Notes under the pieces: model-generated | The model's database searches: none | What the model saw: the letters and a program-made list of their open reading frames with translations, nothing else | Told to the model about the DNA's origin: nothing | Assembly (NCBI GenBank): GCA_013115145.1 | Contig: JAAPAO010000007.1 | Span: 1-64,000 of the forward strand | Reading direction: 5' to 3' | Length of the DNA: 64,000 nucleotides | Source: Perkinsus chesapeaki ATCC PRA-425 | Taxonomy: Eukaryota > Protista > Perkinsozoa | Shown: piece after piece, positions 1-64,000 of the stretch | Layout: the number at the start of each line of letters is the position of its first letter | Numbering within the stretch: the first letter of the stretch is position 1 | Translations under genes and position numbers: made by a program

Positions 1-73
1 TATATTGAAGTTACTAAACCACCTCCCAGGGTATATTGAAGTTACTAAACCACCTCCCAGGGTATATTGAAGT
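1..73. repeat. 31-bp tandem minisatellite (at least 2.3 copies, cut by the window edge)
   Basis: TATATTGAAGTTACTAAACCACCTCCCAGGG is repeated exactly at 1-31 and 32-62, with a partial copy at 63-73. There are no spacers. Confidence 0.9.
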
Positions 74-346
74 GGATACTAAACGAGAATCTTAACGTAA
101 ATTTCGCTTGCCCGTCGAAATTTGAGCTACTATGTGTAATGGGCGATATCCTGCGTTTCAGTTGTCTTCTTGCAATCCACTTGCATTCTTGCATTCTTGC
201 TCTTCCTCAACTGGTGCCCGTCGTGTGTTTCGCATAGCTCGATGCAGCTGAGACGCCCTTTGCGTCGTTCTGCAATTAGCCTCCAGTGTCGCACTGCGCT
301 AGATACAATACCTCGACCAGTAGGACGTTGTTTAGTCATCCTCTAA

Positions 347-2357
347 ATGCCGTCGGATTCTAAGACCAACTATGCCGTCGCGGCCGCTGCCGCCGCCACC
401 ACTGCTGTTGCAGCTGGTGCCGCTGGCTATGCCGTCTACAAGAAGATGCAGGGCTATGATAAGTAATTAAAAACTCACTCTTTATCGTGTGATACAGAGA
501 GATCTTCCGTGTGCGAATGCGATGAATCGTTGTAATGGATTGTTTCGTGAGAAGCGTTTTGGATTTCCTATAGGCTGATTGGGCAGCCATGCTCATGGAT
601 CTAGTTAATTAGTTACTCTCGAAGTGCTTCTTGTAACCATGCTTCTTCAGGACGGTCACCGAACTCCGAGGAAACATCTCCCAGCTGGAGGACGAGAACT
701 CTCATCTCTGCCGTCCCGTCGTCGGCAGCTTGACCGGCGACGATATCTTGCTTCCCGGTAAGGTTGGACATTTAACCTCTTAAGTATCTTATCGTGTTCT
801 GTTTAGGTGAGAGCCTCACTTACTTGAAGCCTTCCAACTTGGCTGAGAGGTTCGGTAAGAAGGAGCACACCACTCCTCTGATCGAGAAGTACGAGGGTCA
901 ATTGAAGGACTTCCAGGATGAGAACTCCATCGTCACTCAAACCATCTGGCGTAACAAGGACGACCATCACAAGCAGTTCTTGCGATACCTCCGCGCTGGT
1001 CCTCGTGAGAAGGTCTACTTCAACCCCAAGGAAGTCACTGCTGCCATCGTCACTTGCGGTGGTCTCTGCCCCGGTCTTAATAATGTCATCCGTGGTCTCA
1101 CACAGATGCTTGAGGAGTACGGTGTGCCTAAGATTTACGGTGTCAAGGACGGCTACAAGGGATTCGCCAAAGATGAGTGCTGGATCACTCTCGACAGCAA
1201 GAAGGTGGAGACTATCCACAGAATGGGTGGCAGCGTCTTGGTCTGCAACCGTGGTAACGATCCTATCGATGTCATGGCTGAGGCCATCATGAAGAAGGGT
1301 GTTAACATGATGTTCATTGTTGGTGGTGATGGCACTCACAGAGGCGCCGATAAGATCCAGCAGTATATGGTCAAGGTCAACTACGAGTGCTCTCTTGTTG
1401 GCATTCCCAAGACCATTGATAACGATATCCCCATCATCGATGACTCCTTCGGTTTCAGCACTGCTGTCAGTGAAGCCGTCCGTGCCATCGAGGCTGCCTA
1501 TGTTGAAGCCACTGGTGCCCCCAACTGTATCGGTCTCGTTAAGTTGATGGGTCGTAATTCCGGATTTGTTGTTCTTCATGCCGTCTGTGCGGCTGCCACC
1601 GTTGATGTTGCTCTCCTACCCGAGATGGACATCAGTCTTCCAAAGGTGATTAGTCAATTCATCTCCATTTTATCATTCATTACTTTTTAGCTTCTCGATT
1701 ACGTCAAGCAGAAGATCGATAAGGACGGCCATATTGTTATTGTTGTTGCTGAGGGTTGCGGTGCCACTTTAATGCAGGCTGATCCCAACCTTAAGGATGC
1801 TGGTGGAAACATCAAGCTCCCCGATGTCGGTGTCTATCTTAAGGATAAGATCCTTGACTTCGCCAAGGCCAATGGTCGTAACGACTGGACTGTCAAGTAA
1901 GTGGTCTTAAATCGCGCCTGTTACCGTGGTAGAGACAAGCCTGTCAATGTTGTTCCTACTAGGTATATCGATCCCACTTACATGATCCGTGCTGTCCCTG
2001 CCAACCCCAGTGATTCCACCTACTGCCACGTGCTTGCCCATAACGCCGTTCACGGTGCCATGGCTGGTTACACTGGCTTCTCTTGCGGCAAGTGTGATCA
2101 AAGGTAACATTAAAGTAGTGTTTGTTTTCTTTCATTATCGTTCATCAGATACGTGATGCTGCCCTTCAAGGCCATCACTGGTCGCAACCCTCGCCAGGTT
2201 AACACCGCCGGTCGATGGTTCGCCAGAATGATCATGTTCACTGGACAGCCCAGCTTCGTAAGTTTGTGGCACCATGTCCGATCTATCTCATTTTATCCTA
2301 TTTTAGCTTCCTGAGGGACACGTCCCGCGTCACAGCTCGACTCTCTTAACCCATTAA
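347..2357 (+). CDS. PFK: ATP-dependent 6-phosphofructokinase (plant/group X type), copy 1, multi-exon
   Basis: Motifs [38 protein letters not shown] and [14 protein letters not shown] join across GT-AG introns. ATG 347 (MPSDSKTNY), stop 2355-2357. The small 5' exons are only partly resolved. Confidence 0.95.
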
Positions 2358-2891
2358 GATGTTACGGTGTTGATGACTACCACGTAAACGTCAGTAAGAC
2401 CAGAGTGGAAGACGGCGATTTCTTTTGGTGCCATTTTCTGGTCTCCCGCTTGGGCCCCCACTTTGATGACGTGTAGAATAACATTGCATTCCTTCCCCTT
2501 ATTCTTCTTCTCCTCTAGTGCTACAGTTATCTCCCCATTACCTTGTCTATTATTGTGGTTTGAATACCGTTTATTGATGATAATACTTACATCAAGGATA
2601 CGAGAAGGTAGCTGTTCCTATCCACATTACCAGTTCAACAGCAATTGTCGATAACACTTTTCGACGACGACTTGGACCACTTAGTTGCTATTCTCGTAGT
2701 TGTGCTAGCAAGCGTTGTGCTGCTGTTCGAAAAGTTTCGACAATCATAAGGCGAGTAACGCTACTGAAGTTGTGCTCTATAGGAGCAGAGATAGTACATT
2801 GTTGAGTTGTTATTACCGCTGGACGCGCGTTGATGGAGAGCTTCTAAATGGGTACGGGTGAGGGGTACTGAAGTCGCCAGTTGTTGCGGAT

Positions 2892-4938
2892 ATGTCCGGA
2901 GATTCCAAGACTTCGTCCTTAACGACTGCTGCTGTCGCGGCTGCTGCAACCGCGGTTACTGCGGGAGCTGTTGCTGGTGTTGTGTATAAGAAAATGAAAG
3001 GATATGAGAAGTAACGTTACAGTATGGGGGAAGGTTGCTTAGTAACGAAAGAAGAAATGAGCAATCGATGTTCATGATTGTCTTCTCCATCCGATTCGTG
3101 ATCTCTTTGTTCCGCGTGCAGGTATTCATTGTCATTATTACAGTTGCAAGTATGTATAGGGTCATACGTTAGTCGATCTGCAGTTGCACTGTCAGCAAAG
3201 CAAGTAGTCGTCTTTAGGGTGGTGTCAGAGCTCAGACAGCATATAGCAGACATACAGGATGAGACCACTCGCCTGACTCGACCTGTAATCGGTAGCATGA
3301 ACGATGATGACATCCTTTTGCCCGGTAGAAGATGCTGGCCGATACGTTCGGGGAGGTTATTGTGTTGTTCTAGGAGAAAGCCTGACATACCTGAAACCGG
3401 CGCATCTCGCAACTCGTTTCGGAAACAGGTCTTTCAAGACCCCACTAATTGTAGGTTCTACTGATTTTACGGCTATGGCACTGTAGCCTTTCAGGCGGAG
3501 TACGAGGGTCAATTGAAGGACTTCCAGGATGAGAACTCCATCGTCACTCAAACCATCTGGCGTAACAAGGACGACCATCACAAGCAGTTCTTGCGATACC
3601 TCCGCGCTGGTCCTCGTGAGAAGGTCTACTTCAACCCCAAGGAAGTCACTGCTGCCATCGTCACTTGCGGTGGTCTCTGCCCCGGTCTTAATAATGTCAT
3701 CCGTGGTCTCACACAGATGCTTGAGGAGTACGGTGTGCCTAAGATTTACGGTGTTAAGAATGGTTATAAAGGTTTTAAGCATGACAACTGTTGGATCAAA
3801 CTGGACTCCGATAAAGTTGAGACCATTCACAGGATGGGCGGAAGCATTCTCGTTGCCAATCGCGGCAACGATGATGTTGATGAGATGGCCAAGGCCATAA
3901 TGGGCAAGGGCGTGAATATGCTTTTCATCATCGGTGGTGATGGTACTCACAGAGGAGCTGATAAGATCCAGAAGGCTATGGTGGCGGCTAACCACAAGTG
4001 CGCTGTTGTGGGCATCCCAAAGACCATTGACAACGACATTCCTCTCATTGATGGCTCTTTCGGGTTTACTACTGCGGTAGACGAAGCCGTCCGTGCCATC
4101 GAGGCTGCCTATGTTGAGGCCACTGGTGCCCCCAACTGTATCGGTCTCGTCAAGTTGATGGGTCGTAATTCCGGATTTGTTGTTCTTCATGCCGTCTGTG
4201 CGGCTGCCACCGTTGATGTTGCTCTCCTACCCGAGATGGACATCAGTCTTCCAAAGGTAATTAGTCAATTCATCTTCATTTTATCATTCATTACTTTTTA
4301 GCTTCTTGATTACGTCAAGCAAAAGATCGATAAGGACGGCCATATTGTTATTGTTGTTGCTGAGGGTTGCGGTGCCACTTTAATGCAGGCTGATCCCAAC
4401 CTTAAGGATGCTGGTGGAAACATCAAGCTCCCAGATGTCGGTATCTGGCTGAAAGACAAAATAATGGAATACGCGAAGGCCAACGGAAGTAACGATTGGA
4501 CCATCAAGTAATATCAGACTATACGAAAGACACTCTTGAGCACCGCGCCTACTAGATACATTGATCCCACTTATATGATCCGTGCTGTCCCTGCCAATCC
4601 TCATGATTCCACCTACTGCCACGTGCTTGCCCATAACGCCGTTCACGGTGCCATGGCTGGTTACACTGGCTTCTCTTGCGGCAAGTGTGATCAAAGGTAA
4701 CATTAATAGTGTTTGCATTCTTTTATTATCGTTCATCAGATACGTGATGCTGCCCTTCAAGTCCATCACTGGTCGTCCTCCTCGCCAGGTCAACACCGCC
4801 GGTCGATGGTTCGCCAGAATGATCATGTTCACGGGCCAGCCCAGCTTCGTAAGTTCGCCTACTTTATATCAATCTCATTCGCCTCTTCAGCTCCCTCCAG
4901 GACACGTCCCTCGCCACAGTTCTTCGTTGCAAATATAA
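2892..4938 (+). CDS. PFK: ATP-dependent 6-phosphofructokinase, tandem copy 2, multi-exon
   Basis: Same motifs as copy 1. ATG 2892 (MSGDSKTSS), stop 4936-4938. It has one extra intron near 3444-3494 relative to copy 1. Confidence 0.95.
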
Positions 4939-5582
4939 GACCACTGCTCGCTGACAGCTCTGTGCGAAAGGCTGCCTTTCCGACAGTCATCATATGATAC
5001 TATTGTTAACTCATGCTCCTAGGCTCCTCTCGTAACATGTGTATTTTCCGCTAAAACAGCGCTTCATTATTAGATTAGGTGTATTAGCTTGAGGCCTTAG
5101 TCGATTCGATAACCAAGAATGAATCTTAGCGTTCTCCACGCAACTAGCTCTGATGCCTTGTGTTCTAGTCTCCTCAATAAGCTATTCTTTTATACCTTAC
5201 CATTGCTGAGATAATCGTACACTCTATTCACTATCAATCCTGTCAGGATCAGGAACTCTCGCAAACCACAAGCCACATGGGATTGGGGCTGTTTATCTCT
5301 CCTGGCGGAGTTCTCTGCGCACTTAGCTCTCCTTGCGAGTTAACTCGGTCTGACTGGGATCCCCGAGTGTTATTACCGGCAAACATTGAATATCTTTTTC
5401 CTCAGTAATGTGTTGCGTATAGACTAAGTAATGGAGGTTTACTGTGTGCAGTGTCTCCTAAAGTTGTGTATAAAGTGCTAATCCTATTTGGAACTCAAAA
5501 CCTACATCATCAACCACTACACTCAATTCTACAACAGTTGTTAGTGTACTCGCCTAGTAAGCAGAAGAATAAGGTATCTTCA

Positions 5583-6275
5583 TTACTCGGGCACTCGTCT
5601 CAAATGCCGACGAAGGAATGGTTCGACCAGCTCCTGTAGCTCGCTGTTTGCCTTCTTCACTTCAACGATAGAGTCAGTTACCAACGAGAGGCCATAAACT
5701 CTGACCAAGGTCCACAAGACGCCGATGCATCCAAGCAACCCTTCTACAGCTTCAGGCTTTGACAGAACTGATAGCAGCCACGCCCCAGCCATTTTGTGGA
5801 TGTCACTTTGCTGCTGGTCCAGCGAACTGAGGGCAGCAGCGTAGTCACTGGTGTAGGGGACAATAAAAATTATGATGGCAACGGCACCGATTATTGACAG
5901 GACTTCGGCAGCTTGAAAGATTCTCACCAAGACAGGTATCTTTGCGCCAACTCCGATCATACCGAGACTCGCCGTGAGACCGACGAAGAGGCAAAAGCAG
6001 ACGCAAATGGTGTTGTAGAGCGAGAGAGCTTCAAAGGGTATGTGGGAACTCAGCGATTGTTGAAAAGTCGCTTTAAATTTGGACGACTGATCGTAATCGA
6101 GGCCGTTGAGGCTGACAAGGACCTTGACAATAGCTAGGGAGAGCAGATCAAGTCCGCGAACACCACTAACATAGCACCTTATACAGACAATGGCACAGAA
6201 CAAAGCCTCTGAGAGACCGTAAAGGAAGGACCCCAAACGTGCTGGAAGACAGAACAGAAATGACGTTGGTCTCAT
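5583..6275 (-). CDS. Multi-pass membrane protein, unknown function (about 4 TM; probably spliced)
   Basis: The 280-aa ORF contains several hydrophobic segments and an N-terminal FLFCLPARLG motif. Start and end positions are approximate. Confidence 0.5.
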   Translation of the reverse strand: MRPTSFLFCLPARLGSFLYGLSEALFCAIVCIRCYVSGVRGLDLLSLAIVKVLVSLNGLDYDQSSKFKATFQQSLSSHIPFEALSLYNTICVCFCLFVGLTASLGMIGVGAKIPVLVRIFQAAEVLSIIGAVAIIIFIVPYTSDYAAALSSLDQQQSDIHKMAGAWLLSVLSKPEAVEGLLGCIGVLWTLVRVYGLSLVTDSIVEVKKANSELQELVEPFLRRHLRRVPE

Positions 6276-6360
6276 TAGGATAAAGAAGCCTAAACACAAT
6301 ACTATTCCCATCAACGCAACAGCAACAGGCAAACAGCGTACGGGCATGAGGGCGTTCATG

Positions 6361-7899
6361 TTAGAGAGGCTCGAAATTTTCAAAGGTGTCTCTGGCAGCG
6401 GTACTCTTCCCCGTAAACCCTCCACTGCCAGCTATACTGCTCGAGCTGCTGCACAGGGCCTGGTATTGAGGTACCGACGGAAGAGCAATGGCCCACTACC
6501 CGACAGTAGGCCGCAGCCGATGCTACTAATGCCGGTATAGATGTCCAGGTACCCTTGTGGGGGATAGCATTGACGCCGCTGGCACCGTTGACATGACAGT
6601 TGTAGATGTAGCCGAGTAAAAGATAAAAGAAGAACATAACTCCGATAACTCTAAAAAACGACAAGTCCGATAGCCGACAGCAGAGGGGCTCACTGGAGGG
6701 TATAGACTACTCCGGCAGGCTGCTGGACGACTGGACCGCTGAAACTGTTGTGCTGTGATGTGGAACTCTGAGATGGCGGCGAACGCGGCGCAGCGGCCTG
6801 TTAGGAAGTGGCATTGAATAACGATTCTAAGCTTACTCCGGCTAGTGCAGATTGGACCGACTCTAAAGGATGCAGCATGGTCTTCACAGCCCCTTTGACG
6901 CTACTTGCTAGACTGTCACCAATACCAGGAGACTCGAACATCGGCGGTGACGATGACACTAGACAAACGAGACAGTGGAGCTGCTTGGTGGCTGTGCGTT
7001 GCTCCTACCGCTCCGACCCTTGCCAATATCGGCAAGGTGCTTCTTAAGTGCTTGAAAGTCATGGTCAGATGCCATGCCATATCGCCGGCCGAGGACTTCC
7101 AGCTCAGTGTTGGCCGCAGCCAGCCTGCACTGCAATCGTTTCATTTGCGCTGCCCCACTACGTCTGAAGGAGCTCCTTGTTGTTGCTTTGTGCCGTGGAT
7201 GCCCCCGGTTCTTCTACGATGGTACCGACTCTGGCAGGATGCAAGGCTTGCTGCAGCAGCTTGGATTGTGACTGATACACGGCAGGCGCTGGGCGAGCGG
7301 TCCGCCACCGAATACCATGAAATTCAGCTTCTTCATTTCGCCCATGCCCGGCATGTCTTTGAAACTGACCTCATGAACGCAGATCCCCCGAAAGCCAGTC
7401 GATCCAGCTGTGGGAGAACGTGGAACTTTGTTGGTCGTCTAAGCAGTAGCCTACGAGTGCCGTGGACGCATCTGTAGTTCCTGGCATTGACACCAGTGGT
7501 GTCGCAGTCCTGAGCTGTTATGCAGGTACCAATGCAATAGTCTTGGCCAGCCTCGACTGACAAGCAATAGTTCCCCCAGACAGCCATTTCATAGGCGCCT
7601 CTAGACCGCCCTATACTACCACTGTCCTCCAACAGGCACGATGCTGCTGGTGATGTATTTGGGCAGACAGGGTCGTGGATGCCCGAACCACAGCGACTAA
7701 CGCAGACATAACCTGACAAGATACCCGCCTTGGATGACACAGTACTACCATTAGCATCACCGAATTGGTCGCCATTTATCCCTTTAAGAGCATCGAGATA
7801 GTACAGCTGAGCAGGCTCCTGCCAAAGCCCACATGGGCTTCCAGCACCGCGGACTGTCGGGAGGAGTAACGGTAATAACCAGAGCCGACAGCTCGACAT
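6361..7899 (-). CDS. Type I membrane protein, mannose-6-phosphate receptor/ATG27-like
   Basis: It has a signal peptide (MSSCRLWLLPLLLPTVRG) and a Cys-rich lumenal part. The spliced TM segment VIGVMFFFYLLLGYIYN is followed by GASGVNAIPHKGTWTSIPALV, which resembles the juxtamembrane tail of M6PR/ATG27. The protein ends in FENFEPL*. Joining the 5' and 3' parts into one gene is inferred. Confidence 0.6.
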
Positions 7900-7904
7900 T
7901 TCCT

Positions 7905-9150
7905 TCAACAATATTTCTTCGGCCGGCCGCCACTCCCACTTGACACACTAGAACTCGTCAATAAGGCAACTAAGTTTGCTATGAACACCAATAAGGTCAT
8001 GCGTGATAGCAGAAGCTCCTTGATAATCTCATCTGGCTGCCGCACCAAATGGTTTCCTACTAGTCCCTTGCGGGATGGCACTGGACGCAGTAGCATCGTG
8101 AAGGGACCGTGTGAGCTGCGAGCTATGACGTAGAAGCTCATCCAGACGACTGGACGAGACCTGCAAACTTGCCAGGTCTGGACGATAGCTGCAGTAGTGT
8201 ATTACTTTGCATTCCCTGTCCACACGATTAACACTAGCAGCTACTCTGTCCTTCTCTAACTCTGCCAATCCTAGCTGCTTACGAGCAGACAGGACGTTGG
8301 GCTTAGTACGGGTTACCTTACAATCAATATATTTTACTAAAGCCTCTTAAGTTGGACGATACGGTTCTAGAGTTGGTACTCTAGATGGTATGGTTTGCCA
8401 GTAGGGCTTTTCAAAACACCATTGCGTCCCTTTTAAGCATCCACCTAACACTACCTCTGCCCTTATAGCCAATAGCTCTCTCGAGAGCCCCTCACTGCAC
8501 CTCTCTTTATCAGTAGCTTCCTTCTCAGCTATAGCATAATCCCTACCAGGGATGGCCCAATACAGACCGGACACAGTTACACTACCTTCGGGCACCGTTC
8601 AAGGCGTTTTGCTTCCCAGCATTCTCGCTCTCTAATGCCTCGCATTTTTTCTCCAATTCGACGGCCTGAACCTCATGAGTGGCTCACCAGACGGTCATTC
8701 CGAGTTAGTAGTACCTCGCCGTTGTCCTCATCCAGCTGGTTTGTGGTCTTCCTTAATCGAATCTGATTCAAATGTCGCCTTTTCTTCAGACGTTCGATCT
8801 CGGCCAAAAGAGACTCTCGTTGAGCTCCTAGCTCGTGGACCTAGGGTATCCGAAAATCTTACGAGTGCGCTAAAGATTCCAAAGCTCTCACCTGAGTGAC
8901 CACCTCAGAGCTGACGAACTCTATATCGTCTCGGCAAGGGAGAGCCCTGCAGGAGAAGGCCCGCCTGGTGGGTAGCGAACGAGACCCGCTACCTGAAGAC
9001 AAGGTTCAAGAGTGTTGAGAGCGGGCCTGACCATTTCCAAATGGCTTCTTTTGTTTGCTAGAGCTTTTCATGACGGTCAAATGCCTTTGCGACGACTGCA
9101 GAACCTGCGCTGCTCTTGCTAATCTTGAATTTCCTCAACGGGAACATGGC
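7905..9150 (-). CDS. Hypothetical coiled-coil protein (multi-exon, boundaries approximate)
   Basis: Exon-like heptad segments ELLAEIERLKKRRHLNQIRLRKTTNQLDEDNGE and AVELEKKCEALESENAGKQNAL are flanked by GT/AG sites. Confidence 0.4.
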
Positions 9151-9204
9151 ACTTAAGGGAAAGGCGTCTCTTCTTGCCGCATTTTAGACTAATGCCTTTC
9201 GTTA

Positions 9205-9843
9205 ATGCCTCGTAAATCTCGTAAGAAGCATCTTGATAGAACTCTGCGGTCTGGCCTCGGCCCGGGCAGCTGTAACAAGTATCGGGACATCACAGCTACA
9301 CCATGCTTCGTTACGATGTTCCAGCCGAAAACGGTATGCGGGAAAACGGACGGAAGAGACATATTCAAGGGGACCCAGAATCCCTATCAGTTCGATAAGA
9401 CGTATCTTGCCAGAGTTCAAATGGCTGCGGTAAGACTATAACGTGTGGTAGTTGGCTTAGATTAAAGTCAGGACCAAGCGGCCGAGGCTTATTACGATAC
9501 AGTGGTCCAGAAGGGCCGACAACGCTTATATGGGGAAGGCCAGAGCGAGAGAACATTAAGTAGAAGCCACTCCTTAACACCGGAGGCCTTCTATTGTGCT
9601 TTTAAAGGGATTGATGAGGATACTGTGGGGCACTTGGATACAACCATGCCAGGGTAATAGAACCGGCGGCAGTTATTAGAGAATATAGGACCTGGCTTAG
9701 GACGGTAGGACTGTGCTCCATCTAAACGTTATGGTATATTAACAAATGATGTATCTCTATGCGTTATAAGCCTGCCAGGAAATGCTGTATTAGCCTAATC
9801 TTATTTCGGGCTGTAATTTCCCATACGAAGGAGTTGATACGAT
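9205..9843 (+). CDS. Hypothetical multi-exon protein (boundaries approximate)
   Basis: ORF 9205-9441 is followed by several canonical-looking short introns (gtaag...cttag, gtaatag...attag). No family was recognised. Confidence 0.3.
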
Positions 9844-10385
9844 AACGTGTCTTTGACGGAATCTGCCCGAATTCTATCGTTTCAGCTACACCGGCTATAA
9901 CCCTGGCGTAGGCCCTCTTGGGATACATGCTATCACATACTCCAAAGCCAACATTATGGGTAAGGCCGCAAGGTTACCTATATACAGACGGCAATGGAGC
10001 GGATACCTTTAGTGATTGCTGTTCATCACTGTTGTCACCTCACTAAGATACTTGCGTTGTTTAATTAGATATGCCATGGGTGCAGTTTGTCGTTACTGTT
10101 ATGTCTCTGCAGGACATAGAAGCTACTTTACTAGCCACAGCACTATTAGAGCCGGACATAGGTAGTAGCATCGATTGGGAAGAACTTCAATAAGGAAGGG
10201 CCATCACGCCGGAATTGGGCGTTTTAGTTCTTCATTCGTAACTCACTATCATTTGGTTGGTGACGTATTAGATAGCACTGCTGTTCCTATCAAGTTTCAC
10301 AGTGATAATTATTGCAGTCTGCTATTCACTGACGAACACAAGGATTATTGAGGGGATAGGAAACGTTGAATGAATTACGTCTGCT

Positions 10386-12806
10386 GTGATGGTGGCAGGA
10401 GCGACCATACTCGCAGCGCTGCAAGGACCACGCGACCCAGGAAGCTCTTCATCTGATCTACCGGTCTCGCCGTCCAACCACCTCGGAGATGAGGGAAAGC
10501 GTCGAGCTAGTAAGGCATTGGCTGAGATAGACACGGTCGTGATGAAGAATTTGGCGTATGATGTTACTAAGACAGAGGTAGACAGTCGGTTTGTGTCGGC
10601 CTCGTCCAGTATAATGATTGATCAGATTATTGATACGTTATTGAGGGAGCGCTTGCCATTGCCTCCTATCAGTGTCGAGTTCCATCTCGATGCCCGAGGG
10701 GCTTTCCGTGGCACGGTATTCGTCAAGTAGGGCGGCATCTCAGGAGTTCTCCCGTAAGAGAGGCCTTCTGTAAGGTTCCCGACACAGCAGAGTGCAGCTG
10801 CTTGTGTGGAAGCGTTCCAACCACCTAATAACTTCTGTCGTATAGGCGGGCGAAAGGTGCAAGCATAGAGCATATCTTAACTCAATGCGACTGACGTGGT
10901 TCAACCTAAGATACGCGTGGAGTTGCAACGTAAAGGTCGCCGTGAACGTGCATGTTCAGCGAGAGATGTGATGGAAGCCTCACTGAGCATGGAGAAGCAG
11001 GATGTGGTGAAGAGGCTGGTTGAAGGCTTTCTGGCTGATAATTCACAGAGGTGAGCCAACCGCCTTCTACCGCTAGCTTGCACAAGACAGCGTGTCCGAG
11101 TGGTTAAGGAGGTGGACTAGAAATCCACTGGGCTCTGCCCGCGCAGGTTCGAATCCTGCCGCTGTCGTATTCCAAAACTTTTGCAACAGTTATCCTCCCC
11201 TCACATTGTTTTTACGTAACAATTCTCTTTTCTTGTAGAGAAGCCTTTCTCCCATCCGACCTGGATGCAGCCCAAAGGAAGTATGCCCATGCCATAGCCG
11301 AGAAGGCCGGTCTAGTCCATACCACTCAACCATCACCCGACTCCAACTCAACCTTCGACGACGGGCTTAACAGCTTCGTGGGTAGGTCCTCATGGCAATC
11401 CTCGTAAGATCGAAATCGGTCGATGCTCTGTAGATTCCTCGGCAAGATCTCCGAAGCGCGCCGTTTTCCTGTCGAAGGTGGTGCCAAGTGGGCGGCGGCG
11501 CCTGATACATAATGCAACTATTCAGTTTCGAGTGTCATCGGGTCGGTCAAGTAGCAAGAATAACAAGAGTAATAGAAAGAGCAGCGAGATTTCCTTCTCG
11601 ATGGACTTTGACAATGAAGACTTCTCCCCTAACAGTTTTAAGTCAGCGTGAGCCCCGCCCTCCTCATAGCTCTGTGCATGCGTGCCGTCGGTTCTCAGTT
11701 ACTCTGGCTCCGGCAGTCTAGTTGGGCAGCAATCGTCTTATGCATTCGGTCATGCAAGCACCACCAGCAGCAGTGTAAGTTGTCGGCTGCTATGAAACTG
11801 TCACTCCCTCCTCACAGGCATTATTCCATTCGGCCTCCTCGAATCAAGGCGACGGTCTTCTCCCCTTGCCATTAACTCCTCCCATCAACTCCAATGCTGG
11901 GGGAGCTATTCTTGGCACACCTCCGCAGCATACAACAGGGCTCACTGATATGAGTACGGTCGACAGCTACTTTCTTCATACAGCGGAAGATGGTCTCCTC
12001 GATAGGCCTGAGTGATTCGAGGACTCTTAAGTTCACGGGGTCGCCTATAAGAGCCTCGCCGAAGGCTCGGCCACTGCCAACCCCTACTGGTAAGCCTTCC
12101 TGCAATATGCAGTGCAGCCCGGGAGATCGATGAGCGATACATGTCTCTGTTAGCTCCACAGAGGCCACCACCGTCCGTGGAGGCGCCACCGCCGGGCTTT
12201 GAGCATATCTATTCCTCGGGAAGAGGCCTGCCTTTGCCTGGCGGTAGGAAATTGAGAGCCAGGCATTCTTTATAATGGTGCAGGTCATCACGGTTGTGGC
12301 AGCGATATCGATGAAAGCGTGTTGGCTGCTCACATTGCTAATATTAACAAGAACTTGGTCGGTGGTGGTGGTGGTGGTGTTACGATGGGCCGGCAGCAAT
12401 TCAGTAGACCTGATAACAGTAAAGGCTTCAAGAACAACAAACGCCCTAATAAAGGCAGACGCAAGTTCAATGTAGGGTGGGTGACTGCTTGCAGACTGTA
12501 TCACCGCTATTTATGATACGAAATGAATAGTGAGTTAAATTATTAATGTTAATAAGACAGCTCGTGGACAGAAGGAGCCTGCCATAGCGGGCGCATTGGG
12601 AATCAGTATAGGAGGAATAAACTGCTGGCTTCGATTTTGTAAAGAATTTGTTTCTCTTTCTTCAGCGAGACTGTCCCGAGTTCATTCCCTCTCAACATCT
12701 ACCAGTACTCGGTATGACTGAAGCAATGAGCCCCGTCGAACCATCTGCAGAAGCTGCAACGACGGTAGCTATCAACGAGTCTATTGAGAAACTACTCGAC
12801 GCATAG
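10386..12806 (+). CDS. RRM + R3H RNA-binding protein (Pin4/Cip2-like architecture)
   Basis: RRM: TVVMKNLAYDVTKTE...LPLPPISVEFHLDARGAFRGTVFVK...GGRK..RVE. After the tRNA-containing intron comes an R3H motif, EAFLPSDLDAAQRKYAHAIAEKAGLVH. The C-terminus is low-complexity with a possible PAM2-like RDCPEFIP. The start is approximate. Confidence 0.75.
11086..11167 (+). tRNA. tRNA-Ser(AGA), intronic
   Basis: Acceptor stem GACAGCG/CGCTGTC, D-arm, anticodon arm GTGGA-CTAGAAA-TCCAC, long variable arm and T-arm GCAGG-TTCGAAT-CCTGC. It is 82 nt and lies within intron 11051-11238. Confidence 0.95.
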
Positions 12807-12867
12807 AGGCCAGGTCAGCAGCAGCAGGCCACACTAGAAACAATATATCTATCTTTGCTGCTGTGGA

Positions 12868-12901
12868 TTAGACTACGCGGGTTCGATCCCCGGTGAAGGC
12901 A
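12868..12901 (+). pseudogene. tRNA 3'-half-like fragment (T-arm plus acceptor 3' strand)
   Basis: GCGGG-TTCGATC-CCCGG-TGAAGGCA contains a B-box. No matching 5' acceptor strand or D-arm was found upstream. Confidence 0.35.
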
Positions 12902-13773
12902 TCACAGCATCTGTTCTGTTATTGTATTCCTGTTCTCTTCCCTTTATTATATGATAATAATGATATCTTATTTTTGTTGTACTATTTCGAGTGACTTGTT
13001 ATTTATTATGTGGAAGAATAAGATTGATAACACCGTGGTGTCCTGAGCACCGTAAATTCGTGTGCTCAGTTACTACCAGCGGGGGGTACTACTGTCCTTC
13101 CTTTCTTCCCAACAAGGTTCTGTAACGACGATGGTTAATTGTTGTTGTTTTCCATCTATATTCGTTTGAGCAGTCGAGCGCATTCATAACACGGGCGTAG
13201 GTGTGCCTGCTTGTAGCCTGCTGACTCACTCTGTTGTAAGGCTCATTAGTAGTAGCAGCACTGGTAGTCGGTATTGTCATTTCGGCACAGGAGTTCTGGT
13301 CGTCGTCATCATCGTAGTCGTTCTCGTCGTTGTCAGCATTACAGTAGAGTGCGCATTCTGGAATTTACTATTAGCTATTTTTTTGTTTATTTTTATACCA
13401 GAATACTGAGGGCGGCTGTGAGTATCGGGAAGCTTCTCTCCCAATGGATTCGCCGATTGTGATGGTCATTACAGTATCAGCAGCAACAACAACAATAATA
13501 ACAACAGTGTTCTAAGGGTCAAGTCCCGCCTGTATTATACTGCTTTTTTGACAGCATCATCATCATCATCATCTTAGTTTTTGATCATCTTAGTATACTG
13601 TTATTTTATTAGGAATCTTTTTATCGTGCTTATCATCATCATCATCGTCATACTAATATCTCAATGTCATTATGTGTGCTGACCAAAGGTTAACTATTGC
13701 GTTAAGTCACAAGAACAGCTCGAGGGGAAGGAGGCGGTTTCCTGGTGAGATATTTTATCATCCTCTCCATTGA

Positions 13774-15363
13774 ATGGATTCAGAAGAAGCCCTTTACCAC
13801 AGTGATGAAGTAGGCTGATTCAAGTGCCCTAGATATGGCCAGGTCCATCTCACTTTCAGGAGCTCGGCGATCACAAGTTTACGCCGGCCGATCCCAAGGC
13901 GCATTGGGTCCCCGATGAGATGGTCACAGCCTGCTTTGTGTGCCATGAGAATTTCTCAGTGATGATCTCTATTGTAGTCTCATCGGCAGTGGCAGTGATC
14001 AGGTAACACGCAGAAAGCATCATTGTCGACACTGCGGTAAGGTGGTCTGTGCTCAATGCAGCGAACATAGAGTTGTGTAAGTGGAGCTCATACCGCTCCT
14101 TCCGCAAGGCTCTTGTAATGGCTGGATATGGCCAACGTTTGCTTTCAGTGTACCGGGAGTGAAGGCGAAGGTCCGTGTATGTGACGCCTGTGAGCCTCTG
14201 TAGTGGCCAGCTGTGCCCCGTCTGATTATTCAGTGGGAGATCAGATACTCCGACTTGAGAAACTCGGCGCTGGGGGAGCAACTAGATGCTAGAGAACAGA
14301 TAAATGAGAGCTTGAAATTGGCGCTGAAGGAGAAATACGAAGAAGTTGAAGAATTCAAAACCTTCCTTTTAGCGATGACCGAAGGTGAGACGATTCCTCC
14401 AATCAAAAATGAACAGCATCAGGCGCCTCGATCTGTAGCGTGCTTTTATTCACCTGCGCCTGTTCGTGCGGCGCCCATCAGACATGCCTTCGGTGTTATC
14501 CATTTTCAGGTATGGCGCCGGTTGCTCGAGAAGGCGTGGCCTCGAGTTCGACATTCACCCCAGAGTCTGATCCTGATCGAGTCAATTTCCGCGAGCTGTA
14601 GTGGCTGCTGCCGCGAAGGTGACGATTTCCGGCATTACCGTGGTGGTCAGGATGAGCTTTGTGGACTTGAATCAGAGAGAGATGCGCAAAGGCTACGAGA
14701 AGTTGAAAAAAGACTTTGACGTTGAACACGCAGAAAGAGTCGAAAAAGAAAGGAATGCTCGGTTGTTGGCCCAGCGTCGGTGCCTGCGCAATCGACGATA
14801 GTAACGGAGGCGCTTAATTAGGTTGCTTGCGAGCCGAGAGTGAATGCCAAAAGTTGCGCAATGTTGAGAACGAGCGACAGGAGGCGAGGGATGAAGCGGA
14901 CAGGCAGAAGGCCGTTATCGAGGATCTCAAGGACCGAATCAATCGGTGCGATTGACTTGTAACATACATCTGAATCACTGCAATGCTTTTAGATTGGAGG
15001 CCGAGGCTGCAGAGGATCGGTCAGTTCGATCTTCTGATTATGGTATGCATAAGCGACAACTGCACAGACACTTCTGATCAGATGATCGAAGAGTTCCAAC
15101 GCCATGGTATTCCCCACGAATTGAAGCCTCTCGGTCTTACCTGATAGCAAGCGGAACTCGCGACAGTCCCACTGGTGAGTCACTCTTGTTTAGTCGATGT
15201 GGACTCGTTTTCAGATAATGGAGAAAGCAACGAGCGTTGTCGAAATTGCAAGCGTATGTGTTCTGTTCAATGAATGACATTTTTCTCAACTTCAGCGGTT
15301 TGGGTTGTTATTGCCTCAGCAAATGCGAGTTGGTATAATCACGAGTTATCAGAGACTCTAGTC
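13774..15363 (+). CDS. FYVE zinc-finger plus coiled-coil protein
   Basis: Spliced motifs WVPDEMVTACFVCHENF, RRKHHCRHCGKVVCAQCS and RVCDAC are followed by long heptad segments. The last exon is uncertain. Confidence 0.85.
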
Positions 15364-15383
15364 TGATTGCACAGTATCATCAT
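15316..15383 (-). ncRNA. Box C/D snoRNA B1, snR78/SNORD52-like (LSU Um2421 equivalent)
   Basis: Minus strand ATGATGA...TCAGACTAGAGTC-T-CTGA(D')...GTGATT(C')...CTGA(D). The guide is complementary to the conserved LSU sequence GACUCUAGUCUGA (recalled). Confidence 0.85.
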
Positions 15384-15401
15384 CGGCAGTCATTTGTTGG
15401 T

Positions 15402-15476
15402 TCAGAGTAAGCGAACGCAGCCTCATAGCGGCAACCCGCTAAGGAAGGGGAATCCGAAATTGTCGCCAATCATCAT
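15402..15476 (-). ncRNA. Box C/D snoRNA A1, guide to LSU AAGGGGAAUCCGA
   Basis: ATGATGA...TCGGATTCCCCTT-C-CTTA(D')-GCGG/CCGC hairpin-ATGAGG(C')...CTGA. Confidence 0.8.
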
Positions 15477-15499
15477 CACCGAGGGTTCAATAAATCGTC

Positions 15500-15575
15500 T
15501 CAGCTTTTCTCATATCTGTTCATCGCGGTTTACCCGCTCCGACAAGAGGTGTCAGAATTTTGGAGGAATCATCAT
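15500..15575 (-). ncRNA. Box C/D snoRNA C1, snR48-like (LSU Gm2791/2793 region)
   Basis: ATGATGA...TTCTGACACCTCTTG-T-CGGA(D')...GATGA(C')...CTGA. The guide is complementary to LSU CAAGAGGUGUCAGAA. Confidence 0.8.
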
Positions 15576-15585
15576 CGACAACTAC

Positions 15586-15710
15586 TACTGTGAATTGCAA
15601 GCCAGCCAATTGACACGCGACTACAGCGAAGTCTGATGCCACCCGCTGGATGAGGTGCTGTAGGACGAGTTGCTGTGACCGCAAAGCTCATAATAGATGG
15701 ATGTGGTTTC
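15586..15710 (-). ncRNA. H/ACA snoRNA D1 (possibly degenerate), snR10/SNORA21-like
   Basis: The pocket GGGTG/CAATT is conserved with D2 and the lower stem is CCAGC/GCTGG. An H-box-like ACAGCA is present. The triplet 14 nt below the pocket reads GCA rather than ACA. Confidence 0.55.
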
Positions 15711-15737
15711 ATATCATCCTATTATCATTTAATAGCC

Positions 15738-15809
15738 TCAGTGTGCGTTGAGAGAGTATCATCAGATGCTATATTCAGAGACTCTAGTCTGATAGCACAG
15801 AATCATCAT
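15738..15809 (-). ncRNA. Box C/D snoRNA B2 (paralog of B1)
   Basis: ATGATGA...TCAGACTAGAGTCT-CTGA...GATGAT...CTGA. The guide is identical to B1 while the remainder has diverged. Confidence 0.85.
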
Positions 15810-15831
15810 CGGCTAAGCAATTAAAAGGGAG

Positions 15832-15910
15832 TCAGATATATGCGAGGTTGGCCTCATAGCAGCTTTAACTGCTAAGGAAGGGGAATCCGAAATGGTCGCT
15901 AGTTCATCAT
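15832..15910 (-). ncRNA. Box C/D snoRNA A2 (paralog of A1)
   Basis: Same 13-nt guide as A1. The internal hairpin GCAG/CTGC is compensatory to A1's GCGG/CCGC. Confidence 0.8.
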
Positions 15911-15935
15911 ACTCGATAGTAGCATTACTGGTTTC

Positions 15936-16020
15936 TCAGCTGCGTCTCATTTGTGTTCAACGCAAAGACTATTTTGTCAATGCTCGGACAAGAGGTGTCA
16001 GATTTAGAGATAATCATCAT
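15936..16020 (-). ncRNA. Box C/D snoRNA C2 (paralog of C1)
   Basis: ATGATGA...TCTGACACCTCTTG-T-CCGA(D')...GTTGA(C')...CTGA. Confidence 0.8.
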
Positions 16021-16040
16021 TGTTACCAGTGGACATTGGT

Positions 16041-16160
16041 GATTGTGGTCTAGCCAATTGACACGAGATCATAAACGAAGCTCATCATGCCACCCGCTAG
16101 ACTTGGTCATTACTTTGGGATGATTTTGAACCACAGTCGTACATAGAACGAGTGCGGTCT
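16041..16160 (-). ncRNA. H/ACA snoRNA D2, snR10/SNORA21-like (LSU A-loop Psi2923 equivalent)
   Basis: Lower stem TCTAGC/GCTAGA. Pocket strands GGGTG and CAATT pair with GAUUG-[Psi]U-CACCC. ACA lies exactly 14 nt below the pocket. An upstream hairpin is followed by the H-box-like AAATCA. Confidence 0.75.
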
Positions 16161-16329
16161 TCGAAACATCCGGTACCTCAACCGTCATACCCATGAACCA
16201 CCTCCTTCTCCTCGAACACAAGTCCCTCAACTCAACACCAAAGCATGTGACCTGCGTTGCTGCTGGCAACGAACCGTGCGTTAGGAACGGACAAGGTTCA
16301 TCACTCCTCATTAGTCAAGTAAAGATAAT

Positions 16330-16775
16330 TTACTCAGCGAAGGAGAGGATGTTCTTCTCGTGCATGAGACGGTTGACGCAAGCATCAGACTCGCCCTAAA
16401 GATGAGTAAAATAAACCAACGTCAGACATAATATAACTACTACCTTGCCCCTCATATAACCGGCAATGCAGATGGGGTAGTATTCACCGGTAGCAAGGCC
16501 AGTCTTTGGGTCAACAACGGCAACGTTGAACTGGGCCGACCTGAACAGCAATAGCAATCAACAAAATAATAAATATGCAGTAAGCGAAGCCTTGGACGAT
16601 AGTAACGGAAACTATACTCCAAAGCACCCAAAGTAGACCGATAGACGCGATAACGGCAATCCAGAATCCGAAATTTTCCCTATTACTTGTGGTCGTTAGC
16701 GGCAATAATCCTGTTAGTGGCGGAGCACTTACGAGGGATGTACAAGTCGACAATCTTTCCCTGATCGTTCTGCAT
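16330..16775 (-). CDS. RPS21: 40S ribosomal protein S21 (eS21), 3 exons
   Basis: Spliced product [83 protein letters not shown]. Confidence 0.97.
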
Positions 16776-17005
16776 GGTTGGTTTCGGCAGCAAGTCCGCA
16801 CGGCAACAATAATAATCGATTACTCATAGCGCGGGCGCAAGAGGCAAATCTTCGGCGGAGCGAAGCGCGTTCTGTTTAACTTTTTTGTAGCGTCCCTTAT
16901 TGCTGTTGAGAGCCTACCCCGGGGCTGCTTCGCGCCAAGTTAACATACAGTACGAATGGACACCCCGCACCAAACAATGGGAGAGTATGGATAAATAATA
17001 AAACG

Positions 17006-17171
17006 TTAGAATTTTGCATGTATTTCATACTCAAGACGGTGGAATCTTGGGTTGAACCTCGTAAGATACGCGGTGAGGTTGAACCTGATCTACAGTAGTG
17101 ACAGTGGGTTGAAACGCGATTCGATAATGTTCGTTCAGATAGCTGCTTACGAAAAAATCTGAGAGCCCCAT
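17006..17171 (-). CDS. Putative 34-aa microprotein, 2 exons
   Basis: ATG 17171 and a canonical 61-nt intron (gtaagc...ctgtag, 17150-17090) give MGLSDFFIRFNLTAYLTRFNPRFHRLEYEIHAKF*, followed by an AT-rich 3' region. Confidence 0.45.
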
Positions 17172-17243
17172 CGCCTTGGATTCTTCCTTAATATCGGCTA
17201 TTTCAGTTTGTCGTGTTGTGGTTGTTGTTGTCGTTGTTTCAAT

Positions 17244-19112
17244 ATGACAACTGCTGCTGCTACAACCCAACCCTCGTCATCTCCAGGTGGTCCTCTGTCA
17301 CCATCCAGAGGCAGTAGCTCTACCGTATCCACCAGCGCTGTGGTAGGCCCTCCCTCGCACCAACATAGAGGGTCCCATCAGGGCCGGCGGCGACAAAATG
17401 GAAGAAATAACAATTGGCAGAACAACAATCAAGGCGGGAATCATTTAGCTGGGATGGTGATGGTGCCAGGCACTCCTAGCACTCCTGGATCGGCTGTGAG
17501 GAAGCCCTTGGATATACACGAGAGACCGTGTTATTCGCTTTTATCTACAGTTCTCCGCCAAGTCGTTAAGGCACATTTGGAATGCACCCCGACTTCCACA
17601 CCACAACAACAGCAAGCAGCGGCAGGAGCAGGGGGAGGAGCGGCAACAGCAGCAGCATCGGCTGTCGACTTCACCCAATTAGTGGATTTTTTAGTTGCCT
17701 GTTATTGTGCTGAACCGAAGACGTTACTGAATCTGAGGCCATCGTTGAAGCCGGGTAGCCTAAGTGTGCCAGAGAAGGCATTAGTTGAGGCAGAGGTTAG
17801 AGATTTATTTGCTAAATTTGTATTTACATGTATGAGAGCAGTTGATCAATGGGTACCAATATATGGTAATAGAAGACAACCAGAGATGATAGGTTTGGTT
17901 AATCATAGAGAGATGTGTTATCATTTCCTTATGAGCTTTTTCCATCAAATATCAATAACATCACCACAAGCACCTGGTATACCACCATCACCACAGCAAG
18001 TATGTTCAACATTCCTTATACAAAAGGTTGTTGTATGGATGTTATCTCACGCTACTGAAGATCTGCGTGTTTTAATAGAGCATCCAGGAGCTCGTATCGC
18101 TAGGTTTACCGATGGTCTGCAACTGATGTGTGCTGGGATTGCTGAAGACGCATGGAGAAAGTATCTTGAAGCTGGCAAAGTCCAACGAAAATGTATTGAA
18201 ATTATGGGCTATGGTTTATGCAACCCTGCTGAGGAGAGGCTCTATCAGCATCTCAGCGGTTTTTTTCACCATTATACGGTTAACCCTACAACGGGGGAGA
18301 TTGCCTGCTGCCTAAGCGACAAGGTAGCATCGTTTGTGAATAGCGAGTTCCGTGTCTATTTGGTCGATGATTTTGGTTCTCTGATGAATCTTCTTTATCA
18401 GCTCTCCAAGTTGGAGAGGATAGCCTCTAACGGCAAGCCTACTGCTATGGCGGTGGACTTTGAAGGCCTTAATTTATCGAGGGATGGTGCTATGAGTTTG
18501 GCTCAGTTATGTCTGTCATCAAACCCGAAAAGTGTCTATGTTGTTGATATTACGAGGTTAGGTTTTCATGCCTTCCATGCCACAACTCATACAGGGACAT
18601 CGCTGAAGTCCGTTATGGAGGATACCAGGATCGAGAAAGTATTTTATGACCCTCGAAATGATGTGGACGCGCTTTACTATCAGTTCAATGTGGCACCTCA
18701 AAACGTATTTGATCTTCAGTTAGCTGAGGTGGCTTTAAGACGGGCAAGAGGTCTAACTGTACGCTATGTTATTGGCCTATTCAAATGCCTTATATCGCAG
18801 CCTGAGCTCTTCACTCAACCGGCTATGATGGATTTTGCTCAAAGAATAAATGATGCTGGCAAGGCGCTGTATGAGCCGTCACATGGTGGAAGTTTTAAGG
18901 TCTTCACACAGCGCCCTCTCCACACCAGCATTATAGTCTATGCCTCCCACGATGTACGTTATCTTCTTCCCTTGAAGGAACTATTTACTAAACAATTAAA
19001 GGAGGCTGGGGATGATCTCTATGAGAGGGTATGTAAGGTTAGCACTGAGAGATCACAATGGTATAAGAATGTCGAGTATGTTAAACCGACATCAGAGGCC
19101 CCTGACATTTAG
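17244..19112 (+). CDS. DEDDy 3'-5' exonuclease (EXD1/Egalitarian-like), copy 1, intronless
   Basis: ExoI AVDFEG, ExoII FYDPRNDVDAL, FDLQLA and ExoIII YASHDV. It has a low-complexity N-terminus and an unrecognised middle domain. Confidence 0.85.
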   Translation: MTTAAATTQPSSSPGGPLSPSRGSSSTVSTSAVVGPPSHQHRGSHQGRRRQNGRNNNWQNNNQGGNHLAGMVMVPGTPSTPGSAVRKPLDIHERPCYSLLSTVLRQVVKAHLECTPTSTPQQQQAAAGAGGGAATAAASAVDFTQLVDFLVACYCAEPKTLLNLRPSLKPGSLSVPEKALVEAEVRDLFAKFVFTCMRAVDQWVPIYGNRRQPEMIGLVNHREMCYHFLMSFFHQISITSPQAPGIPPSPQQVCSTFLIQKVVVWMLSHATEDLRVLIEHPGARIARFTDGLQLMCAGIAEDAWRKYLEAGKVQRKCIEIMGYGLCNPAEERLYQHLSGFFHHYTVNPTTGEIACCLSDKVASFVNSEFRVYLVDDFGSLMNLLYQLSKLERIASNGKPTAMAVDFEGLNLSRDGAMSLAQLCLSSNPKSVYVVDITRLGFHAFHATTHTGTSLKSVMEDTRIEKVFYDPRNDVDALYYQFNVAPQNVFDLQLAEVALRRARGLTVRYVIGLFKCLISQPELFTQPAMMDFAQRINDAGKALYEPSHGGSFKVFTQRPLHTSIIVYASHDVRYLLPLKELFTKQLKEAGDDLYERVCKVSTERSQWYKNVEYVKPTSEAPDI

Positions 19113-19624
19113 GTGCTATGCATTGCAGGCATTGCCTACGTCGATTCTACTCAATGCTTGTTGCACTGGTACACGGACAAGAGTGCTGCGGGGCGTCCAA
19201 TGTATTTTCCCGTTTAACGTCATCGTCATCATTATCATCACCGTAGTCGTAGTCGTCAGCCCGCTGCTGCTGTTGTTCTTCTTCTTCTACTACTATAATT
19301 TCTTGCCACCTCTCCCGCTTATCCTTTCTATTGTATCATTGTTAAATAGGCCGATGGAAGCCTTTTTGTTGCATTTGATTATCGGAGGAGGAGGAGGTAT
19401 TCGGAGATCTTCTTCTTCTATCACTCACCTTGCCACAGCGCCGCCCCAGAGCGTTACCGAAGACTTGATGGTGATGATGATAGGAGTTGTAGATCTATAG
19501 ATATCAATATGTTAACATTTATGGCTGCCCTTGACTTATGATTATTATTATCCTACTAACCCTAGAGCTTCTTGTTGTGTAATGCTACTCTGGCCGTTGG
19601 ATCCCGATCATTTACAGTATTTAC

Positions 19625-21574
19625 ATGTCTTCACGGGATTTCCCTTCACCAGCTTTGACGATCCCATCCACAGACAACTGTTACACTTCGGTACTCTCAG
19701 GCGGTGGTGGGGCGGCGTCGATTCCTCACCGAGCAAGAATGCCAGCGCAGCAGCAGCATCAACCCGAGGATTTTACTCTTGCAGAGGCAGATGCCCCGGC
19801 CACTGCCGCACCTTGCGTGGACTTCACTGACGAGCCAAAGTTCCACGAGTACATTCCCACCGAAGAGCCGCATATAGGAATTGCTCGGGCAGAGGTCAGT
19901 GCCACATCGGGGAACTCGGAATCGACAGAGGCGACTGCCGCTGGTGACAGCTCCAATCGATTGGGTGGCACTGGTGGCGGTTATGCAGCTTCTAGAGGTG
20001 ACGAGGGGCAGCAGCAGCAGTTCGGGGCAGCAGGAGAACCATTCCAGGGGTTCCTGTCTGCGGCGATAGCAGAGTGTTTAGATGTTCATCTGCAGTCACC
20101 ACAACTCGAGGACATACCACAAACTGTGGACGACTACACTCAATTGGAGGACTTATTGCTCGGTTGTTATTATTCTGATCCTGATAGCTATCTTAATACG
20201 ATTGACCCTGTAGCAACAGCGGGGTTGACGGATCCAGAGAAGGCATTGGTTGAGGCAGAGGTTAGAGATTTATTTGCTAAATTTGTATTTACATGTATGA
20301 GAGCAGTTGATCAATGGGTACCAATATATGGTAATAGAAGACAACCAGAGATGATAGGTTTGGTTAATCATAGAGAGATGTGTTATCATTTCCTTATGAG
20401 CTTTTTCCATCAAATATCAATAACATCACCACAAGCACCTGGTATACCACCATCACCACAGCAAGTATGTTCAACATTCCTTATACAAAAGGTTGTTGTA
20501 TGGATGCTATCTCATCCAATTGATGAGGTTAGAGTTATTGTGGAGTATCCAGGAGCTCGGATTGCTCGATTTACCGATGGCCTCCAAGCCATATGCGCTA
20601 ATAGTGCCGAAGATGCCTGGAACAAGTATATCGAAGCGGGTATAGTCAGAGGGAAGAGGATATCGGTGGGCATGTCGCTGACACCTGCGACCGAAGAGGA
20701 ACGCCTATATCAGCATCTTAGTGGCTTCTACCACCACTACGTTATTGACCCTGCTACTGGTGAACTGGCATGTTGTCTCAGCGACAAGGAGGAGGCCTTT
20801 ACCAGTGCAGACTTTAGAGTCTATTCGGTCGATGATTTCGGCTCTTTAATGAATCTATTGTGTCAGCTGTCGGATATGGGCAAGATGGCAGAGGAGGGTG
20901 AGAAGGTCGCTATGGCGGTGGACTTTGAAGGCCTTAATTTATCGAGGGATGGCGCTATGAGTTTGGCTCAGTTATGTCTGTCATCTGATCCCAGGAGTGT
21001 CTATGTTGTTGATATTACGAGGTTAGGCTTTCATGCCTTCCATGCCACAACTCATACAGGGACATCGCTGAAGTCCGTTATGGAGGATACCAGGATCGAG
21101 AAAGTATTTTATGACCCTCGTCACGATGTGGACGCGCTTTACTATCAGTTCAATGTGGCACCTCAAAACGTATTTGATCTGCAATTAGCTGAGGTGGCTT
21201 TGAGACGGGCAAGAGGTCTAACTGTACGCTATGTTATTGGCCTATTCAAATGCCTTGTTCAGTCGGGAGTCTTTGTTCAGCCCGAGCTCAGAGACTTTGC
21301 CACCAGAATCAATGACATTGGGAAGTCCCTATTCGAGCCAAAGCACGGTGGGAGCTATAAGGTGTTCACCGAGCGTCCCCTCCATCCTGGTATCATTGTT
21401 TATGCGTCCCACGATGCTAGATATCTTTTACCTCTTTATGATTCTTTTACGAGGCAACTGAGAATTGCCGGTGACAACTGGTACAATAGGGTCCTCGCTG
21501 CTAGTGCTCGGCGTGCTGAGTGGTATCAACATTCGGACTATTTGGTGGCTACATCGGAGGCGCCTGATATCTGA
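19625..21574 (+). CDS. DEDDy 3'-5' exonuclease (EXD1/Egalitarian-like), tandem copy 2, intronless
   Basis: 649-aa ORF with the same motifs as copy 1 (AVDFEG, FYDPRHDVDAL, YASHDA) and the same C-terminal SEAPDI. Confidence 0.85.
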   Translation: MSSRDFPSPALTIPSTDNCYTSVLSGGGGAASIPHRARMPAQQQHQPEDFTLAEADAPATAAPCVDFTDEPKFHEYIPTEEPHIGIARAEVSATSGNSESTEATAAGDSSNRLGGTGGGYAASRGDEGQQQQFGAAGEPFQGFLSAAIAECLDVHLQSPQLEDIPQTVDDYTQLEDLLLGCYYSDPDSYLNTIDPVATAGLTDPEKALVEAEVRDLFAKFVFTCMRAVDQWVPIYGNRRQPEMIGLVNHREMCYHFLMSFFHQISITSPQAPGIPPSPQQVCSTFLIQKVVVWMLSHPIDEVRVIVEYPGARIARFTDGLQAICANSAEDAWNKYIEAGIVRGKRISVGMSLTPATEEERLYQHLSGFYHHYVIDPATGELACCLSDKEEAFTSADFRVYSVDDFGSLMNLLCQLSDMGKMAEEGEKVAMAVDFEGLNLSRDGAMSLAQLCLSSDPRSVYVVDITRLGFHAFHATTHTGTSLKSVMEDTRIEKVFYDPRHDVDALYYQFNVAPQNVFDLQLAEVALRRARGLTVRYVIGLFKCLVQSGVFVQPELRDFATRINDIGKSLFEPKHGGSYKVFTERPLHPGIIVYASHDARYLLPLYDSFTRQLRIAGDNWYNRVLAASARRAEWYQHSDYLVATSEAPDI

Positions 21575-22024
21575 TATGTTGTGGTTCTCTTCGGCTCCAC
21601 TAGGTTATAGCCATGGATAGTCCCTTCGTTACCAAGGACTGCTGCTCAAACTGTGTAGATGATGTTATTACATTATTGTATACCCCTTAGCTCTTCCTTT
21701 CCGATCCTTCTTGCTGACATTACGACTATTCTTATTGTTATGTGTATATGTAAAATTATATAAGGATAGTCGTTCGATAGCTGCATCGCTGGCGGCGGTG
21801 ATGGGAACGAGGAGCCTCAAGTCTTTTGGGTCTCGTCGTCGTCTATCTACTGTTGATGGTGATGATGATGCTACTATTTCCCCTTCTACTACTAGAGTGT
21901 GTTACGATAATAATAATAATAATAATAACCTGTATTATTTAACACTTAGCTCATAACCTACTATCCAAGGCTCTTGCGTTTGTCTAAAGAGAGGAGAATC
22001 GCTGTAGTGCTGCTACTTTCGGGT

Positions 22025-22952
22025 ATGATAACAGTTCAAGGAGGAGGAGGAGGATACCATCCCCAACAGCAGGTGAGCAGTGGAGTTATTACTATTAGTA
22101 GCTACTACTACTTCTAGGTTGGTATTGATGTCAATGGTGATGGGCAACCGGATATAATGGTACCAGCTGGAGCACAGGTTATTGTGCACCATCAGCAGCA
22201 GCGACAGCAGCCGCAGTACCCCATGTACCAGCAACAGCAACCGCCGCCTATGGTATCCCCGCAAGTGCAGGTAGAGCCGTTTAGTGTGAGTGTTGGTACT
22301 ACTGTATGGTGTAGATATCAAATCAGTCGCCATATGGGCCACCACCACCATATCACCAGCAGCAGCAGGGTGTCTACCCTAATCCTTATAGTCAGTCTCA
22401 GCCCGCAGGATATTATCCCAACCCCTATGCACAGTCACAGCAGCAGCAGGGGCTCTATCAGCAGCCATACAGCCAGTCACAACCGGCAATGTATCAAGGC
22501 ACCTACCCTCAGCAACAACAACACCAACAACCACAGCCGCAGACCTATGGCCAACAGCAGCAGTATGTTATACAGCAACAACCTCAGCAGATACAGATGT
22601 CCATTAATAAGAAAAATAAGGACGATGATAACGAGGGTAGAGGGTGTTGGTTGGTTGCTCTCAACTGCTGTCATCAGATGCCTCAACATGTTGCGCCTGT
22701 TGTACATGCTTTATGATAATACCGTGTTGTGCCGCATTAGCAGCTTTACTAGGAAGTATGTTTGGTGGGGATGTGGCTGAGGTAGGACCATTACCACCAA
22801 AGCAGCAGGAGCAGCAAGGGGCTTTGCTCCCTCACGGTTTCCTGTAACTCTTGCTGCAGCCCCATAGCCTTTCAACTTCGCAGCAGCTCAATTGTCCCTT
22901 CACTCAGGCCTTGGGCGATGCTGCCGATGCCATTGGAGATGCTATCAACTGA
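22025..22952 (+). CDS. Gln/Pro/Tyr-rich protein with Cys-rich transmembrane C-terminus (CYSTM-like)
   Basis: Spliced MITVQGGGGGYHPQQQ|VGIDVNGDGQPD, then QQQPQYP-type runs, then DASTCCACCTCFMIIPCCAALAALLG. Confidence 0.6.
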
Positions 22953-23066
22953 TTCTCTTATTTACATTTATCATCAGCTTCATGCACCTTAATGTCCCAA
23001 GTGTCCACCGCCTCGAACAGTTGCCTTTAGTTGATATAACCTCACAATACGGCAGTTCCTTCCATC

Positions 23067-25955
23067 ATGCTTTCGAGCCTCAGGAGGGCAGTGCTCGGGT
23101 CTGCTGCAGTCTTGAGGACCTCCATTCGACCGGCGTCGACTGTGTGCCATCATCACACCAACGGCAGCTGGGAAGCCAGAGGCAGCGGGGCCTTTGCCTA
23201 CGGCCTCTGTGGAGTAGTGGCAGCAGCAGTAGCAGGAGCTACCATGGGAGGGCTTATAACAAATAGACCAGTGGAATGCGATGAGGCTAAACGTAGTAAG
23301 GGTTTGAGATGGCGTAATAAATGGGCGCGTGACTCATGACAGCCACCACCTTTACATTGATAGTACCCTTCCCCTCATAGTGGCTCATAGTGGTACTAGC
23401 CTTTATTTATCCGCTTCAATCGGGCATATCCTTCGTGTGGCAGTCTTCTGCTTGCCTTTGCGCACTTTCCGTCTCTTCACGTCTGAGTCTTTGTTTTGTC
23501 TGATATACTCCGCTGCCATAAGGTATGGCAATGTGCCGTTTAGTTGCCTACTCGAAGGGCGGCAAATGGGTTGAAGTCGGTGATGCTAGTAATTTTCGTT
23601 CTGGGGAGATGTACCTGCTTATGGTCGATGGAGAGCATTCAGTAGTAGCATGGCTGCAGCAGTGGACTCCATCGAGTTCTGTCAGATCCTATTGTTTCGG
23701 TCGAATAAGGGTCATCTCCATGCCACCGGGTCAAGGTGTACCTACAAGGGGTGCAGCCTCAAAGAGGGCCTATTCGTCAATGACACTGTTGTCTGTCCTA
23801 TGGTACTAAGGCTGGAGTGGACGCGGCAGCGGGCTCTGGGATAGGGTGCGTATGTCAGCACGATGCTGCCTATGACGTGGCTACTGGCATTCCGATCCGA
23901 GGGCCAGGTCTTGACGGCCTTGCAAGCTACCGTGGTAGTAGTAAGGATAGTCGAGGGTAGCGTATTGCTGTTAGTAGTTGAGGAACGAAGGGATGGTAAG
24001 GTGTACGTGGACGTGCCTAAAAGCAGGGATATGTGGGCCGGTGGGCGGGAGCCTGTTCCGATGGCTCAGAGGGACCCTAGGAACAAAGAGGGTAGCTTGA
24101 GGGAAGGAGGCAGAGTGACTGCTAACTGTACTGTGTGTAGTGTTCGCTATAGTGGGAGGAGGTGCTGCGGCAGCATCGGCCTGTGAGGCTATGAGATATA
24201 ACGGGTACACTGGGAGGATTGTCATGGTGAGTGGGATGGTGGCTGTGGGGTAGAGCATTATCGAATAGATAACTCGGGAGGCTCATTTGCCCTATGATCG
24301 CCCGGAGCTCTCGAAGCGGTTGGATCCGGCCCGTGACGCGACAAAGCTCTATTTACGGACGCCAGAGTTCTATGAAAGGTAGCTCTGTTGCTGTTGAGGT
24401 GCTGCTGGTAGGCCTTGAGCTCAGGCATGGTGTTGAGGTTATAACCAATACTACGGTGGTGGGTGTTGATGATGAGGGCAAGGAGATAGATATGCTCACA
24501 GCAGAGGGGTGAGGCTGCTGCTGCTGCTGTTGTCGGGTGGTATTGGCAGTAGTGAATTGTTTAATGGTTAGAGAGAGAAAGCAGTTGGTCTACGACAAGT
24601 GCCTCTATGCCGCTGGAGCGGATCCTATTGTCCCGGACGTATTGGGGTCCGATGCAGAGTGAGCCGAGTGGGTGTAGAAATGGTTTAACAGTCTATCAGG
24701 AACATACACTTCCTCCGCACCGCTGAGGATGCCACCAGAATAGCAGACAGCCTTAGGGTTGGCCATAAGGTGATGATCCGTCGCACTGAGCTGGAGGGTG
24801 CTGGCAGGTACTGATAATAGGCTCGGGCTTCATTGCCATGGAGATGGCCAGCGCTCTTGAGGATAAAGGAGTCGATGTGGCAATTGTTGGTAGGGGTCTT
24901 GGGTTGTACGTATTGACCATGGCTCAGGTCATGATGGTAAACCGTTGGAGAGGATACTGGGAAAGAAGGTGGCAAGATTCTTTTCATCGGGGCTGGAGGC
25001 AAAGTACTCCAAGTGCTGCTCGAGAATCATTAGCTTTCTCTGACTCAGCAAAATGAAGTATTACGGTAACTCAGAAGTTCGCTTGTTTCGCTACACTAAA
25101 GGTAATAATGCCCCTGCCGGGGATTGAACCCGGGTCGTGTTGTAGACCTTCATGGAGAAGGGTCCAGCGGGGACACCATCAACGGTTGTGAGCTCACTGA
25201 TGGGGCGGTGCTACCTGTTGATGTGGTCATCGTGGGCATCGGTACCGATCCTAACACAGAGCCTGTCAAAGGTGTGGATCTTCTGGTAGCCACCGCCGTG
25301 TGGTCGGTGATAGTTGCATAGTGTTTATTAGCCTGATGGGTCGCTCCCGACGGACCCTTACTTGGCAGTAGTAATGCCTGGTGGTACCAGCAGTGATAGT
25401 CTGTATGCAGCTGGAGATGTGGCGAGCTGCCCGGACGCTAAGACAGGTAGATGATGATGCTCTGTGGTGTACTGTGAGAATAGGTTAACATGTAGGGGAC
25501 CTGACAAGAGTGCAGCATTGGGATGTGGCAATGCAACAGGGACGAGTGGCAGCTGGTAACATGGCCGGCAGGCACGCACGGTAGGGAGGCTGACCGGTGA
25601 TTGGGTAGCTGGTGGCCTCAGCTACATGACCAGCCCGTTCTTTTGGACCACTCTCTTTGGCCGGTCGCTGCAGTACGTTGGTAACACCGGCGGTCGAGAA
25701 CAGTCGGATCACTTCGATGACGTCTATATTGAGGGCGACGTGGACAAGTGCAACTTTGTAGCTTTCTACTGCAAGGTGAGTGGGCGGTCATTTGGTAAGG
25801 GAGAGGTGGCTCAGGGGGATACGGTGGTGGCCGCTGCCACAGTGGGCCGGGATCCGGTGGCATCGGTAGTGGAGGAAATGATGAACAGACAGAAGATGCC
25901 GAAGACTAGCGAGCTCAAATTGGGCATCTGCAATGCGGATGACATTACACGGTAG
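23067..25955 (+). CDS. Rieske-domain FAD/NAD oxidoreductase (AIFM3/ferredoxin reductase-like), probably mitochondrial
   Basis: N-terminal presequence-like segment plus TM. Rieske motifs RCTYKG and VVCPM|HDAAYD. Reductase motifs IVGGGAAA, PYDRPELSK, IIGSGFIAMEMA, VVIVGIG and YAAGDVA. Confidence 0.88.
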
Positions 25956-26195
25956 CTTGGCCACGCTCGGCGGTTGTCGTGGGACAGTTGATTGTGTCAA
26001 GGAGGCTGCACAAACTGGATAAGGAGAAGCCCAAGCGACTGAAGCGACGGGTGGCCGAGGGGGAGGAGGAGAACCATCCCTCAGAGGAACAGACTCCCCA
26101 CTGACATGTGTTATGGTGTGATTCTCGCGTTTCTGTCAGCACTAGACGATTGAGTTGACGGTGGTCGCTGTGTGGTTGTCAGTTGGTTCATTTCC

Positions 26196-27712
26196 ATGAC
26201 AGCTGATTCACATCGTCGTCCCCTTCATGTACTCGTGACGGGCGGTGCTGGATTCATAGGCTCTCACGTTTGTGAGGCGCTGGTGCGTAGTAGGGGTAGC
26301 GGGCTGATAGCAGCAGCAGCAGCTAGGGGTCAGATGCGTCGTGGGTGCCGAGTGACCAATGTGGATTCTGTGAATGACTACTATGATCGCAGCATCAAGA
26401 TGGAGGCTCTGGCCACGCTCGAGGAGGTCTCCGCCCAAGTACCACCGACGTGGCGCTGTGAGGGTCGTCCTTTCCCCAATAGACTGGCGGTGGTGCCCTT
26501 TATGCCTTCCACTGCGTGGACTTGACGGACGCCTCCGCCCTGGAAGAAGTGATGAGCGCACAGGAGCATCCGTTTGACGCTATATGTCACCTGGCGGCAC
26601 AGGTATGGCCGGTTGCTGCTGCTGCTGCTGCAGTGGGGAGGGTGAAGGCGTTTATTAGGCGGGGGTGAGGTACTCGATTGAACATGCGGCGGAGATAGTT
26701 GCCGCTAACATCACGGCTACTGTTAATGTCTTCGAGCTCGCGAGGAAGTACAATATAAAGTAGTGCGTACATTCTGTTCGATTGTATGGGAGCTTGCCAC
26801 TGCGGCTGTAGGAAGGTGGTGGCTGCCAGCTCATCGAGCGTCTATGGCGACTCCTCCATTCCCCCGTTCAAAGAGTAACCTTTCTGGCCGAGCGACTTTG
26901 GATTCTCATGGCAGGACTGCTGAGTCGGCGGATAAACCGGTGTCTCCTTACGCGGCCAGCAAGCGTAGTTGCGAGCTCTTTGCTGAGACATATGCCCACT
27001 TGTACCATTTGGACATCATCATGTTGAGGTCCATTGAGCAGATATAACCATATTGCTTTGTACTGTGTGTTGCAGGTTTTTCACCGTCTACGGTCCCAGG
27101 GGCAGGCCGGACATGGCGTGCTTTAAGTAGGTATATGAGAGCTCGGCTGGTAGGGGGCGTGTAGGTTCATTGATGCCATAGAGAATGGTCGAGCAATCAC
27201 CAAGTACGGGGATGGAACAATGGTGGGTGTGGGCGAGGTGGCTGCTGCAGTGTGCGGCGGTAAGATACGAGAGTTCACGTACATCTCGGATATAGTCGGA
27301 GGGATATTGGCCGCGTTGGACAGGCCGATTGAGAAGGACAGAGGAACCGTTATCAAAGGTATCGGTGGGGTATATCGGCCAAACAGTGTTACTGTGGTTA
27401 AGTTAACCTCGGTGGTGGTAGCTGCCATACACTGAATGAGCTAATCGAAACCATTGAAGCAGCACTTGGACGGGAGGCGATCATCCAACAGATGGCGGTG
27501 CAGCCAGGTCGGACTACCTCCCAGTAGTCTGTTGTTGTTGCAGTTTGATAGTAGGTGATGTGTTCATGACCAGTGCGGATCAGGACCTGGCCAAACATGT
27601 TCTTAATTTCATCCCTAAAGTGACCCTTAAGGATGGTATCCACGCCACTGTGAAGTGGTACCGTGAATGGCGTAAGGACAAGTCAATTCGCGATGTTGTG
27701 AACTCTGGCTGA
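26196..27712 (+). CDS. NAD-dependent epimerase, UDP-glucuronate 4-epimerase-like
   Basis: VLVTGGAGFIGSH, DSVNDYYD, ASSSSVYG, SPYAASKRSCEL (YxxxK), FFTVYGPRGRPDMA and QPGDV. Confidence 0.92.
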
Positions 27713-27857
27713 GGCATGTGCGTGCGGCGATCGTGTTCTAGTCGTTTCGATTCCCCTCTCAGTTGTTGCGTTGGCCTCATCCATCTCCTGTTCGTGTTAG
27801 TTTTTTCTTGTAACGGTTAAATTGATATCGTCCCCTCACTGTGTTATCGAATAAGGT

Positions 27858-29789
27858 ATGATATCAACCCTAGTAATATTCAATCAGAAGGGAGATATCC
27901 TCATTTTACGACAATACAAGGATAACATCACCCGGGCAGAGGTCCAGGTGAGACAGCAACAGCAGCTGTAGTGGAAGCGAAACAGTTGCGGTCAGGCGTT
28001 CGGCAATAGGGTAATAGCGACCAAGGAGACCCGCGAGCGAGGACCTGTGGTGACTGTTGGATCTGCTCACTTCGTTCATATCACCTCGGGCGATATCACC
28101 CTTGTCGGCGCCACTAAGGTGGGTTCGGTGTTCGAATGCTTCACGATGAGGTGCCTCTGTCAGGAAAATGCCAACTGCGCGCTGATTGTGAAATTCCTCT
28201 ACAAGTTTGTAGATCTTTTGAAGGCTTACCTTGGCGGAACAACTCTCGATGAGAATCAGATTCGCAAGAACTTCGTCCTCATCTATGAGCTGCTCGATGG
28301 TAAGCCACACGACGGGTCGGCGGCGGCGACCCGTAGCGATTGTGCTTGTTGTTTTTAGAAGTGCTGGACTACGGTTACCCTCAGATTATGGAAGCTGACA
28401 TTCTTAAAAAGTAAAGGAGCAGGCATTGATGGTATGGAAGCTGCTATTATTGTCAGGTACATTACACAGGGTTCGGCAAAGAACGTGGTCGATCTCAATG
28501 ATACGGAGCAACTTAAGAAGATAACAGTAGCGGCCACTGGAGCGACGAGTTGGAGGGCCGAAGGAATCAAGTGGGGATAGAATACATCTTTTAGGCTAGA
28601 TAGCAGCTGGGATGTTTTGATAGATACAAGAAGAATGAGGTTTATATTGATGTGGTGGAGTCTGTGAACTGCCTCGTGTCCAGCAAGGGTACACTGCTAC
28701 GTGCTGATGTACGGCATAGATGGCAGTGATTCTTTTTACGAGTACATGTTGTCAGGTACAAGGGCAGGTCATGGTTAAGTGTATGCTTTCCGGCACCCCT
28801 GAATGTAAATTTGGTATGAATGATAAGCTGGTTATGAACCGTGACGGCCAAACATACGGTGGAGCTCCCTCCACAGGTATGCATTCTGACAGCTGTCATT
28901 GCTTTATTATTGTGTCTTAGGAGGGCAGTCTGGTGATAGAGGCATTGCACTGGATGATGTTAGGTAACGAAGATGGCTTTACTCTTCTTCAATGCTGATG
29001 ACTACTCGTGCTACAGGTTTCACCAGTGCGTCCGGTTGTCAAAGTTCGATACGGAGCGAGCTATCACCTTCATTCCCCCTGATGGCGTGTTTGAGCTGAT
29101 GAGTTATAGAATCACTGAGAATATTTCCTGCCCATTCAAAATCACACCAGTTGTAAGCCAGCTGCTGCTGCTGCCATCACCGGCATTCCTTGGACTTCGA
29201 TTCGGTAGATCTTGGAGCGAGGTCGCAACAAGATAGAAGTCAATCTAAAGTTGAAGGCGGTTTTCGATAAGAGTATCTTCGCTACAAACGTAGTGGTAAA
29301 GATACCGGTGCCAAAGAATGCCGCGACGGCTAACATCCGCCAGTGCACTATGGGAAAAACAAGGTAGGCGTTTCGCCACGTTTATTGCTTGTTCAATTAT
29401 CAATGGTACTTAGATACGAAGCAACTGAAGATGCACTAATGTGGCGAATAAAGAAGTTTCCGGGCATGGTCGAGTAAGAAGGCAATGCTGCTCTGTCTCG
29501 TCTACTGTGTCTGTCAGGGCCACTCTGTTGGCTGAGGTTGATCTCGTGTCAACGGTAGAGGACAAGCCATGGTCGAAACCGCCGATATCCTTGGATTTCG
29601 TCGTTCCGATGTTCACAGCTAGTGGATTGCGTGTCCGATTCCTTCGGGTATGTTCTTAGTGACAAGGATTTTGTGGCCGCAAGTGTCCATGATATCTTTA
29701 TTTTTCAGGTTCAAGAGAAGAGCAACTACAAGCCAGTGAAATGGATACGGTATATCACAAAGGCTGGGCAATATGAGCATAGAATATAA
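27858..29789 (+). CDS. AP2M1: AP-2 complex subunit mu
   Basis: [90 protein letters not shown] and [16 protein letters not shown]. Confidence 0.93.
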
Positions 29790-30029
29790 AAACACAGGGG
29801 TTCGTGTTAGAATGAAGTAGTTGGCTGAATTTCCAGCTGATGATGCTTGCTACCATTGCTGCTGATATTGTTGGTATTTATCAAGTGCCCGTTAGGTCGA
29901 TCCACGGATCACCCCTCCGTACTGTTCCTCCTACTAGCCATTTCTATACTATTAAGGTTTGGTGCCGAGTTGAAAAATGCCAACTTGGGTCGTTAGTGAA
30001 TTGGATTAAACAGCTTTGCCAGAATTGTT

Positions 30030-31489
30030 ATGAGCCAGGGCCGCCGTCACCCTGATGAGGCATCCACCAGAACACCTCTTTTGAGTGGCGACGATTCAAA
30101 CTCATCATCACCCGCAGTGAATCGATCTCGAAACCAATGCATTGAAGAGGGGCATAGCATCGAGATGCAGCGATTCATGGGTGCTATCCCGGCACAAGAA
30201 ACCAATGGGTAGCTTTGATGTGAGTGTGATCGCTTTATTCTGGCGGTTCGCAGTGGCGTCCAGAATGACAAGGACGGACCGATCGCACCTGCATCCATCG
30301 AGAGTGCAACATCAACAACTGACTGCGGAGCTATCGGCACGACCATAGGTAAAGAAGTTCTCCTAACGCTCAGCAAATCTTCCTTCTTTCCCTCCTCCTG
30401 CTGACACCCCAATGGTAACTGTGTTAGGTTCACCGAGGGTATCGACCCCAACATCATCAGCTAGTATAAATGGTGCTGATAGAATGTGCTTCATTTGTCT
30501 TGAGGTGGGCTTCACATTACTCTTTCCAGCTTTTCAACTTCTCTCACTCAGGGCCCGGGAGGAGACTGTGGGGATTTGGTGCCATGCTGTGACCGATGCT
30601 ATGCACATGTTCATCGCGGGTGTTGGGCAGAGTGGCGACAGAATCAGCGAATGACAGCGTTACGGTCTCGACTCACCGGTAGTTCGGGCTAATGCCAATC
30701 CCGAGTAGAAAGTCTTGCATAGGTCTAAGGCCATCCGGGATGGATCCTTTTCTCTGCTCTATCTGCAAGACTGGTCAGGCCTGCGTTGAGGGCGAGAGCC
30801 ATGACGTGGCCTGGCTAGCTGCAGTTACAGGTAATAATCCCGTAGTCGATGTTACTACATTCCCCGATTGTAGGTGCTCGATCAAGTCGAGGCCGCCAGG
30901 GTCCTTGGGAGGTTGGTCGTGGTTTCTTTTGCCGCTGCAGCGAGCGTTTCCCTGTTAGGTACTCGGCTCCTTTGGTGTACGATCAGACGCATCGTCTGAT
31001 TCCGACGAGGATGATGACCTCTTTGCTGATTCTGATGGGGTGGAGGACTCGCCAGTGTGCAGGTTGGTAGAGGAAGTCACCTTCTCCCAGTGCACTGTTT
31101 TGCATTCTCAGCCCATGGTTGGCGGCATTGAACTTTGCAGCTTTGATGCTTTTCGCGATCCTCACCCCGCTGGGCATCAACCTGGGCTGGGGAAGCTCCG
31201 GAGACGTGATCCTTGTTGGCTTTGTTGGACTCTATCAAGTAGGCTTGCGGTTTCGCTATTTCTGCTGTATTCGCATCGAACGCATCTCTGTTAGTTCTAT
31301 GCTATCGAGGCCGTGATAGTCGCTATTGCACATCGGCGATATGTACAACGTATGCGAGCCCGTAGGCGAGGCTCCATAGAGGAGTCCCCCACGGCAGACA
31401 TACAATCGCCACCGGTCATCGTCGAAAGCTCAGATTTAGAAGCTGGCGATCCACGAAGAGTTAGGCTGTTGCAAGTAGAGTCCGAGTAG
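30030..31489 (+). CDS. RING-CH (MARCH-like) E3 ligase with transmembrane segments
   Basis: CFICLE...CHACDRCYAHVHRGCWAEW...CSICK (RING-variant pattern), followed by hydrophobic segments (ALNFAALMLFAILTPLG). Stop 31487-31489. Confidence 0.75.
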
Positions 31490-33477
31490 TTGACATCGAA
31501 ACATTTATAGTGTTATTTTGAAACATGTTATTTGTAAGTTTTTTCATTTACATAGCGCCGCGGTTGAGCTTGGTCCACCTAGGCTTGTACCTCTTGAGTC
31601 TACGTGTATTGCGTTACACAGTGCTTGTGCGCCTGACAACAAATGGACGTAATCGAACACGCTGATGCCGAACTTTGCTGAAGTCCCGACCTTACACAGT
31701 TCAACGTAACTTTAACTCGGCGTACTACATCAGAGATGCACCCGCGGTATGATAACCGCTAGCAGCAACCGCTTACGGGTTGCCTCATCACCATCACTGC
31801 ACGAGAATGCAGAAGATCATGGGAGCCGCTGAACTCGGTTCCCACTCCACGGAGGTTACCATGATGTCTTACCACTTACGCGGCGACGCATGATAGCTGC
31901 ACAGAAGCTGTCTAGCTCAACTCCGTAACGGAGTCTCCGTTAGATCCTCGAGATACCAATTTCAATGAATAACATCATTCCCCACGCGAGCGTTACGAAG
32001 ACAACAAATCTTTGTCAACAATACAATATGCCACACCGTATAGCAAACACAGTGGTACAGTATCTTTGCCTTCGCGAGCCTATCCTCAATCAACACAACA
32101 GCTACAAGTTCGCATGGGTAATAATCTGGTTCCAGCGGATCGAGTTAGTCGCACAGACACCGCTATACATTTCAATGCATCAGCGGTTCAAGATAGACAT
32201 CACTATATATATGGTTATACATAACACGCACATATACATATCCAGTCGGCAATCGACCGCTGGCAGAAATGCCAGATAGAAAGGAAAAAATGTTGTATTC
32301 GCACAAACTTGAGCCAAACTGTTACAGATATCGGAGCGACTGCCTAGTGATTCAAGTGCAGATACACAATCTAGCTCGCACAGACAATTGAGTGATAATA
32401 TAAAATAGACAAATGAGGAACCGACTCCGGCTCGAACTGTACCTCCAAGCACTTCATGCTTTCCAAATATTGGGTAGTGATGCGCTAACCTAAGTTACCG
32501 TTTGTTGCAATTGCTGCATGGTACAGCGGTATTGGCTATGTGGTAACCGCGAAAACGCCGTACTCGACAGTGGTATACTGCGAAGTGATAAATCGGTTCA
32601 CTGTTTCGCGGTTCTTGCGGTGAGCCTTAGTAATAATTCGAAAGTATCTTTGGTAACGAAACCGATAACCTTAGTACGGAAGTGTCAGTGATTATTATTC
32701 ACCGGTTATTTTAAGTAATACGCACGAATCTCATACCCAGAAGCAGCGGATATGATATATCTTGCGCAACCGTACCGCTATGGATATGATTTATGACACT
32801 GAGAGGCCTGTTTGGTTCGGTCCACTGCGACCGGAGGTTTAGTAGATGCCCAGATGTTCCTGTCCTTCGCAATACTGTCGTTATCGAAGTTCGCAGCGCG
32901 GGTCGTTCGATGCCGACTTGGAACGACCGTGGTACTAGTCTAAGCTGACCTTTCTTTGAACGACGGCCATAGAAAATTGGGGATAAATAAAACCGATCTG
33001 CCGGAAATTCGTGAATCTCCTAGCCTAGGAGTCCTAGGTCGGTTTTCAGGCGAGCGCTTCGACTGCAGACATCTGCCATGCATATTCCACACAAAGTGTG
33101 CCTCACGGCTTGTCAATTTGCGTCTCTTGTAGAAGGGTTGACCGCATGGTGAACTTCAAACAAAACGCCGAAGTCTTAATATAACGATCGGGTATATATA
33201 ATGAATGTGGCATGCATTCGTGTTGTCGGAGAATGAATTGCCGGTAGACTTTGTCGTCACACACAGCACAGTAGCGTCACGAACACATAGCATTACCAGT
33301 CGCAATGGCAACGAGCTTTACATTGTCGAAAAGTCATCACACATCACGCGCAGTGGCAACGTGGGCACACTGGAAAGAAGGGTTCGCAGAACGCGATTAA
33401 ATAAAATGGTACACAAAGTATGACAAGACAGTTGTAACCAACCATCTGTACAGGGTGAGACAAGCTAAGGAGACAAA

Positions 33478-34081
33478 TTATGTCCATAGCCGAGTCTCCT
33501 CGCGTTCTGTTGACTCCGATGTGACGTTTACGGTGCCATTATTGTACAGGGAATGCTCGATCAAATGGGCCTCGAATCTAGCTTGTAGATCAGCTAGACG
33601 CTGTTCGAGTTCACGTATTCGTGACTGAGGAGAATAAAGATAACATACTGAACCATTCGCACTTATTGATGCCAAGAAAGTACGCTCCAAAAACGAGTCC
33701 TACCTGTTGTTCCTGTACTGCACCAGTCAAAATCGCAATCAAGTCCTGATATAAGACGGAAAGGGTGTCTTGCCCTTCAGATCGATGGACCACTTCGGGC
33801 AATAACCGTTCCAGATCCTGAGAGTAAAACGTCAACAAATTGGGACCACAAGACAACGCGCAAGACCATTATGAGCTAGTACAAGTACTCACCTGTGCTA
33901 TAAAGCCAAATCGCCGCCGATCAGCCTCTGCGCCGGTTTGAGAGTCAAGTTTGAATGCGACCGGTCGTAGCTCCCTGAGCAGTTGCGAAGCCGGGCCATC
34001 ACGGTCAGCCTCCGCCTCTCCACTAGTTGGCTCGAGAGCAACAGAGAGCGGTGTAATATCTCGCTTCAAACGACGATCACT
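33478..34081 (-). other. Intramolecular chaperone autoprocessing (peptidase S74) domain plus coiled coil
   Basis: Spliced LTTT-SDRRLKRDITPL...LLRELRPVAFKL...RFGFIAQ|DLERLLPEVV...LSVLYQDLIAILTGAVQEQQ|SRIRELEQRLADLQ matches the S74 signature (S-D-x-R-L-K, L.PV.F, GFIAQE, V.Y..L..L..A.QE). The catalytic Ser codon is at 34079-34081. Confidence 0.9.
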
Positions 34082-37000
34082 TGTTGTTAATGCAACGTCA
34101 GCTGTCCAGGTACCTGAATGAACATTGAAGACATGTTGCCGATCCTAAGCGTTATGAAGCGGTTCTGCACGCCATCGAGCCAGAATTGCTACTCGCGGCT
34201 TACCGTGTAAGGTTCCCGTGCCTGCTTCAGTCGCTGATATGACTCGAGTAGAGCCAGCGTACAACTGGAAGCTACCCAAGCGGACGAAGCTTCGAACCGA
34301 AAGGCTGCTTCCGAATGTCGCGAAGTCGACGACAGACAGCTTGCTGCCTAGCCGCGCGAATGATCGCAACGACAGAGATGATCCAAAGCTAGCCACTTGT
34401 ATGACGGAGAGCTGATTAGCGTACGTATTGGTGAGCACGCTGAGGGCTGACCCCAGATGTGCCGAATCCCGTAGTGATAAGACGCTACCCAACCGTGCGA
34501 AGCTCCTCATTGAGACGGAGCTGCCGAAATTCGCTGCGTCGAGAACAGACAGGCTACCGCTAACTCTCGTGTACGATAGTGCCGAAAGGCTACTGCCTAG
34601 TTGGGCAACACCTGCAGCTGATACTTGATTCGCATAAGTAGCATCAGATATGGTCAACGTAGAACCAGCATCAATATGTCCCAGGACAGAGATACTGCTT
34701 CCCAAGCGAGCGAATGATCTTAGAGAGAGGGTGCTTCCGAAGCTGGCAAAGTTGATCAACGATGTAACACTTCCCAGTCGAGCGAATGATCGCAGAGATA
34801 TAGAAGACCCAAAGTTGACCAAGTCAAGAGCTGATACCTTGTTAACATAGGCGTAGTCTGTTGTACTCTGCACCGAGCCGCAAGTGAGCGAGCTCGTGAC
34901 TGACAGGCTGCTTCCTACCCTCGCGAGCGAACGCAAGGAGAGCGAGCTGCCGAAGGCCGTCATGTCATAGACAGAGAGTCTGCTGCCAAGGCGGCCGAAG
35001 CTTCTCAAAGAGAGTGCCGATGCGAAGTTTACCAAGTCCAGAATGGACACCTTATTCACATAAGCATAGGCCGTCGTGCTCTGTACTCCACCGAAGTGGG
35101 TCACACCTTGGACACTCAAACTGCTTCCGAGGCGAGAGAATGATCGAAGGGACAGCGAGCTAGCAAATGACGCAGTGTCATAAACTGACAAGATGCTGCC
35201 AAGACGGCCGAAGCTTCTTAATGAAAGGGACGAGCCCATCACGACTTGGTCGATAACTGATACCCTGTTAAGATACTGCGAGCCAATAACGCTCTGTGTA
35301 TCACCAAGGTTGATAAGATTAGCCACCGAAAGGCCACTACCCAGCCGACAGAAGCCTCTCAGAGATAAAGAGCTGCCAAGCACCGCTTGGTCAAATGAAG
35401 ACAATCTCGACCCCAAGCGCGAGAATGACCGGAGCGATAGGGAAGAGCCGAAATGTATTGCATCAAGTGCGGATACCTTATTGACGTAGGCATACCCTAC
35501 CGTACTCTGAACATCACCAAGGTGCATCACACCAGTTACAGAGAGACCGCTTCCCAAACGAGCAAGGCTCCTCATCGATAGCGAGCTACTAATAACAGTA
35601 TAGTCAAGAGCGGTCAACTTCGAACCAAGTCTTGCATATGACCTCAGCGACATAGAAGAGCCGAAGTTAGCTAAGTTGAGGACCGAGAACCGATTGACCA
35701 CAGTGTTATCAGTAACAGATAATGTGGAGCCAGCGTAAACCCCGCTAGCGGCCGAGACGCTACTGCCCAGACGAGCTGCACTGCGGAGAGATAGTGTACT
35801 TCCAAAAGTGACGAAGTCGACAATAGAAACTCGGCTTCCAAGCCTTCCGAAGGATCTCAGAGAGAGGCTCGAAGTGAAGCAGATCTTGTCAAGAACAGAG
35901 ACCTTATTGAGGTAAGCGTATCCCACTGTGCTCTGAGTAGAGCCTGCCGTGATACCATCGAAGACTGATATCGTGCTGCCGAGTCGCATGAAAGTTCTCA
36001 ATGAAAGAGAGCTTCCGAAGGATGTGCAGTCGAAGACTGATTGTTTGCTTCCTAGCCTTGCGAAGGATCGCAGTGACAAAGAAGAACCGAAAACACCTCC
36101 GTCAAGGATTGATAGCTTGTTAGCGAAGGCGACACCGATAGCGCTCGTTACTCCGCCCATGCGGGTAACACCGGCTATAGATATTGCGCTACCTAGCCTC
36201 GCTATTGCCCTCATGGAGACGCTACTACCGAAGGCCATGAAGTCGAGTACGGAGAGCCGACTGCCAAGCCGCCCGAAGGACCGGACAGACAGTGATGAGC
36301 CGAAGTTGACGGAGTCAAGAGCAGATAACTTATTAGCGAACTGACTGCCGAGAATACTTAGTGATGATCCGAGCCTTGTCTCCGACAGCACCGACACCCC
36401 ACTCCCGAGCCTCGATACACTACGGAGCGATAACGCGCTTCCGAACGATGCATAATCCGCTACGCTAAGCTTCGATGAGAGGCGGGCAAAGGATCGCAGC
36501 GATAGGGAGGAGCCGAAGTTGCCGAAGTTGAGAACAGAAATACGGTTCAGAAAGCTGTGGCCAATAAGACTGATTGGGCCACCGAAGTGGGATGTGCCTG
36601 TGACCGAAATGCCACTGCCCAGGCGAGCTTGACCTCGCAGAGACAGAGAGCTACCAAGCGCAGCATAGTCTAGTATGGACGACTTGCTTCCGAGACGAGC
36701 GAATGACCTCAGGGACAGCGAAGAACCAAAGTTAACATTGTCGTAGACACTTAGGGACTGGCCGTATTGAGCCGTGTTGCCGACGCTATGGGTAGAGCCA
36801 GTGACGACTGTAGTACCGAAGACGGATATAGTGCTGCCCAACCGAACGAAACTTCTGACCGATAGGCTGCTGCTCAGCTCCACGACATCGAGCGCTGATA
36901 GCTTGCTACCCAGCCTTGCAAACGAGCGTAGCGAGAGCGATGAGCCGAAGTTGGCAGTGTCAATGACGGATAGTCTATTGCTACAGAAGTTGCCGAGCAC

Positions 37001-40000
37001 ACTCTGAGTTCCTGTAATGCGAGCTACACCGGTCACCGAGATGCCGCTGCCAAGGCGAGCAATGCTCCTCAGCGATAAACTGCTACCCAAGCCAACGAAG
37101 TCCACCACGGAGAGCCGAGATCCAAGCCTTGCGAAGCTACGCAAAGAAAGCGAGGAACCGAAGGTAGCTATATCATTAACAGAAAGCTTAGTCACAAAGG
37201 CGTAGTCGGCAACGCTGTGATAAGATCCCAAGAATGCCGGAGAAGCGATGGAAACACCGCTGCCTTGCCGAGTGAAGCTGCGCAGAGACAGAGAGCTACC
37301 TAGTGCCACGTAATCGAGGCCGCTAAGCTTACTGCCCAGCCTAGCGAAAGACCTCAGAGATAACGATGAGGCGAATTGGCACTCCGATGAAACGGACAGG
37401 GTCGTCAACCTCGTTGTCGAGTATGCCCGAATCGTACTGCCGAATTGAGTCGTTGAGCCGACACTCAAGGAGCTTCCCAAACGAGCAAATGAGCGCAGAG
37501 ACAACGAGCTGCCAAAAGCACTGAAATCGGTGATGGAGGCTGTGCTACCGAGTCTCGCGAATGATCTTAATGACAACGATGAGCTGAAGTGGGCGGAGCC
37601 AGCAGCCGATACGGCGTTCAGGTAAGTAGCACTGCCTATACTCTGAATGGTACCAAAGCGAGTTACACCAGCAACAGATAGTGAGCTCCCGAGGCGCCCG
37701 AACGCTCTCAAAGAAAGGCTGCTGCCAAAGTTGCTCATGTCGAATATGCTGGCTGTTGACCCAAGCCTGGCGAATGAGCGCAGTGACATAGTCGAGCCGA
37801 AGTTAACGTGGTCCAGGGCAGAAACCTTGTTCACATAGGTGTAGTCGGTGATGCTTTGCACGCCGCCCATGTGGAGCGTACCAGCAACTGACAAGCCGCT
37901 ACCTAGCCTTGCGATGGCTCTTAGGGAGAGAGAGCTTCCGAAGCTAGCGGAATCCAGGGTCGAGAATGTAGCACCGACTCGCATGAAAGACAGAACGGAC
38001 GCTGAGCTACCGGCCCGGACGAGATCATTAGCACTGAGTTTTTGGAAGTACGCCGAGCCTTGTGTGCTAAGGTAGCTTCCAAGACAAACCTCACTGGCGA
38101 CCGAAGCAGTGCTGCCTAGCCGAGAGAAGCCCCTTAAAGATAGAGAGCTTCCCAGAGCAACGTAGTCAATACAACTTGCCGTGCTACCCAGTCGACTGAA
38201 GCTTCTCAGAGACAGGCTAGAGCCGAAACTAGTGTGGTCCAGAATCGACAACCTATTACCTGTCTTGACTCGTCCCAAAACCGACACGGAACTTGCAAGC
38301 CGGCCAAATGCCCTGAGGCTAAGACTGCTTCCAAAGACCGTGTAGTCTAGCACGCTGACTTTGCTAGCGAGTCTGGTGAAGCTCCTGATTGATAGAGAGC
38401 TACCCATATGTGCGAACTTCACCACCGAAAGGCTACCACCAGCTCGAGCAGCGCCCAGTAAGGAAGCGCACGATCCCAGACGCGCAAAGGAGCGTAACGA
38501 CAGCGTTGAGCCATATGATGTTTGCGCCAGAAGCGAGAGGCTCGAGCCGAGCTTGGTAGCCGCACCAACTGACAGACCTGACCCAAGGCGGGACATCGAT
38601 CTCATTGAGACAGAACTGCCGAGCACAGCGTAGTCCAAAACGCTGGTTGCCCCACCGAACCTAGCGAAGCTCCTCAGTGAGAGGCTCGAGCTGAAGCTTC
38701 CGCTCTGAACGATAGAAAGTGCACCACCAAATCTTGCGTTGGACACGGCGCTAATGGCTCCTCCAGCGTGAGCAGTGCCGACCAGACTCAGCGATGAGCC
38801 GAAGCGAGCGAAGGACCGGAGGGAGACCGAACTCGCCAGGATAGCCTGGTCGATCACAGATAGTTGGTAGAGACTGCCAAGCCTGACAAGACCAAGAACG
38901 GACACACCGCTCCCAATTCTTGCAAAAGACCTTAAGGAGAGTGAGCTGCCAAGTTCAGTCTGCTCAAGAACAGAAATAGCACCGGCAACTCTGGCGAACG
39001 ACCTCAAGGACAAGGATGATCCGAACGCTGTACAGTCGACGACGCTGGCACTACTGCCAAGGCGGGCGAAGCTCCTCAAGGATAGACTGCTACCGAAGTT
39101 GCCGTAGTCCACGAGGCTAACTTTGCCGGAGAGTAGAGCGAAGCTCCTGATAGACAGGGTGGAAGCAAGGTTTGCGAGATTAACTGCGCTGAGAGCACCA
39201 CCATAGTGAGCGGACCCGAGAGCTGACAAAGAACTGCCGAGCCTCGCTGCACTTCTGAGTGATAGACTGCTGCCAAAGGCAACGGCATCAAGAACACTGA
39301 GTGTAGAGCCCACGCGGAGGAAAGACAGCGCACTTGCCGCAGAGCCAACATGTGCTGCTGAGAGAACACTCACAGAGCTCCCTAATCTCGCAAATGATCG
39401 CAGAGATAAGGCCGACCCGAAAGAAGAAAGACCAAGAACTGATTGCCTCGCACCAAGGGTAGCGCTGCCAAGAAGGCTCAAGCTACTACCTAACCTCTGA
39501 GACGATCTGAGGCTTACTGAACTTCCACAAACAGCATAGTCGAGAGCGGATAGCTTGCTACCGAGGCGAGCGAAAGATCTCAGAGAAAGACTGCTGCCGA
39601 AAGAAGCACTGCCGAGGACGGAAGACGAAGAGCCAAGTAATGTATTTCCCAGGACTGAGATACCGCTTCCTAGTCTCGCGAAACCTCTCAGCGAGAGGGA
39701 ACTGCCGAGCTCCGCCACACCGACTACAGAGATAGCAAGTCGAGAGCCGAAGCGAGCAACCCCTTCAACCGAGAGAGAACTACCAACACGCACAGCTGCT
39801 CGTATAGAGAGGCTGCTTCCAAACGTTGTATAGTCCATAACCGTTAGTTTGCTGCCTAGCCTGGCGAAGCTTCTAAGGCTCAATGAGGATCCGAAGTGAC
39901 CCTGCTGGAGCACAGATAGTTCCGAACCATAACGGGCGGAACCGAGAGCGGAGAGACTAGAGCCAGCAGCCAGCGGACTGAAGACGGAGATAGACGAGCC

Positions 40001-43000
40001 CAGGCGAGCAAAGCTTCTGAACGACAGAGAGCTACCAATAACGGCATAACCTAGGACCGACATCTTGGAGCTGAGGCGAGCCAGCGAGCGGATCGAGAGA
40101 GAAGAACCGAAGTTCACCTCGCCGATTGCGCTCAAAGTGCTACCGAATCTCGCACAGCCGATGGCTGACACTCTCGAACCAATAGAGGCAGAGGCTACCG
40201 TAGACACGGAACTACCGATTCTGGCGAAATTCCTCAGAGAGAGCGAGCTGCCGAATTCTATCGCGTCAAGAACGGAAAGCTTGCTACCTAGCCTGGCGAA
40301 GCTCCTCAAGGAGAGCGACGACGCGAAGGCGGTGGAGGCTATAATAGAAAGCTTGTAGGCGGAACCAAGGCGGACCAAACCAGCAACTGAAAGGCCACTG
40401 CCGATGCGCTGGAATGATCTCAAGGAAAGCGAGCTGCCGACCACAGCATAGTTGAAGACCGAGGCCGAACTGCCGCAGCGCGCGAACGATCGCAATGAGA
40501 GGCTTGAGCCGAGGCTAGCCTGCTCGATAGCAGAGAGTCGACCACCAAACATGGCATTTCCAACTGCTGATACAGCCCCACCGATACGAGCAACGCTACG
40601 AAGAGACAGTGAGCTGCCGAGTGTGGCGAAATCCAGCACGGTGATATGGCCCGATAGACGAGCGAACGACCTCAGCGATAGAGACGACCCAAAGGAGGCA
40701 TGCGACACGGTAGACAGGGATGCCCCGGTGTTAAGGAGGCCAACCAGAGAAGCTGAGCTTCCCAGTCGTGCTACTGTGCGTAGGGATAACGAACTGCCGA
40801 TCTGGGTATAGCTCAGAGCACTCACCTTGTCCGACAGGCGAGCAAAGCTCCTCAGTGAGAGTGATGAACCAATGTTGACAACTCCGATAATTGATGCAGA
40901 ACCACCTATAGGAGCATTTCCGATAGCTGAGACTGAGCTACCCAGCCTAGCGAACGATCTCAGGGAAAGAGCTGAGCTGAAAGACGTTGCGTCAATGGCA
41001 GATACTGAGCTTGCTATACGGACCTTGGACACCACGGACAACGAGCTACCGAGACGAAGATAGGTCCTCAGCGAGAGAGAGCTACCGAGAGCGACCATAT
41101 CAAGAGCACTCGCGCGACTTCCCAGTCTGGCAAATGACCTCAGGGAAAGGCTGGAGCCAAAACTGGTTGAAGAAACCGCACTCAGTGTCGAGCCGACTCT
41201 GGCAAAGCCGCATGTGCTGAGCGTTGCACCCGAATAAATAGAGCTGACAATGCTGACAGCTGATCCAAACCGAGCAAAGCTCCTCATAGACACCGAGCTA
41301 CCAATCGTAACTTGGTCTATAACCGACAAGCCGTATACACTGCCTAGACGAGTGAGGCCTAGCACAGAGAGTCCACTTCCGAGCCGGGCAGAGTTACGCA
41401 GAGACAGAGAGCTGCCAAGAGTAGCATAGTCAACGATAGATGACTTGCTACCGAGACGAGCAAATGACCTCATAGACAAGCTGGATCCGAATGCCACTGC
41501 ATCCAGAGTAGACAGAGTGCCTCCAACCCGGCCGAAGGATAAAGCAGAAGCTGCGCTACCGAGAGTAACAGAGCCATAGGCTGAAAGACTGCTTCCAAGC
41601 CGAGCGAATGCGCGGAGCGAAAGCGAGCTTCCGAAAGCGCACTCACCAACCACAGACAATGCGCCGCCAACCTTTGCAGCAGAAAGAGCACTGATAGAGC
41701 TACCAAGGCGAGCTAATCCTCGCAGTGATAGAGAGGATGCCAGCAAAGTGCAATCCAATGAAGACACTGCTGCCGACATACGCGCAAATGATAGGGCTGA
41801 CAACTCTCCACCCATTCGAGTATCTCCAAGAAGACTTACACCACTACCGAGGCGGGCGAATGATCTTAGGGAGAGACTGGAGCCGAACGAACCCACCGCA
41901 AGCACTGATAAGGATGAAGCAAGTCGACAATCACCAGCAGCGCTAAGGGAGCTTCCAAAACGAGAAGATGCTCTCAAGCTGAGAGTGCTTCCTAGAGTTG
42001 TGAAATCTAGGACAGAGAGCTTGCCTCCCAATCTCGCAAACGATCGAAGACTCAGACTGCTGCCGAACTCACAATGATCCACCACGCTCATGGCGGAGCC
42101 AAAAACGGCGGTACCAACAGCCGAGATCGAACTGCCAAGACGAGCGAAAGACCTTAAAGACAGGCCGCTTGCAAGTTCCGCGGTATCGATCACACTTAGT
42201 GACTGTCTGGAACCGAAACGCGCCAGTCCGTCAACCGACAGGGTGCTACCAAGGCGGACGAAGGAGCGTATAGACAAGGAACTACCTATCATGGCAGTGT
42301 CATAGACGCTAAGCTTGCTGCCAAGACGAGAGAATGACCTCAAAGACAGTGATGAACCAAAGGTCGTTTGGCTTAATGTAGACAAGTCAGCGCCATAGCG
42401 TGTCGTGCTCGATGCCGACAGTACGCTGCCCAACCGGACTCCACTAGTAGTGGATAACGAGCTCCCGAGGCGTGCAAAGCTCGCCAATGACAAGGAGCTT
42501 CCAAACGAGGAGCGATCGAGGACTGAAACGTACCCCGACAACCGTGCAAAGCTACGTAGCGACAGGCTGGAACCGAAGTCGGCACAACCAACAGCACTCA
42601 TAGCCGATCCGAGATAGCCGCTTGAAGCAGTAGATAATGAGCTACCCAACCTTGCTGCTGATCTTAAGGACAAGCAGCTGCCAAAGGCCGCCATGTCGAC
42701 GACAGAAGCCTTGCCTCCGAGACGAGTGAAGGATCGAAGTGATAGAGATGAACCAAACAGTACACCTCCCAGGACCGAAGCAGTGCTGCCTAGCCGAGCT
42801 AGGGAGACGGCTGACAGTTGGCCACCAGTTCTCGCAGACCCGGCTACCGAAAGACTACTTCCAAGCCGAGCAAAGCTCCGTAGTGATAGTGAACTAGAGA
42901 AGTGAGAAGAGCTTATGACTGACAAGGAGTAGATAGAGCCAATGCGTGCAAGTCCTGATAGCGATGCCGAGCTACCAACACGGAAGAAGCTTCGGACGGA

Positions 43001-46000
43001 AAGGGAGCTGCCTAGCATCACGCTGTCGAGCACGCTCGCAGTACTTCCTAGCCGAGAGAATGAACGCAGAGACAAGCTGCTACCGAACTCTGCCTGTCCG
43101 AGAGCGCTGATGGACGAAGCTGCAGCAAGTTCTCCGACGAGAGATAAGGCACTGCCGAGCCGTGAGAATCCTCGTAGTGACAAAGAGCTACCCAAATCTG
43201 CGGCATCAACCACAGAGAGCTTAGATCCTAGTCGGCCGAAGCTGCGGAGCGACAGACTTGAGCCGAAGCTCGCCGCTCCAACTGCTGAGCATGTTGCACC
43301 AATACGAGCATCACTTAAAACGGATATAGATGAGCCACCGGTAAAGGTTGAGGCCACCGAGATAGCACTTCCAAGGCGAGCCACAGCTCGGAGTGATAAC
43401 GAGCTACCGAAATCAGCAAAGTCTAATACCGACAACTTGCTACTGAGCCGAGCGAAGCTCCTAAGGGATAGGCTCGACCCAAAGTGTACAGCACCAAGGG
43501 CACTGACAGCGTCACCAATTCGACTGCATCCCAAAGCCGAGAGGCTTGAGCCGCACTCAGTCGCGAGCCGAACAGAAAGGCTGCTGCCAAGACGAGCGAA
43601 GGACCTCAGAGAAAGAGAACTTCCTAAGTGGCCCTCTGCAATAAGGGAGAGTTTATAAACCGAGCCAATGCGTGCAAGGCCTAAAACCGATAATCCGCTT
43701 CCGAGGCGACCGCCTGCCCTGAGTGATAGTGAGCTGCCGCACTGGGCGAAGTCAAGAATACTGATCTTGCTTCCCAGTCTGGCAAATGACCTCAGAGAGA
43801 GTGATGATCCGAAGGTTGCTGAGTCTGCGGTAGATAAAGTTGAGCTGAACCTTGCAACGCCAAGAGCAGAGAGCGCTGAAGAAGCATAAATCACGCCTGT
43901 CACTGATAAGCTGCTGCCGAGGCGAGCAAAAGATCGGAGCGATAGGCTTGAAGCAAAGTTTACGGAGTCGGCAATGGACGTCACTGCCATGGATCCGCAG
44001 CGCACGTATCCCAGAACTGAGAGGCTGCTGCCTAACCTGGCATGCCCTCGCAAAGAGAGTGAGCTACCCAAAGCGATCTTATCCAGCACTGACAGTTTGC
44101 TACCAAGTCGAGCAAAAGACCTTAGAGATAGTGAGGAAGCGAATGATGCCTGCTCCATAACCGATATATGAGAACCGACCCTCGCAGAGCTCAAAGTAGA
44201 GAAAGCGGCTCCAGCGGTCACCGTGGATGCAACTGACAAGCTGCTGGCTAATCGAGCGAAAGATCTTATAGACAAGGAGCTTCCGAACGATCCGCTGTCG
44301 ATGACTGAAATCGAGCTAGAAGCCCGTAATCCGCCTATTAGAGATACGCTGCTTCCCAGTCGCACCAACCCACGAAGAGACAGGCTTGAGCCGAGGTTGG
44401 CAAAGTCCAGTGCGGAAACCGAAAGACCAAGACGAGCTCTACTGATGGTACTCAGGGAAGAGGAGCCAGTCATTGCGCCAGTAACGGAGATACCACTGCC
44501 AAGCCTAGCAAAGCTTCGCAGTGATAGGCTGCTCCCGAAAGCTGCGCTACCAAGACTCGACAATGAGCCGGCAACGCGAGCGAACGAGCCGAGAGACAGG
44601 CTGGAGCCAAGATGAATCCAGCTTACAATAGACATTGAGCCGCCGAGTCTACCATTACCTACGGCTGAGACGGAACTGCCTAATCGTGCAAAGGAGCGCA
44701 AGGAGAGACCGCTCCCGAACGATGTTAGACCAATTGCGGATAGAGCCGAAGAGAGCTTCACATTTGCGAGAGCACTGATGCCGCTGCCTAGCCTGGCAAA
44801 CTGCCGCAAAGAAAGGCTACTACCAAACGACGCTTCCTCAAGCACCGATAGCTTACCACTCATACGCGCGAAAGACCTGCAACTCAGACTGCTGCCCAAT
44901 GTGACATAGTCCACAGTGGAGAGCGCGCTGGAGATACGAACACTTGCGAGTGAGCTAATGGTGGATCCAAGCCGAGCAAAGCTGCGGCATGAGATAGAGC
45001 TGCCAAAAGACGCTAACCCTATCGTAGATAGTTTGTAAACCGATCCCACTCTTGCAAGCCCGAGCACGGATACAGAGCTTCCTAGACGGCATGCTGACCT
45101 CAAGGATAGCGAGCTGCCCAGGTTAACGTAGTCGATCGCTGAGCACTTGCTACCGAGACGGGCAAAGGATCGGAGAGACAATGACGAACCGAAAGCAGCC
45201 TCACCAAGGACTGACAGAGCCTCACTCAGGCGCGTCGCAGACTGTACGCTCAGGGTGCTCTGCATTCTCACTGCTCCGAGAACCGACACCGAGCTTCCAA
45301 CGCGAGCGAACGATCGCAATGACAAGGCAGAGGCGAAGCTCGCACCTTCGATAACCGACAGTCTATAGAGAGATCCAACACGGGCGAGTCCTAGCATAGA
45401 CACCGAGCTTCCAAGTCTAGCAGCAGATCGCAGAGACAGGGAGGAACCGAACGAAACTTGGCTTAAGGCCGAAAGCTTGCTACCTAATCGCGCGAAACTT
45501 CTTAGTGACATGGAGCTACCAATAGAGGCTTCAGAGAGGAGACTGAGTTTGCTACCCAGGCGACTGTAAGATCGCAATGACATCGAGCTGCCGAAGTTCG
45601 CAGCGCAAATGACCGAGACACTTGAACCTGCATATGCTGCACCAACTGCGGAGAAGCTGCTACCAAGGCGACCGAACGACCTTAAAGAGAGAGCACTCCC
45701 TAGTGTAGTGAAGTCCAGCACTGTAGTATAGCTGCCAAGGCGGGAGAAGCTCCTCAAAGAGAGAGACGAGCCAAAAATGGCTTGACCGAGCACGCTGGTA
45801 GATTCACCCACTCGAGCGGATGCCAGGGCAGAAATAGCGGAGCCCACCTGTGCAACCGAGGCGATAGACAAGCTGCTTCCAAGCCGACTAAATGATCTCA
45901 AAGAGAGTGAACTTCCAAAGGCTGCTGAGTCCAATACGGAAATCTTTCCGCTGAGCCTAGAGAAGCTCCGGAGCGAAAGAGACGAACCAAATGCAACCTG

Positions 46001-49000
46001 ACCAAGTGCGCTCAAGGATGAGCTGAGATCTGCCGCGGCCAACGCTGAAAGCGTCGACCCGATTGTCGTAGACCCTGTAAGGCTGACAGTGCTCCCCAGT
46101 CTGGCGAAGCTACGCAGAGACATAGAGCTACCAAATTCAACGCGATCCTGTACCGATAGAACGCCACCGAGTCGCGTGAATGCACGGACTGACAAAGCCG
46201 AGCCAATGTTGGTGAAAGAGACAGCTGAAATAGAGGCTCCGCACTTGAGGAAGCTCTCAGCCGAGATAGAACCACCCAGCCGCATATAATTGCGCATTGA
46301 GATGGAGCTCCCAAGAATAGCAAAGTCTATAACACTCAGCTTGCTACCCAACCTAGCCAAAGACCGCAGGGAGAGCGAGGAAGCCAAGTGGGTTGAAGAC
46401 ACCACGGAGAGCGTAGCGCCGTAGACACCAGAGCCAACAGCAGACATCGACGATCCCAGGCGAGCAAAGCTCCTCAGTGAGAGGCTGCTCCCTACAGTGA
46501 ACGAATCGAGAATACTCATCTGCGACATAGACCCCACTCTGCATAGACCAAACACGCTCAAGCTGCTACCCAGCCTCGCGGCGCCGCGCAGAGATAATGA
46601 GCTTGCAAAGTAAGCTACTTCCAACACTGAGAGTTTACTGCCTAACCGAGCAAACGATCGAAGCGATAAGCTTGAGCCGAAGGCTGTACTTCCGAGGGCA
46701 GAGACAGATGCACCAAGTCTGGTATGCCCCAGAGCAGACGCTGCAGAGCCTACCTGCGCTCCGCCAGTGACAGATATGCTGCTACCCAAACGGGCGAAGC
46801 TGCGCATTGACACGGAGCTGCTTAACTGGGCGAAGTCTAGAGCGCTGACGTAAGATCCGAGACGGGTGAATGACCGCAGGGATAATGTTGAGCCGAACAC
46901 CACAGAATCAAGCACCGATAAAGTGCTCGATGCCCTAGTAATTCCGATCACCGAGAAGTCACCAGAGACTCGGGCAGTTGATGAGGTTGACAGGGCACTG
47001 CCCAGCCTAGCAAAGCCTCGTAAGGAGAGCGATGAGCTAAGGGTAGAAGAGGCAATGACGGAAAGCTTGTACACAGAACCGACACGAGTTAGGCCGAGCA
47101 CCGAAGCGCCACTGCCTAGCCTTGCGAAGGAGCGAAGCGATAAAGAACTCCCCAAAGTAGTCATATCCACAGCACTGAGTTTGCTTCCCAACCGACTGAA
47201 GCTCCTTAGCGACAAACTGCTACCGATGCGGAATGCTCCAAGTACAGAAGTAGCATCACCAACTCTTAGCGACGATAATGCAGACATCGCAGAACCGACA
47301 TGTGCTGTTCCCGATATCGAGAGGCCGCTTCCTATTCGAGCGAAGGAACGAACAGAAATGGAGCTGCCAAGATCTGTATAGTCGAGGATGCTGCATCGCG
47401 ATGATAGCCTACCGAATGACCGGATAGATATCGTGGAGCCGCATCGCATCGCGTCGAGAACAGACAGACTTCCATGGAGCTTGGTAGACCCCAAGATGGA
47501 CATACTGCTTCCAAGACGAGCAAACGATCGGAGAGAGAGTGAAGAGGCGAGGCTAGTACTTGCGATTGTAGAAAGCTGATAGCACGAGCCAATACGAGAA
47601 AGTCCGGCAACCGATAGACCACTGCCAAGACGAGCTGCACCTCGGAGTGAAAGCGAACTGCTGAGAGCAGCATAATCGAGGACACTCAAGCTCCCGCTAA
47701 GCCGAGCGAATGAGCGCAATGATAAAGATGATCCAAGCGACGTTTGTGACACGGCTGATATAGTGCTACCGAAGGTAGATGCTCCAAAGAGGGACATGGA
47801 GCTTCCAAACCGTGCATAAGACCGCAATGACACTGTGCTGCCTAACGTGAGGCTGTCGAAACATGAAAGACTTTGGAAGGAACCGCATCTTAGTAGGCCG
47901 TGAACAGATAACCCACTTCCAATGCGAGTGGCTGCTCTAACCGATAAAGAGCTTCCCAGAACCAGGAAGTCTAGTACCGAGACGTGACCGCCAATCCTAC
48001 CGAAGCTTCGTACGGACAACGAGGAGCCAAGCGAACACCAATTGATAGTGGAAACCGAGCTAGCTAAGCGAGCGCTCGATCGAAGAGAGAGTGAGCTACC
48101 AAGAGCAACATAATCCAAGACGGTAAGCTTACTACCAAGCCTAGCAAACGACCTTAGAGAGAGCGACGATGCCAGTGTGTTAGACGCTATCACAGATAAC
48201 TTGTATGCAGACCCAACCCTCACGAGGCCGAGGACCGATACACCACTGCCGATTCTTGCATAGTTCCGCAGCGACAGCGACGAACCGAAGTTCACGGCTG
48301 ATATAACGGAAGAGGTATAGGCAGAACCCGCGCGGATAAGGCCTAGTATGCTCGCGCCACTCCCCAGCCTGGTGAATGACCGGATTGAAAGTGAACTACC
48401 GAAAGCTGCCTGTCCGAGGGTCGAAAGAGCAGATGCTAGACGGGCTGTACGCTTCAATGACAGGCTAGATCCAAAGCTTGCTGCTTCTAGTACCGAGAGA
48501 CTCCCAGCTACACGCGCGCCGAGGGCTGCCGAGATAGAACTACCCAGTCTAGTGAAGGACCTCAGCGAGAGTGAAGACCCGATACCAGTCTGTGAAATAA
48601 CAGACAAGGACGACCCGGCAGATGTCACACCAAGAATGGAAAGATAGCTTCCCAGCCTCGCCAACGATCTCAGAGATAACGAGCTACCTAAGCTAGTATA
48701 CTCTAGAACACTCACTCGGCTGCCAACACGAGCGAAGCTCCGTATAGATAGGGTAGAGCCGAAGTTCGAAGCTCCAACAGCGCTAAGAGTTGCCGCCGCA
48801 CGCGCGCTTCCTAGAACGCTGACTCCCGAGCCCAGGCGAGCAAAAGCTCTGAGTGATAAGCTCGAGGCAAAGCAGCTCTGACCGATTACAGAGAGCTTAT
48901 AGACAGATCCAAGTCTAGCCAAGCCCGTGACACTAAGACCACTTCCTAGCCGAGCGAAAGCTCGGAGAGAGAGTGCCGAACTTAAGCACGTAAAGTCTAC

Positions 49001-52000
49001 TGTTGAAGCACTGCTACCCAGTCTTGCGAACGAGCGCAGTGAGATGGAAGAACCGAACGTAGCCGCATCGACACAGGACACCTTACTGCCCAGTCGAGCA
49101 AAGGAGCGTAAGGAGAGAGAAGAACCAAACGCGCTGGCGCCTACCAGCGATATAGAGCTTGCCAACCTCATCGCGGCTGATGTAGATAGCGAGGAACCCA
49201 AGCGAGCAGCGCTCCTTATGGACAATGAGCTACCGAAGGAGACAGTGTCCATGACACTTAAGCGGCTTCCGAGACTCGCCAGTGATCGAACCGAGAACGA
49301 AGACCCTAAGCACGTAGCGTCCAGCACCGAAAGAGCGCTAGAGAAGTGGACCTCATTCTGGATGGAAAGAGTTGAACCGCCAGAAAGGGCTGATCCGGCT
49401 ACACTGAAGGCGCTACCAAAGCGGACAAAGCTTCGGACACTCAGGCTGCTGGACATACAGACGAAGTCCATAACTGATAGCTTGCTACCGAGTCTAGAGA
49501 AGCTGCGGAGTGACAGTGACGAGCCGAAGCGAGTCGAGTCGAGGACAGACACTGTACTACCCAGACTGGCTCGAGCGGTGGCTGATAACGAGGACCCCAG
49601 CCGCACCATACCACGCAGTGAAAGGCTACTAGAAATGGTAGCGAAGTCGCAGACGGTCATACACGAACCCAACCGACCGAAGGATCGGATCGAAAGTGAG
49701 GAGCCGAAATGAGCATTGCCAAGCGTAGATAGGGTGTCACCGAAAGTGGAATCAGCACTTACTGATAGTGAGCTTCCTAGTCTTGCAAAGGACCTGAGAG
49801 ATAAGCTGCTTCCAAGCTCTGTGTAGTCAACCACCGAAATAGCTGAGATTGAGCCAAAGCGGAAGAGACCCACGATAGACAGACTACTGCCTGCTCGAAC
49901 AGCAGAACGGATCGACATGGTGGACCCGAAGTTGACGTAATCGATCACACTCAGTTTACTACCGAGTCTGGCGAACGACCGAAGAGAAAGCGAGCTTGCC
50001 AGTGTAGTGTGTGAAAGCGCAGTCAAAGAGGCACCCAATTTACAGGCGCCTAAGGATGATACCGAGTCTTTCACTCTGGCAACTCCCAGGATCGAAATAC
50101 TGCTGCCAAGGCGAGCAGCACCACGTAGGGAGAGGCTGCTACCGATGCATGTAGAATCAAGGACACTGATTCGACCGGAAAGACGAGAGAACGATCTCAA
50201 TGAGAGTGAAGAGCCAAATGCTAGAGCTTCCAATATCGATACCTTCCCAGAGATCGAGCTGCCTAGAGCAACGCTGAGTGAGCTTCCCAAACGTGCGGCT
50301 GTTCTGAGCGAGAGCGAGCTACCCAGATTGGTGTAATCAAGGGCTGTCAATTTGCTACCCAACCGCGCCAAAGATCGCAGTGATAGAGATGATCCGAAGT
50401 TAGCGAAGCACACAACCGAGATAGAATCTGATAACCGACAGCCACCTAGTAACGACGCCGTTGAACCAAGTCTGGCGAAAGATCGAACTGATAGAGCCGA
50501 ACCGAGAGAAGTCAGCGAGACGGTCGACAGCTTATAGACAGAGCCCACTCTTGTGATACCGGCTACAGAAAGACCGCTTCCGAGACGAGCCGCGCCTCTC
50601 AAAGAAAGGGTGCTGCCAAGGTGGATAAAGTCCAGCACTGAAGCAAACTTACCGACCTTGGCGAAATTACTTATAGAAAGAGAAGATCCAAGGTTGGCTA
50701 GGTCTACAATGCTTGTAGCCCCGCCAATGCGTGCGAAGGATCTTAGCGACAAGGAGGATCCGAAGTTGACTTGACTGCATACCGAAACAGCACTGCTGAA
50801 CGTACCAGTGCCGATGGCCGACACGGAGCCGCTCAATCGGGCAAACGACCTTAGTGATAGAGAGCTACCGAATGCCACACCTCCAAGAACACTAGTTTGG
50901 CTAGCTAGTCTGGCGAAAGACCGGAGAGAGAGGGATGAGCCGAGGCTTGCAAATTCGACTACACTGCAGCTGCCTCCAAACCTCCCATAGCTTAGTGCGG
51001 AGAGAGTCGAGCCAATGCGTACTCGTTCAGCAACGGAAACATCATCAGATAACCGGGCAAAGCTGCGAATGCTCAGAGAAGACCCGATGTTCATGTAGTT
51101 GAGCAGCGATGCCCTCGAGCCAAGACGTGCGAACGAGCGGAGGGATATGCTAGATGCAAATCCGGCGGCATCCAATACAGATAGGACCGATCCAGCTCGA
51201 GCCGCGCCGAGAATAGACATTTGAGAGCCCAGTGTCGCAGCTCCGATAACCGAAGCCGAGCTTCCAAGACGGCAGAAACTTCTTAGCGATAAGCTGCTGG
51301 CAAAGGTGGTTCCGGCTACCACCGATAGTTTATACAGTGACCCGATGCGCGCGAGACCAGTGACAGAAACCGAGCTACCGAGTCGAGCGAAACCTCTAAG
51401 AGAAAGGCTGCTTGCTAAGACGGCGGCGTCAAGAGCGGTCAGCGAGCTCCCAAGCCTTGAGAAGGATCTTAACGACAGTGATGAGCCGAAATGGCCACAC
51501 CCAGCAACGCTCAAGGAATCACTGAGTCTGCTAGCCGCCAGGATGGATAGGTCAGCAGAAGCTCGTACTGTCGAGGCAACACTTACGGTACTGCCGAGTC
51601 TGGCGAAAGACCTCAATGAAAGCGACGAGGCGAACTGTGCACCGGAGATCACCGAAAGTGCATACAACGATCCAGCTCTAACCAAGCCAGTAGCCGACAG
51701 CCCACTACCGAGACGTGCGAAGCTTCTAAGCGAAAGAGAGCTTCCCAGCCCACTGGTGTCGAGGACACTTAGGCCACTGCCCAATCTCGTTGCTGCCAAA
51801 GACGATACCATAGAGCCACATTCAACAGCACTGAAGATGCTCACAGATGAGCCTAGGCGAGTGAAGCTCCGAAGAGAGAGTGAGCTGGCTAGGGTCACCG
51901 CATCCAGTGAAGATACCTTACTTCCAAGCCTTGAGAAGGAGCGAAGAGATAGTGATGATCCGAACGCTACCGAGTCGGCAACGGAGAGAGAACCGGTAAG

Positions 52001-55000
52001 ACGGCTGGTCGCCAGAACGGAAGCTCCAGAACCTAGCCTTGCGAAACTTCTAAGTGATAGAGACGAGGCAAAGCTAGACGAGTCCAGAGCTGAGAGGGCA
52101 CCAGAGAATTTACTGAATCCAAGGGCAGACACGGTGTCGCCGGTAGTGATACTTGACCTCACGCTTAGAGCAGAGCCGAGACGCGATGCACTTCGAAGAG
52201 ACAACGAGCTGCTTAGAAGGACAGAGTCAAATGACGACGTCAGTCCTCCAAGTCTGGCGAATGAACGAAGGGAGAGCGATGAGCCGAAAGCTGAAGATCC
52301 CAAAATTGAGACCCTGTCGCCGAGAGTGGCCGCAGAGTATACCGACATCACGCTGCCAATACGGGAGAACCCTCTCAATGACAGCGAAGAGCCTAAAGCG
52401 CTCATTCCCAAGGCAGACAATGAAGACCCCCAAAGAGATGATCCATAGGCCGACACTGCGCTGCCAAACCGTGCAGTGACACGGATCGATATGGAACTAC
52501 CGAGAGCAACACAGTCGAGTATAGACGCCTTGCCTGAAAGTCTTGCAAATGATCGGAGCGATAGGGTAGAACCGAACTCAGTCTGGGCAAGGACCGACAA
52601 AGAGTCGCCGAAGGATGCTGATCCTAGAACAGAAATCGAAGAAGCACCGACGGTAGATCCTGTTACAGATAGAGAACTGCCGAGCCTGGCAAAGGACCTC
52701 AGCGACAAGCCAGAAGCAAGATTGCAGGTGTCTAGCAGCGAAATACCGTACACAGAACCGAACCTTGCTAATCCCGTTACAGACAGGGAGCTCCCAAGGC
52801 GAGCAACACCCCGCAAGCTTAGCGATGAAGCGAGTGCAGCTGCATCCATCACACTCAGCTTGCTGCCCATACGAGCGAACGACCTCAAGGATAGAGAAGA
52901 CCCGAAGTGGGTGTGGCTCAAGACCGTTACGGCTCCGCTTACTGCCGCTTGAGAAAGGATCGATACTGAGCTGCCTAAGCGCACCAATGCCCGAACGGAA
53001 AGGCTAGATCCAAGACTCGCGAAGTCAGTCATGCTTAGCTTACTGCCCAGACGTGAGAATGATCTAAGCGAGAGCGAAGAACCAAAGGATGTACAATCGG
53101 CTACAGAGCATGACGAAGCCATGCGGGCCAGACCGAGGGCTGACAGCGAACCCATGACTCGAGCATCAGACTTCACCGAAATTCCGCTGCCGAGTCGGGC
53201 TATTGTACGGAGAGACAAGCTACTGCCTAACGACACGTAGTCGAGCACAGACAATGTGCCAGAGAGCCTTGCAAATGACCGCAGGGAGAGAGATGAGCCA
53301 AACGACACCTGCTCGAGAACAGACTGTTGGCCACCGATGCGCGCTAGGTTACGAATAGAGAGGGACGAGCCGACGTTAGCGAACGACGCCACAGATATCG
53401 ATGACGCTGCTCTAGCCATACCCAAGATAGACATGGAACTTCCGAGCCTGGCCATGCACCGCAATGACAGGGAACTAGCGAAGGAAACCGACTCGGTCAC
53501 TGAGAGCTTACTTCCGAACCGAGCAAATGACCGAAGTGATAACGAGGAACCTACCTCTGATGTACCGACAACAGAGCAGGCTGATCCCAAGCTTGCGGCT
53601 CCATAGGTAGACAAGGAAGATCCGAGCCGAGCGAAGCTTCGCAAGGAAAGAGAACTGGCGAAGTTCGTAGCAGCCAAGACAGAGATTCTATATAGCGATG
53701 CGAGCCTTGTGAGACCAGCAACTGATAGACCGCTTCCAAGCCTTGCTGCACCGCGGAGAGATAGTTGGCTGCCGAGGAGGACGTAATCAACAGTAGACAG
53801 AGAGCTGCCACAGCGAGTGAAGCTACGAACGGAACAGCAAGAGCCTAGACTACTGAAGTCTAGCGCTGATATATGCCCACCGATTCGGGTTCGGTCCAGT
53901 ATCGAGACGGACGACCCAATCCTACAGCGCCCAAGGACGGATGTGTAGGAGCCCACGCGAGCAGCACATCTCAAACTAAGGGACGAGCCAAGATTGGCAT
54001 AGTCCAGAGCAGTGAGCTTCGAACCAAGGCGGGCAAAGGATCTTAGCGACAAGGTGGAACCAAACTCAGCCGCTTCAAGTGCAGAGACAGCCGAAGCCAA
54101 CCTTGTGGCGCCTAATATCGAGAGGTCGGAGCCTAGTCTTGCGGAGCCTCGAAGAGACAAGCTGCTGCCAAAGTGCACATAGTCTAGAACACTCGCCTTG
54201 CTCGAAAGACGAGCAAAGCTTCTCAACGATAATGAGCTGCCCAATGCGAAGCTGTCTAGCAGCGAGCACGAGCTGCCCAGTCTAGCGCTGCTCATGAGCG
54301 AAGCTGACGAGCCTAACCGTGTTACCGCTCTCAATGACAGAGACGATCCGAGAGATGTCGAGTCGATGACACTAAGGTGATAGACAGAACCAACTCGAGC
54401 CAAGCCTAGGATCGATACACCACTTCCACAGCGAATGAAGTTTCTGACGGAGAGAGCGCTGCCAATCTGTATGAAGTCTAGGACAGATGCCTTACTGCCG
54501 AACCGACCGAAGGATCGTACTGACAAGGAGGAGCTGAAGTGGGCGAAGCTGAGGGCCGAGATGGAGGCTCCTAGCCTGGCGAGCTCCTGGATTGAGCACG
54601 CGCTACCTATAACACCTCCACCAACCGTTGAGATACTGCTACCAAGACGAGCAAAGTTGCGCAAGGAGAGAGAACTACCGAAAGCAGCAGCGTCAAGAAC
54701 AGACACTTTGCCGCAAATACGAGCAAAGCTCCTCAGTGATAGGGTACTACCGAATTCGGCCTTACCAAGAACCGTGAGTGCGTCGCCGAACTTCGCTACC
54801 GAAATGACTGACAATCCGGAGCTGACCCTTACCGTTTCCTTGATAGATATGGCGCTTCCTAACCTAGCGAAGGATCGTAGACTGAGGGAACTCGCTAGTG
54901 CCGCTTGATCCGTCAGCGACACTTTGCTTCCGAGTCTTGAGAAGGACCGCAGTGAGAGGGAAGAGCCGAACGAAGTCGAACCGAATGCGGACAAGACATC

Positions 55001-58000
55001 ACCGAATCTGGCGAAGCTCTGGGAAGAGACGGAGCTGCCGAAGTGTGCAGGAGCGACCACAGAGATACCGCTGCCAAGCCGAGCAAAGCTGTGCAAAGAC
55101 AACGACGACCCAAGATGAGTGTAACCCACAACCGAAAGCTCGAGAATAGAGCCGAACCGTAGGACGCCTGTGACACTCATTGCGGAGCCTATCCGGGCAA
55201 CAGCTCGAACACTCAAAGTAGAACCTAGTTGCACGTAGTCCATGACGCTTATATATGAGCCCATTCTTCCGAATGACCGCAATGATAGAGAGGAGCCGAG
55301 ATAGACTTCCTGTACTGTCGATACCATCTCTCCGATACGAGCTGTTGAGAAAACGCTGAGCGAGCTACCAAGCCGAGAGAAGGAGCGCATCGATAGAGTA
55401 GAGCCCAGATGAGCGAAGTCAAGGACTGTTGTTCGACTGCCGAGACGAGCAAAGCTCCGTAGAGACAGAGAGCTGCTAAAGGTGGCACGCTGAAGAACCG
55501 ATACACAGGAGCCAGCTCGCGCGAAGCTTCGCAGGGAGAGTGAGCTACCGAAGTGCGCAGTGTCGACGATGCTCACAGAAGCGCCGAGGCGAACAGTGCT
55601 TACTGCTGATAGACCGCTACCAAGGCGGAGAGCAGTCCTCAGGGACAGCGATGAGCCCAACTGCACGTAGTCGATGATGGAAGCCGCGGAACCAAGCAAG
55701 GCGAACGACCGAATAGAAAGCGAAGATCCGAGTTGTGTGGCGTCCACAACCGATAGTGTTGAGGCAAATCTCACACCATTAGTAACGGAGAGAGCGCCCT
55801 TGATCTTAGTCACCCCAACCACAGACACGCTGCTGCCAAACCTGGCCATAGCGCGGAGAGACATGGATGAGCCGATAACAGTGTAGTCCAGGAAGGATGC
55901 CGCGCCGGAAAGTCTCGAGAAAGACCGAATAGAGATGGAGCTGCCGAATGTGGCCGATGCAATGACAGACACTTTATAGACAGAACCTATGCGGGCCAGT
56001 CCAGTAACCGAGAGGCCTGAGCCAAGACGGGCCATAGCGCGAAGGGACAAGGAAGAGCCGAGTCCAGTGCATCCGAGAGTGGATAGAGCATCAGCCAAAT
56101 GGGTTTGTCCTACCACAGAGCAAGAGCTGCCCAGTCTTGTGAAGGATCGGAGCGACAAAGAGCTGCTGAAAGCAACACTATCAGACACAGAAAGGACACC
56201 GCCCAGTCTCGAGAAAGAACGGAGTGATAGAGATGAGCCAAAGTTCGCTGCACCCAGGGCCGACACCGCATCACCGAGGCGCAGTTGGCCAATGACGGAC
56301 GCCGTTGAAGAGAGCCGCGCTACACTTGCCACTGATATCCCGCTACCCAGGCGAGCCATGGACCTCACCGAAAGCGAGCTGCTGAAGGTGGTAGAGTCTA
56401 TCACAGAGAGCTTATACACCGAACCTACTCTAGCGAGGCCTGTAACCGAGAGGCCTGAGCCAAGCCGAGCTACACTTCTCAGTGACAACGAGCTACTAAT
56501 AAGCACGAAGTCTAACACAGACTGTGAGCTTCCGAGCCTCGCGAAGGACCGGAGTGACAAGGAGGAGCCGAAAGTAGCGAAGCTTGTGACAGAGGTCTTG
56601 CTGCCCATCCGGGAGAACGCTCGCAGCGACAGACTGCTGCCGAGGTTCACATAGTCCAGGATAGAACTCTTCGACCCGAGCCTTGCGAAAGAGCGTAGGG
56701 AAAGAGAGCTACCGAAGTGAGCTGCACCAACAACAGAGACTGCGGCACCGACATTCGCTGAGGCCAACGATGAGACAGCGCTGCCGAGTCGAGCTGTACT
56801 TCGAAGGGACAATGAACTACCGAGCGTAGTGAAATCGAGGATAGTAGCTTTACTGCCAAGTCTCGCAAAGCTGCGGAGTGACAGCGAAGATCCCACAGTG
56901 GTCGCGCTGATGGCAGATAAGCTGGAGCCAATGCTAGCAGCCCCGTACGCAGATACCGAGGATCCCAGCCGCAGGAAAGTCCGAAGGGACAGTGAGCTAG
57001 CAAGCGTCGTGTAGTCGGTAGCGGACACCTTGCTGCCTAGTCTAACGAATGACCGTAAAGATAGCGATGATCCGAACAGGCAAGCTCCGACTGTGCTGAC
57101 CAGCGAGCCACACGAAGCTGTGGCAAAAGCAGAGACTGATGACCCGAGACGAGTGAAGGCTCGTAGGGACAGACCTGACCCGAAACTGACGGAGTCTAGA
57201 GCCGACAAAGATTCTCCAACCCTAGCCAAGCCAAGTACTGAAGCAGAGCTACCGCCTCTCGCCACACCACGCAATGAAAGCGAGCTTCCCAAGGTTGTGT
57301 AGTCCAAGATCGACAGCTTCGAACCCAAACGAGCAAAGCTTCGAAGAGAAAGGGACGAGCCGAATTGAACAAGTCCAAGCACCGACTGAGCAGAACCAAG
57401 CCTTGCGTAGGACAAGGTAGACAAAGAGTCTGATAGTACTGTCTGTGAGACAACCGATATACTGCTGCCTAGCCTGGCACAAGCTCTCAATGAGAGCGAT
57501 GAGGCCAGTGCAACGTTGTCAATAACGGAGAGCTTGTAACAGGATCCCACCCTCAGCAATCCTAATACGGAGGCGCCACTGCCCAATCGAGAAACGGATC
57601 GGAGTGAGAGAGAGCTGCCCAGTTCAGCTTCGCTGAGCACGCTGAGCTTCGAGCCAAGTCTGGCGAAAGATCTGACCGATAGAGAGGAGCCGAAATGTGC
57701 CGCATCGAGAGCTGTCAGCGATTTGCAGTAAGTTCGACCGAGAACAGAAAGTGATGATGATGCTGTAACTGGACCGACAACACTGATTGAGCTACCAAGG
57801 CGGGCAAAGCTCCTCAGCGAGAGGGCACTACCGAGGTTTACCCCATCGAGGACAGATAGCCTTCCAGCAATCCTTTGGCTTGAACGGAGAGACAAAGTGC
57901 TAGCAAAGTTGACATAGTCTACAATGCTGAGCCTGCTGCCAAACCTAGCGAAGCTTCTCAGAGATAGGGAGCTACCAAAGCTGGACTGTCCGAGTACAGA

Positions 58001-61000
58001 AACTCGGGATCCCACTACGGCCGCTGTCAGAGATGAAATTGAACTACCAAGTCTTGCCAAGCCACGAAGCGAAAGGGAGCTGGCCAGAGCGACCTCAGAT
58101 AGCACAGATGTCTTGCTTCCGCAACGGGCAAAAGAACGCAGAGATAACGACGAGGCCAGTGCCGAGCTAGCAATGACGGACAGCTTGTAGCACGAGCCGC
58201 ACCGCACCAACCCGGTAACAGAGAGACCACTTCCGAGCCTAGCAACATTGCGCAGCGACAAAGAGCTGCCGAGGTGGCTGAAGTCAAGAATAGAGCTCGA
58301 GGAGCCCAGTCTGGCAAACGACCTCAATGACAGTGATGATCCGAAATCAACGACGTCAAGGACCGACAGAGCAGATCCGAAGGTTGAAGAGCCTAGTACG
58401 GACATGCTTGAGCCGCTACGGACGAATGTTCGCACAGAAAGGGAACTGCCCAGTTGGGTAAAGTCCACCACTGACAGCTTCGAGCCAAGCCGAGCGAAGC
58501 TGCGCAGTGAGAGCGACGATCCGAAATCAGCTTGTCCCAGCACCGATATCGAGCTGCTTGCTGTAAGACCTCCCAAAATGGAGATGGCGCTGCCGAAGCG
58601 GGCGAAACCTCGTAATGAGATAGAACTTCCAACGGTGACGTAACCCAGCACCGATATCTTATACACGGAGCCCAAGCGCTGTAAGCCAGCAACAGATAAG
58701 CTGCTACCGAACCGGACAGCAGCTCTCACAGAAAGACTCGACCCAAAGGTAGCATAGTCTAGAACCGACAACTTGCTGCTGCATCGAGCGAAGGAGCGCA
58801 GGGAAAGCGAAGAGCCAAAGTTGGCAAAGCTTAGGGCAGATACCGAAGCGCCTAGCCTAGCCAATCCGAGGGCACTCGCTTGGCTACCGATTCTAACGCA
58901 TTCGGCAACCGAGGCCCTACTGCTGAGCCTGGCAAAGCTGCGGAGGCTCAATGAGCTGCCTATATCGACTGCATCTAGTATGCTGGCCTTACTGCCAAGC
59001 CTTGCGAAAGAGCGCAACGATAAAGACGAGCCATAGTGTAGGGCGCCTAATACAGATAGTCGATCACCAAAGTCTGCGAGCCCCAGAGAACTCATGCTCC
59101 CGGCGAGCTTAAACTCAGATGTCACGGAGAGTACACTACCAAGGCGAGCAAATGAGCGCATCGAAAGAGAGCTGCCGAAGTTGACACTGTCTAGGATACT
59201 GACATCTCCTGCGATTCGGGCAAAGGCGCGTAGAGACAACGAGGATGCGAGGCCAGTAGAAGCAATCACCGACAAGCTGTATACTGATCCGATGCGAGCG
59301 AGGCCCGTGACAGATAAGCCACTACCAAATCGACCAACGCTCCTGAGTGACAAGCTGCTGCCAAGAGCCACCTCGCTGAATACAGAAAGCTTGCTGCCTA
59401 GACGGCCGAGGGAGCGGAGAGATAGAGAGCTGCCGAAGCTGCTAGCGCCCAGCACTGTACAGCTGCTCCCGACGTTGATCGCACATAAAGCGGAGCACGC
59501 CGATCCTAGTCTAGAATATGCTCGTATGGAAATAGAACTGCCGAGAGAGCTGTAGTCCAAGGTGCTCATTTTGCTGCTGAAACGAGCAAACGACCTCACC
59601 GAAAGAGACGAACCAAGACTCACGGAGTCCAGTGACGACAGAGTATCATGCAGGTGCGTGCGACCATATACCGAAACCGTGCTGCCCAGCCTGGCAAATG
59701 AACGAAGAGACAGCCCGCTGGCGAACGAGGCTCCGGCGATTACTGATAGCTGGTAAACTGAGCCGACCCGAGCTAGACTAGCGACAGAGATGCCAGAACC
59801 AAGTCGAGCCATTCCACGAATTGAGAGAGTGCTACCCAGAGTCACTGCATCAAAGCTGCTGAGCTTACCGCCAAAGCGACCGAAAGAGCGCAGTGACAAG
59901 GACGATCCAAAGTGTGCCTGGCCAACTGTTGATAGGCTTGAGCCGAAGTTACCATGGCCAAGCATGCTAACCGAACTGCCCATCAAAGCGGAGCTCGTGA
60001 CAGAAATGGTGCTGCCTAATCTGGAGAATGCTCGTAATGTTAGAGAGCTTCCAAATGATGCTCCAGCAATAACCGATAGTTTATACACCGAACCTACGCG
60101 AGCCAAGCCAACTGCGGATATGCCGCTACCCAATCGAGCAAAGGTCCGGAGCGATAGACTGGACCCGAGGCTAGCGGCATCAAGGAGCGTCATCTTGCTC
60201 GCAAGACGAGCGAACGACCTGAGCGAGAGGGACGAACCGAAGCCGGCTGATCCAATAACAGAGAGCTGCGACCCGACCTGACAGCCGCCAGTAGCAGATA
60301 TGGCGCTGCCGATACGGATGAGAGATCTGACTGACAGCGAGCTGCCGAAGGCAACATAATCACAGACAGACGCAGCTGCACCCATTCTCGCAAAGGATCG
60401 CAGCGAGATCGAGGAGCCGAATATAGCATAGTCTAGGACGGAGCACTTGGAACCTGCTCGAGCGAAAGACCTCAGGGACAAGGAGCTACCAAGGGCAGTG
60501 CTGCCGATAACCGAGATTACTCCGCCCACACCAGCACGACCGACCGCGGAGATACTGCTGCCCAATCGAGCAACGTTGCGAAGAGAGAGTGAGCTACCAA
60601 GAGTAACGTAGTCGAGAATCGACGCGTCCGAGCCACACCTTGCGAACGACCGAAGTGATAGCGAGGAACCCATACTAGTTGCTGCAATAATAGATAGCTT
60701 ATACACAGACCCAACTCGAGCAATGCCGAAGACCGAGCAACCGCTACCTAATCGACTTGCTCCGCGAAGGGATAACGTGCTGCCCAAGACTGCATAGTCT
60801 AGGACGCTGTACTTGCTACCCAGCCGGGCAAAGGACCTCAAAGATAGCGAGGAGCCGAATGAAGTAACTCCGACTGCACTGAGTGAGCTACCGACCCGTG
60901 TAGATCCATATATAGATGCAGAGCTTCCAAACCTTGAGACTGCCCTCAAGGATAGCGAACTCCCGAGGTTGATATAGTCTAGAACAGTCAGCTTGCTACC

Positions 61001-64000
61001 ACAGCGCGCGAAGGAACGAATAGATACCGAGCTTGCAAGGTTAGCAAATTCAAGGCTGCTCACTGCTCCGGCGAACCGCGCAACAGAGGCAACGCTCATG
61101 GCGCTACCACAGCGTGCAACTGCCCTGATGGAAAGGGAGCTGCTGAGGGTAGTGCACGCTATAACCGAGAGCTTGTAAACAGAGCCAACTCGTGCTAGAC
61201 CAAGAACGGAAATACCACTTCCTAACCGAGACGCTCCTCTGAGCGACAGTGTACTTCCAAGAGTGCTGAAGTCTAGTAGCGTCATCTTGGACCCTAAGCG
61301 GGCGAAAGTACGCAGTGAGACAGAAGACGCTAGCGTGCTGCCAGCAAGCACCGATATGGCACCTGCTACCCTAACGAAGGATGCCACCGACACGCTGCTA
61401 CCAAACCGGGAGAGACTCCTCACAGACAGAGCACTTCCAAAGTTTATCAAGTCCAAAGCAGACAGCTTCGATCCGAGACGGGCATAACTTCTCAGTGATA
61501 AGCTGCTCCCGAGGCTTGCCATGCCTAGCACGGAGGCTGCACTAGAAAGCCGAGCAAAGTTGCGCAATGAGAGAGAGCTTCCCAAATGGGTAGATCCTAT
61601 TGCCGAGAGGGCAGCGCCAAGGCGGCATAAACCAACTGCAGAAATGCCACTTCCCATTCTGACGCAGGACCGGATCGACATAGCGCTACCGAAGGCGACG
61701 CAGTCCAAGACGGACATCTTCCCGGAGAGCCTAGCAGCCGAACGGATCGAGAGTGAAGACCCGAAGGAGGCATCAGCGATAACCGAGAGCTTGTAGAGCG
61801 AACCGATCCGCGTTAGGCCATGAACCGATACACCGCTACCAAACCTAGCTACGCCACGTAGGGACAGTGAGCTGCCAAGTAGAGCATGTTCGAGGACAGT
61901 TGCGGAGCTTCCTAGACGCGTGAAAGATCGCAGCGAAAGACTCGATCCGAAGTGAGCTTGCCCAACTGTGGAGAGACAGGCTCCCAAATTGGAGGAACTC
62001 TTCGCCGACAGGGTGCTGCCGAATCTGGCTACCGATCTGCAAGAAAGACTGGAACCTAGAGAAAGGTTATCCAACACGCTCAGCTTAGATGCCAGCCTGG
62101 CGAATGACCTAAGTGAGATCGTAGAACCCAGGCTGCTCAATGATACGACAGAAAGGCTGGAGCCGGTACGCAGCAGGCCAAGTAACGAGAGGTCACAGCC
62201 CATGCGAGTGAACTGCCGAACTGATAGAGAACTGCCCAAGTGAGTGAAGCCGATGGTGGATATCTTATAGATTGACCCTATCCTGGCGAGACCAAGGACA
62301 GAAACACCACTACCTAGTCGAGTCATCGATCTTACAGACAGGCTGCTACCCAGGACGGCAAAGTCGACCAGAGTCAAGTCGCTTCCTAAGCGTGCGAAAG
62401 ACCTCAGCGAAAGGGCGGAGCCGAAGTGGACGCTATCAAAGACTGATACTTGGCTACCAAAGCTTGCGGCGGAAAAAGCGGACATGACGCTACCAAACCT
62501 TGCCGCCGACCTCAAAGAAAGCGAGCTTGCCAGGCCAACAAAATCGAAGACCGAATAGCAGCTGCCGAACCTAGCATAGCTCCGCACAGATAGGCTGCTG
62601 CCAAGGTGAACTTCATCAAGTACAGAGAGAGCCGCTCCAACGCGAGACTGGGAGATAATCGACAGTCCGCTGCCGAGCCTGATAAAGCTCCTCAAAGACA
62701 AGCTGCTACCGATGGCAGTAGAATCGAGAACAGTTAGCGACGAACTGAATCGCGCGAAAGACCTCAGCGAGAGCGAGGACCCGAAGCTGCTTTGACCGAC
62801 CAGCGACATGGATGACCCCATGTAGCAGAACGATCGGAGAGAGAGCGTGCTACCGAATTCTGCCGAATCTAGTATAGACGTCTTGCTGCCGAGCCTAGCA
62901 AACGACCTCAAAGAGAGGCTCGAACCGAAGAGGCCTCCAGCGATTACAGACAATTTATAAACCGAGCCGATTCGGGCAAGACCAGTTACAGATAAGCCAC
63001 TCCCGAAGCGAGCAACCGCGTGTAGTGACAACGAGCTCCCAAGTCCACAAGCGTCCAATACAGTCAAGCTCGCACCGAGTTGAGTGGAAGATAGAGCAGA
63101 GAGTGTGCTGCCAAATCGACTGAATGACCTCAGAGACAGCGAACTGGCTAGCTGAGAGGATGCAATCACCGACAGCTTGTAAACGGAGCCAACGCGTGCG
63201 AGGCCGTAAGCACTGATACCGCTACCGAATCGAGCTACGCTCCTCAGAGACAAGGAGCTGCCTAAGCCCACTGTGGCGAGGACAGTTAGGCTGGAGCCTA
63301 GTCGAGTCGAACCAAGAACAGACTGGGAACTACCAAACCTCATGAAGCTCCTGAGAGAGAGCGAGCTTCCAAGCAAAGCACCATCCAAGGCAGACAGACC
63401 GCTACCGAGGAAGCCACTGAGTGCTGCAGAGAGCGAGCTACCAGCTCTACAGAGGGACCGTACTGATAGAGAGCTACCAAGCTGCGCGTACCCAATGACC
63501 GAAGCCTTGGAGCCTAGGCGAGCAAAGGATCGGAGAGACAGAGAAGACCCGAATGCGGTACCGTCCAGAACGCTAGTGGACGAGCCCAGACGTGCAGCTG
63601 ATGCCGCGGAAAGGGTGCTTCCAAAACGCACGAGGGAACGCAAGGACAGCGAGCTGCCACAGGTTACGTGGTCTAGAACGGTAAGAGACGAACCTACTCT
63701 TGCAAGACCAACGGTAGACACCGCCGATCCGAGTCGAGCTATAGCCCGCAAGGACAAGGAGCTCCCGAGAGTGGTGAAGTCAAGAACGGATAGCTTGGAG
63801 CCAAACCTTGCGAGTGACCGAAGCGATAACGATGACCCACAAGTAGTTGCATCCAGAACGCTCATGGTGCCAGACAAGACGCTATCGCCGAACACCGATA
63901 CTGAGCTTCCTAGGCGGGCAAACGAGCGCAAAGATAAAGTGCTACCGAAATTGGTCATGCCAATCACGGAGAGTTCCGCGAGTGACTCAACTCGGAGCAC
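33478..64000 (-). CDS. Giant (>10,000 aa) Ser/Leu/Gly-rich 12-aa-repeat protein with C-terminal peptidase S74 intramolecular chaperone domain; 5' end lies beyond the window
   Basis: Exons are >64000-34204, 34113-33893, 33817-33704 and 33624-33478, all with GT-AG introns and in frame, giving about 10,090 codons in the window. The ORF is uninterrupted for 29.8 kb. Confidence 0.92.
34260..64000 (-). repeat. Coding repeat array of about 820 degenerate 36-bp (12-aa) units
   Basis: Consensus G-S-x-L-S-[LVI]-x-[SGD]-x-x-x-[LFV]. GSSLSLRSFARL recurs every 2-4 units. Confidence 0.9.

Follow-up and report, generated by a model that had tools for sequence, protein, structure and literature searches.

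The DNA analyzed here (the window, 64,000 nucleotides) comprises bases 1-64000 of contig JAAPAO010000007.1 of the clam parasite Perkinsus chesapeaki. Its minus strand carries a nuclear gene, confirmed as real, whose encoded protein is longer than 10,000 aa. The raw open reading frame at 34145-64000 counts 9,951 codons up to the first stop in frame and remains open where the window ends. Over 34205-64000, a stretch of 29.8 kb, the frame of the repeat exon contains no stop, whereas the two other frames have 450 and 408. The gene model amounts to 10,092 aa within the window, and its 5' end and N-terminus lie past base 64000. Exon 1 (34204..64000, minus strand like all features below) consists of 9,932 full codons of a 12-aa repeat and the first base of a split Gly codon, in agreement with the at least 9,930 aa of Ser/Gly/Leu/Arg repeat given in a preliminary description of this DNA. 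The exon begins beyond the window and ends at 34204 with ...GTGTLH(G) and a GT donor.

Three short GT-AG introns are predicted to link the repeat exon to a C-terminus of 159 aa. Predicted intron 1 (34114..34203, 90 nt, GTAAGC...TCAG) holds the in-frame TAG at 34147-34145 that ends the raw ORF. Exon 2 (33893..34113) encodes the linker TWTADVALTT and then the N-terminal three quarters of a Peptidase_S74 domain, with the motif S-D-R-R-L-K at 34081-34064 (Ser codon 34081-34079, Lys codon 34066-34064) and ...RRFGFIAQ at its 3' end. Predicted intron 2 (33818..33892, 75 nt, GTGAGT...CTCAG) interrupts GFIAQ|DLERLLPEVV, and exon 3 (33704..33817) supplies the remaining S74 core (DLERLLPEVV...YQDLIAILTGAVQEQQ) together with the first part of a C-terminal helix. 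After predicted intron 3 (33625..33703, 79 nt, GTAGGA...CCTCAG), which shifts the reading frame, exon 4 (33478..33624) encodes the coiled-coil helix (RIRELEQRLADLQARFEAHL) and a short acidic tail, and ends with the stop TAA at 33480-33478, the gene limit that had been proposed.

The splice model is supported by collinear alignment with unspliced homologs and transcripts, which also bears out the earlier joining of the repeat to the S74 exons. Exons 2-4 are collinear with uninterrupted homologs, including the Trinity transcript P0006 and the Tara metatranscriptome protein P0018. Removal of intron 1 restores an L-H-G-x-W linker that is contiguous in homologs, and the GFIAQ|DLERLLPEVV segment is contiguous in all homologs aligned. 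As read from the sequence, the a/d heptad spacing is unbroken over the junction of exons 3 and 4, across which the hydrophobic 3-4-3-4 pattern spans ~5 heptads. The exons were searched separately and were joined by X for the tree only.

The repeat unit is 12 aa long (GSSLSLRSFARL or GSKLSVLDxxxL) and is arranged in modules of 24, 36, 38 and 47 aa. Exon 1 is composed mainly of S (25%), L (15%), G (11%), A (10%), R (7.6%) and V (7.6%). The autocorrelation of residues is highest at lag 24 (0.36), lag 12 (0.31) and lag 36 (0.31) against a background of ~0.09, and is at background level at lag 18 (0.117). Splitting at S-[LVIM]-R gave modules of 24 aa (n=118), 36 aa (n=63), 38 aa (n=35), 48 aa (n=33) and 47 aa (n=16). 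The last ~1,200 aa of exon 1 form a regular 71-aa super-repeat, in which a 47-aa module with Y-x-N-K-V-S is followed by a 24-aa module. This C-terminal sub-array (34313..37939, exon 1 residues 8688-9896) holds ~17 copies, and most shifted copies are 54-57% identical (alignment A1). None of the lengths 38, 47 and 71 aa is divisible by 6. The Ser and Arg positions of the repeat are invariant, and every sixth position is aliphatic, as in the hexapeptide stalks that precede other S74 domains.

This regularity exists in the protein only. Tandem Repeats Finder detected no tandem repeats in the DNA, no exact DNA repeat exceeds 27 nt, and 31 identical copies of 14 aa use all six codons each of Ser, Leu and Arg, with 30% of third codon positions shared. 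Since synonymous sites are randomized between identical repeat copies, this is an old gene under selection, and a satellite or assembly artifact is ruled out. It is scarcely credible that the array represents a functionless relic, or a non-coding repeat left open by chance. Such a reading could draw on the search of two very large protein collections, which met no near-identical protein for the giant ORF, although the product of a neighboring gene is present there. However, 9,932 codons are free of stops where each other frame has more than 400, the amino-acid pattern has been kept while synonymous sites were randomized, the catalytic motif is intact, and homologs are transcribed in other species. 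The search likewise found no giant relatives of 5.4-17k aa, and ORFs of the window looked up by exact sequence had no entry in the collection. With no protein matching the giant ORF in two collections of this size, gene catalogs evidently miss such genes.

Exon 2 alone matched Peptidase_S74 (PF13884) with 41.5 bits (cut-off 22, E=1.6e-10) over profile positions 1-47 of 58, and the rest of the profile region falls in exon 3. The S74 assignment made from the letters of the sequence was thus upheld by the profile search, and the SDRRLK...GFIAQ domain and the coiled coil lie where they had been placed. Ser and Lys of the intact S-D-R-R-L-K motif are five residues apart (S-D-x-x-x-K). All 16 homologs compared share, without variation, the S, D and K of this motif and also P-V, G-F-x-A, P and D. 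The core motifs follow in order (R-P-V, G-F-I-A-Q/D-E, P, D-L-I-A) and precede the heptad-spaced C-terminal helix (alignments A2 and A3). The segment that begins with the Ser of SDRRLK and runs up to the stop has 63+38+48 = 149 aa, the length previously stated, and the predicted cleavage site follows the last repeat after only ~36 residues of non-repeat sequence. A search of PDB sequences with exon 2 alone gave no match, and the family profile matched the solved S74 chains 6f45 (1.7e-9), 8jov, T5 8hqz and MYRF 7dc3. Exons 2-4 end in an acidic tail and contain no hydrophobic segment, so that, as had been claimed, no membrane segment is seen in them after the S74 domain.

These features are shared with phage fibers such as the K1F endosialidase, T5 pb1 and the S16 long tail fiber, which likewise have a C-terminal S74 domain with S-D-x-x-x-K, GF[IL]A and a terminal helix, a repetitive β-rich shaft upstream and no membrane anchor after S74. 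Unlike these, the Perkinsus gene is cellular and eukaryotic, with predicted spliceosomal introns and host neighbors. Its shaft is about 7 times longer than T5 pb1 (1,396 aa), its repeat is a highly regular 12-aa unit without a Pfam match, and no enzymatic or receptor-binding head is seen in the part within the window. The eukaryotic MYRF and Dictyostelium MrfA likewise are nuclear genes with an S74/ICA domain carrying a Ser-Lys dyad, and have a trimerizing coiled coil and a hexapeptide-type β-helical stalk upstream (PMC8326128), to which the coiled coil and the putative β-helical repeat of the Perkinsus protein would correspond. MyRF is cut at P586-S587 by its Ser-Lys dyad only as a trimer, which is driven by the coiled coil, and its stalk consists of hexapeptide repeats (PMC8326128). 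The Perkinsus protein differs in having no TM segment after S74 and no Ndt80-type domain in the 9,932 aa within the window (Pfam was run on pieces of 980 aa and 1,000 aa, and the remainder of the 9,932 aa is the same repeat). Its stalk has thousands of residues rather than a few turns, and its product would be a fiber rather than a released transcription factor. The part of the protein within the window does not fit a MYRF-type membrane-bound transcription factor, with an Ndt80-like domain upstream and a TM segment downstream.

To characterize the fold of the shaft, 426 aa of the repeat were modeled with AF2. The model is all-β with short strands separated by 2-residue turns, and a regular three-strand set recurs ~every 24 residues, three times per 71-aa super-repeat, at moderate confidence (pLDDT 63, pTM 0.60). 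Foldseek lists for this model were dominated by β-helix and solenoid proteins, none of them significant in PDB or BFVD (best PDB E 0.67). The model of the homolog P0005 (pLDDT 54, low), which contains a helix at 442-508, had the MyRF ICA 7dc3 as its top match (probability 1.0, target TM 0.57, E=0.015, not significant), followed by the T5 and endoNF chaperones, including 4uw8 and 3gw6. The β-solenoid suggested earlier is thus in line with the modeled pattern, and its trimeric state would follow from the kinship with known S74 proteins. Known triple β-helices (T4 gp5 needle, endoNF stalk) and single-chain β-solenoids (bactofilin, the LpxA-type left-handed helix, bacterial giant adhesins) have similarly short strands, 2-residue turns and an aliphatic residue at every sixth position. 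The Perkinsus repeat has no significant sequence or fold match to either group, and differs in its period of 12/24 rather than 8 or 18, its invariant Ser and Arg positions and its extreme net charge.

Because every sixth position is aliphatic, we favor a triple β-helix in which Gly/Ser-rich and Arg-bearing layers would alternate. Alternatively, each chain could form on its own a single-stranded β-solenoid with ~24 residues per coil, as the monomer model suggests and an intertwined triple helix would not have. The S74 domain would then either tie three rods together at their C-termini or act as a self-removing pro-peptide, yielding a single rod or a three-armed bundle of ~0.2 μm instead of an intertwined fiber. 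The three-strand set that recurs ~every 24 residues in the AF2 monomer and the autocorrelation maximum at lag 24 speak for this arrangement, as does the near absence of contact between the ICA domain of MyRF and its stalk (PMC8326128). However, all structure predictions were of monomers, which cannot yield an intertwined trimer and are no fair test. Single-chain coils would moreover stack the invariant Arg directly every 4.8 Å at a net charge of +592 per chain, and all characterized S74 clients are trimeric β-helical stalks. We therefore consider independent single-chain rods unlikely.

The two arrangements differ in length. After the predicted cleavage, the shaft would have at least 9,943 aa and about 1 MDa per chain, with a pI of 11.6. 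The 0.2-0.4 μm estimated in the preliminary description holds for one chain per rung, whereas the part within the window would reach ~0.8 μm as a fully intertwined triple β-helix with one hexad per 4.8 Å layer. The 'tinsel' of the Perkinsus anterior flagellum is ~1.3 μm long (PMC7398310). A chain of ~16,000 aa would span 1.3 μm at 0.8 Å per residue, and the ORF continues beyond the window.

The genes in the flanking 33 kb encode PFK, ribosomal protein S21e, a Rieske/FAD oxidoreductase, an epimerase and an adaptor subunit, and all have introns. This setting bears on the question whether the gene could be the fiber gene of an integrated polinton-like or giant virus, serving the virus and not the cell. 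Polinton-like viruses of protists have modular, S74-capped fibers of up to 3.9k aa that are widespread (PMC12220804), related S74 domains are encoded on 85 viral contigs, and the best BFVD fold matches of the repeat model were Pyramimonas orientalis virus proteins (E about 0.01, probability 0.91, not significant). The fibers of polinton-like viruses, virophages and giant viruses are likewise large and modular, with a C-terminal chaperone-of-endosialidase domain, and are thought to be trimeric (PMC12220804). However, they do not exceed about 3.9k aa and are built of laminin-G, collagen, adenovirus-fiber or phage tail repeat domains. In none of the 80 viral S74 loci fetched does the Ser/Leu/Arg repeat occur, and viral S74 domains fall outside the clade of the window gene. 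No viral hallmark gene was seen in the 33-kb flank within the window; judged on this flank, the gene lies in neither a viral genome nor an integrated element. In addition, the gene itself has three predicted spliceosomal introns and at 30 kb would alone be about the size of a whole polinton-like virus genome (14-40 kb, PMC12220804). A viral origin of this kind is very improbable, and a viral island was rejected in view of the intron-rich host neighbors, the repeat-free viral loci and the separate S74 clade.

The combination of repeat and S74 domain recurs in dinoflagellates, chromerids and marine metatranscriptomes, where it amounts to 882 representative clusters and 389 metagenome contigs. 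Contig ends truncate many of these repeat ORFs. Where the 3' end of a metagenome repeat ORF lay inside its contig, 14/21 terminated in S74, their tails measuring 137-307 aa, which makes this layout the norm within the family. The S74 domains of the repeat proteins form one clade (99/92) apart from 64 viral rows, and that of the window gene nests in a 54-row clade of repeat proteins (99/89). This architecture defines a large uncharacterized family of dinoflagellates, chromerids and perkinsids, with an array of the G-S-S-L-S-[LV]-R-S-F-x-R-L type, an L-H-G-x-W linker, a C-terminal S74 domain and a coiled coil, all present in the window gene. The search for dinoflagellate homologs suggested earlier was thereby successful. 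The accompanying statement that no characterized eukaryotic system of this architecture is known stands insofar as we found no paper on such cellular proteins when searching the literature on S74/endosialidase chaperones in alveolates or flagellar hairs, although the layout is not unique to Perkinsus. S74-capped fibers associated with eukaryotes are, however, not new in themselves, as those of polinton-like viruses have already been described (PMC12220804).

The location of the product was assessed from its composition and its relatives. The shaft contains one N-x-S/T sequon, where about 30 are expected, and D-x-S/T occurs at 58 in 217 (p=6e-10). The corresponding family-wide values are 7% and 19% (p=3e-16). 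Constraints on residue positions within the repeat could account for part of this depletion. The homolog L157 begins with a signal-peptide-like MRPLRWLFAVSSVLV, a Vitrella relative has a sub-threshold TSP1-like domain, and partner domains of the VWA/VIT type occur in relatives; Pfam found no domain in the N-terminal parts of L157 and L123. Conversely, the protein could be an intracellular cytoskeletal or scaffold polymer with a bactofilin-like β-helix. The distant relatives P0068, P0081 and P0071 have summed Pfam Bactofilin scores of 40-80 bits, P0071 bears that name in one source, the shaft is very basic, and any signal peptide of the Perkinsus protein would lie past the window with its N-terminus. 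However, no single stretch of these relatives passes alone, and pieces of the window repeat matched neither the Bactofilin nor the Hexapep profile even at E<=1. The sequon avoidance, the N-terminus of L157 and the TSP1 and VWA/VIT partners point outside the cell, and known S74 clients are extracellular fibers, with the exception of MYRF-type factors cleaved at the ER membrane. An intracellular polymer is thus quite improbable. The repeat lacks the PF04519 match of bactofilins as well as the profile match and 18-residue coil period of Hexapep-type left-handed β-helices (LpxA/LpxD), and these names, given to homologs by some sources, were rejected as composition-driven labels. The two repeat pieces of 980 aa and 1,000 aa gave only chance-like sub-threshold Pfam hits, GMPPB_C (22 bits, cut-off 39) and NOP5NT.

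Taken together, we hold it probable, with some reserve, that the gene encodes the subunit of a very long homotrimeric β-helical fiber, probably secreted, which is folded by its S74 domain and then released from it. The C-terminal S74 domain would act as an intramolecular chaperone that gathers three nascent chains, with the terminal helix as a trimeric coiled coil, and the S74 trimer would nucleate folding of the upstream repeat into a β-helical shaft. Because the MyRF ICA barely contacts its stalk, it is an extrapolation to assume that ~10,000 residues are templated in this way. Cleavage by the Ser-Lys dyad of S-D-R-R-L-K would fall immediately before the Ser (...ALTT|SDRRLK), freeing a 149-aa acidic cap from a strongly basic shaft of roughly 0.2-0.8 μm for the part within the window. 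The fiber would probably be made in the secretory pathway and lie outside the cell, where a wall fibril, a surface adhesin and a flagellar hair are candidates. More specifically, though rather doubtfully, the family may supply the subunits for an extracellular filament, such as thin flagellar hairs or wall fibrils, in perkinsids, dinoflagellates and chromerids, a structure to which no protein had been assigned before.

To our knowledge, S74 auto-chaperones occur in phage and virus fibers, and in eukaryotic cells essentially only in MYRF-type transcription factors. Here, the phage-fiber device caps a megadalton-scale cellular gene, which represents hundreds of uncharacterized relatives in ecologically dominant algae and parasites. 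Should the proposed fiber be real, a eukaryotic cell would here for the first time employ the phage auto-chaperone route to a triple β-helix for structural purposes, and the fiber would be an extreme test of C-terminal templating in folding about 10,000 residues of β-helix. It would then represent a new class of eukaryotic fiber and provide a molecular handle on myzozoan surface or flagellar structures that have no known protein.

The giant gene lies on the minus strand and runs on past base 64000; read from that edge of the window, its frame stays open until a TAG at 34147-34145. Over 64000-34205 (-) there is no stop in 9,932 codons, against 450 and 408 stops in the other two frames of the same strand. 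The product is dominated by Ser (25%), Leu (15%), Gly (11%), Ala (10%), Arg (7.6%) and Val (7.6%). Residue autocorrelation of the repeat was 0.36 at lag 24 and 0.31 at both lag 12 and lag 36, compared with ~0.09 elsewhere. The stop-free frame and these lags bear out the giant regular repeat claimed in the preliminary description. Splitting at S-[LVIM]-R gave modules of 24 (n = 118), 36 (n = 63), 38 (n = 35), 48 (n = 33) and 47 (n = 16) aa. The 24-aa module has the consensus GSSLSLRSFARL-GSKLSVLDYAxL, with Arg7, Ser5 and Ser2 invariant, Arg11 conserved at 97%, and an aliphatic residue at positions 6, 12, 18 and 24, which gives a hydrophobic period of six residues. A regular 71-aa super-repeat (47 + 24) makes up the last ~1,200 residues of the repeat. 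The AT skew of the plus strand is ~+0.3 all along the gene. Nine antisense ORFs (153-380 aa) also lie within it at 42942-60281 (+), e.g. 51306-52448, and are most simply explained as by-products of the biased, repetitive codon pattern.

Tandem Repeats Finder detected no DNA repeat in the giant exon, and exact DNA repeats within its 29.8 kb do not exceed 27 nt. The 14-residue peptide GSSLSLRSFARLGS occurs in 31 identical copies, in which all six Ser, Leu and Arg codons are used and third codon positions agree at only 30%. This indicates that the peptide pattern is under selection, while the silent sites have drifted to saturation. With the peptide pattern kept over saturated silent sites, the exon can be neither a young satellite nor a decaying pseudogene, and an assembly artefact is ruled out too. 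Neither the 1.84-billion representative library nor the 5.8-billion-cluster collection yielded a protein near-identical to the giant ORF, and the product of a neighbouring gene on the same contig was present where the giant protein had no such match. The giant gene may be absent from public annotation.

The C-terminal cap is encoded by three further exons. Predicted intron 1 (90 nt, -) has a GTAAGC donor after ...GTGTLH and a TCAG acceptor, and its removal keeps the frame and rebuilds L-H-G-T-W. Exon 2 (34113-33893, -) encodes TWTADVALTT-SDRRLK...RRFGFIAQ. It is followed by predicted intron 2 (75 nt, -; GTGAGT...CAG) and exon 3 (33817-33704, -; DLERLLPEVV...YQDLIAILTGAVQEQQ), and predicted intron 3 (79 nt, -) separates the latter from exon 4 (33624-33478, -), which encodes a helix, a short acidic tail and the TAA. 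Exons 2-4 are collinear with homologues whose same sequence is uninterrupted, no gap interrupts the L-H-G-x-W linker or GF[IL]A[QD]E in those homologues, and the final helix keeps its 3-4-3-4 spacing of hydrophobic residues over the exon 3/4 junction. The splice model is supported by these collinear exons, contiguous motifs and continuous helix spacing, and with it the earlier proposals that the repeat is spliced to an SDRRLK...GFIAQ domain and that a coiled coil follows. In all, 10,092 aa are encoded in the window; from the SDRRLK Ser to the stop, the exons give a computed length of 149 aa, as had been predicted. No hydrophobic segment was found C-terminal to the S74 domain in the encoded sequence up to the stop, in agreement with the claim that no TM segment follows it.

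Exon 2 alone matched Peptidase_S74 (PF13884) at 41.5 bits in a Pfam scan (cut-off 22), which confirmed the domain assignment made from the sequence alone. An alignment of 16 homologues revealed invariant S, D and K of SDxxxK, P-V of RPV, G-F-x-A, one Pro and one Asp. Among solved S74 chains, the family profile matched the phage long tail fibre 6f45 (1.7e-9), 8jov, the T5 L-shaped fibre 8hqz and MYRF 7dc3. The AF2 model of P0005, a homologue from the representative protein searches, was weak (pLDDT 54); its best structural match was the MyRF ICA domain (probability 1.0, target TM 0.57), and the T5 fibre with its chaperone and the endoNF chaperone were other top matches. In MyRF, ICA cleaves at Pro586-Ser587 via a Ser-Lys dyad in the trimer only, trimerisation is driven by a C-terminal coiled coil, and upstream of ICA the stalk has the form of a triangular prism built of hexapeptide repeats (PMC8326128).

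For the shaft, AF2 was run on monomers only, using 426 aa of the super-repeat with shifted repeat copies as alignment. The model was all-beta (pLDDT 63, pTM 0.60), with one long and two short strands recurring approximately every 24 residues. Foldseek searches of this model against PDB and BFVD returned no significant match; the non-significant lists of both were topped by beta-solenoids (in PDB, EtpA, curli CsgA and tailspikes; in BFVD, proteins of Pyramimonas orientalis virus). If the chain winds singly in 24-residue coils, the 9,932 aa seen would measure 0.20 um; in a triple beta-helix whose 4.8 A layers each take up one hexad, they would reach 0.79 um. Each shaft chain has a computed mass of ~1,005 kDa, a pI of 11.6 and a net charge of +592, and the cap is computed to be acidic. 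In a C3 triple helix, Gly/Ser hexads and Arg-bearing hexads could form alternating layers, which would place the Arg layers 9.6 A apart.

A 1,000-aa repeat piece used as query retrieved 65 relatives, 550-1,750 aa in length, and PF13884 lies at the end of many. An unrestricted search yielded 882 representative clusters (241 at E <= 1e-10), with top lengths of 3,620, 3,172 and 2,783 aa; no relatives of 5.4-17k aa are on record in the protein collection searched. The dinoflagellate homologues sought following the preliminary description were found in Symbiodinium, Cladocopium, Durusdinium and others, the named sources also including Apocalathium, Yihiella, Chromera, Vitrella and, as a distant one, Tetraselmis. 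Repeat-S74 members are present in a Trinity assembly and a Tara metatranscriptome, and the fused architecture is thus transcribed. A metagenome scan added 389 confirmed relatives (identity 40-47%). Most of their ORFs run off the contig at both ends, one filling a 10.1-kb contig and another reaching 4,499 aa, so very long family members are probably common. Where repeat ORFs finish inside their contig, S74 is the terminal domain in 14 of 21. Two metagenome homologues change frame relative to the main repeat ORF, one where the repeat continues (L157:87-9010) and one at the S74 domain (L162:3282), which suggests 3'-proximal introns like those of Perkinsus.

Polinton-like viruses are known to have S74-capped fibres, which reach 3.9k aa (PMC12220804), and related S74 domains were encoded on 85 viral contigs. 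The repeat was absent from all 80 viral S74 loci fetched. A tree was built from 132 copies of this short domain, with an arbitrary root and viral rows picked by similarity; its 99/92 branch has all 66 repeat-attached domains, the window's included, on one side, and 64/64 viral rows plus the long-branched non-viral P0081 and P0145 on the other. These two relatives were also matched by the repeat query. At the sequence level, the tree shows the repeat-attached S74 domains as one coherent lineage and is silent on the direction of transfer. P0081, P0145 and a third relative, P0071, are long and Asn/Ile/Lys-rich, with another beta-helical repeat and summed Bactofilin scores (Pfam scan of two of the three); in two of them the C-terminus is S74-like and groups with viral S74 rows, outside the myzozoan clade. 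Their origin may be another protist lineage or giant viruses.

The 33 kb before the giant gene encode PFK, ribosomal protein S21e, a Rieske/FAD oxidoreductase, an epimerase, an adaptor subunit and exonucleases. Introns interrupt most of these genes. A viral island was rejected, since the flanking genes are those of the host and most have introns. At 24001-28000, amid intron-rich host genes, the GC skew of the plus strand is up to +0.27 and +0.16. Two tandem 3'-5' exonuclease ORFs, 17208-19112 and 19625-21574 (+), share ~75% identity, and the second is 99% identical to Perkinsus chesapeaki FOL47_009726, whose contig (GCA_013115145.1, JAAPAO010000007.1; 166,478 bp) is numbered like the window. 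That public model (991 aa) joins residues 1-368 (17931-19034) to 361-991 (19673-21571) and is probably a fusion of two paralogous genes.

In the repeat, Asn stands two residues before Ser/Thr in 1 of 100 cases (~30 expected), compared with 58 of 217 for Asp (p = 6e-10). The bias recurs across homologues, environmental ones included (7% for Asn vs 19% for Asp, p = 3e-16), and this scarcity of N-x-S/T may reflect avoidance of N-glycosylation. The family's only clear N-terminus, that of L157, is signal-peptide-like, and some relatives carry TSP1-like (below Pfam cut-offs) or VWA/VIT domains. Judged from sequence, the sequon bias, the signal-like start and the partner domains hint at a place for the giant protein in the secretory route. 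The anterior flagellum of Perkinsus bears a unilateral tinsel of ~1.3 um (PMC7398310). The giant gene is best regarded as encoding a giant, cellular and new form of the S74-capped fibre, with putative trimeric assembly and role, and no larger member has so far been seen in the large, unnamed myzozoan family to which it belongs. Candidates for the Perkinsus structures that its product may form include the cell wall and the anterior-flagellum tinsel.

Follow-up and report, generated by a model that had tools for sequence, protein, structure and literature searches.

Where does one of the largest protein-coding genes of a shellfish parasite, Perkinsus chesapeaki, come to its end? On the minus strand of the window (the whole stretch analysed here, 64,000 nt from contig JAAPAO010000007.1), the uninterrupted open reading frame of a giant repeat protein, with 9,932 residues in the window, closes at a TAG codon. 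The first-pass annotation proposed that this stop lies in an intron, that the plain reading frame therefore truncates the protein, and that three splices are needed to recover an intact autocleavage (S74/ICA) domain behind it. We compared the locus with domain profiles, with a paralogue and a second Perkinsus species, and with marine, phage and viral relatives. The features discussed below are as follows (all on the minus strand).

34204..64000, minus strand: giant repeat exon, the part within the window; GSxxSx7 dodecapeptide repeats followed by a short non-repeat linker
33478..34204, minus strand: 3′ end of the gene, about 730 nt, with three short exons and three introns
34114..34203, minus strand: intron 1, 90 nt, GTAAGC...TTCATTCAG, phase 1
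34145..34147, minus strand: in-frame TAG in intron 1, which terminates the mechanical ORF listed as 34145..64000
33893..34113, minus strand: exon 2, 221 nt, comprising two bases that finish a Gly codon and 73 codons
34079..34081, minus strand: predicted nucleophile and new N-terminal Ser, codon AGT, position 1 of the Pfam profile
34064..34066, minus strand: predicted general-base Lys, codon AAG, five residues past the Ser (S-D-R-R-L-K)
33818..33892, minus strand: intron 2, 75 nt, GTGAGT...CTCTCAG, phase 0, with an in-frame TAA
33704..33817, minus strand: exon 3, 114 nt, 38 codons, central part of the ICA domain (DLERLLPEVV...QDLIAIL...)
33625..33703, minus strand: intron 3, 79 nt, GTAGGA...CTCCTCAG, phase 0
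33478..33624, minus strand: exon 4, 48 codons and a TAA stop (33480-33478), C-terminal helical or coiled-coil part of the ICA domain

Exon structure and domain identity at the 3′ end

The linker of the giant exon ends in GTLH plus one base that begins a Gly codon, and the TAG at 34147-34145 is indeed found inside intron 1, 19 codons past the GTAAGC donor at 34203. By direct reading of the sequence, the three proposed introns (34203-34114, 33892-33818 and 33703-33625) all have GT...AG termini and 3′ ends rich in pyrimidine, and the frames of the exons between them are open. Retention of intron 3 would shift the frame. The reading over the first junction is ...GTLH-G|TWTADVALTT^SDRRLKRDI, so that intron 1 sits at the boundary between the repeat shaft and the ICA domain, with the cleavage Ser 10 residues downstream. 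The SDRRLKRDI given in the first-pass annotation is recovered; its sole error is that it listed three Thr residues before the Ser where there are two. As a separate matter, exon 2 was considered as a gene of its own and rejected, having neither a Met nor an upstream in-frame ATG.

Exon 2 comprises the N-terminal half of the Peptidase_S74 or intramolecular-chaperone autocleavage (ICA) domain, cleavage site included. On its own it matches Pfam PF13884 with 41.5 bits (cut-off 22; E 1.6e-10) over profile positions 1-47 of 58, and the remainder of the profile lies in exon 3. When the complete 41.7-Mb genome was searched in six frames, exon 2 was the top of only three S74 matches (E 1.6e-7). The domain match is well above chance. 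We then made an ICA profile from 57 uninterrupted relatives and tested the exons one by one. Exon 2 aligns with positions 7-92 (E 1.8e-21) and exon 3 with positions 93-130 (E 5.4e-12), the two adjoining at 92|93, while the open segment of exon 4 matches weakly (E 0.2), its first residue aligning at position 131. With the Pfam match over threshold and exons 2 and 3 colinear with the relatives' profile, these data support a complete and intact S74/ICA domain encoded by exons 2-4 at the 3′ end of the gene, as first proposed; the domain is 149 residues long if the Ser is taken as the first.

The proposed Ser-Lys dyad is likewise intact. The Ser (34081-34079) and Lys (34066-34064) are spaced as Ser-x4-Lys, the defining arrangement of S74 domains that cleave themselves (Schulz 2010 and Li 2013, as cited in bioRxiv 10.1101/2025.09.30.679562). 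In an alignment of 39 sequences, 38 of which match PF13884, conservation is at least 90% in each of the S, D, R, L and K columns of SDRRLK, the two dyad columns among them. The cut is predicted to fall between Thr (34084-34082) and Ser (34081-34079).

Introns 1 and 2 recur at identical positions and phases in a paralogue on another contig, which is 56% identical in exon 2 and 74% identical in the stretch corresponding to exon 3. Its introns are of other lengths (49 nt against 90 nt for intron 1, 52 nt against 75 nt for intron 2) and cannot be aligned with ours in sequence, and it is without intron 3. In Perkinsus olseni, whose sequence is 75-97% identical over the exons, a gene model (P0001) has donor 1, donor 2 and acceptor 3 in common with our gene; exon 4 matches this model from its first residue, with 75% identity over 28 residues. 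The part of exon 2 with the dyad and the entire exon 3 are missing from the model, which joins FGFIAQ straight to SRIRELE. The record is partial, was predicted automatically and sits on a contig of 1.6 kb, and the gap may be either a prediction error or an isoform.

Uninterrupted relatives point the same way. A word search with exon 2 returned two short proteins only, owing to the length window of the search. A marine RNA-derived protein (P0002) from the MERC catalogue, which covers 775 metatranscriptomes of marine eukaryotes, runs unbroken over junctions 1 and 2 and reads GTLHGTW. We also found 72 marine metagenome or metatranscriptome contigs, which could be transcripts or intronless genes, with the same domain, nearly all after the same 12-residue repeats. 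All 72 end in the ICA domain, and the 57 used for the profile have it in full. The fusion of repeats to ICA is common across marine eukaryotes. In one metagenome contig (L069), the 11 residues preceding DRRLK are missing and the frame shifts there. A phage-like IMG/VR protein (L013) is 38% identical to exon 2, in a match ending at residue 164, and exons 2 and 3 meet at residues 164|165 of this uninterrupted protein; it comes from the only IMG/VR contig at that identity. Pairwise tblastn found no match among 50,697 GenBank phage records, and no pairwise match was found in 185,579 species genomes of bacteria and archaea. Together, these comparisons, from which the splicing is deduced, confirm an exon-intron structure with three introns.

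The fold was examined by proxy, using an AlphaFold model (pLDDT 79.7) of an uninterrupted relative (L019) that is 48% identical to exon 2. The model has a long, confident C-terminal helix at the region of exon 4. Against BFVD, nearly all of its top matches were phage tail-fibre, S74 or ICA proteins (best E 2.6e-4, with a TM-score of only about 0.3), and against the PDB (Foldseek, VIA-align) just the long terminal helix was matched. A sequence search of the PDB with exon 2 or a three-sequence profile returned no ICA entry, the sole row being a chance match (E 1).

The giant repeat exon

The exon that precedes this domain extends far beyond the window. On the contig it runs from 100141 down to 34204 on the minus strand (65,938 nt, about 21,979 codons), and the repeat reading frame spans 22,003 codons without a stop. 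Upstream lies a GT-AG intron of 44 nt (contig 100185-100142) across which the 12-residue register is kept; several short 5′ exons precede the giant exon, and additional short introns interrupt the 5′ repeats. The predicted protein has roughly 22,000 residues, at least 22,100 when the 5′ and 3′ exons are counted.

The giant exon holds about 1,830 dodecapeptide repeats of the form GSxxSx7. Motif spacing is exactly 12 in 877 of 1,314 cases, and the unanchored autocorrelation of Gly peaks at lag 12 (0.51). Across 878 anchored units, G1 and S2 are present in 100% and S5 in 97%. Tandem Repeats Finder detected no DNA-level tandem repeats in the exon; the repeats are conserved at the protein level only. 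A word search with the last 500 repeat residues of the window's ORF gave no match at E 1e-10. By its sequence, the gene product is a protein of the TLP-12 glycofibril family.

Proposed maturation of the fibre, alternative readings and age

Together, our results suggest that a single, very large gene has, with good probability, its true 3′ end at 33478-34204, and that its product would build a fibre nucleated by an ICA trimer and then cleave itself. By homology, three precursor chains would come together via their C-terminal ICA domains, and the ICA trimer would nucleate the three-chain beta structure of the shaft, with folding proceeding toward the N terminus. The shaft is predicted, again from homologous proteins, to be heavily O-glycosylated at repeat positions 2 and 5. 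After shaft folding, the Lys-activated Ser may cleave the Thr-Ser bond and free the ICA fragment. The mature fibre, presumably secreted, would then end in ...ALTT and have a length of roughly 1.4-1.8 micrometres.

Several other readings of the locus were weighed. The ICA segment might be a decaying relic, with the protein stopping at the intron 1 TAG and exons 2-4 reduced to untranslated 3′ sequence. The uninterrupted ORF does stop at that TAG. However, each of the three exons has an open frame that runs colinearly with the profile, exons 2 and 3 matching it to the residue, and the catalytic Ser and Lys are retained. The exons are also close to those of P. olseni at the identities given above, the paralogue has kept its exons while its introns diverged, and every one of the 72 relatives ends in the ICA domain. 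We regard decay as extremely improbable. It is less far-fetched, though still unlikely, that the ICA domain is expressed and serves as a trimerisation or folding chaperone, yet stays uncleaved or is cut by another protease; the Ser-x4-Lys pair and the adjacent Asp, Arg and Leu are all preserved in this copy and hardly vary across the family, which argues against a loss of self-cleavage.

Alternative splicing could also yield isoforms with no working ICA domain, perhaps regulating the amount of trimerisable chain, either by retention of intron 1, which brings a stop after 19 codons, or by in-frame skipping of the 114-nt exon 3, whose length is divisible by three. The FGFIAQ-SRIRELE junction of the P. 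olseni model, which skips the dyad part of exon 2, fits such a scheme, as does the metagenome contig with the 11 residues lost ahead of DRRLK and a shifted frame. However, the P. olseni record is partial and automatic and comes from a contig of only 1.6 kb, and all 57 profile relatives carry the full domain; we consider such isoforms very unlikely. A related thought is raised by the phase-1 intron lying exactly at the shaft/ICA boundary, conserved in the paralogue and with an in-frame stop 19 codons in: the ICA domain may be an exon cassette that was joined by exon shuffling and now serves as a splice switch controlling fibre output. If such a switch were real, retention of intron 1 or skipping of exon 3 would produce chains unable to trimerise or cleave. 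We consider this combination very improbable, and take fibre nucleation by the ICA trimer followed by self-cleavage as the working model.

The first-pass annotation had further read the spliceosomal introns as a sign of long residence in eukaryotic genomes. This reading is supported in part. Its conclusion holds in spirit: the introns of the paralogue, the splice sites of P. olseni, the 72 marine contigs and the six alveolate species with family members support an ICA domain long established in eukaryotic genomes. The argument from introns fares less well: the presence of introns is a weak age clock, and intron 3 is missing in the paralogue. The intron positions in common offer a first clue to how old the fusion of repeats and ICA is within Perkinsus.

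Comparison with known systems

The ICA domain at the C terminus of giant alveolate repeat proteins had already been described in 2025 (bioRxiv 10.1101/2025.09.30.679562). Our result is therefore a sound annotation and no new kind of thing, and it leaves knowledge of S74 domains and of the family architecture unchanged. What it provides is a corrected 3′ end: a simple reading of the ORF, like at least one of the public gene models for Perkinsus, misses the very domain that explains how the fibre could assemble. It also connects Perkinsus with the recently described glycofibrils of three chains, for which the cell wall, attachment and host interaction are candidate roles, and opens the role of glycofibrils to study in a culturable organism.

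The domain itself is best known from the endosialidases and tail fibres of phages (PF13884, MEROPS S74; Schwarzer 2007 and Schulz 2010, as cited in PMC12220804 and bioRxiv 10.1101/2025.09.30.679562). The Perkinsus domain shares with these a C-terminal place after a three-chain beta fibre (predicted here), the S-x4-K at the cleavage site, the LRELRPV...GFIAQ core, a size of about 150 residues and a helix or coiled coil at the end, whereas the Perkinsus copy is eukaryotic and spliced, and its shaft is tens of times longer. The description of the domain as typically phage or bacterial, made in the first-pass annotation, is nevertheless too narrow. S74 is ubiquitous in polinton-like viruses of eukaryotes (PMC12220804), and its study in mammalian MYRF is cited in bioRxiv 10.1101/2025.09.30.679562. 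The fibres of polinton-like viruses are likewise large and modular, belong to eukaryotic hosts and carry a single terminal Peptidase_S74, but they are viral proteins of no more than about 3.9k residues, with laminin G or collagen-like repeats instead (PMC12220804). MYRF of animals and MrfA of Dictyostelium (Li 2013 and Kim 2017, as cited in bioRxiv 10.1101/2025.09.30.679562) resemble the Perkinsus gene in being eukaryotic nuclear genes with a trimerising, self-cleaving domain of S74 type, an activity predicted from sequence in Perkinsus. In MYRF, however, the domain is internal and frees a transcription factor from the ER membrane, whereas in Perkinsus it is C-terminal and would cap a secreted-type fibre.

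The closest counterpart is TLP-12 (bioRxiv 10.1101/2025.09.30.679562), a family of about 150 candidates from six alveolate species, for which the draft genomes of P. olseni and P. chesapeaki were cited. Its representative in this CryoSeek preprint, A0A8J1ZHD7 of Amoebophrya sp. A120, has 19,853 residues and a C-terminal ICA domain, and cryo-EM of a pond fibril revealed a beta core of three chains that is O-glycosylated at positions 2 and 5. The Perkinsus gene shares the repeats with G1, S2 and S5, the length in the region of 20,000 residues, the C-terminal ICA domain and the alveolate host. The two differ in that the Perkinsus copy is longer (at least 22,100 residues); the fibril structure and the glycans were seen in the pond fibril. 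The preprint does not discuss exon structure; in Perkinsus, three introns cut the ICA domain and further introns cut the 5′ repeats.

Splicing at the 3′ end of the giant gene

It is well supported that the 3′ end of the giant gene in the window encodes the C-terminal intramolecular-chaperone autocleavage (ICA, Peptidase_S74) domain of a giant fibre gene of the TLP-12 type, and that it was correctly annotated as such. The domain was proposed in the first-pass annotation to lie behind three introns missed by the ORF track. The proposed intron coordinates are exact, and the ORF is indeed truncated by an in-frame TAG within intron 1.

34145..64000, minus strand: mechanical ORF, ending at the TAG at 34147-34145
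34203-34114, minus strand: intron 1, 90 nt, phase 1; donor GTAAGC at 34203, acceptor ...TTCATTCAG ending at 34114
34081-34079 and 34066-34064, minus strand: Ser and Lys of the predicted dyad, five residues apart
33892-33818, minus strand: intron 2, 75 nt, GT-AG, phase 0, containing an in-frame TAA
33703-33625, minus strand: intron 3, 79 nt, GT-AG, phase 0; its retention would shift the frame
33480-33478, minus strand: stop codon TAA, read from the sequence

In the sequence, donor 1 splits a Gly codon after its first base, directly behind ...GTLH; from this Gly the spliced frame continues into TWTADVALTT-SDRRLKRDI. The junction peptide proposed earlier was right in SDRRLKRDI but had an extra Thr ahead of the Ser. 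We ruled out exon 2 as a separate gene, since it contains no Met and has no upstream in-frame ATG.

Besides their GT-AG ends, the introns have comparative support. A paralogue on contig C102, 56% identical to the window gene in exon 2, contains introns that coincide exactly with introns 1 and 2 in position and phase, but with lengths of 49 and 52 nt and sequences that cannot be aligned with the window introns. Intron 3 is absent from the paralogue, where the coding sequence is continuous. Among named proteins, the nearest one comes from P. olseni. The partial gene model of the P. olseni orthologue, FOZ63_007550 (P0001), agrees with the window gene at 97% over the tail of exon 1, at 79% over the latter half of exon 2 and at 75% over exon 4, starting from the first residue of that exon, which indicates use of donors 1 and 2 and of acceptor 3. 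This model joins ...GTLHG to mid-exon 2 and FGFIAQ straight to exon 4, and lacks the part of exon 2 with the Ser-Lys site and the whole of exon 3. The omissions are probably a mis-prediction on a 1.6-kb contig, and possibly an isoform.

A protein from MERC, a protein catalogue built by assembly of 775 metatranscriptomes from marine eukaryotes, is continuous through junctions 1 and 2 (P0002, ...GTLHGTWTAD...SDRRLKK...YGFVAQELQQVLPGVV). An uninterrupted 217-residue S74 protein, L013, matches exon 2 as far as its residue 164, with exon 3 taking over at residue 165.

2665-3318 of IMG/VR UViG_3300047352_000504: L013, a small S74 protein on a densely packed phage-like contig

No other viral contig matched the alveolate motifs; L013 is 38% identical, and its cleavage site reads SDESTK. 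A relative at L069:2990-3030 (JGI contig Ga0099819_1466316) lacks the 11 or so residues that separate ...TLHG from DRRLK, and a frame shift at the gap gives a stop directly behind TLHG. A broken copy, a faulty assembly or mis-splicing of a transcript may explain it.

Identity and origin of the domain

Domain tests were run one exon at a time. Exon 2 alone matches Pfam Peptidase_S74 (PF13884) with an E-value of 1.6e-10 and 41.5 bits (cut-off 22), spanning profile positions 1-47 of 58, and is the top of three S74 matches in a six-frame search of the 41.7-Mb genome. The third match (L003, C2760:31310-31369) is very divergent; it reads ...GLIAQELQTVIPEAV, with no intron at the 92/93 position, where the window gene has intron 2. 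Exons 3 and 4, too short or too divergent, have no Pfam match.

A metagenome scan yielded 72 contigs in which the domain is uninterrupted, and a profile was made from 57 distinct copies. On this profile, exon 2 occupies positions 7-92 (E 1.8e-21), and exon 3 continues colinearly over 93-130 (E 5.4e-12); the open segment that contains exon 4 matches weakly (E 0.2), beginning with the first residue of exon 4 at position 131. None of the intron-derived translations match the profile. In a 39-row alignment of relatives, with the window exons entered as separate rows, the SDRRLK residues S, D, R, L and K, as well as the motifs LRELRPV and GF.A, are at least 90% conserved.

We then modelled the closest uninterrupted relative, L019 (48% identity to exon 2), with AlphaFold2 as a stand-in for the window domain. 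The model (pLDDT 79.7) combines beta strands with short helices and ends in a long C-terminal helix of high confidence, which dominates PDB searches and makes them uninformative. Against BFVD, the top matches are nearly all phage tail-fibre, Peptidase S74, ICA or endosialidase-chaperone proteins, with a best E-value of 2.6e-4 and low TM-scores, which lends tentative support to an ICA fold.

The first-pass annotation called the domain typically phage or bacterial; it is common in viruses of eukaryotes too (PMC12220804), which speaks against the evolutionary reading proposed there. Pairwise comparison with GenBank phages and with the genomes of 185,579 bacterial and archaeal species gave no match; this says that the alveolate form has diverged, and is silent on its source. 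The suggested long residence in eukaryotic genomes has partial support: it is favoured by introns 1 and 2 being older than the split from the now 56% identical paralogue, by the splice sites shared with P. olseni and by the breadth of the family in alveolates, but intron 3 is unshared and introns are a poor clock.

The whole gene and the TLP-12 family

The window is positions 1-64000 of contig C3170 in a Perkinsus genome. Along the contig beyond the window, the frame stays open for 22,003 codons. A short intron precedes it and bounds a single giant exon.

Contig C3170 100185-100142, minus strand: upstream intron, 44 nt, GT-AG, keeping the 12-residue register
Contig C3170 100141-34204, minus strand: giant repeat exon, single exon, 65,938 nt

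Farther upstream, beyond the window (contig C3170 100142-101700; loci L011 and L012), the frame of the repeat-coding open segments keeps changing, which, as read from sequence, points to at least six or seven further short exons separated by short introns. Introns would thus crowd both gene ends around an intron-free 66-kb middle. Ser makes up 25%, Leu 16% and Gly 11% of the giant protein. Consecutive G[ST]xx[ST] motifs lie exactly 12 residues apart in 877 of 1,314 cases, anchored repeat units have G1 in 100%, S2 in 100% and S5 in 97%, and unanchored Gly autocorrelation peaks at lag 12.

Elsewhere in the window, neighbouring plus-strand ORFs of 634 and 649 residues (17208-19112 and 19625-21574) share a 3'-5' exonuclease domain (PF01612, E near 1e-13) that sits in a matching place within each, which looks like a tandem gene duplication.

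By homology, we propose a model in which the ICA domains would bring three precursors together and the ICA trimer would template the three-chain beta core of the shaft. Once folding is done, the Lys-activated Ser would cut the Thr-Ser bond, releasing a 149-residue ICA fragment. At 14 nm per 18 repeats or a 9.6 Å rise (bioRxiv 10.1101/2025.09.30.679562), the roughly 1,830 repeats would give a predicted fibre of about 1.4-1.8 micrometres.

Dodecapeptide repeats almost always precede the ICA domain in the 72 marine contigs, with a lag-12 Gly autocorrelation of 0.43-0.71 in the 39 that have at least 300 upstream residues; the repeat-ICA fusion is thus widespread. TLP-12 was solved as a pond glycofibril whose core is three dodecapeptide-repeat chains (G1, S2, S5) in which repeat positions 2 and 5 carry large O-glycans (CryoSeek preprint, bioRxiv 10.1101/2025.09.30.679562). 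The same study cites Perkinsus draft genomes, lists about 150 candidate proteins from six alveolate species, reports a C-terminal ICA domain in a 19,853-residue Amoebophrya representative, and proposes that this domain drives triple-beta-helix folding. At the sequence level, the window gene fits the TLP-12 family.
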